Numbered from the stretch's first letter, positions 1 through 64,000 are shown. The stretch: 64,000 nt of DNA from a virus (IMGVR_UViG_3300028394_000040), one strand, 5' to 3'. Program-made: numbers and translations. The notes: a model not told the origin generated them from the sequence alone.

Positions 1-1797
1 AATAGCTAGTAAACTACCTATTCGAGTACTAGTTTCTGTCTTTAAAGAGAAATTTCTCATTATAGAAGAAAGTCCGAAAATCGGTAGAGTAGGTAGGTTA
101 TTGGCTGCAGGACCAGAATCAGAGTCTACTAATTGGTCGTCGTAAATCCTTATTACGTTAGAAACATCATTATACCCTATCGTAAAGTTATTTATACTTC
201 CTAAAGCTTTGCTAATTTGACCAAGTAGCTCTTTTAGAAAAGAACCTAAATAGACGTTAGAAGTTTTAGTATCTCTTAAACTTTCAGCTATTTCTAAAAC
301 CTTATCTACATTAACTAATATATTCATTAGCTTACCTCTAGTACCTGATTTTACTTTAGAATCCTGGTATTCAGCAAGCCCTTGATTATTATAGACGTTA
401 TTAGTTAAATCATTTGTAGCTTGGGTAAACTTGTTCTGGATTGTAGCAGGGTTAACATTCCTAGAGGTAAATAACATATTAAAGTCCTCGTCGGTACAGC
501 CTAGATCTACTAAACAAACTCTAGGATCTATAGAAAACTGCTGAGGCATTCTAAAACAAAAGTTAGTCTCAGGATTAAAATCTATATAAATTATAGGTCT
601 TACGTTATTTTTTTGTTTATCGTAAAATACACAAGAATTATTTATGTAGGCTAGTAGTAATCCGAGTGGTATGTAAACAAAATCTAATTTTTGATTTTGG
701 CCTGTAACAAAGTTTACTTTAGTGTATGTAGCAAGGGTTGAGAAATCTACAGAAGGAGCATCGGTTTTATCTTCCATATACTCTACGTTGAATCCTCTTT
801 TGAATCCTTCTACTAAGTCTGACTGTGTCGCAGTAGAATTAGATTGTCTAAGTAGATTCAAACCAAATTTAAAAGTATACTCCATATACTTACGAAAATC
901 AGCCTGAGATTTATTTTGTAAAGCTATATTTTTAGTAAAAGATAAAAAGGTCTCTAAAGAAGAACTTACTTTCTTTGTTGCTACTGTAGAAATAGCAGGA
1001 CTATTTGCTCCTGGAGCTGCGGCAGGTACTATGTCAGGTATAGTTTCAGTTCCGTTGATTTTTAAAGATTCAATAATACTACCAATACCAGTAAGGCTTA
1101 AAGTAATATCATAACCTCCATCTACTGTTTGTTCCCAAGAAAAGTTAGTTACTAATCCTAACATTCCATCGTAATTACCGTAACTCCTTTTTCTCTTTTT
1201 TGCTAGTTCAGATAAGATAATCTCTTTAGTATAAGAAGTAGATTTATTAAATATATCGATAGGGCTTTCACTTATCTGTGTGTTACCTTTATTATCTACA
1301 TAAGTTCCATGACCCCATTCTAAAAGTACTGAAAAACCTAATCTCATATAAAGCACATCTAAATAAGATAATTGCTCTAAAGTCCATGCTTTTGCCTTTA
1401 CTGTAGCTATTTGAATAGATCCACCTGTTCCTGCAGCTTCTATAGTTGCTGAGGTAAGTCCGGGCATAGGTCTAACTCCTAGTTCTAATAATCCTCCTAC
1501 TCCGTACCCTTCCATACCTAATGGTTTTTGACCTACTCCATTAGTATTATGCAGTCCGTTAAATAAACACCATTTTTTAGCTATGTCTGTCCCTGTACCT
1601 CCTAAAGTAGCTGCTAATGCCGAATCTGTTACTTCAACAAATGAGGTAAGCTTTAAATAAGCATTCTTTCTACTTCTGAATACAGCACTGTTATCCTCCC
1701 TAAATCCATTTTGAGTATTTAAATTAGCTCTTGCGGATATTTGATCAATAACATTACTATCTAAAGGAGAACCTACTAAATTAGTGTTTGTAGACAT
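1..1797 (-). CDS. Baseplate hub / tail-associated protein, 3' end runs off the window
   Basis: Not in the ORF track. ATG at 1797 reads MSTNTNLVGSPLDSNVIDQI...GVRPMPGLTSATIE...AWTLEQLSYLDVLYMRLGFSVLLEWGH...GNYDGMLGLVTNFSW. It follows the LysM/gp53-like gene in the baseplate block. Confidence 0.6.
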   Translation of the reverse strand, partial: MSTNTNLVGSPLDSNVIDQISARANLNTQNGFREDNSAVFRSRKNAYLKLTSFVEVTDSALAATLGGTGTDIAKKWCLFNGLHNTNGVGQKPLGMEGYGVGGLLELGVRPMPGLTSATIEAAGTGGSIQIATVKAKAWTLEQLSYLDVLYMRLGFSVLLEWGHGTYVDNKGNTQISESPIDIFNKSTSYTKEIILSELAKKRKRSYGNYDGMLGLVTNFSWEQTVDGGYDITLSLTGIGSIIESLKINGTETIPDIVPAAAPGANSPAISTVATKKVSSSLETFLSFTKNIALQNKSQADFRKYMEYTFKFGLNLLRQSNSTATQSDLVEGFKRGFNVEYMEDKTDAPSVDFSTLATYTKVNFVTGQNQKLDFVYIPLGLLLAYINNSCVFYDKQKNNVRPIIYIDFNPETNFCFRMPQQFSIDPRVCLVDLGCTDEDFNMLFTSRNVNPATIQNKFTQATNDLTNNVYNNQGLAEYQDSKVKSGTRGKLMNILVNVDKVLEIAESLRDTKTSNVYLGSFLKELLGQISKALGSINNFTIGYNDVSNVIRIYDDQLVDSDSGPAANNLPTLPIFGLSSIMRNFSLKTETSTRIGSLLAI

Positions 1798-1798
1798 A

Positions 1799-2104
1799 CT
1801 ATCTAGACTTGTTTAAAGCTTCAAAAGCAGAAAGTATTTCTGCAGTATTAATTGGAATTCTTAATTGCATACCAACTGGAGGGAATAGACTACTACCGTC
1901 TAATTCATTAGCAGAAGCTATTATCCACCATAACGAAGGGTCTTGGTAAAAGTCAGTTGCAATTAAATCTAATCTATCAGCTATTCCTACTATAATATAT
2001 GCATCTTGTTCTGATGCAGGGACTGTTGGATATACTGCGTTTACATAATACCTTTTACCCAAGCTACCTGAAGTTATTTTTAAGTTACTGTATATAGTCG
2101 CCAT
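1799..2104 (-). CDS. LysM/tail-X-like baseplate wedge protein (T4 gp53-like)
   Basis: DRLDLIATDFYQDPSLWWIIASAN...GMQLRIP motif; lies downstream of the tape measure. Confidence 0.75.
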   Translation of the reverse strand: MATIYSNLKITSGSLGKRYYVNAVYPTVPASEQDAYIIVGIADRLDLIATDFYQDPSLWWIIASANELDGSSLFPPVGMQLRIPINTAEILSAFEALNKSR

Positions 2105-2106
2105 GA

Positions 2107-4098
2107 TTAAATTCCAAATATATTAGATGATGCACTACCGGAAGAACTTGTATTAGGTGTTATAAAAGGAGCAAAGTTATAATTTTGTCCGTTTAACCAG
2201 AAAGATCTCCTAGGTAAGAAATTATGAATAGGTATAAATGTCATATCTATATCTAATACTTGCGGTAACTGATACATATCGTCATCTGCTCCTCCTGCTC
2301 CTGTTTTATCTAATACTATTTCCCAAGGATAATCGTCATTTACAGAAATATTTAAAGACTTAATTAATCCCGGTTGGTCATAAAGATAATCCCCAACAGT
2401 CATTTTAACTAATGGAGCTCTCATAAATCCATTACCGGCACCTGATGTTAATTCACTATATGCAGGATATACTTGAGATACTAAATAATTTAGCTTTCTA
2501 TACAACGGTCTCATTTCAACTCTAGATTGAGCTGCTATTTTAAAACTTAAAGATATCTGTCTGTCTACACCTTGATATGTATAGAAGTTTTCTGCCCTAC
2601 CAACATACTTATGTGAAGAATAATCTGCATTATGGTTATCTCTAAAGTTTGTTATAAAAGCTCTAAAAGCTAAAACTGTAGAGTGAAAATTAGTACCATC
2701 TGGTTGAGTTCTAGGCTGTACCTCTACAGCTGTAATTAAGAAGTTAATTAAATCTTTAGGTTCTTGTGGTAACTCTAAAGGATTAACTCCTACATCAAGC
2801 ATATTATAAGTATCTACACCTTGATCGTTACCTGCTTTACCCACTAGGTTATAGCTAGATCTTTTTATACTTTTTCTACCAGGATTACCTATTCCTTTAT
2901 TTAAATCTATATAGTGATCTATAGAACTACTAGGTACATTAGAACCTGTAGGTAACTCTGATCTAAAATCAGATCTTATAGCTCCTTTAAAAGTAGTATC
3001 CTTAGCAATTATTTGCTTATAGTTTAACGTATAACTAAACGGAGAGGATGTTCCATCGTATTGAACGTTATCAACAGTATCTTCGTATCTCTTTATTAAT
3101 TCTTGTGTAGAGCCTTTTTTAGTAGTGCTGTTAGGAGTATTATATTTGTACATCTCTTGACCAGTCTTTACTGAGCCAGATACAAAAATATCTTGTACAA
3201 ATTTAACTAACCTATCGTCTTTACTTAAAAGAGGTTTTCTTACGAACTGTGATGCAGCAAGAGGAATATTATTTACTAGAGTACCACCTATAGGCAAAAG
3301 TCCAGTAGAATTGGTTAATCTACGAATGTAAGTATAGCCGTTTCCTGCTATAGAATTAGGACCTCCTATGTATTGAAATAATAGATTAGGATTTCTAGAT
3401 AAACCTAAAGCATTAATAGTTTCTAATTTAACATTACTTTGCTGTAATTGAGTACCTGCTAAAGGTACATTACCTGTATTGTTAATTTTTAACTCATAAA
3501 GAATTCTAAGCCTATTACCGGTCTTATCATTCTCTACATTTTGCATACTTACAACATACTGATATGTAGATTGGAAAGGGTTTACAGGAACTGTTCCGTG
3601 TCTATCGAAATGAGCTCCAGAACCCATTGCCCCTACTTGCTTTAATAAGTTAGTTCCGTTATTAAAGATTCTAGTATTTTCTAAATTACTTAGGTTTCCT
3701 CTAGCTACTAAAGTCTCTAGGAAGTTACCTGCATTATTTGCTGCATTTACGTTTAATTGAGTACCTACTTCAGTTTTAGGATTAGCTAATTGTAATAGTT
3801 CTTGTTTTTGTATAAATGCTAATCCTCTAGGACCGCTTTTTAAAAATCTCTCTATTCTCTTTCTATCTTCTTCAGCTGTTAACGGTACTATTAATCCATT
3901 ATATAAAGTACTACCGCCTCGAACAGGAAAATCTATACTAGTTCTTATTAGCTCATACTTAGTTTTTTGAGCAGATGTTGCATTTTGCGGTAAAGGTGAT
4001 TGAATAAATGGTTGACCGCTAGAGCCATACGCAGGTCTATCCTGACCGTATTTCAGGCTAGTTAAATCTGTTTGAAGGGTTAATAATTGAGATGGCAT
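2107..4098 (-). CDS. Baseplate / tail-tube initiator protein
   Basis: C-terminal FRAFITNFRD..YVGRAENFYTYQGVDRQISLSFKI..APLVKMTVGDYL..PGLIKSLNI resembles tube-fold baseplate initiators; lies between the tape measure and LysM genes. Confidence 0.6.
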   Translation of the reverse strand: MPSQLLTLQTDLTSLKYGQDRPAYGSSGQPFIQSPLPQNATSAQKTKYELIRTSIDFPVRGGSTLYNGLIVPLTAEEDRKRIERFLKSGPRGLAFIQKQELLQLANPKTEVGTQLNVNAANNAGNFLETLVARGNLSNLENTRIFNNGTNLLKQVGAMGSGAHFDRHGTVPVNPFQSTYQYVVSMQNVENDKTGNRLRILYELKINNTGNVPLAGTQLQQSNVKLETINALGLSRNPNLLFQYIGGPNSIAGNGYTYIRRLTNSTGLLPIGGTLVNNIPLAASQFVRKPLLSKDDRLVKFVQDIFVSGSVKTGQEMYKYNTPNSTTKKGSTQELIKRYEDTVDNVQYDGTSSPFSYTLNYKQIIAKDTTFKGAIRSDFRSELPTGSNVPSSSIDHYIDLNKGIGNPGRKSIKRSSYNLVGKAGNDQGVDTYNMLDVGVNPLELPQEPKDLINFLITAVEVQPRTQPDGTNFHSTVLAFRAFITNFRDNHNADYSSHKYVGRAENFYTYQGVDRQISLSFKIAAQSRVEMRPLYRKLNYLVSQVYPAYSELTSGAGNGFMRAPLVKMTVGDYLYDQPGLIKSLNISVNDDYPWEIVLDKTGAGGADDDMYQLPQVLDIDMTFIPIHNFLPRRSFWLNGQNYNFAPFITPNTSSSGSASSNIFGI

Positions 4099-4099
4099 A

Positions 4100-6652
4100 T
4101 TATCTAACTACAGTTCCTGGGTTAAGTAAGTTTCCATAACCTGTTGCTACATTTCTAGCTACAGATGTTGCTAGTTTTTGGCCATCTATTACTAACGTAG
4201 TATTTCCTGTAGATAGTATAGCTTGTTTAACTGCTCTCATCTCTTCTACTAATAGTTTCATTGTCTCTAAGCTATTCTTTCCTAAATAAACCTCTCCAGT
4301 ATCTACTTGGGCTAATCCACCTTTTGTAACAAGACCTCCGGTTGCTAAACCTGCTGCTTTAGCTTCGTCTCCAAAGAATGTATCTACTATACCTTTTCCT
4401 AAGCCGTCAGGTCCTATAGCTTCACCTATCTTATTACCTAACCACGAACCTCCATAAGAACCAGCTATACCACCTATTATAGCCCCGCCTGGTATGGGTG
4501 CTAGTAAAGCTCCTAATGCAGCACCTCCTAATACACTTCCTAGCCCAGCTATTGCCCTAGTACCTACTGCTGAATAAATTCTACTTTTATCTCCTCCTGA
4601 TGCTAAAATGTCTTTAATATCGGAACTTGCAAATATACCTTCGAATAATGCTGATACTGCTCCAATTTTACCGGCAGATCTTAAAAAAGATTTCAAAGCT
4701 CCTGGTTGGGTAAAGAATCCTTTGATAGCAGCCATAGGGTTCAAAGAACTAAACATACTACCACCTGCAGCAGCCCCTCCTCCTGCACCTGCACCTTGGG
4801 TTGTTCCAGGTAAGAGCTGTCCTGTTGTAGAGCTTCTTAACCTACCTGCTAATCTACCAGCACCAGCAGGTACAGCTCCTCCAGCAGCTCCGCCTCCACC
4901 TAGCCCACCTAACATTCCTGCCCCAAAATTATATGCTTTCTTAGCCAGTAATACTCCAGCTAAAACTACAATAGCTTTTAGGACTTTTTCAGATTTAGCA
5001 AGCATTTCTGCCATAGCTGTAAATGCACCTACTATAGGTTTTAATATAGGGGCTAACTTATCAAAGGCCGATAACATTTTATCAACAAGCATCGATATCC
5101 TTTCTTGATAGGACTGCTGTTGAAACTGTCTAGCTAATGCTTCGTCACCTAATTTAGCAGTAGCTTCCTCAAAAGTCATCGTTTTGAGATTTTCATTAAA
5201 AATTGCCCGCGCTTGAGTTAAATCTTTAGCACCTAGGTTAGTAATTGCTTGTTGTTTAACTAACATCTCAGACATCTCTTCGCGAGACATTCCCAATGCA
5301 TCTGCTGTAGCTTCTTGAGCAATACGGTTCATTTTACCGTATCTATCTGCCGTAATATTAAGCTTATTTAATTCTTGCTGTAAACCAACAGTATTATTAG
5401 TTAAGGAGTAATATCTAGCTTTTTCTAAATTTAACTCTCGGCCAGTTATTAACTCAGCCTCCATTTGATTTCTAATAGAGGTTTCAAAATTTAAAAAGCT
5501 TCCTGCTATTTTATCTAACTTATTTAGATCTGTACCCATTGTTCTAGCTGTAGCAGCTGCTTTCGCAAGAGCTGCATCACTCCCAATAAAGTTGATCTTA
5601 ATTGCATTAGATGTATTAGCTATATCTTTTAATACTTGTCTTTCATTTATTATTCTTCCGGTCTGTAACTTTACTAGGTTAATTTGAGCTAATCTACTCT
5701 TAGTAATATCGTCTAAAGTCTTTTTATTAAGTAAAGAAGCGGTATTAACGTCTTCTAATACTTCTGGTTCAAATTTAGCTACATCACGTAATTTAGTATA
5801 AGAATCTATCCTACCTTTATCAAAAGAGGAAGCAGTACCTAAGGCACTATTCATCTCAATTAAAGATTTACTATACTTAGCACCAGTCGCATAAATTTGA
5901 CCGCTTTTATCCGCAGCCATAGAAAGCTGTTCCCTGAATTTAAAACCTGTATCATAGGTTATATTCATAGATCTAGCTAAACTAGCAGCGTCTGTATCAA
6001 ACTGTTTAAAAGAGGTAGCTATTAACCCAAAAACTTTTAATGCTGCTGCGTCAGTAATAGCACCTATAGATTTATCTAATCCAGCTGCTATTATCTTTAA
6101 TCTATTATCAGTCTCTAATGCTTTTTTATTCATAGCTGTTAAAGCTTCTTCTGCTTTAACAAACTGCCCTACAAACGGTATTTTAGTTATACCTTTAAGA
6201 AGATCAGATGTTCTACCTACCCTTATTTCTATTAATCTAGCTAAAGCTGCTTGATTTTCTAACTCTTTTACTTCCTGTTTGGCAAGATTTACTGATTCTT
6301 TTATAGCATCGTTTACTTCTCTTGATAAATTTAAATTAGCTTGAGTAATTCTATTTAATGCAGCACTTACGTTATCTTGTCGTTTTTTAGCTGTAAAAAT
6401 CTGATTTTCAATCTCTGAAAGTTTAGCAGCACCAGATCTTAATTTATTCTGATTATCTAGAATTTTATCTGCAAACCTAGCTGTTTCCTTAGTAAGGTTT
6501 ACTATGTCATTCGTAACCAATTTAAATCTTTCTGGATCGAAAGATTCCTGAATAGCATCAGATAAGCCGGCTTTTAAGACGCCAGCTAATGACATCATCT
6601 GTGCTCTTAATTCCGGGGTATCTAAATTTATATCTAAATTTTGCTTTGCCAT
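4100..6652 (-). CDS. Tape measure protein
   Basis: 850 aa, helical and Ala/Leu/Lys-rich, with Gly-rich hydrophobic C-terminal segments; downstream of the tube and chaperone genes. Confidence 0.75.
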   Translation of the reverse strand: MAKQNLDINLDTPELRAQMMSLAGVLKAGLSDAIQESFDPERFKLVTNDIVNLTKETARFADKILDNQNKLRSGAAKLSEIENQIFTAKKRQDNVSAALNRITQANLNLSREVNDAIKESVNLAKQEVKELENQAALARLIEIRVGRTSDLLKGITKIPFVGQFVKAEEALTAMNKKALETDNRLKIIAAGLDKSIGAITDAAALKVFGLIATSFKQFDTDAASLARSMNITYDTGFKFREQLSMAADKSGQIYATGAKYSKSLIEMNSALGTASSFDKGRIDSYTKLRDVAKFEPEVLEDVNTASLLNKKTLDDITKSRLAQINLVKLQTGRIINERQVLKDIANTSNAIKINFIGSDAALAKAAATARTMGTDLNKLDKIAGSFLNFETSIRNQMEAELITGRELNLEKARYYSLTNNTVGLQQELNKLNITADRYGKMNRIAQEATADALGMSREEMSEMLVKQQAITNLGAKDLTQARAIFNENLKTMTFEEATAKLGDEALARQFQQQSYQERISMLVDKMLSAFDKLAPILKPIVGAFTAMAEMLAKSEKVLKAIVVLAGVLLAKKAYNFGAGMLGGLGGGGAAGGAVPAGAGRLAGRLRSSTTGQLLPGTTQGAGAGGGAAAGGSMFSSLNPMAAIKGFFTQPGALKSFLRSAGKIGAVSALFEGIFASSDIKDILASGGDKSRIYSAVGTRAIAGLGSVLGGAALGALLAPIPGGAIIGGIAGSYGGSWLGNKIGEAIGPDGLGKGIVDTFFGDEAKAAGLATGGLVTKGGLAQVDTGEVYLGKNSLETMKLLVEEMRAVKQAILSTGNTTLVIDGQKLATSVARNVATGYGNLLNPGTVVR

Positions 6653-6678
6653 TCAATAATACTATATGTTATAAATAG

Positions 6679-6702
6679 AAAAAGCGCCTACTTTTTAGGC
6701 GC
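6679..6702 (-). terminator. Intrinsic terminator overlapping the stop codon of the tail-chaperone C-terminal ORF
   Basis: Minus strand reads GCGCCTA-AAAAG-TAGGCGC-TTTTT. Confidence 0.65.
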
Positions 6703-6973
6703 CTTCACACTGTATGTTGCTTCTTTACCTATATTCTTCATAATATCGGGTCTACTAACAGTTCTGTTAGGATTTTCCTCATTAATCATCATATTCTCTT
6801 TTTCAGCAGAAATGGAATCGTAATGCTCTTTTAGCTTATTGAATGTAAACTTTCTAAGCCAGATTGGCATGCTATAAATAGCAGCATAATCATATCCTCC
6901 GTTACTATGAAAGAGTATTTCATGTATTTCTGTAAATAGAGCGAATCTATCACTAGAGCTCAGGCCAAAAAAA
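6688..6973 (-). CDS. Tail assembly chaperone C-terminal extension (GT-like), probably reached by frameshift; contains track ORF 6688..6870
   Basis: The frame is open from the T7 run at 6967-6973 (FGLSSSDRFALFTEIHEILFHSNGGYDYAAIYSMPIWLRKF...) and closed by TAA just upstream of it. Confidence 0.6.
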
Positions 6974-7720
6974 GTTTAGAGTTAAAGGTATATCTATACC
7001 CTCCTCTGTATAGCCATCTGATACGTAATCAAATTTTAATTGAACTCCTGGTGCTGTATCTTTTATATGCTTTCTTAATTCTCTTGATGCCCTAGCCAGT
7101 AGATGATTATCTACGAAATCTCTAATAGTGGCCGCAGTTCTATCACCGTTTACTGATGTAATGATAAATTTTAATCTAGTAGTAATATCAAAAGAACCAG
7201 AAGGGCTTATTTTTTGTAGTCCCAGTATTTCTTTCTCTACTGATTTTTCATCTGCTACAGTAAGAAATTTATATGTTACTTTTGTATTGATACTAGGAAT
7301 AGTAAACTGTAATTCGTTACTACCTTCGTTAAGTAACTGCTCTTTTTCTAGTAACTTATCTTTTACTGTAGATAAATCAACTGTAATAGTTTCTTCTTTA
7401 CCGGTAGAAGGGCTAGTAAATTTAAAAGAGTAATCTTTACCGTAGCCTAATATTCTAGCTGCTACTAAAAGAGCATCTCTATCTTCTACGATTAATTCTT
7501 CGATGTTTACCTTAGAAACTACTAAAGATTGAAGTAATTTGTCTAAAACTGTATTAGCTCTAATGTAGTTAGCATTAGTTAAGATATCCTCTTCTTTGGC
7601 TGTCATATACTTGATTTCTACTTCGCCAGAAGATAATGGATTGTCTTTGCTATAAACTAAACCTTGTGATGGTAATTTTACTGTTTCCGTAGGGAAAGAG
7701 AACTTTGATTCTTGTGTCAT
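6953..7720 (-). CDS. Baseplate-hub / tail assembly chaperone (T4 gp26/gp51-like)
   Basis: LPSQGLVY..GEVEIKYMTAKEEDIL..DRDALLVAARILGYG..ends FFWPEL; lies between the tube and tape-measure genes. Confidence 0.7.
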   Translation of the reverse strand: MTQESKFSFPTETVKLPSQGLVYSKDNPLSSGEVEIKYMTAKEEDILTNANYIRANTVLDKLLQSLVVSKVNIEELIVEDRDALLVAARILGYGKDYSFKFTSPSTGKEETITVDLSTVKDKLLEKEQLLNEGSNELQFTIPSINTKVTYKFLTVADEKSVEKEILGLQKISPSGSFDITTRLKFIITSVNGDRTAATIRDFVDNHLLARASRELRKHIKDTAPGVQLKFDYVSDGYTEEGIDIPLTLNFFWPEL

Positions 7721-7754
7721 AACGTGTTAAAACTGTTTGTATATATAAATATGT

Positions 7755-7789
7755 AAAAAACAAAAAATCCCTCGAGATTTCAAGGGATT
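7755..7789 (-). terminator. Intrinsic terminator after the tail tube gene
   Basis: Minus strand reads AATCCCTTGA-AATC-TCGAGGGATT followed by TTTTGTTTTTT. Confidence 0.75.
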
Positions 7790-7810
7790 CTAAGTTAAAA
7801 TTATATTCTA

Positions 7811-8296
7811 TTAGAAGTTTAAAATTGCATAATCCATTGCTATCGTTAAATCGATAGAGATGTACTGATCATTCGACCAATCATACTCACCGAAGTTAGC
7901 CGATTTTACATACGCTCCTTTGATAATCCACTCACCTACAATATCACCTACTGGTCCTAATGTATTCAAAGTAATATCTTTTTTGTAAAAGTCTGAGTAT
8001 CCATCACGTCCTGTTACAGACTCGTGTCCTAGACGAACCCATTCCATTACTGCTTGGGCTCCAGAAGGAGTAACCGGATCATATAAAGCTAATGACATAT
8101 CTTGCCATTCTCCTTTTCCTTTCAACTTTCTATAGATGTTGATATGATCTAACTTTACATCAGTAAATTGAATTTGCGGTGAAGCAGCTTTCTTTATGAT
8201 ATATGAAGGAATTCCATCAATATACATTATGAATCTGTTTTGAACTTTTGGTTCAAAAGCAGTGAAAAATATCTCATTTGGATCGAGAACGCTCAT
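7811..8296 (-). CDS. gp19: Tail tube protein (T4 gp19-like)
   Basis: FEPKVQNRFIM..WQDMSLALYDP..AVMEWVR..YKKDITLNTL..EWIIKGAY..FGEYDW; 161 aa, downstream of the sheath. Confidence 0.85.
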   Translation of the reverse strand: MSVLDPNEIFFTAFEPKVQNRFIMYIDGIPSYIIKKAASPQIQFTDVKLDHINIYRKLKGKGEWQDMSLALYDPVTPSGAQAVMEWVRLGHESVTGRDGYSDFYKKDITLNTLGPVGDIVGEWIIKGAYVKSANFGEYDWSNDQYISIDLTIAMDYAILNF

Positions 8297-8305
8297 CGTC
8301 TTCTT

Positions 8306-8437
8306 TTATTTTAATTTTTTACAATTATTTCCGTGAAACCTTTTAAAAGCACTTGCGCCTTGTATTTCTCTATCGCAATGTTCACATTTAAAAATTTTAT
8401 AACGCCGAATATGTCTGTAAACTACAATTAAGCGATT
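8306..8437 (-). pseudogene. Remnant of a homing-endonuclease-type C-terminal zinc finger
   Basis: Start-less frame ...RRYKIFKCEHCDREIQGASAFKRFHGNNCKKLK* carrying a CxxC-x12-H-x3-C motif. Confidence 0.5.
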
Positions 8438-8457
8438 TTAAATAAATATCGTAGTTA

Positions 8458-8889
8458 CTACTTTTTCTTAATTCTTATAACTTTTTTAACTCCTTCTTTT
8501 AAACTAGTTGTTATGTTACTATCCTCAGGAGCCTTATTATTTAATGCTGCTTTAAATGCAGCTAGTAATGTTGTCTTTGGCATATTTTGTAACCCGAAAT
8601 AAGAAGTAATTGTTTCCAATGCACCGTCTAATTCATTTGCTGAACCAATCTTTCCTAAATATTGTTTAATAGTAGGATTTTTATCTATTGCTTTCTGAAG
8701 GTTTGTCTCATCGCCAGTATTCTGTAAAGTTACTGGTGACTGGTCTGTAGCTTCTTCAAGCATTCCTTTTAATTGATTTTTAAGCATTTCTTTTAAAACA
8801 CCTTTGCTATCAATCTTGCTATTTCCTTTTTTATATAATTCGAAAAGAGCCTTCGGAATTTTTACTTTTATATTAGATTGGTTTTTCAT
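8458..8889 (-). CDS. Hypothetical protein, possibly head-internal
   Basis: 143 aa ORF in the operon; carries MLEEA and SLKEG motifs. Confidence 0.55.
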   Translation of the reverse strand: MKNQSNIKVKIPKALFELYKKGNSKIDSKGVLKEMLKNQLKGMLEEATDQSPVTLQNTGDETNLQKAIDKNPTIKQYLGKIGSANELDGALETITSYFGLQNMPKTTLLAAFKAALNNKAPEDSNITTSLKEGVKKVIRIKKK

Positions 8890-8907
8890 TTTTCTTTTCT
8901 TTTATTC

Positions 8908-10641
8908 TTATTGACCAAATGTAGCACCTGTTGGTGTAATATTGAAGTCAATTAAGATATACTCAGATGTCTTAGTTGGCTGTAAATAAATTGCACCTAC
9001 TAATTGGTTTCTGTCGATTACATCAGGTGTATTGTTAGTATCATCCATTACTACTTTAAATGCATACAATCCTTGTTTTTGTTGTACGTACTGTAAGTAT
9101 GGATTAACTTGGTTCAAGAAGTTATTTCTTGTTGCTTGAGTATTCGGTTCAAATAATAAAGTCTGAGAGATTTGATTAATTTGAGTCTTAAGAGCGATTA
9201 ACAATCTACGTACATTTACTCTGTCTAGAGCAGATGGTTTAGATTGTAATGTCTTTTGACCATAAATTACTGATCCTTGACCAGGGAATAAAGCGATTGG
9301 ATTTACTTTAGATTGGTATAAAGTATCTCTTTGTGCTGAAGATAATCTACGTTCTGGTTGAATTACTGTTGGTAAACCACCTCTGTTAAGACCAGCTGGT
9401 GCAAACCATTCTTGTCCTACTCTATCGTTATATTCGTATGCTGCAGGTATTACTGTAGATGCTGGGCAGAAGAATAGTTTTCCTGTCTCAGAAGAACGTA
9501 ATTGAACCCAAGGCCAATATGTTGCTGCATAACTATTATCTATTGATGTAGATTGTCCAGTTGCAGAATTAATCGTCTGTCCATAAGCAACAGTATCTAT
9601 TACTGCTATTGCGTCTCCTCTATTAGAAGCTAACGATATTAATGAGTTAACTGTAGAAGGAGCATTTTGTAAAGTAATACCAGGTGCAAAAATTACTTTA
9701 AATGAATAAGCATCTTTATTAGCTAACAAACTAATAGCTACATTGTAATCAGCAGCCGCTACTCCTTGTATATCGTTACCTGTCGTAGATGGAATTCTAT
9801 CGTATAATTTTATAGAAGCACTTACTGTTCCAGTAGCTCCACCAAAACATCCGTTATTTGAACCAGAACCTATTGTAGGAATAGAAGCTGTATAAGCTGC
9901 TACTGCTACCTGTCCTTGGGTATTTAAATAATTAGGTGTTGGTAAATTAACACTCTTTACATGAATATATCTACTGTTGTTATTATATGAACCGCTAGTA
10001 GCTAAGTAGTAATTTCCTGATTCATCTACTGTAGGTACAGTGAATTGATTACCTAAAACGTATTCTACGTAGTTATTTGAATTAGGGTCTAAAGACAATC
10101 CAGCCCAAGTTTCTAATACAGTTTTATTAGCCGAGTAATCGTCACCTCGTCTTACAATTATAGAAAATTGTCCGGATCCAGTGTCGGCAGCTGTTACTTC
10201 CCATCTTACATTAGTAATTGAACCACTTACCAAAGAACCAGATACTACACCTAAAGAAGCGCTGAAATCGTTATTCATTGATAACCCTTCAGAATTAGTC
10301 TCTAACGTTAATGCTGTTCCTGCTGTAGCTCCTAAAGAAGCAGTAGCAAAGTTATAAGAACCAGAAGCTACTCTAGTTACTAATAATGACTCTCCTCCTT
10401 GTTGGAAGTAGCTAAATGCAGCCATTGAAGTCAAATATTCGAAACTAGCACCACCGCTAGTAAATAAAGCACCAAATTTAGATTTATAATCTGAATAAGA
10501 AGTTACTAATGTAGGTTCGTTTACTACACCAATAACTGTTGGGCCAACGATTGCTGCCCCTACTGTAATAGGTCCTTGAGTAATTTGGGATGTATCATTC
10601 TCATTTAAGAATACCCCAGGGGATATTAAAGTTTCTGCCAT
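8908..10641 (-). CDS. gp18: Tail sheath protein (T4 gp18-like)
   Basis: N-terminal ISPGVFLNEND; WFAPAGLNRG; GQKTLQ..ALDRVNVRRLL; LFEPN; IYLQPTKTSEYI. Confidence 0.95.
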   Translation of the reverse strand: MAETLISPGVFLNENDTSQITQGPITVGAAIVGPTVIGVVNEPTLVTSYSDYKSKFGALFTSGGASFEYLTSMAAFSYFQQGGESLLVTRVASGSYNFATASLGATAGTALTLETNSEGLSMNNDFSASLGVVSGSLVSGSITNVRWEVTAADTGSGQFSIIVRRGDDYSANKTVLETWAGLSLDPNSNNYVEYVLGNQFTVPTVDESGNYYLATSGSYNNNSRYIHVKSVNLPTPNYLNTQGQVAVAAYTASIPTIGSGSNNGCFGGATGTVSASIKLYDRIPSTTGNDIQGVAAADYNVAISLLANKDAYSFKVIFAPGITLQNAPSTVNSLISLASNRGDAIAVIDTVAYGQTINSATGQSTSIDNSYAATYWPWVQLRSSETGKLFFCPASTVIPAAYEYNDRVGQEWFAPAGLNRGGLPTVIQPERRLSSAQRDTLYQSKVNPIALFPGQGSVIYGQKTLQSKPSALDRVNVRRLLIALKTQINQISQTLLFEPNTQATRNNFLNQVNPYLQYVQQKQGLYAFKVVMDDTNNTPDVIDRNQLVGAIYLQPTKTSEYILIDFNITPTGATFGQ

Positions 10642-10661
10642 GTCTAATTGAATTGTCTTAT

Positions 10662-10669
10662 TATAAATA
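10662..10669 (-). promoter_or_regulatory. TATTTATA motif upstream of the sheath gene (representative of about 18 copies)
   Basis: The same motif occurs intergenically at 6670, 7744, 8441, 11182, 11716, 20874, 35085, 39317, 42222, 44547, 46236, 48189, 51381, 54345, 56747, 59432 and 61920. Confidence 0.7.
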
Positions 10670-10691
10670 TACTATAATATGGCAAAACCGA

Positions 10692-10964
10692 TTACTGAGG
10701 TACTATTATTCCTGTCTCCAAGTCTACAGATGTACCACCGTATTTTTCTATAAGGCTGTCTGAAAATTCCTTCTCAGATTTACTTAACGTTTTTATATGT
10801 TGTTCGGCAATTTTAATCTCATTTTCAATTGACTTTAATTGCTTTTCAACCATATACTTTTGAAGATGTACTTGCCCTAAATCATATACTGATTTAGTAA
10901 AGTTTATTTCGAAAGTTTTTAATTGTTCTAATTCTTCTGGCGTAACTTTAGTTTCTGTAGACAT
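10692..10964 (-). CDS. Small coiled-coil protein, possibly a fibre assembly chaperone
   Basis: Heptad-rich, ends KYGGTSVDLETG; directly downstream of the fibre array. Confidence 0.55.
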   Translation of the reverse strand: MSTETKVTPEELEQLKTFEINFTKSVYDLGQVHLQKYMVEKQLKSIENEIKIAEQHIKTLSKSEKEFSDSLIEKYGGTSVDLETGIIVPQ

Positions 10965-10965
10965 T

Positions 10966-11169
10966 CTATGCTGTTAGATTTTGATTTGACTCATTTAATT
11001 CGATTGCTTTGTATAAGCGACCAGTCTCGTCAGCAGCTTGTAATTCTGCTGCTTTAGCTTCTGCTTCTTCATACGTAGCATATTCGTAAATAGGATCTTC
11101 AGGTGTCAATCTAGCCACCCAAATATTATCAACTCCAGGAATAAATTCCATTACTACGATGTACTGCAT
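10966..11169 (-). CDS. Hypothetical protein
   Basis: 67 aa, preceded by the TATTTAT motif at 11182-11189. Confidence 0.55.
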   Translation of the reverse strand: MQYIVVMEFIPGVDNIWVARLTPEDPIYEYATYEEAEAKAAELQAADETGRLYKAIELNESNQNLTA

Positions 11170-11192
11170 AATATTTTTATTTATAAATATAA

Positions 11193-11690
11193 TTACTCTG
11201 CTGTAACCTCAGCAGACGGTTCTTCTATTGGGGTAATAACTAAGTACTTATAGACTAAAGGATAGTTATCGGTAGTATTAACGTCTTTTAAGTCTTCTAA
11301 CTTAATTTCCTTAATAGAGACTTCTTTTTCGTTAGAAACTAAGAATTCGTTATATTCATTCATAAACTTTATATACTCTTCAGTGTAGTACATAGGTTCT
11401 GTAGAATCTTCCGGGTTTTTCTTAGGTTGTGCAACAGGAATAAATAATTCTCCATTCTCATTCTCCTTGCCGTATTGTTTGATTAACTCTTGACGAACAG
11501 CCTCAATAGACTTCTCTTCTTCAGCTAGAGTATTAACTAAACTGTCTAACCAGTACTTTACTGTTGTAATAGGTAGTTTTTGGGCTAGTAAGCCTTCTAA
11601 ACGTACTTCACCTGTTTCTTGATTTTTAGCTCCTTGAAGTTCGGCTTTTAAATCTAAAATTTCAAATAATTTTAACGATATTTTTTTCAT
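11193..11690 (-). CDS. Hypothetical acidic helical protein, possibly a fibre chaperone
   Basis: 165 aa, RQELIKQYG motif; preceded by the TATTTAT motif. Confidence 0.55.
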   Translation of the reverse strand: MKKISLKLFEILDLKAELQGAKNQETGEVRLEGLLAQKLPITTVKYWLDSLVNTLAEEEKSIEAVRQELIKQYGKENENGELFIPVAQPKKNPEDSTEPMYYTEEYIKFMNEYNEFLVSNEKEVSIKEIKLEDLKDVNTTDNYPLVYKYLVITPIEEPSAEVTAE

Positions 11691-11865
11691 AATAATCTTT
11701 ATAACTTTGTTTACATATAAATATATAAAATTTTACTAAAACAATCCAAGGTACTTATATTTTTATTAATAAGCAGGGCTAACATTATTTATCCCTAAAC
11801 GACTATTTGCTAAATCAGCCGTTAGTATATTGGTTAAACTATATTGATTGGATATTTTTGTCATC

Positions 11866-14190
11866 TTATTTTGCTTTTAATGGTTCTACTATTACTTTAC
11901 CTTGTTCATCTGTCCATTCTGTATCCATCATATGTTTATCTTTTCTTTCTCCTATTACCATCCACGATATCTCATCTGTTGAATTTTGATTCTGACTTTC
12001 TATATAAATAATATTACCTATTACTTTTCCTTTTACTAAATCCCATCCATTCTCATTGGTGGTAAAACATTGAACTTCTCTACATAATGCTTCAAAAGTT
12101 CCTTCTGTCATTGTTGACACCTCATCAATATTAGCTTGAGCCTTACCATTAACAAGAGTTAACTTGCCTCTATAAATTAAGTCTGCTTGAGGACCTTCAA
12201 TAAATGAGTGAACTAATTGATGTGTATCAGGTTTTAATGGATGGTCTATTCTAAATGAACCTGAACCTTTAGATAATGAGCCTGCAACTACAACATTGCC
12301 AGCTGAAGTAACTCTTAATGCATTAGTTCCTGACATATAATTATATGCATTTAAACTATCATCATTATTTAGTACCCATTGATATTTTGCAGTACCAGCT
12401 CTTTTTAATATAAATCCAGTTTGACTTGAACTACCACCATTCATTTCGATAAAACAACTAGCAGATGAATTAATATTTACTAATTCAGGTGTAGTTGCAG
12501 TGCCAATTCCAATGTTACCAGTAGAGCCAATAACAAAATCACTTTGTACTCCAGTACTTGTTCCTCTTCCTAAAACAACATTATTTGAGTAAGCATTTAT
12601 TCCTCCTAAAGTTGTTCCACCATCTCCACTAAATTGAAGAGGGGCATATGTTCCACTTACAATAAATCTTGAACCTACTTCACTACCTCCAACAAGATGT
12701 AATTTATAACTTGGCGAACTCGTTCCAATACCTACGTTGCCAGCAGAGGTAATCGTTAAAGGAGTAGTCCAAGTTATTGCATTACCAGCGGTTCCAGTTA
12801 TCGCCGATTTAAAACTTAATGCTCCCGCCGATAATTGTAATTGCGAAGCAGTATTAGAACCTATATATTTCCATCCAGCATTATAATAAGCATTTACTGA
12901 TAATGCAGTTTCATATCCTCCATATTCATAAATACTTGCCGATTTTACTTGCAATACATTTTCTGTACCTCCTGCCCAAGCACTTGGAGTACTAGCTATT
13001 CCAACATTACTCGAAAACGTGGCTGCTCCTGTCACCCTCGCAGTACCTGTCACATCTAATTTATATCCTGCCCCCGTAGTAGTTCCTCCTAAAAGAAGGT
13101 TACCGTAAATTGCGGTGTCTGTTGTAGAACTATTACCAAGTACAGTAGTGTTAGAGCCAAGACCTGTAGCATCGTATCCGATTACTATTTGATTAGTTTG
13201 GTTGTTTGCTAAAGGAGATGCTTGAAAACCAATCATTATACTATTATCTAAAATAGTAGCTCCAGTTGACTTATTAGCAATAAACCTGCCTGCACTTCTT
13301 CCTATGAAAATATTATATGCACCTGTAGTATTACTAAATCCTGCTACTGAACCTAAATAAGAATTATAATTTCCTGTTGTATTAGCAGCCCCTGTATTTG
13401 AGCCTAAAAAGACATTATCAGAACCTGATGTATTATTACCGCCGGCACTATATCCAAAAAATACATTACTTGCACCTACAGAATTTGAATATCCAGAATA
13501 ATACCCAACAAAGGAATTAAAATTTCCTACTGTAGTACTGTATCCAGAGCCTAGACCTATACTCGTATTAGCAGTTCCTGTAACGTTTGTATAGCCAGCA
13601 TCTTTCCCAATAAATGTATTACTGGTTCCTGTTGTATTTGCTTGTCCTGCTTCAGATCCAACAACTGTATTAAAACTACCAGAACTATTTACTAACGCTC
13701 GATAACCAATAGCTGTATTGTTATTAGTTGTTGCATTATTAAGTGAAGCAGAAGCACCAAATGCTGTATTATAATTACCTGTAGTATTATTTAGCATTGC
13801 TCGAAACCCTACAGCTGTATTATTAACTATATCACCACCTCCTCTACCTAGATTTACATCATCTACAGCTAAACTACCAGTTATAGCTACTGAACCGGTA
13901 AATAAATGAGTATCCGTTAACAAAGAGCCAAACCTAGTAGAGCCTGTGACAAAATCGATTGATGATGTAATAGTCTGTACCACCAAGGTCTGTGCCGTAA
14001 GCGTTCCTTGCACTACCTGTGCACCAGTAAAGGTGTTTGAGCCTGTAGTAGCGTAACTACCTGTTTGAGCTATAAGAGCATCTACTTTGCTATTAGAAGA
14101 TGCTGTATAAGCATTAAGGTTAGCTGTAGTAGCAACTCCAACACCGTTTAAGTTTAAAGAACCGGTAACAGATATGTTTTGGTGTTTCAT
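11866..14190 (-). CDS. Tail fibre/spike 10: beta-roll (NTAxG) repeats and a C-terminal chaperone-like domain
   Basis: Shared TAQTLVVQTITSS..TGS core; NTAVGFRA/NTAFGASA/NTFIGKDAG repeats; GNVGIGT repeats; C-terminal SKGSGSFRIDHPL..LVHSFIEGP. Confidence 0.75.
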   Translation of the reverse strand: MKHQNISVTGSLNLNGVGVATTANLNAYTASSNSKVDALIAQTGSYATTGSNTFTGAQVVQGTLTAQTLVVQTITSSIDFVTGSTRFGSLLTDTHLFTGSVAITGSLAVDDVNLGRGGGDIVNNTAVGFRAMLNNTTGNYNTAFGASASLNNATTNNNTAIGYRALVNSSGSFNTVVGSEAGQANTTGTSNTFIGKDAGYTNVTGTANTSIGLGSGYSTTVGNFNSFVGYYSGYSNSVGASNVFFGYSAGGNNTSGSDNVFLGSNTGAANTTGNYNSYLGSVAGFSNTTGAYNIFIGRSAGRFIANKSTGATILDNSIMIGFQASPLANNQTNQIVIGYDATGLGSNTTVLGNSSTTDTAIYGNLLLGGTTTGAGYKLDVTGTARVTGAATFSSNVGIASTPSAWAGGTENVLQVKSASIYEYGGYETALSVNAYYNAGWKYIGSNTASQLQLSAGALSFKSAITGTAGNAITWTTPLTITSAGNVGIGTSSPSYKLHLVGGSEVGSRFIVSGTYAPLQFSGDGGTTLGGINAYSNNVVLGRGTSTGVQSDFVIGSTGNIGIGTATTPELVNINSSASCFIEMNGGSSSQTGFILKRAGTAKYQWVLNNDDSLNAYNYMSGTNALRVTSAGNVVVAGSLSKGSGSFRIDHPLKPDTHQLVHSFIEGPQADLIYRGKLTLVNGKAQANIDEVSTMTEGTFEALCREVQCFTTNENGWDLVKGKVIGNIIYIESQNQNSTDEISWMVIGERKDKHMMDTEWTDEQGKVIVEPLKAK

Positions 14191-14210
14191 TGTAAATTTT
14201 TATTGTCTTA

Positions 14211-15758
14211 TTATTTATTTTCTAATAGGGTTACTTTGGCTGAAAGTTCTTTTATAGCCTCTATTAATACAGGAATAATTTGATTATAAGAAACTCCTTT
14301 AATCCCATCAGTACAAGTACTAACGGCATACGGAAGTATTTTTTCAACCTCTTGAGCAATTACTCCATATTGATATTCATCATCTGCTTTCCACTGGTAA
14401 GAATAACCATTTAATTCCATTAATTTATCAATAGGATTATCAATGATTTGAAGGTTTTTCTTCAATCTTAAATCTGAGTTAGCAGTTATATTTCCCGTTG
14501 CATAAATAGCACCCGACACATAAAGCCTATATCCTCCATCGGTCAAAGTTCCCATTGAATTATTACCGTTTGTGTGAAGACATATTTGTCCATCAGTGCT
14601 ACTTGCTCTTAATTCAAATTTAGTATAAGTAGATAATGCCTCATTAATACCAACAAGAGAATAATATGAAGTATTGCCAGTTGTACCAAACATTCCAATG
14701 CTTGAATTACCAAAGAAAACATTACCACTAACTTGTAATTTAGTGCCAGTTGAATTACTTGTTGTTGTATTTATTAATACATTTCCATTAAAGGTAATAG
14801 CATTTGTAGATTTAATAATCTTCATTGCCATTGTACCATTACTATTGTATAACTCAAAGTTATTATCCTCTGAAGCTGCACCATTACCTAAATACCATTG
14901 ACTAACTCCACTTTGTTGAAATTCTATACTTGCTCCTTTATTTACTACACCATTTAAAAGTAATTTTACATTAGTTGCTGCAACTGCGCTACCAATTATT
15001 ACGTTGCCAGCAGCAGTAATGCGCATTTTTTCATTCCCATTAGTACCAAATCGCAAATTACCATTCATATTATTTCTAATGAATGTATCGGTAGCACTAT
15101 CTCCTCCAACAAATAATTCTAAATTACCAGTTGTATTTCTAAGTTGAATACCAGCATAAGCAGAACTACCTCCGACTGAAATACCAACCGTTGTAGCAAC
15201 ACCAAAATTAAGATTTGTTGTAGCGCCAATCCCAATGCTTGTTCCATCATCATAAATTGCACTATTCCCTATCGTACCACTTGCTGTAAACTTAGGCACA
15301 TAGTTAGCAGTACCGCTTCCTACTACGGCAGTAGTTCCGTTTATAGCTAAGCTACCTGTTATACCTACGCTTCCGGTAAGCTCTTGTACATTACTCAATG
15401 AAGAACCGATCTTATTACTACCGGTAGTAAATAAGACAGAAGACGTTACTGTCTGTACTATAAGGGTTTGTGCTGTAATAGAACCTAAAACCGTAGCATT
15501 ATTACGTACATATAATGTATCTGCCGAAGATGCAGTCATGGCATTAGAGCCAGTCAATGCATTTAATCCATAGCTAGAAGAAACGGCTGTTGTTGCAAAA
15601 GAAGCAGTACCGCTTAAAGTAGTAGTACCTAATGTTAACGTTGTAACAGAAGAGAAATCTAAAGCAGATCCAGAGAACGACATAGCTCCTGCATTAGAGG
15701 CAGATATCTGTGCTACTACCGTTCCGCTATTATTTTTAAATCGAAATTGTCCTGCCAT
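14211..15758 (-). CDS. Tail fibre/spike 9 with C-terminal peptidase S74 intramolecular chaperone
   Basis: NSDLRLKKNL..GVIAQEVEKILP..VSYNQIIPVLIEAIKEL. Confidence 0.85.
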   Translation of the reverse strand: MAGQFRFKNNSGTVVAQISASNAGAMSFSGSALDFSSVTTLTLGTTTLSGTASFATTAVSSSYGLNALTGSNAMTASSADTLYVRNNATVLGSITAQTLIVQTVTSSVLFTTGSNKIGSSLSNVQELTGSVGITGSLAINGTTAVVGSGTANYVPKFTASGTIGNSAIYDDGTSIGIGATTNLNFGVATTVGISVGGSSAYAGIQLRNTTGNLELFVGGDSATDTFIRNNMNGNLRFGTNGNEKMRITAAGNVIIGSAVAATNVKLLLNGVVNKGASIEFQQSGVSQWYLGNGAASEDNNFELYNSNGTMAMKIIKSTNAITFNGNVLINTTTSNSTGTKLQVSGNVFFGNSSIGMFGTTGNTSYYSLVGINEALSTYTKFELRASSTDGQICLHTNGNNSMGTLTDGGYRLYVSGAIYATGNITANSDLRLKKNLQIIDNPIDKLMELNGYSYQWKADDEYQYGVIAQEVEKILPYAVSTCTDGIKGVSYNQIIPVLIEAIKELSAKVTLLENK

Positions 15759-15761
15759 TTA

Positions 15762-17390
15762 TTATTTATTTTTTAATATTTCTATTTCTTCTTGCTGTAA
15801 ATCTATCTTTGCTGAAAGCTCTTGGATGGCTTTGGTTAATATTGGGACTAATTTAGAATAGTCTACTGCTTGTGGTTTAATAGTAGTATCCTCATTTATT
15901 GCGTCTTTTTCCCCAAATACCATATATGGTAATAATTCTTGTAGTTCGTGTGCTTTAACTCCGTATGCCCTTGTATTATCAATAGACCAAGCATAATTAT
16001 AAGTCTTAATTGCATTAATTAAACTTAATCCATTATAATCTTTAAAATCAGTTTTAAGTCTGTAATCTGAAGATGTATTGAAAGCAGTTGCTGATGTAGT
16101 TACTGTAATTGAACCAACATCTACATTGTTTCTTCTTATTCCCATAAATAAACCATCAGTAGTAGTTCTATTCCCATAAAACACATAACCTGTTCCTTCT
16201 ACCTGAATACTACTACCTGCTAATGTTGTCCCACTTGTGTTAGTTAAACCAGCATCTGTTCTACCTATCAATAGACTCCCCATTCTCATAGACATAACAT
16301 CGTAAATATTAGCCCCGACTTTCTGAGCAAATGTCCAAGTAATACCACCTGCCCCAGCATCTGTTGGATAGACATTCATATAATAAGAGGCTGGGCTAAC
16401 TTTAGTTGTTAATTTTAATGCATCCCCACTGTAATTATCTGGTGAAGCTGCTGTAATACTACTTGCATACGTGGCGGCACCAGTAGAATTAACTGCAAAT
16501 TTAGATGTCGTAGTTCCTCCATACCAAGTCAAACTTGGAGTTCCACCAGTATTATAATTTATATCAAAATTATATGAAGCATCACCTCCTAATTTTGTAT
16601 TAGTTAAATAAATATTATTTCCAGCCAAAACGGTTATGGGTCCATTAACAGTTAAAGTTGTAGTAGGAGAACTCGTCCCAATCCCTACGCTGCCAGCAGA
16701 GGTGATTCGTACTGCATTCGTAATAGTTCCTGCTCTAAGAGTACGAATGTTTAAATATCCATTAGTTGCACTTTCATATTCTCCTGATATAGCAGCATAC
16801 CTAGTTGTTCCACTGCCAAAATCTATTTGCCCGCCATTTGTTGAGCCTGAACCATAAACTTCAATACCAGCATATCCAGAACCTCCAGATGGTGCTAATA
16901 TTGTTAATGCCCTACTGTAAAGACCTAGGTTTAAAATTGTTGTTCCAATACCAACATTTGTCCCATCATCATAAATCAAACTATTTCCTATCGTATTACT
17001 TGCAGTAAACTTAGGCACATAGTTTGCTGTACCACTACCTACTACAGCAGTAGTCCCGTTTATAGCTAAACTACCAGTTATACCAACGCTACCTGTTAAC
17101 TGTTGTACGTTACTCAAAGAAGAGCCAATGATATTGCTCCCAGTAGTAAATAAGACAGAAGATGTTATAGTCTGTATTATTAAAGTCTGTGCAGTTATAT
17201 TACCTGTAGCTGTAATGCTGCCGGATATAATTTGAGAACCAGAAAAGTAATTAGAGCCAGTTAAAGCATAGGAACCTGTCTTCTGTACTAGATTATTGAC
17301 ACTTGAAGTAGTGGCATACGTAGACAAGTCTTGTAATGAAGTTCCATTATAATTTAAACTACCTGTAATTAAAGGAGCATCTATTCTCAT
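15762..17390 (-). CDS. Tail fibre/spike 8 with peptidase S74 chaperone
   Basis: TSSDYRLKTD..GVKAHELQE..VDYSKLVPILTKAIQEL. Confidence 0.85.
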   Translation of the reverse strand: MRIDAPLITGSLNYNGTSLQDLSTYATTSSVNNLVQKTGSYALTGSNYFSGSQIISGSITATGNITAQTLIIQTITSSVLFTTGSNIIGSSLSNVQQLTGSVGITGSLAINGTTAVVGSGTANYVPKFTASNTIGNSLIYDDGTNVGIGTTILNLGLYSRALTILAPSGGSGYAGIEVYGSGSTNGGQIDFGSGTTRYAAISGEYESATNGYLNIRTLRAGTITNAVRITSAGSVGIGTSSPTTTLTVNGPITVLAGNNIYLTNTKLGGDASYNFDINYNTGGTPSLTWYGGTTTSKFAVNSTGAATYASSITAASPDNYSGDALKLTTKVSPASYYMNVYPTDAGAGGITWTFAQKVGANIYDVMSMRMGSLLIGRTDAGLTNTSGTTLAGSSIQVEGTGYVFYGNRTTTDGLFMGIRRNNVDVGSITVTTSATAFNTSSDYRLKTDFKDYNGLSLINAIKTYNYAWSIDNTRAYGVKAHELQELLPYMVFGEKDAINEDTTIKPQAVDYSKLVPILTKAIQELSAKIDLQQEEIEILKNK

Positions 17391-20300
17391 TAGTTATTTA
17401 TTTTGCTTTCTAAATCTTTTACTTTTGCAGATAACTCTTTAACTGCGTTAACTAGTAATGCTGTTACTTTTGAATAGTCTAACACCATTATTTCTTCTTG
17501 GTTAAATTCTCTATACGAGATTAACTCAGGTTGTACTGCGTATACTTCTTGGGCTACTAATCCAATTTGTTTAGTTTTATCCCCGCTATATTCTGTAATC
17601 CAATCAAAGGTATATCCGTTTAATAATTCTATTTTATCTAAAGCTCCTTCTACTATTTCCAGATTAGTCTTTAATCGTAAATCAGATGTAGTATTAAAGT
17701 TATTAGCATCTACATCCCCGGAGAAGATACCTGAACCTGTTACGTTCATGCTTCCGGAGAATGAATAGTAACCGTTAGATCTATCTACAAATAACGAAGT
17801 AGTTCTAGCCCCTCCTTTAGAGATAATTGCATTACCTGATGTAGGTGTAACAAACGTAACTGTTAAAGTATTTACATCAGTAGCTGTTACTACTTGAGGT
17901 ATCATTAACTGGTCGTTATTATCGTAGATATCTACGTTTACGTACTTGTAATTTAATCCGTGATTAATTACCCAAGAACCAGTAGCACTTGTTTGCGTAA
18001 ATAAAAATCTATCTGCTTGTCCGGTAGAAATACCTCCTACAGAGACGTTAGCGTATCCGGCCTGTGCTACTGTAAAACGAACGCTAGTAGTATTGTTATC
18101 TACGCTGATAATCTCATCAGGTTGAATAACGTACCCTGTACTATCGTAAATTGTAACGTTTGGATAGTTATATTCTAAATTATGATTTACTGACCAAGTA
18201 TTAGCTGCAGAAGTCTGGCTATGTAGATACCTACTGTTATCTATATTAGCATTAGCAAAATCTACTGTACCAGATACAATAAATGTACCAGATACTAGAA
18301 GGCTACCAGTTATAACACCGGAACCAGAGAATGGAAAACCAGATCCGGCACCGCTACCAGAAATATATGATGCTGTAAATGCATACGATGCTGTCTGTGC
18401 GTTTAGTACATACGATGCTGTATATGAATTAGCAGCTTGTGATGCCGATATTGCATTCTGTACATATGAAGCAGTTAAAGCGTTAACAACATAGCTTGCT
18501 GTTTGAGCATTTGCTACATAAGACGCTGTCACTGCGAATGACGCACTCTGCGCATTTAAAACGTAAGATGCAGTAGGTACACTAGTTATCGGAGCCCATG
18601 AAGCAGAGTACGGAGACGCACTTCCTACAGTAAGGACATAGCCGGCGTAAGAAGCCGATATCGTTGGCAAGTCACCTCCTATGGTTGCTAAAGCATATCC
18701 AGAAGAGGCCGAGTCAAATAGTATAGTAGCAGATGCTGTTGTAGCTAAGATAATCGAAGTAGGTATTACCATTTCGAAGTTATCGTCAAAAGCCTGTACC
18801 ATTACGTACCTATCACCTAATGCATGATCAAAAGACCAGGTATTGGCTGTACTAAAGTACTGTCTTGCCGTTCTACCAGTTACTGTAGTAGGTGATCCAA
18901 TATTTGCTATCGCATATCCAGCTACGGCTGAACCGAAAGTTAATGTTAACGTATTAACATCGGTAGCAGTAATCGATTGGGGTACTATTACTTCATTCGA
19001 TGCGTTGTATACAGTTACGTTTGGATAACGATAATTTAACAGGTGATTAAATGTCCAAGTAGCAGATGGAGAAGATTGGGTAAATAATTTACCTCCTGCT
19101 ACTATTCCTGTAATGCCAGATCCGTCTCCAAAAAATGATCCTGTTATACCGCTTCCAGATACATTTAAACTACCAGTAATAACAGCTGAACCGCTAAAAG
19201 GAAAACCTACACCACCTCCTCCTCCGCCGTTTAGAGCAAAAGAAGCTGTTAAAGCATAGGAAGAAGATACTGCGTTGGCTACGAATGATGCTGTTAAGGC
19301 ATTTACTACGTAAGATGCTGTATAAGAATTAGCTGCTTGTGATGCCGATATTGCATTTGTTACATATGATGCTGTTAAGGCATTCACTACGTAAGAAGCA
19401 GTTAAGGCATTTACTACGTAAGAAGCTGTTCTAGCCGTATCTACGTAGCTGGCAGATTGGGCTAATGCTACAAAGGATGCAGTATATGCATTAGCTGCTT
19501 GAGATGCTGAAATTGCATTTACTACGTAAGAAGCAGTTAAAGCGTTTACTACGTAAGATGCTGTTAAAGCAAAAGAAGCAGTAGCCACAGACATCGATGA
19601 TGTTTGATTAGCCGTTATTACGTTAAACCCATTTAACTGTAAAGAACCAGTTATACCAGTAGATCCAGTTATTGCTTGGGTATCTGTTAATTGACTACCT
19701 AGTCTATTAGAACCGCTTGAAAAAACGATTGAGGATGTAATTGTCTGTACTACAAGTGTCTGTGCCGTTAATGTACCCCTTACTGTAAAGTTATCTGCCG
19801 TAGATGCTGTAGCTGCTAAAGAAGCAGATAAGGAATTTACTACGTAAGAAGCAGTCTGTGCATTAGCTACATAAGAAGCAGTAGTTGCTGTACCTAAAAG
19901 GGAGCCTGTAAATCCTAAAGTCGAAGTAACAGAGCCAGAAAAAATAGAAGAGCCAGTTACGCCTAACGATCCTGTAAATTGATGAGTATCTGTTAATAAA
20001 GTACCTACTTTTAAAGTTCCATCCAATCTAGTCGAACCAGATACATAAAATTTAGAAGGTATTGTGTAAATATTTGGGTAGTTAATTGCAACATTACCTG
20101 TAAAGGCTACGTTAGTTCCATTAGCAATTTGAAAAGCTCCACCCGTGGCATCCGAACCTAAGTTAAATACTTGTCCATTATTTGCAGCATTAGTAAATGC
20201 AAAACCACCACCAGGTCTTGATTGCATATAAAAACCTGGACTACTTCCACTAACGAATAATGCTAATTCAGAATAATTTTTTGAATTTATAGTAAGTCTT

Positions 20301-20857
20301 CTAATATCAGGTGATGTCGGACCAATATCTTCGCCAAAAATTATACTACCAGTACTAGTTTGGCGTAATATACTTTGACCTAAAACAGACCCCGATTTAA
20401 AGGGAAAGTACGTGTCTGATATATTTGATGGATTAATAGTACCATTTACGTCTAAAGATCCAGTTATGCCTACTGAGCCTGTAAACTGATGTGTGTTGGT
20501 TAATAATGAACCAAATTTAGTACTACCTGTTACAAAGTCTACTGAAGATGTAATGGTCTGTACTACTATCGTTTGTGCAGTTAATGTACCTCTTACTGTA
20601 AAATTATCTGCTGTAGATGCTGTTGCTGCTAAAGAAGCAGATAATGCGTTAGTAACGTAAGATGCAGTTAAGGAATTAGCTACGTAAGATGCTGTAGTTG
20701 AAAAAGAAGAAGATACTGCGTTAAGAACAAAAGACGCTGTAGTAGCTGTTCCCAATAAAGAACCGGTAATACCTTGTGTTGCAGTGATTGAACCCGTTAC
20801 CGTAAGCGGTCCTTGTATTTCTAACGAACCCGTAACTACCCCAGAATCTATTATCAT
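17390..20857 (-). CDS. Tail fibre 7: TASY repeats, four ~70-aa 'W.FNH.L..YP' domains, S74 chaperone
   Basis: Two copies of the shared core; TASYVVNAL repeats; TSDLRLKTN..GLVAQEV..LDYSKVTALLVNAVKEL. Confidence 0.85.
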   Translation of the reverse strand: MIIDSGVVTGSLEIQGPLTVTGSITATQGITGSLLGTATTASFVLNAVSSSFSTTASYVANSLTASYVTNALSASLAATASTADNFTVRGTLTAQTIVVQTITSSVDFVTGSTKFGSLLTNTHQFTGSVGITGSLDVNGTINPSNISDTYFPFKSGSVLGQSILRQTSTGSIIFGEDIGPTSPDIRRLTINSKNYSELALFVSGSSPGFYMQSRPGGGFAFTNAANNGQVFNLGSDATGGAFQIANGTNVAFTGNVAINYPNIYTIPSKFYVSGSTRLDGTLKVGTLLTDTHQFTGSLGVTGSSIFSGSVTSTLGFTGSLLGTATTASYVANAQTASYVVNSLSASLAATASTADNFTVRGTLTAQTLVVQTITSSIVFSSGSNRLGSQLTDTQAITGSTGITGSLQLNGFNVITANQTSSMSVATASFALTASYVVNALTASYVVNAISASQAANAYTASFVALAQSASYVDTARTASYVVNALTASYVVNALTASYVTNAISASQAANSYTASYVVNALTASFVANAVSSSYALTASFALNGGGGGGVGFPFSGSAVITGSLNVSGSGITGSFFGDGSGITGIVAGGKLFTQSSPSATWTFNHLLNYRYPNVTVYNASNEVIVPQSITATDVNTLTLTFGSAVAGYAIANIGSPTTVTGRTARQYFSTANTWSFDHALGDRYVMVQAFDDNFEMVIPTSIILATTASATILFDSASSGYALATIGGDLPTISASYAGYVLTVGSASPYSASWAPITSVPTASYVLNAQSASFAVTASYVANAQTASYVVNALTASYVQNAISASQAANSYTASYVLNAQTASYAFTASYISGSGAGSGFPFSGSGVITGSLLVSGTFIVSGTVDFANANIDNSRYLHSQTSAANTWSVNHNLEYNYPNVTIYDSTGYVIQPDEIISVDNNTTSVRFTVAQAGYANVSVGGISTGQADRFLFTQTSATGSWVINHGLNYKYVNVDIYDNNDQLMIPQVVTATDVNTLTVTFVTPTSGNAIISKGGARTTSLFVDRSNGYYSFSGSMNVTGSGIFSGDVDANNFNTTSDLRLKTNLEIVEGALDKIELLNGYTFDWITEYSGDKTKQIGLVAQEVYAVQPELISYREFNQEEIMVLDYSKVTALLVNAVKELSAKVKDLESKINN

Positions 20858-20929
20858 TGTGTATCTTCTTTACTATAAATATTTTGTACTCTACTAAGTA
20901 TACTTTTTATTGCTAAGTATTACTATTCA

Positions 20930-22477
20930 TTAATATCCGTCTCTTAATTTAGTTGCTGTTACTGCTGCTGGACCTCTTGCTCCACCCCATCCAATATTAA
21001 CTGTATATCCTGAAAGAGTTATTCCTCCATTATTATTATTTGGACCTGGGTTATTATAAATTGCAGATATTGCATCTGAGCCTCCACCATAACCACTAAG
21101 ATGCATATAATACCACATAACACTATACGTTTCATTTATACCACCCCCACCTCTCATCATATATGCATTTATTAAATATATTCCAGGGTCTAATGCAGCT
21201 AAATTATATGATATAGTAGCACCAGCATAAGGTGTAGATGCACAAATTATTCCAAATTCTCCTTCAAATATAGAAGCATACATACCTCCAGTTGCTCTAA
21301 CACCTCCATTTACATAAACTTTTTCTCCTTGGTCTGTTGTAGTTCCTACAAGTAAATTCCCCCCACTTGTAATTCGCATACGTTCTCCAACAGAACTTCT
21401 TACAAACGTTAAATCTGTACTACTTCCACCATTAATCTCCCATCTATCTTCAGATGTTAAATTACTGCTAAAAAATAATCCTGTAGTTAAAGCTACTCTT
21501 CCTGTTACGTTTAATGTTCCTACAGTTCCATTAGTATTCCCAATCCCTACGTTGCCAGCAGAAGTAATTCGCATACGTTCAGTACCGTTTATAAGAGTTA
21601 CTAAAGGATACGCACCTGATGAGTATATAAATCTACCATAAGCAGTTCCTGTAAAGTTAGCTCCTGCAGAATCATCAATACCAACATACATTGTGCCAGA
21701 CGTATTAGTATACTGTGAGGTAACAAAATTTGTTGTTCCGCCGATATTAATACGAGCATTAGAAGTACCGGTAGAGTATGCATCAATCACATAGAGTGGA
21801 GAACTCGTTCCTATTCCTACAATACCACTAGAACTAACGAATAGACCATTAGGGTTTACCCTCAGGCTACCGCTAATAATATGATTATCAGTCAATGCGT
21901 TCCCTATGTTTACTCCGCCTGCGGTAACTTGGAACTCTGTTCCGTTAGTAAATACTGCTAAAGAGCCTGTTATCCCAACGCTACCAGTTAACTCTTGAGT
22001 ATTGCTTAAAGAACTACCGATCTTATTACTCCCCGTCGTAAACAAGACAGAAGACGTTACCGTCTGTACTATTAAGGTTTGTGCCGTAATAGAACCTAAT
22101 GCTGTTACGTTATTACGTACATACAAAGTATCTGCCGATGAGGCAGTCAAAGCATTAGAAGAAGATAAAGCATTTAGTCCGTAAGATGCTGTTGTAGCAG
22201 CTAAGGCATAACTAGAAGACGTACTGGCCAAGGCATAACTAGAAGACGTACTAGCCAAGGCATAACTTGCCGATGTACTGGCCAAAGCATAACTAGAAGA
22301 CGTACTGGCCAAGGCATAACTAGAAGACGTAGCCGTAGCAGAATAACTAGAAGAAACAGCTGTAGTTGCAAAACTAGCTGTACCTGTTAATCCTCCTACC
22401 ACATTTATTGAGCCAGATAAGATAGTGTTTCCTGTTACTGTTAAAGAACCAGATACGGTAGGTGAGTTTAATATCAT
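20930..22477 (-). CDS. Tail fibre/spike 6, no S74 domain
   Basis: Shared core; ERMRIT.GNVGIG repeats; unique C-terminal beta domain. Confidence 0.75.
   Translation of the reverse strand: MILNSPTVSGSLTVTGNTILSGSINVVGGLTGTASFATTAVSSSYSATATSSSYALASTSSSYALASTSASYALASTSSSYALASTSSSYALAATTASYGLNALSSSNALTASSADTLYVRNNVTALGSITAQTLIVQTVTSSVLFTTGSNKIGSSLSNTQELTGSVGITGSLAVFTNGTEFQVTAGGVNIGNALTDNHIISGSLRVNPNGLFVSSSGIVGIGTSSPLYVIDAYSTGTSNARINIGGTTNFVTSQYTNTSGTMYVGIDDSAGANFTGTAYGRFIYSSGAYPLVTLINGTERMRITSAGNVGIGNTNGTVGTLNVTGRVALTTGLFFSSNLTSEDRWEINGGSSTDLTFVRSSVGERMRITSGGNLLVGTTTDQGEKVYVNGGVRATGGMYASIFEGEFGIICASTPYAGATISYNLAALDPGIYLINAYMMRGGGGINETYSVMWYYMHLSGYGGGSDAISAIYNNPGPNNNNGGITLSGYTVNIGWGGARGPAAVTATKLRDGY
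22203..22337. repeat. 27-bp coding tandem repeat, about 5 copies (ASTSSSYAL)
   Basis: Unit aaggcataactagaagacgtactggcc, with near-identical copies. Confidence 0.85.
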
Positions 22478-23967
22478 TGTAATTTAGCTTTTAATTCGTC
22501 TATTTGTGCTTGTTGTTCTTGGATTGCTTTTACTAAAAAAGGAACTAAATGTCCTGTATCTATAGACTTAAAATCCTCTATAAGACTATCACCTAATGAA
22601 TATTCTTTGTTATAAACATATTTAGGAAATACTGTTTCAAATTCTTGAGCAATAAATCCAATGTTATTTAATTTTATACTATCGTCCCAATTATTTTTTT
22701 CTGCAAATTCTTGTTTATAATTAAAAGAGACTGGATTTAAGGATGTTATCACATCTAAAGCGTTTGAAATAGTATTAATATTTTCTTTTACTCTAATATC
22801 TGATGTTTGCTGCCAAGTAGTAGTATTATTATAATTAAACACACTACCAGCATTATTCATAGATATAGCTTGTCTGCCACCAGCTGTGTATAAATTAAAA
22901 TTATCACTATACGCTCTTATCCAATGACTACCCCAAGTTCCTTCCATTCTTAATTCTGGACCTAATCCTCCACCGTATATATGGAGTTTTTCTCCCGGTG
23001 AACTTAATCCTATCCCTACGTTGCCACCATTAGCAATATAAAAAGCATTCCCTACAGAATAAGTATTGAATGCGTAATCCAATGAAGTAGAAGTTCCATA
23101 AGCAAATATAGTTCCATCACCGCCTGCATTATTTTGGAATCTAATTATTGCTCCAGAAGATTGGGATTTTAAATTTAATGTAGCAACCCCAACAGTAGTG
23201 TTAATTCTTACAGAGCCACCACTTGTAATTGACATTTTCTCTGAATCATTCGTATAGAAATATATAGCACCATTAGCTACATTGTTTAAATAAGCATCAC
23301 CACCATCTTGTTGTATATTTAATGGATTATATCCAGTTCTACCAATTTTAATACCTCCACCAGCTGCTCCTCTTATTTCTAATGTTTTATATGTAGAAAT
23401 TGGGCTAATAGAAGTTACTCCGATTCCAACATTACCACTTGAACTAACAAACAACCCGTTAGGGTTAATCGTAAAACTACCACTAACGACATGATTGTCA
23501 GTCAATGCATTTCCTATATTTACTCCGCCGGCGCTTACTTGGAACTCTGTTCCATTAGTATTGACAGATAAAGAACCTGTTATCCCTACACTCCCGGTAA
23601 GCTCTTGTACGTTACTTAAGGAACTACCTAACCTGTTACTGCCGGTAGTAAACAAGACAGAAGACGTTACCGTCTGTACTACAAGGGTTTGCGCAGTAAG
23701 CGTTCCTTGTATTACTTGTGCACCGGTAAAAGTATTAGAACCTGTTGTAGCATATACCCTTTCTATATTAGTTGTTCTAGTAGAGAAAGAACCACTAGCT
23801 GCTTCTAACGTAGTTGTTCTCAATGCAACAGAAGAAGAATAATTCGATACATCACCTGCTATACCTGCTATAGAACCGGAAAATGAGCCAGTAAATGAAC
23901 CAGATAAATTTGTGGTCCCTTGTGAAACTGTTGTCGTTCCTTTTAGTGTTGCTGAAAATATTTTCAT
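22474..23967 (-). CDS. Tail fibre/spike 5 with peptidase S74 chaperone
   Basis: TSDIRVKENI..GFIAQEFETVFP..LVPFLVKAIQE. Confidence 0.85.
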   Translation of the reverse strand: MKIFSATLKGTTTVSQGTTNLSGSFTGSFSGSIAGIAGDVSNYSSSVALRTTTLEAASGSFSTRTTNIERVYATTGSNTFTGAQVIQGTLTAQTLVVQTVTSSVLFTTGSNRLGSSLSNVQELTGSVGITGSLSVNTNGTEFQVSAGGVNIGNALTDNHVVSGSFTINPNGLFVSSSGNVGIGVTSISPISTYKTLEIRGAAGGGIKIGRTGYNPLNIQQDGGDAYLNNVANGAIYFYTNDSEKMSITSGGSVRINTTVGVATLNLKSQSSGAIIRFQNNAGGDGTIFAYGTSTSLDYAFNTYSVGNAFYIANGGNVGIGLSSPGEKLHIYGGGLGPELRMEGTWGSHWIRAYSDNFNLYTAGGRQAISMNNAGSVFNYNNTTTWQQTSDIRVKENINTISNALDVITSLNPVSFNYKQEFAEKNNWDDSIKLNNIGFIAQEFETVFPKYVYNKEYSLGDSLIEDFKSIDTGHLVPFLVKAIQEQQAQIDELKAKLQ

Positions 23968-26066
23968 TATTGTATGTTATTGCGTTGTAATATTTCTTCT
24001 AATGCTGTGTTTTTAGCGGAAAGTTCTTTTATTGCTTCAATTAGTACAGGTACTATATCTGAGTAAGCTATAGTTTTAGTTCCGAATTCATCATCGCCTG
24101 TTGTTACTACTTGAGGCAATATTTCTTCTACATCTTGAGCAATAAGTCCTAAATGATTATTGTCATCTAAATTTAGATCTGGTCTTAAAGTTTTATCCCA
24201 ATTAAAGGTTATCCCATTTAATTGCTTTATTTTATCTAATCCATTTATAACAGGTGTAACATCTTTTTTAAGTCTACCGTCCGAAACGTTGTTCCAGTTA
24301 GATAAACCTGCTGCTGTACCATTAGCAAATAATCTATACCCTAAATTTGTTGATGTACCTATTAAAAAATTACCGCCACCATTTAAAGCTATAATATGGT
24401 TAGTAGAATATTCCTGTAGATACAAAATACCATTACCTGTTCTGTAAATTTGGTTTTCAGTAAAACCTATACATGAACCAGCATTTGAATTTTTACCTAT
24501 TGTTGTAGGATTATTTAAATCAACACCGCCGCCGTTTATAGTCATTGCAACAGTTTGTACTTCAGCAGATAGATTAGCAAAGTTACCAGAGTCACCACCT
24601 GCTTTAGTATACGTTGATGTACCTAATGCTAATCCACCTCCGTAAACTGCTCTAATCCATCCAGAAGTTGCAGTTGAAATAGCCGAAGATGTAATTGCTT
24701 CAAAAGTTGCAGTATTACTATTATTTTGTAATGTACCAACTCTTATTCTTTGGCTACCTCCTGCTGTAGAAACTTCAAGTAAGTATGATGGAGTAGTTGA
24801 TGCTCCAATCCCTATGTTACTTTGGTAAAGTACCATTGCAGTGGTTAGTACACTACTTTGTAGAGTTTTTAAATACAAAACACCGCCTGTTCCTGCATAT
24901 TTTCCTCCTTGTATTTGAGCTTTAATTGTACCTATATCTGCCCTGAAATTTAGGAAAGTATCACCCCCACCATTATCTCCTGATATGTTTAAAGTAGCAT
25001 TTGCAGTTGGGGAACCTATTGTAACATCATTACTAAACGTGGCGGCACCTGAAGAGGAAATGGAAAGTCTTGTAGTTGCATTTGTTTGCAAATTTAATGG
25101 TATAGCAGCTTGGGTTGCTAATACAACCGCAGAAGAATTTGCATAGATATATCCATAATCAACATTACTCCCTTTTAAATAAATTTCACTACCTGTAGTT
25201 CCGTTTATATTTAATGCAGTATAATTTGGGGAAGCACTTAATGTAGTAGTCCCAATACCAACATTACCGCTAGAACTGACAAACAAGCCATTCGCATTCA
25301 CTCTTAAACTACCGCTTATTACATGATTATCGGTTAAAGCATTTCCTATATTTACTCCACCGGCACTAACTTGAAATTCAGTACCGTTAGTGTTTACAGA
25401 CAAGCTACCGGTTATACCAACGCTACCAGTTAATTCTTGAACGTTAGATAAAGAAGAACCGATCTTATTGCTGCCGGTAGAAAATAAAACGCTAGAAGTA
25501 ACTGTTTGTACGATTAACGTCTGTGCAGTTATATTACCGGAATACAAAGCATTAGAAGCTGTTATGTTTCCTGTTAAAGCTATTGAGCCGGTAATTATTT
25601 GATCGCTTTTAAACGAGTTAGATCCTGTAGTGGCATAGCTACCGGTTTGTACCGTAAGGCTAGTTACTCTAGTTGAGAAAGATGCACTAGCAGCTTCTAA
25701 CGTAGTAGTTCTAGTAGAAAAGCTAGAAGAAGCTGAAATCAAGGTACTTCCTGTTGCTTCAATATTAGTAGTTCTAGTTGAAAAGCTAGAAGAAGCTGCA
25801 GTCAAGGTACTTCCTGTTGCTTCAATATTAGTAGTTCTAGTTGAAAAGCTAGAAGAAGCTGCAGTCAAGGTACTCCCGGTAGCTTCGTTATTAGTTACCC
25901 TAGTAGAAAAGCTAGAAGAAGCTGCAGTCAAGGTACTCCCGGTAGCTTCGTTATTAGTTATTCTAGAAGAAAAAGATGCAGAATAAGCGGCAGAGCCGGT
26001 TATGTTCGAAACATCAGATCCGTTTAGCGATATTGAGCCGGTAAGTACAGCGTTATGTATTAACAT
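23967..26066 (-). CDS. Tail fibre/spike 4 with N-terminal coiled-coil repeats and S74 chaperone
   Basis: 21-aa repeats; VSDGRLKKDV..GLIAQDVEEILP..YSDIVPVLIEAIKEL. Confidence 0.85.
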   Translation of the reverse strand: MLIHNAVLTGSISLNGSDVSNITGSAAYSASFSSRITNNEATGSTLTAASSSFSTRVTNNEATGSTLTAASSSFSTRTTNIEATGSTLTAASSSFSTRTTNIEATGSTLISASSSFSTRTTTLEAASASFSTRVTSLTVQTGSYATTGSNSFKSDQIITGSIALTGNITASNALYSGNITAQTLIVQTVTSSVLFSTGSNKIGSSLSNVQELTGSVGITGSLSVNTNGTEFQVSAGGVNIGNALTDNHVISGSLRVNANGLFVSSSGNVGIGTTTLSASPNYTALNINGTTGSEIYLKGSNVDYGYIYANSSAVVLATQAAIPLNLQTNATTRLSISSSGAATFSNDVTIGSPTANATLNISGDNGGGDTFLNFRADIGTIKAQIQGGKYAGTGGVLYLKTLQSSVLTTAMVLYQSNIGIGASTTPSYLLEVSTAGGSQRIRVGTLQNNSNTATFEAITSSAISTATSGWIRAVYGGGLALGTSTYTKAGGDSGNFANLSAEVQTVAMTINGGGVDLNNPTTIGKNSNAGSCIGFTENQIYRTGNGILYLQEYSTNHIIALNGGGNFLIGTSTNLGYRLFANGTAAGLSNWNNVSDGRLKKDVTPVINGLDKIKQLNGITFNWDKTLRPDLNLDDNNHLGLIAQDVEEILPQVVTTGDDEFGTKTIAYSDIVPVLIEAIKELSAKNTALEEILQRNNIQ
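25705..25975. repeat. 63-bp coding tandem repeat, about 4 copies (EATGSTLTAASSSFSTRxTNx)
   Basis: Near-identical units containing aaagctagaagaagctgcagtcaaggtact. Confidence 0.85.
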
Positions 26067-27719
26067 TTATTGTATATTGTTACGTTGTAGTATTTCTTTT
26101 AATGTATCGTTTTCCGATTTGAGTTCTTTTATTGCTTCAATTAAAACTGGGACTATATCAGAATAAGTGATGGTTTTAGTTTGTATTTCATCTTCACTTG
26201 TTGTTACAACTTGTGGTAATATTTCTTCCACATCTTGAGCAATTAATCCTAAATGATTTTTGTCGTCTACATTCAAATCAGGTCTTAAAGTTTTATCCCA
26301 ATTAAAAGATATTCCATTTAATTGTTTTATTTTATGTAATGCATTTTCAATAGGAATAATATCTTTTTTAAGTCTCCTGTCTGATACGTTTGCAAAACCA
26401 GATGTACCAGCAGCGCTACCATTTACATAGAGTAAATACCCCCCATCAGCAGTTTGACCTATAACAAGTCTTCCGTTACCAATAAGTCTCATTCTTTCAG
26501 TTCCAGCAGTTCTAAATGTAATAACTGAACCTATTCCAATAACGTTACCTGCACTTATAGTTACGTGTCCTGGGTCTGCACTTCTTTCATTACCTGATAA
26601 ATATATATGTCCCCCTCTTGTTGGACCATCACCACTTGCACCACATAAAGCTAAATAACCGTCATCAGTACCATCAGCAGTATTAATACCAATTGCTGCA
26701 TCTTTTGCCATTAATAAACTTCCCCCACTTGTAATTCGCATACGTTCAGTAGCAGTTGTTGGAGAAGAAGATGTACTTTGTGCTTGAGCTCTAAATATTA
26801 TATTACCTGCAAACGCAGACTCAATACTTAAACTATTTGAATCATTAAATAATCCCCATATATAGTAATTATTTGTATATGAATATACGTTTTCGCCAGT
26901 TGGATTTATTTGTAATCTACTAGTATTGTATACACCCAAATATTTAGTTCCATCAGAACCAATTCGCATACGTTCAGTGCCGTCGCTACTTGGATACCTA
27001 TTATTCCAAAAAGCAAAAGCATCTGTATTAGCTGGTTGACCTATTACCCAGTCTGCAACTGAATCTTGTACAAAATGAACTTGAGCTCCAGTCTGTGTTG
27101 CATTTTTTATTGTACCTATTATTCCACGAGTTGGACTAGTTGCTTCAATATGAAGTTTAGTACTTGGCGTAGTAGTCCCAATACCAACATTACCGCTAGA
27201 ACTAACGAATAGACCATTAGGGTTTACCCTCAGGCTACCGCTTATTACATGGTTGTCGGTCAATGCGTTTCCTATGTTTACTCCACCTGCATTTACTTGG
27301 AACTCTGTTCCATTAGTATTAACAGATAAAGAACCGGTTATACCTACACTACCTGTTAACTGCTGTACGTTAGAAAGAGAAGAACCGATAATATTACTGC
27401 CTGTCGTAAATAGAACGCTAGAAGTAATAGTCTGTACTATTAGCGTCTGTGCAGTTATAGACCCCAATGCCGTAACGTTATTTCTAACGTATAAAGTATC
27501 TGCCGAAGAGGCAGTCATAGCATTTGAACCTGTTAAGGCATTAACGGCATAACTAGAAGATACGGCATTTAATACGAAAGAAGAAGTTAAAGCAAAAGAA
27601 GAACTTAAAACAGAAATAGAAGCTGTTTGATTAGTAAGCAATACGTTTACCCCGTTCAAGGATATGCTAGAACCTGTTACTACAAGCGAACCTGATATTG
27701 ATGGATTATATAGTATCAT
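26067..27719 (-). CDS. Tail fibre/spike 3 with peptidase S74 chaperone
   Basis: VSDRRLKKDI..GLIAQDVEEILP; C-terminus nearly identical to that of fibre 4. Confidence 0.85.
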   Translation of the reverse strand: MILYNPSISGSLVVTGSSISLNGVNVLLTNQTASISVLSSSFALTSSFVLNAVSSSYAVNALTGSNAMTASSADTLYVRNNVTALGSITAQTLIVQTITSSVLFTTGSNIIGSSLSNVQQLTGSVGITGSLSVNTNGTEFQVNAGGVNIGNALTDNHVISGSLRVNPNGLFVSSSGNVGIGTTTPSTKLHIEATSPTRGIIGTIKNATQTGAQVHFVQDSVADWVIGQPANTDAFAFWNNRYPSSDGTERMRIGSDGTKYLGVYNTSRLQINPTGENVYSYTNNYYIWGLFNDSNSLSIESAFAGNIIFRAQAQSTSSSPTTATERMRITSGGSLLMAKDAAIGINTADGTDDGYLALCGASGDGPTRGGHIYLSGNERSADPGHVTISAGNVIGIGSVITFRTAGTERMRLIGNGRLVIGQTADGGYLLYVNGSAAGTSGFANVSDRRLKKDIIPIENALHKIKQLNGISFNWDKTLRPDLNVDDKNHLGLIAQDVEEILPQVVTTSEDEIQTKTITYSDIVPVLIEAIKELKSENDTLKEILQRNNIQ

Positions 27720-27774
27720 CTGTTAATCTTTTTTTTATTGTACTATTGTGCGTTTTCTAATGCGTTTGTTTTAC

Positions 27775-29184
27775 TTATGCTCGTCCTGGTTGAAATAATA
27801 TAGTCCATTCAAATGCATATGTTCCATATCCATCATTTCGTACTCGTATTGCTGCTCCTGACTGGCTTAAATCTATGTTTGCTCCGTCAAATAAAGTAGT
27901 AAGTTTATAATAATCCCCGCTGTATGATTGAGCAAAAAATATTCCAGAAGCACAGAAATTAGCATTAGCTCCAACATAAGCAGCTTGTACTGTATATAAT
28001 CCCATAGTATCCATGGTGTATATAGTACCTGTTGCTCCAGAAGCTAAAGTAATCGTACCACTAAAACTTTTAAAATTAGAAGCATTTACTGTTGAAAAAT
28101 TACCTGTACCTCCTGTAATAGTACTATTTGAATAAATACTACCATTTACATTAAGTTTATTTCCATTGTCAGTTGTAGTCCCAATCAATACATTGCCCCC
28201 ACTTGTAAGAGTGAATGGTTGATTTCCAGCAGTTTCGTTATATATGAAAAGTGATGTTGTTCCTAATCCTAATTTATATTTTTGAGCAGTACCGCTAGTT
28301 TTTTCAAATGTTATCGTACCACCTTCAGTACCATTACTTGTCATATGCATCTGACCAGTACCACCACCATTATAAGTCGAAGATAAATGAAGTAGTGTTG
28401 TTGGCGAACTCGTTCCAATCCCTACGTTGCCACCTGATGCTATGGTCATGACTACTGTGTTATTGGTGGCAAACTGCAATGGGTCGGTAGCTTCTGAGCC
28501 AACCACGCTTGCGTAGGCAGAAGCACCAGTAAAGATTTGTCCACCAGCCGAACCCTCACGACCTGCGATAAACCCATGCGCACTACCAACAAGTCTAATG
28601 TAGGCATTATTTGTTGTTATGCTGCTATTAAGAAACGATACTCCACCATTACTATCTGAAGCATATACCACTCCTCCAGTTAAATCACCACTAAACGTAG
28701 CACTTGTCCCACTCAATGCTCTACTAACTAATGTAACCGTAGTTCCATCATCCGTAATTGCACTATTCCCTATCGTACCACTTGCTGTGAACTTAGGCAC
28801 ATAGTTAGCAGTACCGCTGCCTACTACAGCAGTAGTTCCGTTTATAGCTAAACTACCCGTTATTCCTACGCTTCCGGTTAACTGCTGTACATTACTTAAA
28901 GAAGAGCCAATGATATTACTGCCGGTAGTAAATAAGACAGAAGACGTTACTGTCTGTACTATTAAGGTCTGTGCGGTAATAGAACCTAACGCTGTTACGT
29001 TATTTCTTACGTATAATGTATCTGCACTAGATGCAGTCATTGCATTAGAAGACGTTAAGGCATTAAGGGAATAGCTACTTGTAGTAGCAAAGGATGCCGA
29101 AGCTATAGAACCGGAAATAGTCACTCCGCCGGTAGCTTCTAAACTACCTGATAATATTAAAGAACCTGATAATACTATTGCCAT
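27775..29184 (-). CDS. Tail fibre/spike 2, no S74 domain
   Basis: Shared core; GNVGIGTSSP and GNVLIGTTTD repeats; unique C-terminus. Confidence 0.75.
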   Translation of the reverse strand: MAIVLSGSLILSGSLEATGGVTISGSIASASFATTSSYSLNALTSSNAMTASSADTLYVRNNVTALGSITAQTLIVQTVTSSVLFTTGSNIIGSSLSNVQQLTGSVGITGSLAINGTTAVVGSGTANYVPKFTASGTIGNSAITDDGTTVTLVSRALSGTSATFSGDLTGGVVYASDSNGGVSFLNSSITTNNAYIRLVGSAHGFIAGREGSAGGQIFTGASAYASVVGSEATDPLQFATNNTVVMTIASGGNVGIGTSSPTTLLHLSSTYNGGGTGQMHMTSNGTEGGTITFEKTSGTAQKYKLGLGTTSLFIYNETAGNQPFTLTSGGNVLIGTTTDNGNKLNVNGSIYSNSTITGGTGNFSTVNASNFKSFSGTITLASGATGTIYTMDTMGLYTVQAAYVGANANFCASGIFFAQSYSGDYYKLTTLFDGANIDLSQSGAAIRVRNDGYGTYAFEWTILFQPGRA

Positions 29185-29185
29185 G

Positions 29186-32100
29186 TTATGCTAATCTAAT
29201 TAATACAAAGTTTCCGTTTCTATATAAGCCTCCTAATGGAACACCGCCAGCTGCTGCTGCTGTATCGTCAACAAAATTCAATGATTGAGATACCTGTGTT
29301 AATAATACATAGCCAGAATTTACTGTTACGTTCTGGTTTAAGGTATTAATGAATGATGAAGTAACTGCATATGATGCAGATGTCGCCGTTAATGCATAAG
29401 AAGAACTAGTAGCTGTTACTGCATATGATGCAGATGTCGCCGTTAATGCATAAGAAGAACTAGTAGCTGTTACTGCATATGATGCCGAAGTAGCATTTGG
29501 TGCTCCGTTAATACCGGAGAAGTTAGCTACTGCTTTACCTGTTACTGCAGATGCAAAGTATAATTCTGCCGTATTAGTATCTACTGCTTTAATAGCTGCA
29601 GGAATAATTACGTAGTCAGAAGGATCGTATACTTCGAAGTTTACATACTTGGAATTTAAATTGTGAGTAAATGACCAAGTAACTGCAGCAGATGTTTGAT
29701 TTAATAATGAAGTTGAACCTGTTGCATATAACCCTCCTCCATTGGATGCTACTGCAAATCCTGTCGCTGCGTAATCGAATCTAATCTCTGCTGTATAGAG
29801 ACTAGTACCGACAATATCGTTAGGGATAAGCTGTTTATAGTCGCTTCCGTATACCTGTATTAAAGGATGTCTAGAGTTTAAATTATGAGTAAACGACCAA
29901 GTAGTAGCAGCTACTGACTGCGTAAGGAATGTAGTAAAGCCCGGTGCGTTAGAAGCAGATAATGCAAAAGTAGCAAATGATGCAGATGTTGCAAAAGAAG
30001 AAGTACCGTATAAGCTTCCAGTTATACCTGCTGTTACATATAAGCTACCTGTTATTACTGCCGAACCTGAAAATGGGAATCCAACTCCGGCAGAACCGCT
30101 GATGTATGATGCAGTTAAAGCGTAAGAAGCTGTTATTGAATTCTGTACGTAAGAAGCAGTTAAAGCATTTACTACGTAGCTAGCAGTTTGTGCATTAGCA
30201 ACGTAAGATGCTGTATAAGCATTAGCAGCTTGTGAAGCACTTATTGCATTCTGTACGTACGACGCTGTAAGTGCATTTACAACATAGCTAGCAGTTTGAG
30301 CATTAGCTACGTAAGATGCAGTTGCTGCTAAAGAAGCGCTTATTGCATTCTGTACGTAAGATGCTGTCAAAGCGTTAGTAACGTAACTAGCAGTTAATGC
30401 TGTTACTACGTAAGATGCCGTTAAAGCATTTACTACGTAGCTTGCTGTCTGTGCATTAGCTACATATGATGCTGTATATGAATTTGCCGACTGTGATGCA
30501 GATATCGCATTCTGCACGTAAGATGCAGTCAAGGAATTAACTACATACGATGCAGTCAACGCATTTACTACGTAACTTGCTGTCTGTGCATTAGCAACAT
30601 AAGATGCTGTAGTAGCTGTTCCTAATAAAGATCCTGTAAATGATAATGCTGTAACTGATCCAGTAATACCTACAGAGCCAGTAAACTCATGTGTGTTGCT
30701 TTGAAGTGAGCCGAACCTAGTTGAACCTGTTACGAATTGAACAGAAGAGGTTACCGTCTGTACTACTAAAGTTTGAGCAGTTATTGTATTTGATACAGTA
30801 ACTCCCCCTAAAACATTTAAAGAGCCTGTTAACCCATAAGAACCTGATAGCTCTTTTTTGTTAGTCCAAACTGAACCGCTCTTCATTAGTAAATCACCGT
30901 AGGAACCCGTAGTAGTATTATCCACTACATCATGAAGTTCTCCTATCTCATATCCATTATCAACTCTAACGTATATTTCACCGTTTCCTGCTGATACCTT
31001 TGTAACATATCCTAGTCTTACAGCATGTAAAGGAGCTATAGGTCTAGTAGTAGTAAAGGTACCATTTGCCCCCAGATAAAGATTGTCACCGGCTGTTAAT
31101 CCCGAGGTATTTAATCCATTAAGGATACCTTCTGTAATTACTACGCCAAATGCGTTGTTGTTTATATTAGCTGTAGCTATACCTAAAGTATTCGCTGAAG
31201 TACTATCACTAAGATAAGATGCGGTAGTTATTAATAAATTAGTTCCATCAGAGCCATATATGTGTGTAACTTGTCCTTTAAGTATATTCATAGCAGCCTT
31301 TACGGAAACTGCCGATTGAAAGGATAAGGCTGACTGCGTTACAAAAGATGAAGTCAATGCATAGGATGCTGTAAATGTGAAATCAGCAATCGATGCTGTA
31401 TACGAACTACTTACAGTCCCTTTAACATCACTACCGCTAACATAGCTTGCAGTTAAAGCATAAGATGCAGTTAACGGTACATTTAACGAGTAAGAAGCTG
31501 TTAATGCATTAGTGGCATATGAAGAACTAACTGCATTTAATACGTAAGAAGCAGTTTGTGCTGTCTTAATATAAGATGCTGTATGTGAATACGAGGCAGT
31601 TAAAGCTTGATTAGCATAAGACGCTGTATAAACATAAGAAGCAGTAACTACGTTACCTCCTTTAGATGCTACAGCTGTTCCAGTTCTATTAGAAGAGAAG
31701 TAGATTACAGCGCTACCGGTATCTATAGCATGTATTTGCTGAGGTACTATTACATTATCATTTGCGTCGTAAATAGTAAATACAGGATAAGTAGTACCTA
31801 AATTATGAGTAAAGGACCAAGTAGTAGCCGGTGTTGTTTGAAGCAATACTGCATTAGCGCTATTAGTATCACCACCTCCTCCGCCTCCAGGTATATAGAT
31901 AGAAGCTGTACCGGCAGATATTGTAGCTGTTACTCCTGCTCCATTAAAGTTGAAGAAAGAAGATGTACCTTGTAAATTACCTTCGTCAGCTATGTATATA
32001 GCACTTATTCCTCCTCCGCCTCCTGCATTCATAGCATAAGAAGCAGTTAAAGCGTACGATGAAGATGTAGCATTATCTGCAATAGATGCAGTATAAGAAG

Positions 32101-35026
32101 AGCTAACCGTTCCTTTTACATTAGAACCGCTAACATAGCTAGCAGTTATTGCTAGAGAAGCTGTAGCAGACTGCCCCAATACATAAGAAGCAGTAAGAGC
32201 AAAAGCTGAAAACGATGCACTAGTTGCTGTATCTGCTAAAGAAGCAGTGTAAGAACTACTTACTGTTCCTTTTACGTTAGAACCGCTTATGTATGATGCA
32301 GAAATTGAATTTACAACGTATGAAGCTGTAAGAGCGTTAACTACATATGATGCTGTTTGTGCATTAGCTACATAACTAGCTGTATATGCATTAGCAGCTT
32401 GAGATGCACTTATTGCATTCTGTACATAGGATGCCGTTAAAGCGTTGACAACATAACTAGCAGTAGCAGCTAAAGAAGCACTTATAGCATTCTGTACATA
32501 AGAAGCAGTTAAAGCGTTAACAACGTAAGAAGCTGTAAGGGCATTTACTACGTAGCTTGCTGTGTAAGAATTAGCTGCTTGTGATGCAGATATTGCATTT
32601 TGTACGTAAGAAGCAGTTAAAGCGTTTACTACATAACTAGCAGTTTGGGCATAGCTAGCAGAAGCAACCGACATACTTCCTGTCTGGTTTTCCAATACAA
32701 CCGGTATTCCATTTACCGTCAAGCTTCCAGTTATGCCAACTGAGCCGGTTAATTGCTGTACGTCTGATAAACTGTTACCAAATTTGTTAGAACCGCTGCT
32801 GTAAATTATAGAAGAACTAACGATTTGTACGTTAATTGATTGAGCGGTAATGTTACCAGTAAATAATGCGTTAGAACCAGAGAGATTATTCCTAACCAAT
32901 AGGTTATCAGCACTAGATGCTGTTAGTGCATTAGATGCTGTTAATGCATTCAATGCATATGATGCTGTTGTAGCTACATTAGCGTAAGAAGCCGATGTTG
33001 TATTGCTAGCATAAGAAGCAGATGTAGCTCTGTCTGCTAAAGAGGCTGTAAACGAAGAACTAACCGTACCAAATACATTAGAACCACTAACGTAGCTAGC
33101 AGTTACAGCTGATGAAGCTGTAGCAGGTATATTTAAAGCATATGATGCTGTAGTGGCAAAATCTGCATAAGATGCAGTTCCTAATAAGCTTCCAGTGAAA
33201 GAAGTAGCTCTAACTGTACCTAATACATTTATACTTCCAGTATTTTCAATAGAACCCGTAGAAATATATGATCCTGTGAATACCATTGTGTCGGCATTCA
33301 TAGTCATTAACGTAGTTCCAGTAGAGCCTACTAAATTAGTAGTACCTGATACTATTAATGAACCTGTAAAGGTAGCACTACCGGTAAACTGGCTGTTTGA
33401 ATTTACTTTCAGGCCGTAAGCTGGATCTACTGATGCTGTTACGCTTCCAGAAGCTATTCTTGTTACCTCTAACCCTACTATAGCAGAAGCAGTAACATAA
33501 GATGCTGTAGCTGCAGTAGTAGCAAAAGAAGAAGATAAAGCTGTATTAGAATAAGAAGCTGAGGTAGCTACGCTAGCATAGGATGCAGAAGTGGCTGTAT
33601 CAGCTAATGATGCAGTGAATGAACTGCTTACTGCTCCTTTTACATTAGAACCACTTACGTAAGAAGCAGTATAAGCATTATCCGCAATAGAAGCAGTATA
33701 AGAACTACTAACTGTACCTTTAACGTTAGAACCGCTTACATAACTTGCTGTAACTGCAGAAGAAGCAGTAGCAGGTATGTTTAAAGCATAAGATGCAGTA
33801 AGAGCAAAGCTAGAAAACGATGCAGTAGTAGCAGTATCAGATAGTGAGGCTGTAAATGAGCTACTAACAGTGCCTTTTACATTGGAACCACTTACATAAG
33901 ATGCAGATATTGCAAAGGAAGCTGTAACAGGTACGTTTAGAGCATATGATGCTGTAAGGGCAAAGCTAGAAAACGATGCTGTTGTAGCTGTATCTGCTAA
34001 AGAAGAAGTAAATGAACTACTAACAGTACCCTTAACATTACTTCCACTTACATATGATGAAGAAATAGCGGTAACGACATAAGATGCAGTCAGAGCATTA
34101 ACAACATAACTAGCTGTCAATGCATTTACTACATAAGAGGCAGTATAAGCATTATCGGCTATAGATGCCGTATAAGAAGAACTAACAGTTCCTTTTACAT
34201 TAGAACCACTTACAAATGATGCTGTATAAGCATTAGCAGCTTGAGAAGCAGAAATAGCATTCTGTACGTAAGAAGCTGTTAGAGCATTAACAACGTAGCT
34301 AGCTGTTTGAGCAAAGCTAGCAGTTGCTACAGACATACTTCCTGTCTGATTAGCCGTAATAACAGATTGATTATTTACTGTTAAACTACCTGTTATACCT
34401 ACTGAGCCAGTAAATTGCTGTATATCGGTAAGTTTGTTACCGAATATATTAGAACCGCTACTGTATACTGTAGATGAAGATACAATTTGTGCTACAATTT
34501 TTTGAGCAGTAATTGTTCCTGTAAATAATGCATCAGAACCAGTTAATACGTTTCTGATTATAAAGTTATCTGCAGAAGATGCTGTTAAAGCGTTAGATGC
34601 AGTTAATGCATTCAAAGCATAACTAGCAGTCGTAGGTACGTTTAACGCATAAGAAGCTGTATTAGCATACGATGCTGATAGAGCAGCTAAGGCATAGCTA
34701 GATGTAGCAGGTATGTTTAACGAATACGATGCTGTTGTAGCATAGTTAGCAAAAGATGCTGAGGTTGAATTGTTAGAATACGATGCGGATGTGGCAGTAG
34801 CTGCAGAACCAGCTTGACTGGCATAAGCTGCATAAGAAGCAGATACTACTGAGCCACTGCTGTCAGTACTTGCTAATGCAACGATTGATTCTGATGTTCC
34901 TTGTACCTTTTTTAAGTAGACTTTTGCGTCATAGGTGTTTATTGCTAACTCTCCTTGAGCTAAATCGCCAACACTTGGTACTTTTCCAGGTACAGAACTA
35001 CGTTTTAGTTCTATTTTTACTGCCAT
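29186..35026 (-). CDS. Long Ser/Thr/Ala-rich fibre 1 (1946 aa)
   Basis: N-terminal fibre-anchor-like IELKRSSVPGKVP..GELAINTYD; dozens of TASY repeats; three copies of the shared core; three 'WSFTHNL' domains. Confidence 0.8.
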   Translation of the reverse strand: MAVKIELKRSSVPGKVPSVGDLAQGELAINTYDAKVYLKKVQGTSESIVALASTDSSGSVVSASYAAYASQAGSAATATSASYSNNSTSASFANYATTASYSLNIPATSSYALAALSASYANTASYALNVPTTASYALNALTASNALTASSADNFIIRNVLTGSDALFTGTITAQKIVAQIVSSSTVYSSGSNIFGNKLTDIQQFTGSVGITGSLTVNNQSVITANQTGSMSVATASFAQTASYVVNALTASYVQNAISASQAANAYTASFVSGSNVKGTVSSSYTASIADNAYTASYVVNALTASYVVNALTASYVVTAISSSYVSGSNVKGTVSSSFTSSLADTATTASFSSFALTASYALNVPVTASFAISASYVSGSNVKGTVSSSFTASLSDTATTASFSSFALTASYALNIPATASSAVTASYVSGSNVKGTVSSSYTASIADNAYTASYVSGSNVKGAVSSSFTASLADTATSASYASVATSASYSNTALSSSFATTAATASYVTASAIVGLEVTRIASGSVTASVDPAYGLKVNSNSQFTGSATFTGSLIVSGTTNLVGSTGTTLMTMNADTMVFTGSYISTGSIENTGSINVLGTVRATSFTGSLLGTASYADFATTASYALNIPATASSAVTASYVSGSNVFGTVSSSFTASLADRATSASYASNTTSASYANVATTASYALNALTASNALTASSADNLLVRNNLSGSNALFTGNITAQSINVQIVSSSIIYSSGSNKFGNSLSDVQQLTGSVGITGSLTVNGIPVVLENQTGSMSVASASYAQTASYVVNALTASYVQNAISASQAANSYTASYVVNALTASYVVNALTASYVQNAISASLAATASYVVNALTASYVQNAISASQAANAYTASYVANAQTASYVVNALTASYVVNSISASYISGSNVKGTVSSSYTASLADTATSASFSAFALTASYVLGQSATASLAITASYVSGSNVKGTVSSSYTASIADNATSSSYALTASYAMNAGGGGGISAIYIADEGNLQGTSSFFNFNGAGVTATISAGTASIYIPGGGGGGDTNSANAVLLQTTPATTWSFTHNLGTTYPVFTIYDANDNVIVPQQIHAIDTGSAVIYFSSNRTGTAVASKGGNVVTASYVYTASYANQALTASYSHTASYIKTAQTASYVLNAVSSSYATNALTASYSLNVPLTASYALTASYVSGSDVKGTVSSSYTASIADFTFTASYALTSSFVTQSALSFQSAVSVKAAMNILKGQVTHIYGSDGTNLLITTASYLSDSTSANTLGIATANINNNAFGVVITEGILNGLNTSGLTAGDNLYLGANGTFTTTRPIAPLHAVRLGYVTKVSAGNGEIYVRVDNGYEIGELHDVVDNTTTGSYGDLLMKSGSVWTNKKELSGSYGLTGSLNVLGGVTVSNTITAQTLVVQTVTSSVQFVTGSTRFGSLQSNTHEFTGSVGITGSVTALSFTGSLLGTATTASYVANAQTASYVVNALTASYVVNSLTASYVQNAISASQSANSYTASYVANAQTASYVVNALTASYVVTALTASYVTNALTASYVQNAISASLAATASYVANAQTASYVVNALTASYVQNAISASQAANAYTASYVANAQTASYVVNALTASYVQNSITASYALTASYISGSAGVGFPFSGSAVITGSLYVTAGITGSLYGTSSFATSASFATFALSASNAPGFTTFLTQSVAATTWSFTHNLNSRHPLIQVYGSDYKQLIPNDIVGTSLYTAEIRFDYAATGFAVASNGGGLYATGSTSLLNQTSAAVTWSFTHNLNSKYVNFEVYDPSDYVIIPAAIKAVDTNTAELYFASAVTGKAVANFSGINGAPNATSASYAVTATSSSYALTATSASYAVTATSSSYALTATSASYAVTSSFINTLNQNVTVNSGYVLLTQVSQSLNFVDDTAAAAGGVPLGGLYRNGNFVLIRLA
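29364..29485. repeat. 54-bp exact coding tandem repeat, about 2.3 copies (ATSASYAVTATSSSYALT)
   Basis: actgcatatgatgcagatgtcgccgttaatgcataagaagaactagtagctgtt repeated. Confidence 0.85.
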
Positions 35027-35138
35027 AGCAATGGTAACTTTTTAAAGATATGTATCCAGTCGTATTCGTGTCTATCTAGACATTAATAAATATACAATTT
35101 ACCTCTTTTATATATTCCCTATGATGTCGGTTTGTAAA

Positions 35139-36122
35139 TTAATACCCGAATCTTATTTTGTAGGTTGCGTGTAATGCTTGTATTTCCGCTAATGTTAATA
35201 CTCCGCTATATACTTTTACAAATCCTACATCTCCAGTCACAGGTTCAATACTTGTAGTAGAAGTATTAAATCTACCAAATAATCTTAAACCATTAAATCC
35301 ACCACTTCCTGTACGAGTCCCATTTGTTGTAGTAGGTGCAGTATTGGTAGCAATATACGCTTTTGAACTATTAGTTGTATTTAATCCATCGTCGGTAAGC
35401 CATATAAAGCGCCAAGTAGCAGTAGCGGTAGTTGAATTAGCACCAACAAATGAACCATTAAATGCAATATTCATACGAGTTGTACCCGATGCCCATATAC
35501 CCATTAAGAAATCAGGCGATAATGAGTTAGCATTTAGCAACCTACCCCCCGTTACACCATCCCATTTGTATGCCATAAATACCGTATAAGCTTGAGTTCC
35601 GGATGAATAATTAGGTCCACCATAAAACATATCGGATGTACCTGTTGATGATTTTCTAAATACTCCACCATTTGCCGAATTCCACGCCATACTAGTACTG
35701 GTATTTGTCATTGTAATAGTATAGGCACCTGTACCGGCAATTGTAGAACCATTAGTAGGCATTGCCGAATAGTTAGCGGCATCTAGATCAAATACTAAAG
35801 CAGCAGCAGGGGCTGGTATATTAGATGCGGTAGGGGTGTTAGTAGGTGTAGGGGTAGAAGTTAACGTTGGTGTTGCAGTACTGCTATTAGTAGGGGTAGA
35901 AGTTAACGTTGGTGTTGCAGTACTGCTATTAGTAGGCGTCTGTGTTAATGTAGGAGTAGACGTTGGAGTTTGCGTTGCGGTTTGTGTAGCTGTAGTAGTA
36001 GCAGTTGGTGTTGGTACCGGTTGAGAAGAACCAGAAAGATTAAACGATATACCACCACTATTTAAAACATTAACGAAAGATAAGCTACCTGAACCGCTGG
36101 AATTAATTATATGTAGTGCCAT
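35139..36122 (-). CDS. Virion protein with Pro/Thr mucin-like linker and LamG/ConA-like lectin domain
   Basis: TPTATTT..TPTNTPT linker; LVFDLDAANY..GDVGFVKVYSGVLTLAEIQ. Confidence 0.7.
   Translation of the reverse strand: MALHIINSSGSGSLSFVNVLNSGGISFNLSGSSQPVPTPTATTTATQTATQTPTSTPTLTQTPTNSSTATPTLTSTPTNSSTATPTLTSTPTPTNTPTASNIPAPAAALVFDLDAANYSAMPTNGSTIAGTGAYTITMTNTSTSMAWNSANGGVFRKSSTGTSDMFYGGPNYSSGTQAYTVFMAYKWDGVTGGRLLNANSLSPDFLMGIWASGTTRMNIAFNGSFVGANSTTATATWRFIWLTDDGLNTTNSSKAYIATNTAPTTTNGTRTGSGGFNGLRLFGRFNTSTTSIEPVTGDVGFVKVYSGVLTLAEIQALHATYKIRFGY
35851..35934. repeat. 42-bp exact duplication in the Pro/Thr linker
   Basis: ggggtagaagttaacgttggtgttgcagtactgctattagta, two copies. Confidence 0.85.
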
Positions 36123-36131
36123 AACTCAGAA

Positions 36132-36353
36132 TTAAAAACTACCTCCGTCAACAGGATTGCCATTATAAGAACCAGATTCTACATTAGGTGAATCCGTAAC
36201 GTAGAATGAACCAGAAACTCTTAATGAAGGAGTACTAGGGTTCGTCTGTAAGATTGTGGCAGACCCAGAGACAACAAAGCTACCAGTAGCTATTAGTTGA
36301 CTGCCAGATACTCTTAAAGGTACTTCTATTTGATCTAATGTAACTCTTGCCAT
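36132..36353 (-). CDS. Small virion structural protein, SGS-rich
   Basis: 73 aa with five [ST]GS motifs; ends DGGSF. Confidence 0.6.
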   Translation of the reverse strand: MARVTLDQIEVPLRVSGSQLIATGSFVVSGSATILQTNPSTPSLRVSGSFYVTDSPNVESGSYNGNPVDGGSF

Positions 36354-36354
36354 G

Positions 36355-37635
36355 TTAGCCGAATTTTCCTACTCCTATAATTTCTTTTGTTGTTCCATCG
36401 CTATTAGTTAATAAGTAGCCTAATGTTGCAGAATTGACTGTTAAAACTACATTCGAACCGACTTCAACAAAGCTAACTATATCTTTTCCTGGGATTGTTA
36501 TACCGTTAGCGTAAAAACTAAAGTTATCCTTAGTAGTAGGCGGTAATCCTGAGCCTCCTGTAGGTTGTAAGATATAAGTATTACTAAAGGTAGCAGTAGT
36601 CCCAGAATTTACTGTGGCTGTCTTTGCTTTAGATACACCTAGATAATCTAGGTCAGCAGGATCAATAGTAAAGGTGTTTGATATATTACTTATATTAACT
36701 GAGTCATTAACTTGAACACCGTTAAGTGATCTAGCTGTTCCTTGTAACTGCTGTACAGTAAACATTTCACTAGAAGTAGATGTCTCTAATCCAAACTGTA
36801 TCTGAGCTGTACCAAATGCTTTCTTAGCATTAGCCATATCTCTGTTTATACTATCGGGAATAATATATCCGTTTAATACTATTTGAAATGTACTCCTTAA
36901 CGTCCTATCTGAGCCCGCTTCTAGTAATACAGATGTAGGGAAAGAATCTATTCTAGCTTTAAATTGAAATTTTGAAGGATCTCCCCAATAAGAATTAGAA
37001 GCAAAATTTATAGATTCTATTAACTGATTCATTTGCTCTACAAAGTCTGTAAACATTACTACTGTATATGTTAATGTAACATAATCAGGAGGAAACGCTA
37101 CTATAAACTCTTTAGAAGGTTTTGAATTAGTTAATATATTAAAGTTATCGTAGAAGTTTCTCTTATTATACTTCTTCTCAAATAAAATAAAATTATGTAT
37201 TTGATTTCCGTCTAATTTATTACCTAACGAACGATTAGGTTCAAGATTATCTCTTCTAAAAGTAATTAACGGTGCTTGTATTTTACCTGATGAGTCTCTA
37301 AGAAAGCCATCTGCTTGTATAGATTTCCATTTCTCCGGTGAGCTGTATACTACAGGTACTAATCTCTTTCTATTATTTTGAAAGACTGATAGCTTTAGTA
37401 CATTATGGAAATAAAAAGATATGGCTTGATCCATATCCTCAAGACCCACAGCTATACTTACTGTATCATCTCCTTTCATTGAGATCTCTAAAGATCTATT
37501 GAATTCGGCTTGACCAGGTTTAATTTCTTCAGAGTATACCTGGTTAGGGTTCCCCATAGTAGGATCGTATGGAGTAACTAACTTATCCATAAATTCTCTA
37601 CGATTCTCAGGCCTTGGTCGATATGTATTAGGCAT
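36355..37635 (-). CDS. Tail terminator / sheath stabiliser (T4 gp15-like)
   Basis: VPVVYSSPEKW..PLITFRR..PDYVTLTY..QMNQLIE; follows the neck genes. Confidence 0.65.
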   Translation of the reverse strand: MPNTYRPRPENRREFMDKLVTPYDPTMGNPNQVYSEEIKPGQAEFNRSLEISMKGDDTVSIAVGLEDMDQAISFYFHNVLKLSVFQNNRKRLVPVVYSSPEKWKSIQADGFLRDSSGKIQAPLITFRRDNLEPNRSLGNKLDGNQIHNFILFEKKYNKRNFYDNFNILTNSKPSKEFIVAFPPDYVTLTYTVVMFTDFVEQMNQLIESINFASNSYWGDPSKFQFKARIDSFPTSVLLEAGSDRTLRSTFQIVLNGYIIPDSINRDMANAKKAFGTAQIQFGLETSTSSEMFTVQQLQGTARSLNGVQVNDSVNISNISNTFTIDPADLDYLGVSKAKTATVNSGTTATFSNTYILQPTGGSGLPPTTKDNFSFYANGITIPGKDIVSFVEVGSNVVLTVNSATLGYLLTNSDGTTKEIIGVGKFG

Positions 37636-38131
37636 CCGGTATAGTTTGGGTTATTCCTATTTTTTCTCCTCTTGTATAATGAGTAGTCAATGTATATGAG
37701 TAGCTATCATTACTACCAAATTTTTGCATTCCTTGTGAGTATGAGTAGTCAGCGTCTTTACCCATTATTAACTGATTAGCGTTAACGTTATCTACTTGGT
37801 AATATAATTCGTTGTACATAACTACATCACCGATTTCCGGTACTATATTAGCTGCTACAATGTCATCTGTAGCTATCCTAAATACTACCTCTCGAGTTGT
37901 GTCAACAGTTAAATCATCTACTCCTACATTAAAATCACCTCTTTCTATAAGACAAAAAAGGAGTACAGGTCCAATATAATTTTTACTTAAAGACTCTCCG
38001 TAAAAATTAATAGTAGAATCATCTAAGTTAAGCTTGTAGTAACCTATTTGCTGACTAATAACATCTTGTACTAACTCTCTTGAGATAGTTTTAAATGTAG
38101 AAACATCTGAACCGTATCCAAATAATGCCAT
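37628..38131 (-). CDS. Neck / head-closure protein (T4 gp14-like)
   Basis: NFYGESLSK..PEIGDVVMY; lies between the gp13-like and gp15-like genes. Confidence 0.65.
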   Translation of the reverse strand: MALFGYGSDVSTFKTISRELVQDVISQQIGYYKLNLDDSTINFYGESLSKNYIGPVLLFCLIERGDFNVGVDDLTVDTTREVVFRIATDDIVAANIVPEIGDVVMYNELYYQVDNVNANQLIMGKDADYSYSQGMQKFGSNDSYSYTLTTHYTRGEKIGITQTIPDA

Positions 38132-38132
38132 C

Positions 38133-39296
38133 TTATCCTATGTAAATCATTAATGGTATGTTATCTAAAGTAGATTTCATAGCTATATTCTCTGCCTGTT
38201 TTCTTTCTAACTGGCTTTGTCTTGTAGTTTGATCCAAATCTCCTCTTAATTTTTCTAGCAGAGAAGCTTTTTCTGCTCTTGCATCCGTCAATAAGTCAGC
38301 TTGATTTAAAGTCGTCTCATCTCCCGGTACAGGAATAATAGAGTATTTACCTCTTATATAAGCTAAAGCTTCTTTAGCTAAAGCAGAAGTGTACTCAAAT
38401 ATCCAATATCTCCCCGGAGAATTAATTTGACTGTATGTAGGATTAGCGTACGGTACATTACTAACATTCGTGACCAAATTTCTTGACCCAGAGTACGGGC
38501 CGTTTGCTGGATTTCTTGCATCGAATTCTGTTGTATATTCAAACCACATATGCCCTACAGCGTCTCCTGGTATAGGGAATACTTTTAATTTATTATCTGT
38601 TAACTCAAAAGAGAATTGTGAACGTCTAACTTGGTCAGACATCTCAATCGCCTGTATTCTTTGGATGTCCCAATATAAAGGGAACATCATATAAGATACT
38701 GCAGGAGAATAAGAACCCCATCCAAACGTTTCCATTAAGCCTTGGTAGTTGTAACCTGAGCCTAAATAAGGGTCAAAGTAACGAACTATAGCAGGTGTCT
38801 GTTGGTAGAATACCCTTTGTATTCTTATTGAATCACCAGGCTGTAATGAAGCAGAAGATGATGCCCAAGCATTAAGGTCATAAACTTGTTTACGTGCTTC
38901 TAGTTCAACCGACCCCGAACGCCATTCAACGTACCCTCCTACACCTATTTGCTGGCCGTAATTGTCAGCTATAGCTATAAGATTAGCTAACCCAGGGTTT
39001 ACTACTGTGTTATTTAATGCTGAGCCGGTAAGAGAACCTTCAAGACTTAAATAGTTATCTCTAATTTTCATTAGATAAACTTCATTACCGTAGGTAGTTA
39101 CTGCTTCTTCAAAACAAGAAAAGAAGTTAATATCTTGGAGCTCAACCTCCATAATAGGATAGCCAAGCTTTCTTGCACAGAATACAGCTACTTTATTAGC
39201 GTCTGATTGGAAAGAAGAATCGGAATCGTAAAATCCAAATGGAGTACTTCCAGTATAGAATGAGCTAGACCCTGGCCATATAGGTTTATTTGCCAT
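38133..39296 (-). CDS. Neck protein (T4 gp13-like)
   Basis: RKLGYPIMEVEL..WIFEYTSALAKE..IRGKY..TLNQADLL..ends P..IYIG. Confidence 0.8.
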   Translation of the reverse strand: MANKPIWPGSSSFYTGSTPFGFYDSDSSFQSDANKVAVFCARKLGYPIMEVELQDINFFSCFEEAVTTYGNEVYLMKIRDNYLSLEGSLTGSALNNTVVNPGLANLIAIADNYGQQIGVGGYVEWRSGSVELEARKQVYDLNAWASSSASLQPGDSIRIQRVFYQQTPAIVRYFDPYLGSGYNYQGLMETFGWGSYSPAVSYMMFPLYWDIQRIQAIEMSDQVRRSQFSFELTDNKLKVFPIPGDAVGHMWFEYTTEFDARNPANGPYSGSRNLVTNVSNVPYANPTYSQINSPGRYWIFEYTSALAKEALAYIRGKYSIIPVPGDETTLNQADLLTDARAEKASLLEKLRGDLDQTTRQSQLERKQAENIAMKSTLDNIPLMIYIG

Positions 39297-39341
39297 TTAA
39301 TTACAATGTAGTTTTATATAAATAGGGAAGCTCTCGTAAAT

Positions 39342-39370
39342 AAAAAAACAAGCCCCCAAAGGAGGCTTGC
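39342..39370 (-). terminator. Intrinsic terminator after the major capsid gene
   Basis: Minus strand reads CAAGCCTCC-TTT-GGGGGCTTG-TTTTTTT. Confidence 0.8.
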
Positions 39371-39403
39371 TTTAATTACTCTTACTCGTCTTATTAGTTA
39401 AGA

Positions 39404-41092
39404 TTAAACAATGTTTAATCCTGCAACTAATACTTTTCCATAAAACTCTGGGCGAACCATTTTCTTAGCGTAACGAGTCATGATACCTTTACGTGGAGTA
39501 AATGTATTTGGATCGTACACTAATGGAGTCATAATTAATGGAATATAAGGAGCGTAAACGGCACCAGTCTCTAAGAATTGGTTACCACGGAAGCCCATCA
39601 AAATAACGTTCTCAAGCATATATGGATTCTTGTACACTTTGTAACGAGAATTTAATTGACCTACTTTTTGAACACCGAATGCATACTTCATGTTGTCTGC
39701 AGCACCGTCTGTATCAGCGGCAAATCCTGGAATAGATTCCAAAATAGTCGATACAGCTGGAGAACATACTAAGAAATTAGCACCACCACGTAATGTACGC
39801 TGATGAATTGTGTTAGAAACTTTCTGTAACTTAATACCTAAAGTTTGGAACCAAGACATTTGAGTGTAGTATACACCTGATGTGTTACTATCGAATGCAG
39901 TAGTAGTAGCATTGATTTGATCACCTACTTTTGCAGACCAGTACTCAGTAATAGGAGCGTTTTGGATCAACATATCTAAGATTTCTAAGTCAATCTCTAA
40001 AGAGATATATTCAGATAACATAGAAGTTAATTCAGCTTCTGCATCTAATGAATGGTAAGCATTTAAGTCTTGAGCAAATTCTGGAGTCCATTGTGCTTTT
40101 AACTTACGAGTCTTAGCAGAGATAGCCTCAGAACGCATCTGTACGTTAATTTCTGGTATAACGATAGATGTTGCAGACTGATTGTTTGGATAAGCATATC
40201 CAGAAGTAGAATCTTCAAAGTCACCACGAGTAGCAAATCCTGTTTTCTTGCTGTATACAACTTTGTATGCACCAGCAGCAGCAACAGCTTCAGCATTAGA
40301 AGCAGATACTAAGAAGATAGCATTACCTCCATCTAAACGGTGGAAACGTTGTAAGTTATCACCAACTGCAACAGATCCTGAAGTCAAAATAAATGAACGA
40401 ATAGCGTTAGGATCGATGTTTGAATCGATAGACGCTGTAGGTACTGTGATTTTTTTGATTGACATACCAGCAGCTACCAAAGCGATAGAAGCAGAGAATG
40501 CTGAATCAAAATTAACATCAGACCAAGAAGCAGAAGCTACTGCAACACCAGAAGCGTTATAAGCTACAGATGCAGAGAAATCGTTAATTGAATAACCGAA
40601 ACGACCAGCATCATATAAACCACCTTGAGCAGCATTACCCATTCCACTGTCACCTACGTTAGTTTGGTAACCGAATAATGAACCGGAAGTTGCTCCAGTA
40701 GAGAAAGGATCTACACCAGAAGTTCCGTATTGGAAATCTAGATAGAAAATTAAACCAGCAGGTAAGTTCATTGGTTGTACTGAAACAAATTCTTTAGAAG
40801 CAATTTGTCCGAATACTTTACGTACCAAAGGAAGAGCTACACCAGCCCATTGTTCACCAGTACCAACTGTAAAGTTAGCACCTGAAGTTGTACCACCACC
40901 AGTAGAAGAAGATTCTACTACTAATTGTTTTGCTTGATTCTCTAGAATCATAGCCATGTTTTGCTTGTTTTGGCCTTCAAGACCTTCTAGCAAGCCGGAT
41001 TTGCCCCACTTCTTAACTAAACGCGCAGCATCAGATTGAACTGTATGGTACGGATTAGCAGATTCAAGCAACGAATGTAATGTATTTGACAT
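39404..41092 (-). CDS. gp23: Major capsid protein (T4 gp23-like)
   Basis: VSVQPMNLPAGLIFYLDF; AKTRKLKAQWTPEFAQDLNAYHSLDAEAELT; YAPYIPL..PRKGIMTRYA. Confidence 0.97.
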   Translation of the reverse strand: MSNTLHSLLESANPYHTVQSDAARLVKKWGKSGLLEGLEGQNKQNMAMILENQAKQLVVESSSTGGGTTSGANFTVGTGEQWAGVALPLVRKVFGQIASKEFVSVQPMNLPAGLIFYLDFQYGTSGVDPFSTGATSGSLFGYQTNVGDSGMGNAAQGGLYDAGRFGYSINDFSASVAYNASGVAVASASWSDVNFDSAFSASIALVAAGMSIKKITVPTASIDSNIDPNAIRSFILTSGSVAVGDNLQRFHRLDGGNAIFLVSASNAEAVAAAGAYKVVYSKKTGFATRGDFEDSTSGYAYPNNQSATSIVIPEINVQMRSEAISAKTRKLKAQWTPEFAQDLNAYHSLDAEAELTSMLSEYISLEIDLEILDMLIQNAPITEYWSAKVGDQINATTTAFDSNTSGVYYTQMSWFQTLGIKLQKVSNTIHQRTLRGGANFLVCSPAVSTILESIPGFAADTDGAADNMKYAFGVQKVGQLNSRYKVYKNPYMLENVILMGFRGNQFLETGAVYAPYIPLIMTPLVYDPNTFTPRKGIMTRYAKKMVRPEFYGKVLVAGLNIV

Positions 41093-41111
41093 CTCTAATT
41101 AAAAATTTAAA

Positions 41112-42137
41112 TTAAATATTTGGTTTTAAAATACCAGCAAGTTGTTGCATACGAGTTCTAATAGAATCAGACTCTACAATTAACTTTCCTGGTGCGTTTC
41201 CCATCGGCTTAGAAGCAAATCCGATAGATTCTTTTATTTGATTTTTCTCAGGTGCAATAAAGTTTTCATTAAGTACACTATAAGTGTTTTTAACTTCTTT
41301 TACTGTATTAGCACGGTCGAATGCATTAAGTACTTTAGCTTTTTGTGCCGATGATAAGTTTTTAGATTCGAAAATTTTCGAAGTATAAAGCAACTTAGCA
41401 TTGAATAGATTTAATTCGTTAATAGAACTACGTAACTCTTGAATAGTTGCGTTAGCTTTATTTAACTCTTCTTCCATCTTATGCTTATCTTCATCTTCAT
41501 GATCTTCATTACCTTTTTTCATTTTTTTAGCTTCTTCAATAGCTTCTTCTTCTTGAAGTTCTGCTAAAATTTCATCTAGACTAATAGACTCATCGCCGTC
41601 ACCAGCCATTGCATCTAAATCTTCTATACCTTCTTCACCTGCTTCCTCACCAGCATTACCGGCAAGTACATCAGCTACAACATCGCGAACTAACTCTTTG
41701 AATTCTTCTACTGATAATTCAGCAACTTCTTGAGATCCCTCTTCAGCTTCTTCTCCAGCTTCGATTCCAGCTACTTCAGCTTCTTCTTCACCTTCTTCTT
41801 CTGCATCATCGTCTTTCTTAGCTTCCTCCATATCGTGTTTGTCTAAGCCTTCTTCTAGATTATCTTCTTCCATCTTCTCCTTACCTTCTTCGGCAGTTAA
41901 TTCAGCAAGAATTTCATCTAGAGTAGCCTCATCCATAATACCTATAGATTCTTCCATATCTCCTGATGTTGTATCATCATCGTACTCTTCTTCGAGTTCG
42001 TTTACTTTTAAGCGAAACATCTCCTGAATCTTAGGAGTGAATGCCTCGGCAATTTGCTGCTTAGCTGCTTCCATTGTAATATCTTTCAACTGCTTAGCAT
42101 CAGCGATTGCCTGTTTGTACAGATCTTGTTTTGACAT
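41112..42137 (-). CDS. Prohead core scaffold protein (T4 gp22-like)
   Basis: Highly acidic with coiled coils and many (I/L/M)xE motifs; lies between the protease and capsid genes. Confidence 0.75.
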   Translation of the reverse strand: MSKQDLYKQAIADAKQLKDITMEAAKQQIAEAFTPKIQEMFRLKVNELEEEYDDDTTSGDMEESIGIMDEATLDEILAELTAEEGKEKMEEDNLEEGLDKHDMEEAKKDDDAEEEGEEEAEVAGIEAGEEAEEGSQEVAELSVEEFKELVRDVVADVLAGNAGEEAGEEGIEDLDAMAGDGDESISLDEILAELQEEEAIEEAKKMKKGNEDHEDEDKHKMEEELNKANATIQELRSSINELNLFNAKLLYTSKIFESKNLSSAQKAKVLNAFDRANTVKEVKNTYSVLNENFIAPEKNQIKESIGFASKPMGNAPGKLIVESDSIRTRMQQLAGILKPNI

Positions 42138-42268
42138 AATAAATAAATTGTCGGGATTGCCTATTTAGAGGACAATATTGGATTGTTATGATTAAAGCTA
42201 TATTGAGATAGCTTATATATTCATAAATATACATATCTAGCCGAGAATGCTAGATCGAGAAAAAAAAA

Positions 42269-42895
42269 TTAATTTAAACAGCAGATTCCTGTCTGGGTGC
42301 AAATGATATCTGAGATCAATGAGTGCACTTTTCCGTAAGAATCTTCTAGGATTGGCGTGTACCCTTCTTGTAACCCTCCTACAGGCTTAACGAAGGCTCC
42401 ATAAGTAGAAGGTGTCGAAACAAAGTCCCAACAGATTAACTCCAAATCATCTTCTACCTGTACCAATCCTTCCCCTAAAGGGGATGTAGAGCCTAAAGCT
42501 CTAGAAGATACTCCAACATTTATTCCATTAAGGAATAATTCTTTTAATATATTGCCTGATGGTGTAGGTAAAACTTCGAATCTTCCGTAAAGATCTTGTC
42601 CCTCCCACCATAATTCGGTAATTAAATGGCAAACGTTTTTTAAGTTTATTACTGAAGTTTCTGGGTGATCTAGTTCTCCTGTAGCTCTTTTTTCTGCTAT
42701 AGGCCCTTTAACGTACTTATCTACTTCACGTCTCAATGTATCGAAATCATATACTCTACGGTTAGCGTTAGGCTTACCGGCTGCTTGAACCTTTCCTTCT
42801 ACAATTAAATTCTTACTAGGATTCATTCTAGCCTCGTTTAACATACGAGGGCTAGGTTCAAATAACATATAATCAATTAATACTTGCTTAGCCAT
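42269..42895 (-). CDS. gp21: Prohead protease (T4 gp21-like)
   Basis: NANRRVY..GELDHP..GVSSRALGS..WDFVSTPS. Confidence 0.93.
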   Translation of the reverse strand: MAKQVLIDYMLFEPSPRMLNEARMNPSKNLIVEGKVQAAGKPNANRRVYDFDTLRREVDKYVKGPIAEKRATGELDHPETSVINLKNVCHLITELWWEGQDLYGRFEVLPTPSGNILKELFLNGINVGVSSRALGSTSPLGEGLVQVEDDLELICWDFVSTPSTYGAFVKPVGGLQEGYTPILEDSYGKVHSLISDIICTQTGICCLN

Positions 42896-42899
42896 ATTC

Positions 42900-44543
42900 T
42901 TATTTAAACAACTTACGAAGGTTTTTATCTAATGCCGCGTTCAAATCGCCTTCCTTTATTAATTTTATTTTAGAGAAAGTCCTTTTAGTTCCTCTCATCT
43001 CTTTAACTCCTTCCGGATTCTTTTTACCTCTTTCTTTCTTACCTAAAGATGTTTGAACATTAGCTGTTACTTTTTCTACGCCTTTAATTTTAGCCATTCC
43101 ATCCTCCTCTACTTTAACTTCCTTTACTTTTTTAGGTTTTTCTCCTTTATTAGAAATTAAAGTTGTATAGTAGTTAGGATCAGAAGATAAGTTCTTTAAA
43201 ACTTTCTTACCTGCTTTAGCAAAATCTTCGTCAGTTACTGTGTTTTGATCCCAATTAGGAGCAGGTAGAGTAGCATACCCTAGTTCCCATTGCATTCCTT
43301 TTCTGAATTCATAAGGGTTAACTGTATCTAAAGTCAATTCATGTTTAATAGCTTCATTTAAGCCTGATTTTTCGGTATAAATTATTTTATTATTTATAAA
43401 ATCATAAGAGAATACTACTGAAGACCTTCCGAAATAATCATCGGCATTAGGAGAAAAAGAACCATCAATAGCCTTTATAGAGCCATCATCATTATAGTCA
43501 ACAAACATGTCATAATCATGCCTACCTACATTAGGATAATCGTCTAAAATAGCTTTACCTATTTGAGAAAATTCTTTTGGCATTCCGTTTTTGCCAGCTT
43601 TTGTAATTAGTTCATCAATATACCCCTCAAAAGCGGCGTCATGACCTTCTAGATACGAAGTGTCACTAACATATTCTTCTTTTTCTTTCATCATACCCGC
43701 CGTAGCAATAAGGGTAGCTAAAGCAGTACTATTTCCTCTTTCAGCATCTTCAGCTGCTTTTTTTACCAATTTAGGGTCTAGCTTCTTATCTCTAATAGCT
43801 TTCTCTACTCTATCTGATACAGGGTCTTCATTTAAACTATATGCAGGATACTCTTTTTCACCCCATCCGAACAAACGTCCTGTAGCTAAAATATTTTTTC
43901 TTATCCTTTCTGCTTCTTCTGTCTTACCTTGTTTAAATAATTCAAGGCCTTTTTTGTATCTAGCATCTACATTTTCTGGGCCTATAAAGTTAGAATTATC
44001 ATCCCCCACTGCTTCATCCATACCAGGTCCGTCATGTTGAGCTTTTTCATAGCCCATATCCCAGTTTTTATGCTCAGAAGTATCTCCTTCATAAGGATTT
44101 TCTTCTTGGTGACTACCTGCTTCAAATGCATCATATCCTTCTTGCCATGCAGCATCTGGATTATAGTCTTTACCTGCTTCATCCATACCGCCTCTTTCAC
44201 TTCTAAACCTAGCATTATCGTGGGCCATTTGACCTTCAGACTCAGCATCTATCCATCCGTCAGTCCATTCCTCGTACTTATCTGGTTCGTAATCCTTACT
44301 GTATGGATTATCTGTATAGTTTTTTCTTGATTTATTAGCAGCCTTACCTTGGTTATAAGCTGATTCTTCAGGAAAAGATTCTTCTCTTATAATTCCTTTG
44401 TTCTTTAATATTTGAACAGCATCGCTATACGATGTAAGATTAGTAATAAAAGGTAACATACTATCTCTCCTTACCTCGTAAAGAAATTTCTCACGGCTTA
44501 CTCCACCGGCTTTATGTTTTTTGTATAAATCTACTGTTGTCAT
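42900..44543 (-). CDS. Multi-module putative head-internal protein with two RMF-like repeats
   Basis: Two AYxxG..NPY..WxxG(W/Y) units; modules separated by IREE, MDEA, MDEA, LNED and LNEA. Confidence 0.55.
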   Translation of the reverse strand: MTTVDLYKKHKAGGVSREKFLYEVRRDSMLPFITNLTSYSDAVQILKNKGIIREESFPEESAYNQGKAANKSRKNYTDNPYSKDYEPDKYEEWTDGWIDAESEGQMAHDNARFRSERGGMDEAGKDYNPDAAWQEGYDAFEAGSHQEENPYEGDTSEHKNWDMGYEKAQHDGPGMDEAVGDDNSNFIGPENVDARYKKGLELFKQGKTEEAERIRKNILATGRLFGWGEKEYPAYSLNEDPVSDRVEKAIRDKKLDPKLVKKAAEDAERGNSTALATLIATAGMMKEKEEYVSDTSYLEGHDAAFEGYIDELITKAGKNGMPKEFSQIGKAILDDYPNVGRHDYDMFVDYNDDGSIKAIDGSFSPNADDYFGRSSVVFSYDFINNKIIYTEKSGLNEAIKHELTLDTVNPYEFRKGMQWELGYATLPAPNWDQNTVTDEDFAKAGKKVLKNLSSDPNYYTTLISNKGEKPKKVKEVKVEEDGMAKIKGVEKVTANVQTSLGKKERGKKNPEGVKEMRGTKRTFSKIKLIKEGDLNAALDKNLRKLFK

Positions 44544-44561
44544 ATTAATAAATATTACGAA

Positions 44562-44687
44562 TTACCTCCCTTGTCCTCTATATTTTCTTTTTACAGCTTT
44601 CTCTTTAGGTCCGTTGGTCTTTTTATGTTTACCTACCCTACGGGTTCCGAAAGTAACTTTGCGGTTTTCTTTAACAACCTTTGCCAT
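44562..44687 (-). CDS. 41-aa basic peptide ending YRGQGR (not in the ORF track)
   Basis: MAKVVKENRKVTFGTRRVGKHKKTNGPKEKAVKRKYRGQGR*; fills the intergenic gap, with ATG 1 nt after the upstream stop. Confidence 0.7.
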   Translation of the reverse strand: MAKVVKENRKVTFGTRRVGKHKKTNGPKEKAVKRKYRGQGR

Positions 44688-44688
44688 G

Positions 44689-45357
44689 TTATTTAAATTT
44701 TCTAGCTTTTAAATGTAACTGTGTAACCATTTCCTTAATTTGAGTTAAGGCGTTTTCTGTATGCTTTTTATATTTTAGTCCGTCACCTGCTTCGTTCAAT
44801 TCGCTCTTTAATCTATCAACGTATTCAAATAGTCGATTAATTTCCTGAACTCTTTTCTTTACAGCTTTAACTGCTTGATGAAACTGTTCTGGTTTAGATC
44901 TTGTCTTAGTTTCGTTTCTAAATTGAGAATAATTTTCATTTATACCTTTAACATTTAAAAGCTTAGATATAATATCTAACACCTTCTCTGCTGTTATATG
45001 ACCTTCTTGATAGCCGTGAAATAACATTTTCTTGACATCAGGATCTAAATTAGGATTATTCAAAGCAGAAACTACCATGTCGGTATTTTCATAAAGTTGC
45101 TTGTAGTCAATCATTCCAGATTTGCGATTAGGTATAGAAGGAGCTAGTTTATATCCAAATTTTTCGACAGCATAGTTATGCTTTACTTTACCTGCTGCAA
45201 GCATTGGTGCATCTTCTTTTATTTTTTTTACTTTTCCTTTAGCGAAATACTGTTCACCTGCTCCAGGAGTTGCGGTAGCACCAGTAGTAGTTCCGCCTAC
45301 GGTAGATGATTCTTCTTTTTGCAGTAACTCGTCTAGTATTTCCTCTAAAGATTTCAT
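44689..45357 (-). CDS. Hypothetical head-associated protein
   Basis: In the head operon; IKED, LYEN and INEN motifs; C-terminal coiled coil. Confidence 0.55.
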   Translation of the reverse strand: MKSLEEILDELLQKEESSTVGGTTTGATATPGAGEQYFAKGKVKKIKEDAPMLAAGKVKHNYAVEKFGYKLAPSIPNRKSGMIDYKQLYENTDMVVSALNNPNLDPDVKKMLFHGYQEGHITAEKVLDIISKLLNVKGINENYSQFRNETKTRSKPEQFHQAVKAVKKRVQEINRLFEYVDRLKSELNEAGDGLKYKKHTENALTQIKEMVTQLHLKARKFK

Positions 45358-46229
45358 TATAAAGTAGCTTTAATTTCCTTTACTAACTCGATATACTGCA
45401 TAATTGATACTAAATGATCGTCTTTTATTGACTGCTTCATTTCAATCGGCTTAATTAAGCTTACTACCTCGTTTAGTTTAATTGTAACTACTTTATCTTT
45501 TACTTTTGATTTTAAATTAGTTAATTCAGTCTTTACTTCCTCTAACTTGTTATTCAAATATTTTTTTAACTCTACAGTATCCGAAATGTTATTGATATAT
45601 TCTCTTAAAACATCCTTCTGTTCGTCAGATAGCTCTATATACCTTTCGTTAAACTTCTCTACTAAGATTCTAAAGGCAAGAGTACGAACATCTTTGTCCT
45701 CTCTCATAAACTCCTCTACTACTTTTCTTTCTAATTTTTTTTCATCTTGCAAATCTTGAGTAACATGCTCAAGTATAGTCATTTTATTTGTAACTAATTG
45801 CTTAGGATTTGTAAACAGCTTTGAATAATTAGCTTCTAAAAGAGTATATATTGCTGCTGATAATTTATAGTTGTTAACTTTTGCGTTAAAGAAGTTATCT
45901 ACTTCATAACACTTGCGTATTTCTTTAATAAGATTAAACTTTTCCTTATTTAGTTTATCATGATCTAGTTTCTTACCTTCTTCTATAATAGTAGAAATTA
46001 AAGTATTAGCTCTTGATTCGTTGATTTTAGGAGAATTTAATAAAGTACTATAAAGAGTAAACTCTTTTGAAAGTTCTGTATTAGTGTAATACTTCTTTAA
46101 AATATCTACTGCCTTAGATTCCTTATTAGTCATCATATCAGATGTTATTTGTCTAACAAGTAGTTCAAAAAGTATCCCTGTATTTTTATATTTAGAATGT
46201 TTCTTAATAGAGTTCATATTATAGTACAA
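45357..46229 (-). CDS. Helical prohead-core-type protein
   Basis: KHSKYKNTGILFELLVRQIT; immediately downstream of the portal. The true start may be the second Met (46217). Confidence 0.55.
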   Translation of the reverse strand: MYYNMNSIKKHSKYKNTGILFELLVRQITSDMMTNKESKAVDILKKYYTNTELSKEFTLYSTLLNSPKINESRANTLISTIIEEGKKLDHDKLNKEKFNLIKEIRKCYEVDNFFNAKVNNYKLSAAIYTLLEANYSKLFTNPKQLVTNKMTILEHVTQDLQDEKKLERKVVEEFMREDKDVRTLAFRILVEKFNERYIELSDEQKDVLREYINNISDTVELKKYLNNKLEEVKTELTNLKSKVKDKVVTIKLNEVVSLIKPIEMKQSIKDDHLVSIMQYIELVKEIKATL

Positions 46230-46250
46230 TGCTATTATAAATAGAAGTTT

Positions 46251-48185
46251 TTACAAAAGATCTTCTTTTATATTACCTTCGTCAAGTAAACTGTTTTGTT
46301 CGAATAGAGTTATTTTACGTTTGTTTAAATTATCGAACAAACCTTTATTCTGGTGGTATACCGTTTGAGCTACTGCATTCTCTAATGCTAAAGCTGAACC
46401 ACCTGTGTATTTATGTCGTAACCCACCGTCTTCCCCACCTAATGGTTTACTTTTCATATCGTACGTACCCATTCTATCTCTTCCTAAAGGATCGGCCGGA
46501 GTATTAATGAATGATTGCTTTTCAGTAGGTCTTCCAGGTACTCTTTTCGGTTCAGATGGATTTTTCTCGTCATATCCTACTGGAACTTCTGTAGCTGCAG
46601 TATAATTAGAGTTACCTCCGTATAAACTTGCTATCTGGTGAGGCGTTCCAAATGCTTCTCCTGATGTAGCAGGATCATTTCCTTCTTCTGCTACTTGTTT
46701 AAATCTGAAATCTCTCTTCTTATCTTCCAAAAGTTGATCTCTTATGTCGTCATATTCAGACTCACTAAGGTGGAATAGGTTATGGTATATCCAATCTGTA
46801 GGGAAAAGACTATTCTCTTGCATTTGACTTGCAAGATCAATCTTTTCTTTCATTAATGCTATTCTCTCTTGGTCATAAATGATAGACGGAGTAGTTAAAC
46901 TTAATTCAAAGTTTACTAGTGAATCATTTGTGTATCCCTGAGTGTATAAGTGTACTAAAGCTATCTTAGTTAATTCAGAAAGAACTATGCGCTGAATACG
47001 TTCTACGGTACGTGCAAAGCGTATATCTTCAGCTGCTAAAGTAGCTTTACCAGTCAAGTCCTTTTCATACCCCATAAAGGCTTTAGGAATCTTTAACGCT
47101 GCAAATAACTTATCACGTAAATAGTCAACATCTTCTATACCATTGTACTGAAGTCCTGGAACTGTATCGATTCTAGTTGTAGTATCATTACCACGGACAG
47201 GTATAAAGTAATCTTCTAAAAGGTTTTGAATGTTATACTTTAAGTTATACTGCCCGGTTTGTGGATCAATATAAGGTATCTTCTTCATTTTAGATATCAT
47301 CTTTTGCATATAATTCTCTACCTCGTTTGGAGGAATAGAACCTACATTAAGATAATAAGCTCTCTTATCAGGAGCTCTTACGATACGGTGAATCATCATC
47401 GCATCTTCCATTAATACCAATTGCTTAAATACTTTTCTACCAGGTTCTAAATAAGAACGTCCATAAGGAAGATAGTTTACATCGCCTATAAGACGGAAGT
47501 GAGCCATTTCGAAATTTTCGAAGAAAATAGTATCTGCTCCACTTCCTAATAAGTTAGCATATGTTGCTTGATACCCACTAGCCCCACTAGCTACAGCAGT
47601 TGGGTCATATTTAAACTTTACGTAAGAAGGATTTTTTATATCTGTTCCTTCTTCTCTAACAATAGTATATGCAGAAAAAGGAATAACGTTATAAACACCT
47701 ACCTTTTCAGCAATCTCTAGCTTTAAATAGAAATCACCAAACTTACACATATTTCTAATCCATGACCATAAATTAAATTCTATATTTAATACGTCGTAGA
47801 ATAAATTGTAAAGTATTTTTTGAATATTCTCGTCAGATGAACGTATCTGTAATACCTCTCCTTGCTCGTTCTTTAACGTTGATTCGTCTGATATAATATC
47901 TAACGCTGATGCTATGATAGCTTCTGTATCCATTGCCTCGTAATCAGCATAAAGCTGGATACGCATTGTGGTGTAATTCTGAGAGGTATTTAAATTATAG
48001 GAGTAAGAGTTAGAAGTTGTATATACCTTATTAAATCTATCTACTAGAGCATTAGTCTGTAAAACACCTTGAGTTTGGATACGATCTGTATCCATTACCT
48101 TTACTTCGTTACCCCCAACATTACGGATTATTACATCAGTTGAAAAGAGTCTCTTTAATCTATCAAAAACATTACTGTCTGCCAT
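46251..48185 (-). CDS. gp20: Portal protein (T4 gp20-like)
   Basis: IASALDIISDE..YGRSYLE..LMEDAMMIHRIVRAPDKRAYYLNVG..EDYFIPVR..IEDVDYLRDKLFAALKIPK. Confidence 0.95.
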   Translation of the reverse strand: MADSNVFDRLKRLFSTDVIIRNVGGNEVKVMDTDRIQTQGVLQTNALVDRFNKVYTTSNSYSYNLNTSQNYTTMRIQLYADYEAMDTEAIIASALDIISDESTLKNEQGEVLQIRSSDENIQKILYNLFYDVLNIEFNLWSWIRNMCKFGDFYLKLEIAEKVGVYNVIPFSAYTIVREEGTDIKNPSYVKFKYDPTAVASGASGYQATYANLLGSGADTIFFENFEMAHFRLIGDVNYLPYGRSYLEPGRKVFKQLVLMEDAMMIHRIVRAPDKRAYYLNVGSIPPNEVENYMQKMISKMKKIPYIDPQTGQYNLKYNIQNLLEDYFIPVRGNDTTTRIDTVPGLQYNGIEDVDYLRDKLFAALKIPKAFMGYEKDLTGKATLAAEDIRFARTVERIQRIVLSELTKIALVHLYTQGYTNDSLVNFELSLTTPSIIYDQERIALMKEKIDLASQMQENSLFPTDWIYHNLFHLSESEYDDIRDQLLEDKKRDFRFKQVAEEGNDPATSGEAFGTPHQIASLYGGNSNYTAATEVPVGYDEKNPSEPKRVPGRPTEKQSFINTPADPLGRDRMGTYDMKSKPLGGEDGGLRHKYTGGSALALENAVAQTVYHQNKGLFDNLNKRKITLFEQNSLLDEGNIKEDLL

Positions 48186-48203
48186 GTATATAAATATTAA
48201 ATT

Positions 48204-49793
48204 TTACAATAACCAAGTAATGTCTTCGGCATTACCGTAAGTATCTTGCATTTTCCAAGGTGGAAGTTCACCACTTGCAGGGTTACCTGTATAAATAGAA
48301 AAGCCGCTGTTGGATTTATGTACGCTGTTCATAGTAGCTCTAGCTAGATCCATTCCTGTTTGAGTAAATCTCATTGCTGTATCTCTCAAAAATAAACCTA
48401 TGGACCAAGCCATTACTAAATCGTCATTATAACCATGTAAAGCTTCTGCCCTACCGCTTTTCCAAATAAACGTTCTTAACTCCTCCATGAACCTTTTAGA
48501 CTGAAAGCTACAAGACTTTTCATGAATATAGGTAATAAGTTTCGAGATTACAAGCGGACGAGTTCTTTGGTTAGTAGAAAAACCAGGAACCATTCCTTCT
48601 CCGTTCTCGTACTTTGTAATATACATTTCTATATTAGTTAAAGCTACGTCTGATCTTGGTGAATAATAAAGGTTTTGATAACCTCTTTCTATTGCAGTTT
48701 GTACAACATCCCAACCTATATTTGCGTTTTCAATTATTAGAATAGCATTATTCCATTCGGTAGCTACTGTAACCAACATGTTACCGTAATCTCTAGTTCC
48801 CATTTGACCTTTATACTCACCTACCTGTTTAGCTAACTCTATATCCATTACATGGAATGCTGAATAGTCTTTACCGTCCCCACGGGCAACGTCAGCTATT
48901 ACAGCATAACTTCTAGAATAATCCGGATACTCCCATCTCCAGTAGTTCCCGTCTATACCTTCTTTAGATATAGGGTCCATTATAGATGTAGTTTCATACC
49001 AGTTTAAATAATCTGGGTCGATTACTGTATTACCCGACGTACTAAAGTCGCAATCACATTCCTGAGCTGCATCTCTTGGTCCAAGAATAGCATCTTGTTC
49101 ATCTCTCCATTTCTGAGTACGTTCAGGGTGTACTGTCCACGGTAAAGAGATAGGTAAAAATTTATTTTCCCCAGATTGAGCCTTTACAAAAGTTTTATGA
49201 AACCAGTTACCAGTACCATTAGGAGTTGAAATAGCTATACATTGACCTCCAGTAGCTAACGTTTGTTGTGCTGCAGTAAAAATTTCATCTACACCATTAA
49301 TAAACGCTGCTTCATCAAGCATTAAGAGAGATACTGCTTCAGAACGACCAGCATCAGGAGAAGCTGCTACGGCTTTTATTTGAGAACCGTTGGATAAACG
49401 TAGACTTAACCGGTTATCTTCATCTGCTTTAATCTTTAACCAAGAAGGAAGGTTATTATATGCAAAACGTACCTTAGTAACCATATTCTTTGCAGTTTCC
49501 TGCTTAGTAGCTACTACTAAAACGTTTTTATCCCTGTGAAATAGCATCAACCATAGTGAATATGCTGATACTAATGTGGAAATACCAAGCTGTCTTGACT
49601 TGTTAGCAATGGTATATTCATTATTCTTGAAGACATGAAGCACTTTTTCCTGAAAAGGATACAGTGCAAATTGAATTCTACCACGTTGAGGATGTTGAAT
49701 CCAGTAGTATTTTTTCATGAAATAAGCAGGATCTGTCGCACATTTGACAAATTCCTGCTTTATCACTTCTTTAATAGCGAGTTGCTCGGACAT
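48204..49793 (-). CDS. gp17: Terminase large subunit (T4 gp17-like)
   Basis: LYPFQ; KSRQLGIST (Walker A); LLMLDEAAF (Walker B); ISTPNG; nuclease motifs ADVARG..DYSAF and NDDLVMA. Confidence 0.96.
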   Translation of the reverse strand: MSEQLAIKEVIKQEFVKCATDPAYFMKKYYWIQHPQRGRIQFALYPFQEKVLHVFKNNEYTIANKSRQLGISTLVSAYSLWLMLFHRDKNVLVVATKQETAKNMVTKVRFAYNNLPSWLKIKADEDNRLSLRLSNGSQIKAVAASPDAGRSEAVSLLMLDEAAFINGVDEIFTAAQQTLATGGQCIAISTPNGTGNWFHKTFVKAQSGENKFLPISLPWTVHPERTQKWRDEQDAILGPRDAAQECDCDFSTSGNTVIDPDYLNWYETTSIMDPISKEGIDGNYWRWEYPDYSRSYAVIADVARGDGKDYSAFHVMDIELAKQVGEYKGQMGTRDYGNMLVTVATEWNNAILIIENANIGWDVVQTAIERGYQNLYYSPRSDVALTNIEMYITKYENGEGMVPGFSTNQRTRPLVISKLITYIHEKSCSFQSKRFMEELRTFIWKSGRAEALHGYNDDLVMAWSIGLFLRDTAMRFTQTGMDLARATMNSVHKSNSGFSIYTGNPASGELPPWKMQDTYGNAEDITWLL

Positions 49794-49806
49794 AGACTAT
49801 TTTATT

Positions 49807-50502
49807 TTACTTAGCTATTAACAGCACAGCTGCACCACCAAGTAGCACATAGTTGGCCATTTTATGAAGTTTATTCTTCAAAAATAACTTTTTATTTTCA
49901 CTCTTTAACTTTTCGTACTCTTTCTCCCAACCATCTATCTGCGTATCTTTATTAGTAACTAGATTTTTGTAATCAGTTTCTTTTTCTTTGTACACATCAA
50001 TCATCTTATCTTTAATCTGTACTCTACCTTCTAAAATTAGTATAGTACTATCTTTTAATACTATTTCTTTTTTAGCCCCATCATACCTAACCAAGTCTAC
50101 TGCGGTATTTAGTATAACAGGTTCAGCTACTGGTAGAAGATTAGATACAGTATCGCCAGGATACCTCTTATTAAGGTTTGAAACTAAAGCAGAATTGTTA
50201 AGTTGTTGAACTTCTTCTACAGCTGCTTCAGTCTTTTCTCTCTCTACTATTATTTCAGACTGTTTATTAGAGTACCTATCTAGAAGCTGCATATCAACAG
50301 CATTCATTACAGCTATAGTAGAATCCTTTTTAAGAATACTTTGTTGTAATTGTTCGGCAGCTAATTTTAAACTATCTAATCTAGTTTTAAACTTAGAATT
50401 GTCATATCCGTTTCTTTCAAATAGAGTATACAGTATTCCTACAGCAACTATTATAGCTACAGCAATTATAATAACCTTACCGCTTATTATTGGATTACGC
50501 AA
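49807..50502 (-). CDS. Membrane-anchored coiled-coil protein (spanin-like candidate)
   Basis: N-terminal transmembrane segment VIIIAVAIIVAVGILYTLF, long coiled coil, hydrophobic C-terminal tail. Confidence 0.5.
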   Translation of the reverse strand: MRNPIISGKVIIIAVAIIVAVGILYTLFERNGYDNSKFKTRLDSLKLAAEQLQQSILKKDSTIAVMNAVDMQLLDRYSNKQSEIIVEREKTEAAVEEVQQLNNSALVSNLNKRYPGDTVSNLLPVAEPVILNTAVDLVRYDGAKKEIVLKDSTILILEGRVQIKDKMIDVYKEKETDYKNLVTNKDTQIDGWEKEYEKLKSENKKLFLKNKLHKMANYVLLGGAAVLLIAK

Positions 50503-51361
50503 CGCTTCCTGTTAGTTTTGAAATAATATTATGAATAGAATCAACTTTATCACTAAAGCTATTAGCTAATGAATCAAAAGCTGAAACATCTATGTCAGCT
50601 TCATTTAATTTAGTAACACTTATAGTTCCTTTTCTAGAAGATACGGACTTATTAGCTTCTTTAACCTCATTAACTAAAGCTCTAATAGCTCCATTTACTT
50701 TACTTTCTAGAAGTTGAAATGCTTCTTTATACTTATAGTTTGTTACTTCAGTAGGTTTAGTTTTAAAAGTTACTATGATATGGTTACCTACTTTAATAGA
50801 TTTGTCTACATCATCATGTAATGTATTTAAATCTTCTAAGATAGAGTAAATAGGCTTTTGCAATTCACTATGCTCTCTTTCTAATTTTTTTAACTCTACG
50901 CTAAGTTTTTCTATCTGATCATTCATTTTAGCAAGATTCATTACTGATTGCCCTAAATCAGATTCCTCGGTTACTTCGATTTCCCCTAAGTTTTTTTTTT
51001 CATGCGACATTTCATTCATACCATCCTCATCGTCGCCGATTTCCATAGTATCTCTATCTAAATCTGCTTGAAGGTTTTTAATCTGTTGTGGGATATTACC
51101 AATCATTTGCTTGTATTGGTGAATATCAATCATGCCAGAAGTAAATTTTTGAACTAATTCATCTTTTTTCTTCTTTAACACAGCCAACTTAGATTGTACT
51201 CCTCCTACTCTGTTAGAAGTTTTATCAGATGAGCCTATTTTTTGATCACCATCAGGTATTTCCGGATTGTAATCTTCGTTTATAAATTTCTTAGCTCTTT
51301 CGGAAAGTTTATCAGTCTGAGTTAAGCGGTTATTCTTTAAGTACTTTATAAAGTCGAACAT
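50495..51361 (-). CDS. Hypothetical modular protein, putative head-internal
   Basis: MFDFIKYLKNN leader; FINED, GMNEM and KLNEA junctions. Confidence 0.55.
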   Translation of the reverse strand: MFDFIKYLKNNRLTQTDKLSERAKKFINEDYNPEIPDGDQKIGSSDKTSNRVGGVQSKLAVLKKKKDELVQKFTSGMIDIHQYKQMIGNIPQQIKNLQADLDRDTMEIGDDEDGMNEMSHEKKNLGEIEVTEESDLGQSVMNLAKMNDQIEKLSVELKKLEREHSELQKPIYSILEDLNTLHDDVDKSIKVGNHIIVTFKTKPTEVTNYKYKEAFQLLESKVNGAIRALVNEVKEANKSVSSRKGTISVTKLNEADIDVSAFDSLANSFSDKVDSIHNIISKLTGSVA

Positions 51362-51395
51362 TTCTTAATTAGTTTTTATTAATAAATATCAAATA

Positions 51396-51623
51396 CTAAG
51401 AATGGAAAAGATCAGAAGATAAATTACTTACTTTTGAATCGTTTTTTAACTCTGTCCATCTTTCTTTACTGTACCTAATTCCGTATATAAAATATTCATC
51501 GTCTTTCTTCATTTTTTTTGGATACCTAATAGCAGGTCCTTCAGTCGAATGATACTTATTTTTTCCTTCGTTTACGTATATACAGATTTCTATACCTTCT
51601 GGTGTTCTAAATTTTTTTGTCAT
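51396..51623 (-). CDS. Hypothetical protein with H..xGPA motif
   Basis: KYHSTEGPAIRY..EYFIYG, a repeat unit common in phage proteins. Confidence 0.55.
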   Translation of the reverse strand: MTKKFRTPEGIEICIYVNEGKNKYHSTEGPAIRYPKKMKKDDEYFIYGIRYSKERWTELKNDSKVSNLSSDLFHS

Positions 51624-51670
51624 GTAATAAATGTTTTCTGAAAATAAGAAGATTCTCGTAATGTTACTAC

Positions 51671-52189
51671 CTACGATTCAGTTTCTTCTTCCTTTTCTGT
51701 TTCTGCTGGTTTTTCTTCTGCAGGAGCTTCTGGAGCGCTAGTCTCTTCTTTCTCAGGTCCTTTTGTAGTTATTGGTGAACCTGTTTCTAATAACCTTGCA
51801 ATAGATAAAATTGCTCTCTCTTTTTCCCCTATAGTCAATAGGTAATAACTCTTTCCTGCTACTCTACACTGATAAGCCTTACCTAAAAAGGTAAGGGTAA
51901 ACGTTTGACCGTTATGTAAAACTATCTTAAAAGTAGTCGGTTTTGGTGCTACTATATAAATTCCTGTTACATAATCTTTAAAATGCTTAGTCATAAGCAT
52001 AGTTAAGGTTTCAGTCAAACTAGGATACTTTTTTAGAATATAGTTAATAGGGTCTTCTTCGAATTTAACTTTCTCGACATCTTCAGGAGTTGTAAATTCT
52101 AGCTTATCTACAGTTACTTCTTCTTCTTCTTTAAGAATACCAAGTACTACCTCTTCGATTAGACCCTTAATATATTTTCTATTAACCAT
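51671..52189 (-). CDS. Hypothetical protein
   Basis: 172 aa; LIEE/ILKEE leader; acidic tail. Confidence 0.55.
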   Translation of the reverse strand: MVNRKYIKGLIEEVVLGILKEEEEVTVDKLEFTTPEDVEKVKFEEDPINYILKKYPSLTETLTMLMTKHFKDYVTGIYIVAPKPTTFKIVLHNGQTFTLTFLGKAYQCRVAGKSYYLLTIGEKERAILSIARLLETGSPITTKGPEKEETSAPEAPAEEKPAETEKEEETES

Positions 52190-52195
52190 TTCTAT

Positions 52196-52699
52196 TTAGT
52201 TATAATTCTGTTCTTCTCCTCCTGCCTGCATTCCAGCGATATACTCTGAAACACTATGCATGTAATCTGCTGCTAAAGTAATATAAGAAGAAACCCACCC
52301 TGGTAGGTTATCTCCATCTTTGATTGCTTTATGGATTTCAGAAGCGTTTTTTATCATATCTAAAATCTCAGATTTAGCCATAGATGCTTCATGATCTCCA
52401 GATCTATTCCAATCAGTAGCTTGTTGCCCTTGAGTATATCCCTCGTTTTCGTTTACTTTTGCAGGACTTTTTTCTGCTCTAACATGAGGTTTCGTACTCT
52501 TAATGTTACGGGTCTTGGATTCTGTAGGCTCATTACCTTTCTTGTCCATTTTCTTCCCAGCACGGATTCTAGATCCTTTATACTCCTCTTCGGGACTCTC
52601 GATCTTACCGTCTTTGTCGTAGTCTTTATCAGCTTTCTTTTTGGCTTCATCTATAGTTTCGTTAAATAATGCTACAAGAGATAATTTAGATGTTTTCAT
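52196..52699 (-). CDS. Hypothetical modular protein, putative head-internal
   Basis: DYDKDGKIES module and DHEASMAK..LPGWVSSYITLA module, separated by VNENE. Confidence 0.55.
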   Translation of the reverse strand: MKTSKLSLVALFNETIDEAKKKADKDYDKDGKIESPEEEYKGSRIRAGKKMDKKGNEPTESKTRNIKSTKPHVRAEKSPAKVNENEGYTQGQQATDWNRSGDHEASMAKSEILDMIKNASEIHKAIKDGDNLPGWVSSYITLAADYMHSVSEYIAGMQAGGEEQNYN

Positions 52700-52716
52700 T
52701 TTTTATCTGTTTAAAG

Positions 52717-53484
52717 TTACTCTGTTGGTAAATATGTGATACTGTAACTAGGCCAAGGATTATCGTAATTAACATCAAATACTACCGTTTGAGGAATAGT
52801 TACAACAGTATCTAGTCCTAAACTAGCTATATCATATGTCTTGTGGTAATGTTCGTTGTGCCAATGTAAAGCAGCACCATCTGAGTAATCACATTCAGCT
52901 CTAAAAGTTATAGTACTAAAGGTATAAGTAACGTACAGTACAGGTGTATCTGAACAAGTATACTTACTGCTGTAGAAATCTACTGCATAATGTTTACCTG
53001 GTATGCCTTGAAAAGTTAAGTCATAAGAAGAAGCCTCTTTAGAAACTTCTTCGCTTACGTTTGTATCTTCTTTAGAATATACTTGTTCGTAATTAGCACT
53101 TACGTTAGCTTCTTTGTAGGAAGCATCAGCAGAAACATCAAAGTTAGTTGAGTTGGTTACTGTCGTTTTATTAGCATATACATTTTTATCGTACTTATGT
53201 ATAGTTTCTTTCCAAGTTTCTCCTTCTACTATTTCTATATGGCTAGGTGCATTTTGAGGTGGTGCCTTAGCAATAGTTGTGTGGGTATTTAAATAATCTT
53301 GAGATACTGAGCTTAGATTATTAGAGGCGTATGTTAAACTGAATCCATCAGGGTCAGAATCAGTTACGTGAGTCTTAGTTCCTCCTTTGCCGCTATTACA
53401 AACGTCTTTCTGCTTATTTTGTTCGATACATTTTTGATAAATGTAATCTCCGTATTCTTGTATACTGTTAAATGATAATGCCAT
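52717..53484 (-). CDS. Aerolysin/ETX-MTX2-like beta-pore-forming-fold protein (tentative)
   Basis: Ser/Thr-rich strands flanking the amphipathic hairpin FDVSADASY-KE-ANVSANY, followed by IPGKHYAVDFY. Confidence 0.4.
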   Translation of the reverse strand: MALSFNSIQEYGDYIYQKCIEQNKQKDVCNSGKGGTKTHVTDSDPDGFSLTYASNNLSSVSQDYLNTHTTIAKAPPQNAPSHIEIVEGETWKETIHKYDKNVYANKTTVTNSTNFDVSADASYKEANVSANYEQVYSKEDTNVSEEVSKEASSYDLTFQGIPGKHYAVDFYSSKYTCSDTPVLYVTYTFSTITFRAECDYSDGAALHWHNEHYHKTYDIASLGLDTVVTIPQTVVFDVNYDNPWPSYSITYLPTE

Positions 53485-53491
53485 ATTAATA

Positions 53492-54331
53492 CTATGCTAG
53501 AAGTTTATAATACTCTTTAAAATGTTTTATCCTGTCCGGTAGTCCGATAGTACCGCCGTTTACTCTTTTTGTAATTTGAGTAACTACTGCATCGGAAGCG
53601 CCACTATCAGCCGTCTTATGTAATCCGTTTTTAGCGAAAAACCAAGCAGCTGAGAGCAAGGCATATTTCGATGAAACCACATCTGGGTTAGACAAAATGT
53701 CTTCTCCAATGGCCTTACCGAATGCAGTATAGTTCTCTTTTCCAGTTAACTGAATGTAACCTCTTCCGCGAAATTTATATCCTTCTTTAGTTGCTTCAGC
53801 ACCGTTACCCATTCTACCACCATATACTCGAGCGGCTATCTTTTCAGGTTTACGTTCGTATTGAGCAGCTAATGCAGCAGTAGGAAAATATTTTTTAAAT
53901 ATTCCCATTAAGCCTTTAGCTGAGTAATTTAAGTTTTCTTGAGTTGCCCTAAACCCACCTGATTCATGACCACATTGAGCTAGAAAATGAGCTAAACGTA
54001 AAGGAGTATTAATATTAAATTTAGCAGCCGTGTCAGGTATCATTGCAATAACTGCATCAGGTATATGTCCTTTTAGTTTATTTATTTTTAAACCTCCTAC
54101 AGTGGCTGGTGAAGGTAAAGATGGAATAGCAGTAGGTGCTGGTGTTTCTATACCGAACATCTTATTCCATGTACCCAGACCTACGATTCCGTCGGGTGTA
54201 AGATCATGATCTATTTGCCACTTCTTAACTACTTTCTCTGTTCCAGGACCAAAAACACCGTCAGGTGTTAAGCCAAGCTTAACTTGCATTGTTTTTACCT
54301 CTTCCCCTGTTGAACCGACTTTAAGTAGCAT
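53492..54331 (-). CDS. Endolysin: peptidoglycan-binding domain plus GH19 (chitinase-like) domain
   Basis: LKVGSTGEEVK..DGVFGPGT..WQ..L.PDGIVG; LAHFLAQCGHESGGF..ENLNYS..FRGRGYIQLTGKENY..TKRVNGG. Confidence 0.92.
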   Translation of the reverse strand: MLLKVGSTGEEVKTMQVKLGLTPDGVFGPGTEKVVKKWQIDHDLTPDGIVGLGTWNKMFGIETPAPTAIPSLPSPATVGGLKINKLKGHIPDAVIAMIPDTAAKFNINTPLRLAHFLAQCGHESGGFRATQENLNYSAKGLMGIFKKYFPTAALAAQYERKPEKIAARVYGGRMGNGAEATKEGYKFRGRGYIQLTGKENYTAFGKAIGEDILSNPDVVSSKYALLSAAWFFAKNGLHKTADSGASDAVVTQITKRVNGGTIGLPDRIKHFKEYYKLLA

Positions 54332-54354
54332 AATTACTCTTTATTATAAATATT

Positions 54355-54558
54355 TTATTTACCTTTATTTTTAATTTTATAGTATATCTGTACTCCTAAC
54401 CAGCCTATAGATGCTATGTAAAACAAACCAGTAAGAACAGGATTTAACATACCAAAAAAGCTATTTACAAATGCTACTGTTGTACTCAGAACTCCTGCTG
54501 TATTTAACAAAGGACTATTAACTGTTGAATCTAAGATGTTTAAAAAAAATGGTTTCAT
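54355..54558 (-). CDS. Holin candidate
   Basis: 67 aa with 1-2 hydrophobic helices and a basic C-terminus (YYKIKNKGK); directly upstream of the endolysin. Confidence 0.55.
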   Translation of the reverse strand: MKPFFLNILDSTVNSPLLNTAGVLSTTVAFVNSFFGMLNPVLTGLFYIASIGWLGVQIYYKIKNKGK

Positions 54559-54559
54559 A

Positions 54560-55099
54560 TTACATAAGGGGTTTACCTAAAAGTACTTTTGTTATTTTTT
54601 CTCCACCTATCTCTCGTGTATAGCTTCCATCGCCATGCCACTTAAGTTCTTTTCCTTTTAGAACCTTTCTTACTACATTTTCATCAGTAACTATAGCTAC
54701 TCCTTTACCTATCAAAATCTCAGCCATTTTACCAGAGGCTTCTAAGTAGTAACCTGCATGTTGCAATTCTGATGCCTTACGGTTTACAGCTGCACTTCTT
54801 GCAGCAGGTGTTCCGTCGTGTCCAGTAGCTACAAACTTTTTACCTCCTTCTCTCTTCTTAGCAATCGTTACTGCATCAGGGTCAGGGTCATTATCTAAAT
54901 TAATTACATCGAATTCATCGCCGTTAGCAGCTATATCATCAGGAGATTTTATATTAGAATGTCCTCCGATGCTACTGTATGCATTTTGAATTAAGTCAAA
55001 TATTAATTTCTTGAAATCATTCAATTCCTCTTTCGGAATAGATGTCCATTTATTCTTTTCCAAAGCAACTTCCAGAAATAACTGATACATGCTTTTCAT
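54560..55099 (-). CDS. Hypothetical protein
   Basis: 179 aa, LFLE leader; LIQNAYSSIGG..GHDG..Y.REIGG. Confidence 0.55.
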   Translation of the reverse strand: MKSMYQLFLEVALEKNKWTSIPKEELNDFKKLIFDLIQNAYSSIGGHSNIKSPDDIAANGDEFDVINLDNDPDPDAVTIAKKREGGKKFVATGHDGTPAARSAAVNRKASELQHAGYYLEASGKMAEILIGKGVAIVTDENVVRKVLKGKELKWHGDGSYTREIGGEKITKVLLGKPLM

Positions 55100-55100
55100 A

Positions 55101-55643
55101 TTACCATGCCTTACACGACCAGTAATTAGCTTTCCATTTAGGTCCAGGATTTTGACAGTTATGTCTTGCTCTGTAGCTTTTTCTTCTTGCCGGAATGTTC
55201 TTTTTAATTTTCATATTAGGGTCTCCGAAGTTAACTTTAACAACGTTACCCTTAGCATTCTTTACATATACAGATCTTTTCTTAGGACCATCAGGAGTAT
55301 AAAAAGGTTTACCTAATGTTACCTTACGTCCCTTATATTCTGCTTCTTCAATCTTATGTTCATACTCAATTAAGTATTCAGCCAGACAAGACGGACAATA
55401 AGCATCTGTTTCTCCAATAGATTCTTTAGTAGGTACACAATTAGGAACAGTTCTACCGTCTTTCTCTTTAGTGCCTACAGGGTGATATCCATCCCAGCAA
55501 GGATTATCGTCCGGGTCTCTTAAATCTTCATTCTTTCTGTTACGACAATGACTCTTTCCTGTTAAAAAAGGACGAGGGCATGATGTTCCTTTTACATGAA
55601 CACGCCCACATTTACCACAACAGGTGCCTTTTTCTTCGTTCAC
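55101..55643 (-). CDS. Modular phage protein (Cys/His knuckle, CWDGY module, basic DUF6321-like C-terminal module)
   Basis: CCGKCGRVH..C; CWDGY..VPNCVP; EAEYKGRKVTL..VNFGD..RARHNC..YWSCKAW. Confidence 0.6.
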   Translation of the reverse strand: MNEEKGTCCGKCGRVHVKGTSCPRPFLTGKSHCRNRKNEDLRDPDDNPCWDGYHPVGTKEKDGRTVPNCVPTKESIGETDAYCPSCLAEYLIEYEHKIEEAEYKGRKVTLGKPFYTPDGPKKRSVYVKNAKGNVVKVNFGDPNMKIKKNIPARRKSYRARHNCQNPGPKWKANYWSCKAW

Positions 55644-55645
55644 TA

Positions 55646-56020
55646 TTAATGTAAGTTTTCTAATTTATATTTAGTTGTCTCAATTAATGTAACGATTTCG
55701 TCGTACTGATTTTGTAAGTATGTATCTTGAGCTATTGATTTTCTGAACTGCTCAACATACTTTGCTAGTGCTACGAAGTATTTTTCGAATTGATCATCCT
55801 CTTTAAACATAGCAGGTAAAGAATACCCGTACACAATACCGTAACGACCTTGGTAACTCTCTACCAAACTATCGACTAAATCTATAATACCGTCATAGTA
55901 TTCACCTAAAGCGATATGAGCAGCATAAGAACCAGGGGTTCTTTTAGTCTGCCAGTGAAAAATCTGTGCTTGGTCTCTTGATGCTAGTAAGGTAGATACA
56001 AATTGAGAAAACTTATCCAT
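55646..56020 (-). CDS. Ferritin/Dps-like protein (DUF5856-like)
   Basis: FHWQT..SYAAHIALGEYY..D.LVESYQG..LQNQYDEI..T.YKL. Confidence 0.7.
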   Translation of the reverse strand: MDKFSQFVSTLLASRDQAQIFHWQTKRTPGSYAAHIALGEYYDGIIDLVDSLVESYQGRYGIVYGYSLPAMFKEDDQFEKYFVALAKYVEQFRKSIAQDTYLQNQYDEIVTLIETTKYKLENLH

Positions 56021-56730
56021 TACTTCTTTTCTTTTTTATCTTCTTTCTTCTCCTCTTTCTTCTCTTCTTTACCTGGTTTCTCTCTTTCTTTTAAAACTTT
56101 TTTAGACTCTTCAACTGCTTTATGCTTGCCTTGTAAGTCTTTTATTGTATCCATTAAAGCTTTTACTAGCTCTCTATGTTTTTCAGCTTCCTCAGGCTCT
56201 TTCTTAGCCATTTTCATATGATGCTCTGCCTCTTTATGTAGAATATCGATACGTTTTTGAAGCTTATCAGTTACTGTACTTTTTTTCTCTTCTAATTGCT
56301 TAGCCTTTTCGTAGATACTGTTTAATAATTCCTCAGCTACTGCCTCTGCTTCTTCTTTTTCGAAATAAAAGCCAAAAATTTCATTGAACTCTATAGCCCC
56401 TCTTCCCCAATCTTTAGCAAAAGTGATAGGATCTGAGTTACGGACTAAATAATTAGCGCTATTTATTTCTTCCTCTACTTGCTCTGGGTCTAGTACTATA
56501 TAAAAATCTACATCTCCACCGTATCCCATCGAATGAGCTTCTTCTACATGTCCTTCTTTCTTAACATGGCCAGGTAATCCTTTATGTTTAGTAGAAGCGA
56601 AATCTGTTGCAGACTTTTGGGACATTCCTTTAGCAGCTTTAGCTACTGCTCCTGTAGGTTTCATTTCTCCTTTTTGAGTAGCATGAACCATACCCATAAA
56701 TTTCTGTTGTGCTTTTGATTGTGCAGGCAT
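56020..56730 (-). CDS. DUF3008-like N-terminal module plus coiled coil
   Basis: MPAQSKAQQKFMGMV..DFASTKHKGLP, then HVEEA. Confidence 0.6.
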   Translation of the reverse strand: MPAQSKAQQKFMGMVHATQKGEMKPTGAVAKAAKGMSQKSATDFASTKHKGLPGHVKKEGHVEEAHSMGYGGDVDFYIVLDPEQVEEEINSANYLVRNSDPITFAKDWGRGAIEFNEIFGFYFEKEEAEAVAEELLNSIYEKAKQLEEKKSTVTDKLQKRIDILHKEAEHHMKMAKKEPEEAEKHRELVKALMDTIKDLQGKHKAVEESKKVLKEREKPGKEEKKEEKKEDKKEKK

Positions 56731-56755
56731 TATCTTATACTTTATTTATAAATAT

Positions 56756-57316
56756 CTATATTTCTTCCTCTTTAGCTCTTTTAATAAAATCTCTAAAATT
56801 ATCTAAAGCTTCAGTCTCTTTACTTACTTTTGACCAGTCTTCTACTACCCCGTCTTCTGATATAAAAGTATCAGTTTCCTGTACCCAGTTATCTAAAGCT
56901 TTCTCAAGGTCTTCTAACATTGCATTCTTGTTAGAGTTCATTATACCTTTCTTATAATCTTCAAACTTACCCTGTACTTTTAGGTTAGTTTCCATATCGG
57001 TAACGCAATTAAGACACATTCCATGTATCCTAAACATTTTTACGTTAATCCAATGGTCATTCATTGCAGTCTTACAGCTTGGACATGCTAGAGGTATTTC
57101 TAATACTTTTCTTAATGTACCGTACTTGCTAATTGTCTGCTTTATTCCCCTTTTTATAGTCCATGTCTTACCATTTTCTTCCCAAATATCTCCTTCTACA
57201 TGCTCTACTACCTCAGTATCGTAGCCTACCTGAGTCTGTGTTCCATCTCCGGCTTTACCGGAAATGATATTACGCATACGTTGAACGTCTCTAGGTTTAA
57301 ATTCTTTATTTAACAT
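56756..57316 (-). CDS. Hypothetical zinc-ribbon protein
   Basis: GDIWEENGKTW; CPSC..MCLNC. Confidence 0.55.
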   Translation of the reverse strand: MLNKEFKPRDVQRMRNIISGKAGDGTQTQVGYDTEVVEHVEGDIWEENGKTWTIKRGIKQTISKYGTLRKVLEIPLACPSCKTAMNDHWINVKMFRIHGMCLNCVTDMETNLKVQGKFEDYKKGIMNSNKNAMLEDLEKALDNWVQETDTFISEDGVVEDWSKVSKETEALDNFRDFIKRAKEEEI

Positions 57317-57329
57317 AACATTATTTTAA

Positions 57330-58091
57330 TTATCTTGTTCTACGAACTTCAGGTATAATTCCTAAAAGTACTTTAGGGTAAATTTTATATGCTCTATAGA
57401 ACATCAATCTAGTATTGCCTCCAACTAGGATAAAACGGTCTCCATATTTTAAAATTAAAGGAGGAGGTAGTTTTTCACCTGTTTTGATAGCTTGTTCTAT
57501 AGGTTTCCAATCTTTGCCGTAGTCGTCGGCGAATTCTTCTGCTTGATTTCTACCTACTATTTCATAAGAATCAGTATTCTCTAATTGGGACCAAACTGCA
57601 TCGTTCAGTTGAACTATGTCTGCGTCTTCGAAAGCAGTTAAAAGCTCCATTTCACTGATACCTTCTTCTTTTGCTACTCTTGCTAGTTCACCTGCTTCGC
57701 CATCTACTGCTTTAGCGTCCTCTAATAAAAATTCGTCAAATATAGCAGGATTTTCCTGTCCATATTTTCTCATTATTACCCCTGCTACTGCATTTGCTTG
57801 ATTTTCTTCTTCTGAACCTGTCTTGCCTGACTTCTCTCCTATTCTTCCCTCTTCATCTTGCTTAGCATGAACTAGCTCATGAGCTAGTGAACGAAGAATA
57901 TCAGCTAAATTTCTGTTAACTACTGAAATATAGATCTTTTTCTCTGCAGGTTGGTACCCTCCAAAGCTCTTTTCAGTTGCTGCAAAGTTTCTACTGGTCT
58001 GAGGTACTATAGTTGGTTGGATTTGCAGCTTTAAAAAGTCACTAGACCAGTCTACAAATTTTTTTATTTCTTTAAATGCTTCTGGTTTCAT
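57330..58091 (-). CDS. Zincin (HExxH) metallopeptidase fused to a ParB/Srx-like domain
   Basis: LAHELVHAKQ..ENQANA; C-terminal PPPLIL..ILVGGNTRLM. Confidence 0.6.
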   Translation of the reverse strand: MKPEAFKEIKKFVDWSSDFLKLQIQPTIVPQTSRNFAATEKSFGGYQPAEKKIYISVVNRNLADILRSLAHELVHAKQDEEGRIGEKSGKTGSEEENQANAVAGVIMRKYGQENPAIFDEFLLEDAKAVDGEAGELARVAKEEGISEMELLTAFEDADIVQLNDAVWSQLENTDSYEIVGRNQAEEFADDYGKDWKPIEQAIKTGEKLPPPLILKYGDRFILVGGNTRLMFYRAYKIYPKVLLGIIPEVRRTR

Positions 58092-58092
58092 A

Positions 58093-59427
58093 CTACTGCC
58101 CTAATTGAGCTTTAAATTCTGGAAAATCTTGTTTGTAACCCTCTTTAGATTCATCATTAGCATCTTCTGTATACTGCCAACCCCAATATAACTTATCGTT
58201 TATAGAAAAACCGTAGAACTCATGTACTTTTTTCTGTAATTCTAACGTAGTCTCCATATTCCAATTATGACCTAACCAAATCATCCCTGATTCTATGTCG
58301 GCAACTACGTTATCTTCACCTAAAGTTGAGTGTCTATTTTCAATCCAATCTAACCTTTCTATTAATTTTTGATAAATTGAGTTAGGTTGACCCCATCTAT
58401 TAGAGCCTAGGAAAATAACTGTATCACTTTCGAATAATTCTTTACTAATTTTCCACAGTTCATCCTCCGGTGAGTTAAGGTTAGCCCAACATCTATGATA
58501 TCCGCTTGGGTTTTTCTCTTTATCTTCTAAAGAAGCTTTTTTTAATCCACAGGCATTACCTGTTTTCATAGAGACATTACCTTCACATACTACGATATTC
58601 ATTTTAGAAACATCAAAAATAACAGCATTTTCTCCTAAAGCTTCTTTAATAATATGAGCTAGTATTAAAGATTTAGGTACCTCGTTGTTGTTTTTTTCAA
58701 TGTAACTACCCCTATTAGATGTAGATAATAACAATACCTTCTTCTTAGTTTTAAGGTACTTAATAGTTTCGGTGAGTTGATCTAAGATAAACTTAGGTTG
58801 ATCTGAACTGTACGACACCTCTTCCTGTAAATTCGCTTTATTGTCCGGATTAATGTTAGCTAGTCTTTTGAAAATATCAGGAGTATATCCTTTATTGTTG
58901 ACTACATCGGGCATACATTTTTTAAATGCTTCATAGTTACCCTGTTCTAGAACATCCCGTACATAAGGAGCGGATACCTCTCCATCTTTCTCAGATATTG
59001 TAATGCCTTTTACTTTATCCCCGTAATTTTTTTGAAGAGCTTCTACGTAGTTTTCATCATCCGATTCATCATCACCTGCTACTACGTATATTGCTTTTGC
59101 CAAAGGAAAGTCCTGCAAGTAGCTAATAATATCTACTATCGGTGATGTATTTGTACTAAGTATTAACTCTATATTAGGGTTTGGTGATGCTTCTAGGAAC
59201 TTTTTCCAAACATAATAACTATCATCACCTGTTATACCCTCTATTTCCTTACTAGATATTACAATAACCAATTTTGTAATGTAACTTCTAGAAGGAGAAG
59301 CTAATTCCTTAGCTACTCTATAGTGTCCTTTATGGGGTGGTTTAAATTTACCGGGATAAAAGCAAATTCCCGGTTCATTTATTACGTCCTCAGCAATAAG
59401 ACTACCGAAATTTAAAATATTTTCCAT
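58093..59427 (-). CDS. HIGH-family nucleotidyltransferase fused to a flavodoxin-like FMN-reductase domain
   Basis: YPGKFKPPHKGH..VSAPYVR; then VLLLSTSNR..CEGNVS..SDTVIFLGSNRWG..QKLIERL. Confidence 0.7.
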   Translation of the reverse strand: MENILNFGSLIAEDVINEPGICFYPGKFKPPHKGHYRVAKELASPSRSYITKLVIVISSKEIEGITGDDSYYVWKKFLEASPNPNIELILSTNTSPIVDIISYLQDFPLAKAIYVVAGDDESDDENYVEALQKNYGDKVKGITISEKDGEVSAPYVRDVLEQGNYEAFKKCMPDVVNNKGYTPDIFKRLANINPDNKANLQEEVSYSSDQPKFILDQLTETIKYLKTKKKVLLLSTSNRGSYIEKNNNEVPKSLILAHIIKEALGENAVIFDVSKMNIVVCEGNVSMKTGNACGLKKASLEDKEKNPSGYHRCWANLNSPEDELWKISKELFESDTVIFLGSNRWGQPNSIYQKLIERLDWIENRHSTLGEDNVVADIESGMIWLGHNWNMETTLELQKKVHEFYGFSINDKLYWGWQYTEDANDESKEGYKQDFPEFKAQLGQ

Positions 59428-59442
59428 ATACTATAAATATCT

Positions 59443-60234
59443 CTAGGATAATTTAACAGTATTAGGTAATGTCAAAAGCTCGATCTCGTCATCTTTGTTA
59501 TCTAACCGGAAAATACTGTGTGTAAACTTAAACATATCAAGGTATTCTTCATGTGTTTTCTCACCTTGAACGATTTCCCATCCTTTTCCTTGCATTTTTA
59601 CCCCCTTTTTATCCGGTCCCCTCTTAGATGACTTAACCCAAAGTATGCCAACCTCTTCAATAACGTCTCCAGTCATCTCAAACCATGCTTGTTTGTAAGC
59701 GGCTAGCTGTAAAAAGTACGATGTATGAAGAGAATTAGACGTTTTTAAGTCAATTAACCATAGTTTTCCATCGATTTTAACGATTAAATCCGTGGTTCCT
59801 GCATACTTTATCTCATCAGAAAACAGTAAACTCTCACTAGCTATTAGTTCTGGTTTATATGTTTCCCAGAAATCAACTACTTTTATGATCATTTTCCATA
59901 CATCTGTCTTATAATTTACGTGGCCATTTCGTTCAATCCACCGTAATTCGATGCCTTTTAAGTAGTCTTCTAATGCATTATGAACCTGTGTGCCTTCATC
60001 GCCAGCTCGTCTCATAATAATATCAGCATTATGACCTACATCTTTTAACCAGCTTTCAAAGAATTTGTTCTTAGGAAAGTACCCTAAAATTGTAGTTACA
60101 GAAGGGTAGAATACCCCCGGAGTACGTTGGTAATACCTTGAATCATGTAGGGTAATTTGTTTAAATTCTTCGTCTACCTCTACAACCTTGTTAAGTTTAC
60201 CGTCTTTGTAAATGTTTGTATTAGATTCTATCAT
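59443..60234 (-). CDS. PD-(D/E)XK exonuclease
   Basis: YPSVTTIL..GTQVH..E..YAGTTDLI..IDLKTS..QLAAY. Confidence 0.85.
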   Translation of the reverse strand: MIESNTNIYKDGKLNKVVEVDEEFKQITLHDSRYYQRTPGVFYPSVTTILGYFPKNKFFESWLKDVGHNADIIMRRAGDEGTQVHNALEDYLKGIELRWIERNGHVNYKTDVWKMIIKVVDFWETYKPELIASESLLFSDEIKYAGTTDLIVKIDGKLWLIDLKTSNSLHTSYFLQLAAYKQAWFEMTGDVIEEVGILWVKSSKRGPDKKGVKMQGKGWEIVQGEKTHEEYLDMFKFTHSIFRLDNKDDEIELLTLPNTVKLS

Positions 60235-61162
60235 TATATGTTAATTTTTTCATGAGTAATTTTGAAATAGATAAGGGTTCTGCTTGATGTAGAAGGCGTG
60301 TAAATCCTTCAAACCCTAAATCAGAGGGGTCTTTTCCTTCTAATTCCACTAAATAAACCTCTTTTCCTAAGTTTAAAAGAGTTTCACTATGTTTTAATGC
60401 ATCTTTAATAGCGTCAGTATCTAAAGCTATATAAACAGTAGATACATCCGTCTGCACTAATTTCATCATTAATGCTTTTGATATAGTTTTACCAAATAAA
60501 GGTACAGCATTTCTTTTGACAGCAATAGCGTCAAAAGCTCCTTCACATAATATTACAGGAACTTTCCAGTTAATAAGGTATTCAAAGCCTACTAGTTCGT
60601 TTTTATTACATCTTGGAGCATCGTATTTTCTGAACGCATCTTCGGCAAATGATCTTGAGATAAAATAGTTTAGCTTTCCGTAGCTATCATAAGAGGGTAT
60701 TATAATTGAATTAGCATATCTTCCTCTTTCACAATAACCTATATTATACTTGTAGATTTCATCATCCGTAATACCTCTTTGACTTGCATAATGTTTTGCA
60801 TGCTTACCGATAATAGATGAAATATAACCTTGTAAAGTCTTAAACTCATCCGGTAGCTTAACATCGAGGACTACGTCGTTGCTTTGAGTCTCTCCCTTTG
60901 TCTTAAACTTTGAATATAACGACAGCTCTTTTAGCTTATCATTAGAGACATTCAGTTTTTTAAAGAGTGAATAAAGGGATTTTCCTTTAGTAGGAGGTGA
61001 ACAAGTCCAGCAGTTATAATCCTCACTGGCTAAATTTATCTCTAGCTTAGGTTTTCTATGATTACATATAGGACATGAAAATGCAAAGTTATCCCCAGAA
61101 GTTCTACGCCCTTTACCTAATACGGTTTCGGCAACTCCTAAAAGAAGATTTACATTATCCAT
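60221..61162 (-). CDS. DNA primase (zinc finger plus TOPRIM)
   Basis: CPIC..CWTC; ILCEGAFDAI; ALDTDA; KDP. Confidence 0.88.
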   Translation of the reverse strand: MDNVNLLLGVAETVLGKGRRTSGDNFAFSCPICNHRKPKLEINLASEDYNCWTCSPPTKGKSLYSLFKKLNVSNDKLKELSLYSKFKTKGETQSNDVVLDVKLPDEFKTLQGYISSIIGKHAKHYASQRGITDDEIYKYNIGYCERGRYANSIIIPSYDSYGKLNYFISRSFAEDAFRKYDAPRCNKNELVGFEYLINWKVPVILCEGAFDAIAVKRNAVPLFGKTISKALMMKLVQTDVSTVYIALDTDAIKDALKHSETLLNLGKEVYLVELEGKDPSDLGFEGFTRLLHQAEPLSISKLLMKKLTYNDRI

Positions 61163-61166
61163 AGTT

Positions 61167-61176
61167 TAAAGATACG
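61167..61176 (-). promoter_or_regulatory. Possible Bacteroidota sigma70 -7 element upstream of primase
   Basis: Minus strand CGTATCTTTA resembles TAnnTTTG; 4 nt before the ATG. Confidence 0.35.
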
Positions 61177-61186
61177 AAAAATATCT

Positions 61187-61624
61187 CTAATCTACAAAAT
61201 CTCGTCTATAAAATTTAGCTAAAATATTGTCGTTATAACTATCCGTTTCTAATACATTATAAATGCATTGGTAGTATAACTCGTAGTATGTATGTTGTTT
61301 TTTTGTAATACAAAGTTTAAGTATTTCTCTTTCAAAATTCTCTTCACCATACTCTTTAACATCAGCTAAGAGGTCTTTATTAGACCCCCAATAAGATTGC
61401 CAATTAGATTCTTTAGTGATTCTTGTATGAGTAGGCTTTCTTCCTTTACCAGAATGTTCAGCTAACTCTTTTTGAGTTATTTTCTTCTTTAGAGAGTTTT
61501 GGAATATCTTCTTTCCTATATAAAACTTACCATTAGCCTTATTTACTATTCTATAAATAAAACCATAAAAAACTGTAGGATCAATTTCGTTAAAACCTTC
61601 TGGATAACTCCATTTAGAAATCAT
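61187..61624 (-). CDS. Free-standing GIY-YIG endonuclease
   Basis: YGFIYRIVN..GKFYIGKK..YWGSN..FEREIL..YN.NI. Confidence 0.85.
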   Translation of the reverse strand: MISKWSYPEGFNEIDPTVFYGFIYRIVNKANGKFYIGKKIFQNSLKKKITQKELAEHSGKGRKPTHTRITKESNWQSYWGSNKDLLADVKEYGEENFEREILKLCITKKQHTYYELYYQCIYNVLETDSYNDNILAKFYRRDFVD

Positions 61625-61916
61625 ATTTTATTATAAATGTTACATCAGTATTAGCAGGCATTGGGAATGCCCTAGCTAACTTACCGACAATTAATAACTC
61701 GTTAGCTTCGTTATACAGGCCTACTGTTGTTACATAAGGTGCAAAATCCGAACCTGAAACATTGTTGGCAATAGATCCACTACTATCAGACATAGCAGTA
61801 GGGTTTAATGTCATATTAAACTCATTCTCATTAACTTGACATCTTATCTGTTGTTGATAAACAGTAAGTGTTGAATTAAATTTTACTTTGTACGGGGTAT
61901 ATAAATACGTCGGCAT
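61614..61916 (-). CDS. Small baseplate/collar-type structural protein
   Basis: PYVTTVGLYNEANELLIVGKL. Confidence 0.5.
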   Translation of the reverse strand: MPTYLYTPYKVKFNSTLTVYQQQIRCQVNENEFNMTLNPTAMSDSSGSIANNVSGSDFAPYVTTVGLYNEANELLIVGKLARAFPMPANTDVTFIIKYDF

Positions 61917-61941
61917 ACATATAAATAGTTAACATGCTTTT

Positions 61942-63618
61942 TTAATTTTCTCTACGTTCTTCTGCTGGGTAGAATTCAAACCTATCGTGGTTAATAGGAG
62001 ATAAAAGAAGTACTGCGGCTTTAATGTAGCCTTCTCTCTGTTTCTGAAATACGTAGCTCATCCATGTTTGTTCGAAAGGATGTTCCCATTTAGTTTCTAA
62101 AAATACTTTCCTATTTCCTTCTCTACTAAACCAAACAGGCCAATTACAGTAATGAACTTCACCTTCTGCGTACGCAAGATTACCTGCTGCATCTATCTTA
62201 GAAAAAGCAGTTTTAGGAGGATTAGGATCTAAGCCAGATTGAGGTAGATTTTTCTTTTCAGGAAATTCTTTCTCCCTTAGCCATTGAGGTATATTATACC
62301 ATGCCCATTGAACTGAGTTTTCACCAAAGAACTCGGAGAAGGATAGCTTTACGTAGTCGTAATTGTTAATATACATTACCGACAGAGATTTCGAATAAAG
62401 ACTAGGAGTATACCTAGCATGTCCCATTTTACAAGTTGCATCTGTATTAGGATGTAGGAACATATCATCCTCGAAAAATATATAATAATCAGCATCACTT
62501 TCATTAAAGTGTTCGGCTACCCACTGTCTTCCCCCACATATACCTATATTATCTTTTTTTACATGCTCAAAATCATACTTTTTACATAGAATATCATACT
62601 CTTCATCCGTTTCTCTCTTTGTCGAGTTATTTAATAATACCTTTCTAGTTCTTTCTAGAAAATTAGGTTCTACTAAGGTAAACGACTGTAGTAGTTTTGA
62701 AAACTGATTAGGTGAGTTATACGTAATTACATATAGAATCGTCTGCAAATCTATAAAGGGTTTTTTCTTAAGTTCTAACGTAGTCCTTACTTCTTTTAAA
62801 TATTCAAAAAATGGCCAAACAAGACCATTTCCTTCTATTTCGAATCGTTCAATTAAGTCTGGATATTGATGACAAAGGATAGTAAAGATACATTCATCTG
62901 CTCCCATATACCCTTCGTTTAAGGTAGAGCTTAATACATTATAGTATAGCCCGTTCATAGTATGAACCATCTCCTTACTCCCTCCAAAGAACCCTCCTCT
63001 AGCTACATACTCTACGAAGTCAGTACGGCAATATTCTGCCATCTTCTTTCTTTCAAAGCCATGAATTTCCTCGTTAGAAGTATACGGGTAAGTAATATGA
63101 ACATACTTACCTATACATTGACTATAATGATCTAAGTTATCGAATACGTTATCGTGCGTAAAATAACCTTTGCCCACAGTATTCGTTAATCCTCCGTCTA
63201 TCCAATAAAAATACTCTGATTTAAAAGGGTTACCTATAGCGCTATCATTTACCATAAACATCTTACACATCATCATAGGGTTATAAAACTCTAATGCTGC
63301 TTGTGGAGATTCCGGTAGCCATCCTGCAAAGTTAGCCCATTCAGGATTTGTTCTTACTTCTTGAACCTTATCGAAAAAAGGAAACCAGGTTTTGAAATCT
63401 TCTAACTCTTTAAAATAATAAGCTGTAGGTTTATCACCTCTAATAGCTTTTACCTGCTCTTCTAATTCTCTAGGTATCCAAATGCACATTTGTGCATCTG
63501 CTTCAAGCATTTCAAAAAATCTATCTTTATATGCTTGGAAATCTCTTTGAGCCCAACCCTGTAAATCCCCTCTTTTTAAATCCCAAAGGCCTGTTACGAT
63601 GGTTACTTTTCTATTCAT
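61942..63618 (-). CDS. Two-domain glycosyltransferase (HtrL/YibB-like plus GT2-like)
   Basis: TIVTGLWDL..NPFKSEYFYWIDGG..GGFFGG..DE; second domain NIGICGGR..YYIFFEDD. Confidence 0.72.
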   Translation of the reverse strand: MNRKVTIVTGLWDLKRGDLQGWAQRDFQAYKDRFFEMLEADAQMCIWIPRELEEQVKAIRGDKPTAYYFKELEDFKTWFPFFDKVQEVRTNPEWANFAGWLPESPQAALEFYNPMMMCKMFMVNDSAIGNPFKSEYFYWIDGGLTNTVGKGYFTHDNVFDNLDHYSQCIGKYVHITYPYTSNEEIHGFERKKMAEYCRTDFVEYVARGGFFGGSKEMVHTMNGLYYNVLSSTLNEGYMGADECIFTILCHQYPDLIERFEIEGNGLVWPFFEYLKEVRTTLELKKKPFIDLQTILYVITYNSPNQFSKLLQSFTLVEPNFLERTRKVLLNNSTKRETDEEYDILCKKYDFEHVKKDNIGICGGRQWVAEHFNESDADYYIFFEDDMFLHPNTDATCKMGHARYTPSLYSKSLSVMYINNYDYVKLSFSEFFGENSVQWAWYNIPQWLREKEFPEKKNLPQSGLDPNPPKTAFSKIDAAGNLAYAEGEVHYCNWPVWFSREGNRKVFLETKWEHPFEQTWMSYVFQKQREGYIKAAVLLLSPINHDRFEFYPAEERREN

Positions 63619-64000
63619 TACTTTTTAACTATTACGGATGTAATACTCCAATTTCCATTTAATCTAAAGATATCTAAAGAAGATATATTCTCCTCTAAGT
63701 AACGTGAATCTTCTTCAGAGATAAATTCTGACTTTATTTTACCGGTTTCAATGTATTCTTCTAACATTCCTAATGTAGTAGTCTGTTCTCTGTTACCCCA
63801 AATACAGTTAAAATTATTAGGATCACGTACACTTTCGCTTGTATGTAAATCTTCAAGAATATAAAGCCCTCCAGGTTTAACGCATTTAAAAAAAGCAGCT
63901 AAAGTAATTTGCTGGTCTTTCATCATATGAGAACCGTCATCCATAAAAATATCTAGATCTGAATAGTCTCTAGCTTTTTCTACTACTTCAATTTCAATAC
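63618..64000 (-). CDS. Class I SAM-dependent methyltransferase, 5' end beyond the window
   Basis: DLDIFMDDGSH..VKPGGLYILEDL; the frame is open upstream to the window edge. Confidence 0.75.
   Translation of the reverse strand, partial: IEIEVVEKARDYSDLDIFMDDGSHMMKDQQITLAAFFKCVKPGGLYILEDLHTSESVRDPNNFNCIWGNREQTTTLGMLEEYIETGKIKSEFISEEDSRYLEENISSLDIFRLNGNWSITSVIVKK

Follow-up and report, generated by a model that had tools for sequence, protein, structure and literature searches.

A serine-small-serine tripeptide marks the outward-facing virion proteins of a clade of aquatic T4-like phages

Results

Virion and glycosyltransferase genes in the window

The window is the whole analysed stretch of 64,000 nucleotides from a virus (IMGVR_UViG_3300028394_000040). 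The features relevant here all lie on its minus strand; matches are those to the tripeptide [ST]-[GAS]-S.

2107-4098, minus strand: 663-aa protein of the tail/baseplate region, 8 matches against 1.7 expected from shuffles
8908-10641, minus strand: tail sheath, 577 aa, 10 matches (PHROG 23, E 6e-75)
9772-10389, minus strand: outer domain of the sheath, residues about 85-290, with all 10 sheath matches (motif counts)
11866-29184, minus strand: nine further fibre/tail-spike genes, 201 matches together (tail-fibre PHROGs)
29186-35026, minus strand: giant fibre protein, 1946 aa, 172 matches (9-residue tandem repeats plus modules)
35139-36122, minus strand: 327-aa protein in the structural operon with a Thr/Pro-rich, mucin-like tract at about 35778-36020 (composition)
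36132-36353, minus strand: 73-aa protein, 5 matches: VSGSQ, ATGSF, VSGSA, VSGSF, ESGSY (motif counts)
38133-39296, minus strand: gp13-like neck/head-tail adaptor protein, 7 matches (PHROG 211)
39404-41092, minus strand: major capsid protein (gp23-like), 562 aa, 8 matches (PHROG 138, E 5e-71)
40223-40735, minus strand: insertion domain of the capsid protein, residues about 120-290, with 7 of its 8 matches (motif counts)
61942-63618, minus strand: 558-aa protein with an N-terminal HtrL_YibB-type (putative GT-A) domain (PF09612, E 1e-13)
63618-64000, minus strand: methyltransferase-like C-terminal part of a fusion that runs off the window (PHROG methyltransferase, E 2e-12)

The capsid protein is 58% identical to that of Flavobacterium phage immuto, and the sheath core aligns with residues 431-652 of T4 gp18. 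The 73-aa protein gave no family match in PHROG and Pfam-type profile searches, and no solved homologue covering the capsid insertion was found. The 663-aa protein falls outside the range considered in an earlier note on this DNA.

Excess of the tripeptide in outer virion proteins

The earlier note had described a concentration of this tripeptide in unrelated outer virion proteins and proposed a count per protein against shuffled controls. Its figures proved accurate. The seven peptides of the capsid insertion (TSGSL, FSASV, ASASW, FSASI, PTASI, TSGSV and VSASN, residues 136-265) were recovered exactly, the sheath matches all fall at residues 93-276 with none in the C-terminal core, and the neck and 73-aa proteins have the 7 and 5 copies assigned to them. 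For the capsid protein 2.5 matches are expected (z 3.6; 2000 whole-protein shuffles and 30-residue local shuffles); by shuffling, the sheath is expected to have 3.1 (z 4.0), the neck protein 1.2 (z 5.4) and the 73-aa protein 1.0 (z 4.2). The ten fibre genes reach z values of 2.8-23, the nine smaller ones 2.8-15.9. The capsid insertion, the sheath outer domain, the neck and 73-aa proteins and all fibre genes thus hold 3-8 times the shuffled expectation, while the remaining 39 window proteins have 11 matches for 17.6 expected. Portal, terminase, scaffold and tube, which the earlier note had judged to be nearly free of the motif, have none in the window; 2 occur in the tape-measure candidate.

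Of the matches, 58-69% are followed by a hydrophobic residue compared with 30-33% in the background, as had been noted. The most enriched single tripeptide in the non-fibre virion proteins is SGS (18 vs 2.2), which is also strongly enriched in 144 sheath outer regions (422 vs 86 expected). Since SGT, SVS, NGS, DGS, AGS and ASA do not exceed expectation in the tripeptide counts, the excess does not reflect a general clustering of small residues. Serine codons at the motif sites are mixed, so the signal lies at the protein level and is not a DNA motif. The D-[ST]-[AILVMT] sequon of Bacteroidota, from which the tripeptide had been distinguished, occurs about as often as expected in capsid, sheath, neck and fibres.

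Ser, Thr, Gly and Ala are abundant in the virion proteins, which could favour an excess by composition or chance. However, the matches outnumber a first-order Markov expectation 2.2-fold, the whole-protein, local 30-residue and Markov controls together leave a 2- to 8-fold excess, and this recurs in four whole genomes, in 82 capsids and in sheaths both close (120) and diverse (150). An artefact of this kind is ruled out by the shuffle and Markov controls, and we regard its probability as negligible. The window's split between outer virion proteins and the others is seen again in the four complete relatives, where the remainder of the proteome has 357 matches for 367 expected. Among 140 diverse sheath representatives the outer part holds 1133 matches vs 460 expected and the core 60 vs 63, and 53 neck relatives have a mean of 4.1 vs 1.1 expected.

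Conservation and distribution of the sites

Five capsid sites are kept in 77-96% of the 82 related capsids and seven sheath sites in 67-99% of 104 relatives. In the capsid insertion the Ser at position 3 is nearly invariant among relatives, and Ser columns belonging to the motif are 71% conserved vs 28% for other Ser. All sites but two in the capsid (61 and 187) and one in the sheath (274) count as conserved; at these conserved sites 72-100% of relatives have Ser at position 3 and at most 9% have Thr. At position 1 S and T interchange freely among relatives, position 2 is G, A or S, with Gly invariant at sheath sites 139, 216 and 259, and position +1 is hydrophobic. A free S/T at position 1 combined with a near-fixed Ser at position 3 is a sequon-like substitution pattern. 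Homology between the capsid insertion and the sheath outer domain is undetectable (hhalign probability 0.2%), in agreement with the view that unrelated outward domains share the motif. In the AF2 model of the sheath (pLDDT 85) a 4-residue hairpin (TGSG 154-157) holds one site, another is mid-strand, three are in a low-confidence loop (residues 123-144), and the others are in coil or at strand or helix ends. The low-confidence loop is variable in length and resembles a duplication of VSGSL.

The motif is carried by the window phage, its IMG/VR relatives, Flavobacterium phage immuto and Microcystis phage Mel-JY01. Two relatives (G002 and G004) keep the capsid motif positions, and their capsid, sheath and neck counts equal those of the window. 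The immuto capsid shares the conserved positions, yet has 3 matches vs 1.8 expected. No excess was found in T4 virion proteins (38 vs 39), in the capsids and sheaths of RM378 and LR756508 (0-2 vs about 1-2), in G005-type sheaths with outer domains of about 800 aa (1 vs 3.9 expected), or in the sheaths, which are of a different type, of five large phages bearing GT60, a glycosyltransferase (GT) family (G005-G009; 1-4 vs 2-4 expected). The LR756508 capsid is 50% identical and has the motif at none of the eight sites; the RM378 capsid has [GA]-S-hydrophobic at four homologous positions. That T4, RM378 and LR756508 show no such excess means that the fold can do without the motif. We conclude that [ST]-[GAS]-S, as a rule with a hydrophobic residue next to it at position +1, is a mark selected at the protein level, and that it is confined to the outward-facing virion parts of a large clade of aquatic T4-like phages.

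Fibre repeats

The fibres had been credited with well over a hundred copies. The ten genes indeed hold 373, a number that overstates the independent sites since 164 of them (about 44%) are copies of TASYVxNAL in strict 9-residue register. The giant fibre is built largely of 27-nt units encoding [TS]-A-S-Y-[VA]-x-N-A-x, together with VSGSNVKGTVSSS modules; Tandem repeat finder gives a period of 27, 109 of its 172 matches are in the 9-residue register, and a spacing of nine residues occurs 75 times. This regular period at the DNA and protein levels is that of a tandem structural shaft repeat. All nine positions of the repeat are constrained, not the serines alone, and Asn is conserved at position 7. 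Most fibre genes match the same tail-fibre PHROG families and, judged by sequence, are likely related to one another. Owing to the register and this kinship the fibre matches are not independent, and since the tripeptide is built into the shaft repeats, structural and acceptor roles are inseparable in the fibres.

Repetitive shafts of trimeric phage fibres are exemplified by the octapeptide repeat of the T4 gp5 beta-helix, and conserved Asn in beta-solenoid repeats is the kind of residue that forms Asn ladders. The fibres described here share with gp5 short tandem peptide repeats of alternating small and hydrophobic residues and with trimeric shafts the Peptidase_S74 intramolecular chaperone domain (PF13884), which ends at least two of the genes (17390-20857 and 23967-26066). 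Unlike known shafts, the TASYVxNAL unit has no Pfam family.

A GT60 island next to Thr/Pro-rich proteins

Just beyond the window, on contig locus L086, lies a 417-aa GT60 gene (PF11397, 226 bits vs a cut-off of 21, E 1e-66). It is followed by an unassigned 392-aa gene, the GT34-methyltransferase fusion and, as last gene of the island, the HtrL-like gene. The complete fusion on L086 has 446 aa and matches Glyco_transf_34 (E 8e-13) and weakly Methyltransf_12. The HtrL_YibB match covers residues 3-257 of its protein (51.9 bits vs a cut-off of 24.1), the C-terminal half (300 aa) has no family match, and homologues occur in XacN1-type jumbo phages. This gene is present in relatives G001 and G003 and absent from G002, G004 and immuto. 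With GT60, GT34-like and HtrL-like genes the phage does encode enzymes of the protein-glycosylation type, as the earlier note had supposed.

That note further put forward the GT and methyltransferase genes at 61942-64000 as candidate makers of the mark. They are real GT-type genes on the same strand as the virion genes, but their link to the motif found no support. Motif and GT genes were expected to change in step; instead, the motif is unchanged in G002 and G004, which like immuto have neither the HtrL-like nor the GT60 gene, and G005-G009 carry GT60 with sheaths devoid of excess. Moreover, the island travels with Thr/Pro-rich proteins. This double dissociation in the comparative data contradicts the 61942-64000 enzymes as makers of the mark, and we consider it highly improbable that the tripeptide is their sequon. 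Since every relative examined carries other GTs, the comparison cannot fully supply the motif-bearing relative lacking GTs that the earlier note had named as a counter-case.

Within the 327-aa protein at 35139-36122, Thr and Pro make up 65% of a 40-aa stretch, a perfect 42-nt tandem repeat (35848-35936) lies in the mucin-like tract, and a TPTNSSTATPTLTST unit is common to it and two proteins upstream of the island. The Ser-small-Ser motif is at expectation in this protein (5 vs 3.9). Such Thr/Pro-rich proteins are found in all three island-bearing genomes (the contig of the window, G001 and G003) and in neither of the two island-free ones. A Thr/Pro-rich mucin-like gene lies within 10 kb at 58 of 80 GT60 loci vs 4 of 80 control loci; in the 80 phage loci it is often directly upstream of GT60 on the same strand. 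The GT60/HtrL island is thus a mobile module, independent of the Ser-small-Ser mark, and Thr/Pro-rich mucin-like tracts such as that of 35139-36122 are its probable acceptors. In Dictyostelium and Trypanosoma cruzi, mucin-type O-glycosylation begins with GT60 polypeptide alpha-GlcNAc transferases (PMC8724618). Comparably, the first GT of the island belongs to PF11397 and in most phage loci comes directly downstream of Thr/Pro-rich mucin-like genes; in contrast to the eukaryotic enzymes it is from a bacterial virus, is predicted to act in the cytoplasm, and would act on Thr/Pro tracts, not on Ser-small-Ser.

A GT4 pair conserved with the mark

Two GT4 genes that lie side by side and encode about 480 and about 435 aa, together with a GT2 of about 208 aa, are found in the four complete relatives and in immuto; the pair is known from the genomes of relatives alone, the window's own genome lying outside this comparison. 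In GenBank phages the 435-aa GT4 gene occurs only in immuto and Mel-JY01, both isolates with motif excess. Pair and motif are found together in the four complete relatives, immuto and Mel-JY01, and both are absent from T4, RM378, LR756508, G005 and G006. Since this match sets one clade against outgroups, it amounts to one evolutionary event and is weak evidence. In Mel-JY01 the 480-aa GT4 copy is broken by stop codons and the sheath excess is retained. The pair matches no known protein O-glycosyltransferase, GtfA or GtfB in NCBIfam, and generic GT4 matches are weak and far below cut-offs. The absence of polytopic membrane proteins from the glycan loci speaks for soluble acceptors.

Discussion

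What the mark does may be read in several ways. We tentatively favour, as the most plausible, that it is a recognition signal whose position-3 serine would be O-glycosylated in the cytoplasm, before or during assembly. The putative enzyme would be the clade-conserved soluble GT4-GT4-(150 aa)-GT2 block, the variable sugar-nucleotide and GT genes beside it may elaborate the glycan, and a sugar coat on capsid, sheath, neck and fibres would result. A recognition signal is supported by the SGS specificity, the independence of fold and the restriction to outer parts and to one clade, and the GT4 pair conserved in relatives keeps glycosylation alive as an explanation. Against glycosylation count the immuto capsid, which lacks a clear excess despite the pair, the broken GT4 gene of Mel-JY01, the missing O-glycosyltransferase match and the constraint on all nine positions of the fibre repeat.

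It is also well possible that nothing is attached, and that the hydroxyl-small-hydroxyl unit ends beta-strands, makes tight turns or forms the solvent face of edge strands, with the fibre copies being part of the shaft repeat and each domain family having inherited its own sites. Conserved site positions, the invariant Gly and the TGSG hairpin show that a structural role suffices to explain some of the sites at least. Of the 16 capsid and sheath sites, roughly half are at a strand end or in a hairpin in the AF2 models: TGSG 154-157 is between strands E145-153 and E158-165, and capsid residues 238-240 are between E235-238 and E241. The four [GA]-S-hydrophobic positions in RM378 and the fibre repeat with its Asn also fit a structural role. 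However, structure gives no reason why unrelated folds of one clade should converge on one tripeptide when T4, RM378, LR756508 and the G005-type sheaths do not. NG and DG, which commonly form turns, show no enrichment, position 3 refuses the Thr that position 1 accepts, and a capsid of 50% identity dispenses with the motif at all eight sites. A rather improbable alternative is recognition of another kind, namely polysaccharide-binding hydroxyl pairs, a shared assembly-chaperone site or another serine modification. It would equally explain a fold-independent, clade-specific and exterior-only pattern, and since strand residues i and i+2 face the same side, S-x-S would presumably display two hydroxyls; but no candidate partner was found, and many sites are in loops, not strands.

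For the favoured O-glycosylation of the mark, several known systems offer comparisons. In Gram-positive bacteria GtfA and GtfB carry out O-GlcNAcylation of serine-rich-repeat adhesins. Like them, the GT4 pair comprises neighbouring GT-B proteins, here of about 480 and 435 aa, of which the second has the weaker GT signature, and its candidate acceptor is of the Ser-x-Ser type; the acceptors in the phage, however, would be single tripeptides within folded domains rather than extended Ser-rich tracts. BAHT heptosyltransferases (TibC, Aah) glycosylate serines on autotransporter beta-helix repeats in the cytoplasm, and a serine in a beta-repeat unit would likewise apply to the 9-residue fibre repeats. 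The Bacteroidota system also uses a short Ser/Thr sequon and belongs to the phylum of Flavobacterium, host of the nearest isolate immuto; it works outside the cytoplasm, whereas virions assemble inside. Mycobacteriophage-encoded GTs have been proposed to decorate the phages' own capsid and tail proteins (Freeman et al. 2023, as far as described where cited in PMC12801897 and PMC11256854). Here, too, GTs are phage-encoded and particle proteins are candidate targets. Mycobacteriophage glycosylation was reportedly shown by chemistry, with GT genes beside structural genes. The present case differs in that it is read from sequence, concerns a short internal motif spread over many proteins, and has its candidate GT4 pair tens of kb away.

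Two things are set apart by this analysis, the Ser-small-Ser mark and a module of GT60 and mucin-like proteins that is widespread in phage contigs. They might form two tiers, in which the GT4 pair glycosylates the marks and the mobile GT60 island adds mucin-type glycans to Thr/Pro-rich stalks. This combination is possible but doubtful; if true, virion glycosylation directed by a sequon would for the first time extend beyond the mycobacteriophages. A mark that is structural only would be a turn or strand-edge signature peculiar to the clade, of limited general interest. If it is an attachment site, a large group of phages abundant in the environment would conceal capsid, tail and fibres beneath a glycan coat of its own making, which would affect host recognition, grazing, aggregation and particle survival in water, and would give a function to the large glycan loci without export genes that are common in aquatic phages.

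The motif in the structural module

All genes of the window are encoded on the minus strand, and the window holds a structural module of T4-like myophage type; its features are as follows:

8908–10641, minus strand: sheath
11866–29184, minus strand: nine fibre genes
29186–35026, minus strand: giant fibre, 1946 aa
38133–39296, minus strand: gp13-like neck protein
39404–41092, minus strand: capsid
after the capsid, minus strand: prohead protease, portal and large terminase
after the large terminase, minus strand: nuclease- and primase-like genes and others of unknown function

Its nearest isolated relatives, judged by the capsid, are Flavobacterium phage immuto at 58% identity and Microcystis phage Mel-JY01 at 50%. 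TATTTAT-type words are located 5–60 nt ahead of the start codons of the late genes for sheath, neck, portal, giant fibre and scaffold, in place of the T4 word TATAAATA. The fibre proteins 17390–20857 and 23967–26066 have a Peptidase_S74 intramolecular chaperone domain at their end, a feature of endosialidase-type trimeric fibres. An endolysin-like gene at 53492–54331 combines PG_binding_1 and Glyco_hydro_19. The 444-aa protein at 58093–59427 weakly matches cytidylyltransferase-like families (PHROG E 1.5e-8; under the cut-off in Pfam) and may be part of sugar activation.

An earlier note had reported an accumulation of the tripeptide [ST]-[GAS]-S in virion proteins of this phage, and its counts were all correct on recount. 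Whole-protein shuffles and local shuffles of 30 residues put the motif at 3–6 times expectation in the capsid, the sheath, the neck, a 73-aa protein and a tail-region protein of 663 aa. In each fibre gene it reaches 2–5 times the shuffled expectation, while the remaining 39 proteins of the window contain 11 matches versus 17.6 expected. A 2.2-fold excess remains under a first-order Markov expectation. Composition, local composition and dipeptide bias are thus ruled out as its source by three types of control. Since the serine codons are mixed at the sites, the signal resides at the protein level, and a DNA-level motif is ruled out.

The enrichment was borne out, whereas the breadth of the originally proposed motif was not. 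In the non-fibre virion proteins the core is narrower, with SGS as the most enriched tripeptide (18 versus 2.2 expected), followed by SAS (8 versus 2.1). SGT, SVS, NGS, AGS and ASA are at or under expectation in these proteins. Neither these nor TVT being enriched, general clustering of small residues and a generic polar-x-polar strand pattern are ruled out. No enrichment was found for the Bacteroidota sequon, and a literature search on the Ser-small-Ser motif gave no match. In 28 T4 virion proteins the motif occurs 38 times versus 39 expected; hence, the excess is not general to myophage particles.

The giant fibre consists of 27-nt (9-residue) tandem repeats with the consensus [TS]-A-S-Y-[VA]-x-N-A-x, all nine positions of which are constrained. 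A strict 9-residue register accounts for 164 of the 373 fibre matches, and most fibre genes match the same tail-fibre families. The fibre total therefore represents far fewer than 373 independent events. Fibres without 9-residue arrays are still about 3-fold enriched.

Conservation among relatives

The motif reaches across a large phage clade. Related IMG/VR capsids (n = 82) have a mean of 6.5 matches versus 2.3 expected, related neck proteins (n = 53) 4.1 versus 1.1, and close sheaths (n = 120) 9.0 versus 2.7; portals, terminases and scaffolds of relatives have about 0.1. Among 140 diverse sheath representatives, the outer part contains 1133 matches versus 460 expected and the core shows no excess (60 versus 63). 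The four complete relatives (G001–G004) are motif-enriched only in fibres, capsid, sheath, neck and a few large unassigned ORFs; elsewhere in each proteome the motif is as frequent as expected. In immuto, which can be cultured on Flavobacterium sp. LMO8, the sheath and gp056 show a motif excess as well.

Individual sites are well kept in relatives: in the capsid FSAS in 96%, YSAS in 77%, PT[AS]S in 78%, TSGS in about 83% and VS[GA]S in 82%, and in the sheath seven sites in 67–99%. At conserved sites, Ser and Thr interchange at position 1, and Gly, Ala or Ser occupies position 2. The third residue is nearly always Ser, with Thr rare, and a hydrophobic residue follows. Comparison by hhalign shows no homology between the capsid insertion and the outer domain of the sheath, which rules out a mobile domain common to both proteins. 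Outside the clade, the related capsids of RM378 (37% identical) and LR756508 (50% identical) show no motif excess, nor do the sheaths of these phages, and LR756508 keeps the motif at none of eight capsid sites.

The GT60 island and its probable acceptors

The earlier note had proposed the motif as a candidate O-glycosylation sequon of a glycosyltransferase and a methyltransferase encoded at 61942–64000. The exact 61942–63618 protein was found on a 169-kb JGI metagenome contig, Ga0114969_10000006, which provided 10 kb past the window end (locus L086). This protein has an HtrL_YibB domain, and the 63618–64000 fragment corresponds to the methyltransferase-like end of a GT34-like fusion protein. 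Both belong to a four-gene island (L086:1-11677 plus window 61942–64000), which comprises a GT60 enzyme as its first gene (PF11397, E 1e-66), a 392-aa gene of unknown family, the GT34-like/methyltransferase fusion and the HtrL-like gene. It is preceded on L086 by two large proteins that contain long mucin-like stretches rich in Thr and Pro.

GT60, HtrL-like genes and Thr/Pro-rich proteins are present in G001 and G003 and all absent from G002 and G004; immuto has neither GT60 nor HtrL-like genes. Complete genomes with and without the island have the same number of motifs in capsid, sheath and neck, and they also share the positions of the capsid sites. Conversely, the sheaths (729–1121 aa) of five large GT60 phages with another sheath type contain 1–4 matches versus 2–4 expected. 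This double dissociation contradicts the proposed link, and it is very improbable that the mark is tied to the enzymes at 61942–64000.

In 58 of 80 IMG/VR GT60 loci a Thr/Pro-rich ORF is located within 10 kb of GT60, often directly upstream on the same strand, whereas just 4 of 80 control capsid loci of comparable size have one. In protists, GT60 enzymes initiate mucin-type O-glycosylation on Ser/Thr-rich mucin domains (PMC8724618). Taken together with the dissociation of island and motif, the acceptors of the island are likely Thr/Pro-rich tracts rather than the Ser-small-Ser motif. One such tract lies within the range in which the motif was first described, in a 327-aa protein of the structural operon (35139–36122). 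It shares the unit TPTNSSTATPTLTST with the island-adjacent proteins and contains a perfect 42-nt tandem repeat (35848–35936).

A 100-aa ORF (61614–61916) and a SegE-type GIY-YIG homing endonuclease gene (61187–61624) adjoin the island. Homologues of the 100-aa ORF in G002–G004 comprise 280–343 aa and are motif-enriched (8–12 matches versus 2–3 expected). The island may have entered a longer virion gene or landed next to one.

The GT4 pair and the nature of the mark

Every relative carries glycosyltransferases. An adjacent GT4 pair (about 480 and 435 aa), an approximately 150-aa gene and a GT2 of about 208 aa are found in all four complete relatives and in immuto. Variable sugar-nucleotide genes adjoin this block, for example one for an RfbH-like dehydrase in G002 and, in immuto, those for WecE-like aminotransferases, in the following loci:

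G002:C1:19000-32000 (L101–L102): variable sugar-nucleotide/glycosyltransferase locus beside the GT4 pair
immuto NC_055915.1 49172–59988 (L130): variable sugar-nucleotide/glycosyltransferase locus beside the GT4 pair

These large loci also include a GDP-mannose-dehydratase-like gene and a GT2-GT10 fusion; they contain no flippase, polymerase or other polytopic membrane protein. GtfA/GtfB models were not matched by the GT4 pair, so this identity was rejected. The T4 version of the late-promoter word, as distinct from the clade's own, was not found upstream of the pair. TGA and TAA stops break the Mel-JY01 orthologue of the 480-aa GT4 (PP395634.1 83441–84932; L134, L136) into two ORFs.

The only GenBank phages with the 435-aa GT4 gene are immuto and Mel-JY01. 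This gene is absent from the large GT60 phages G005 and G006, and RM378 and LR756508 have distant copies of the 480-aa gene. The motif and the GT4 pair thus coincide; with one clade set against outgroups, this hints only weakly at a connection.

That the mark is purely structural is quite possible. No solved structure covering the capsid insertion or the sheath outer domain was found, and predicted models were used. In the good sheath model (pLDDT 85), one of ten sites lies in a four-residue hairpin (TGSG 154–157), one mid-strand and three in a low-confidence, variable loop (123–144) that looks like a VSGSL duplication; the others lie in coil or where a strand or helix ends. For the capsid, the model is of low overall quality (pLDDT 47), and only its insertion domain (pLDDT 55–83) was considered, with caution; most sites there are at strand ends. 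As modelled, the sites fit no single structural role, and no buried site was demonstrable in either protein. Another recognition role is unlikely, and a compositional artefact, given that the excess survives whole-protein, local and Markov controls, is practically negligible.

Independence of fold, specificity for the clade and for serine, and restriction to the exterior are the reasons why we tentatively favor, as the likeliest single reading by a small margin over a purely structural one, that the mark may be where the conserved GT4 block attaches glycans.
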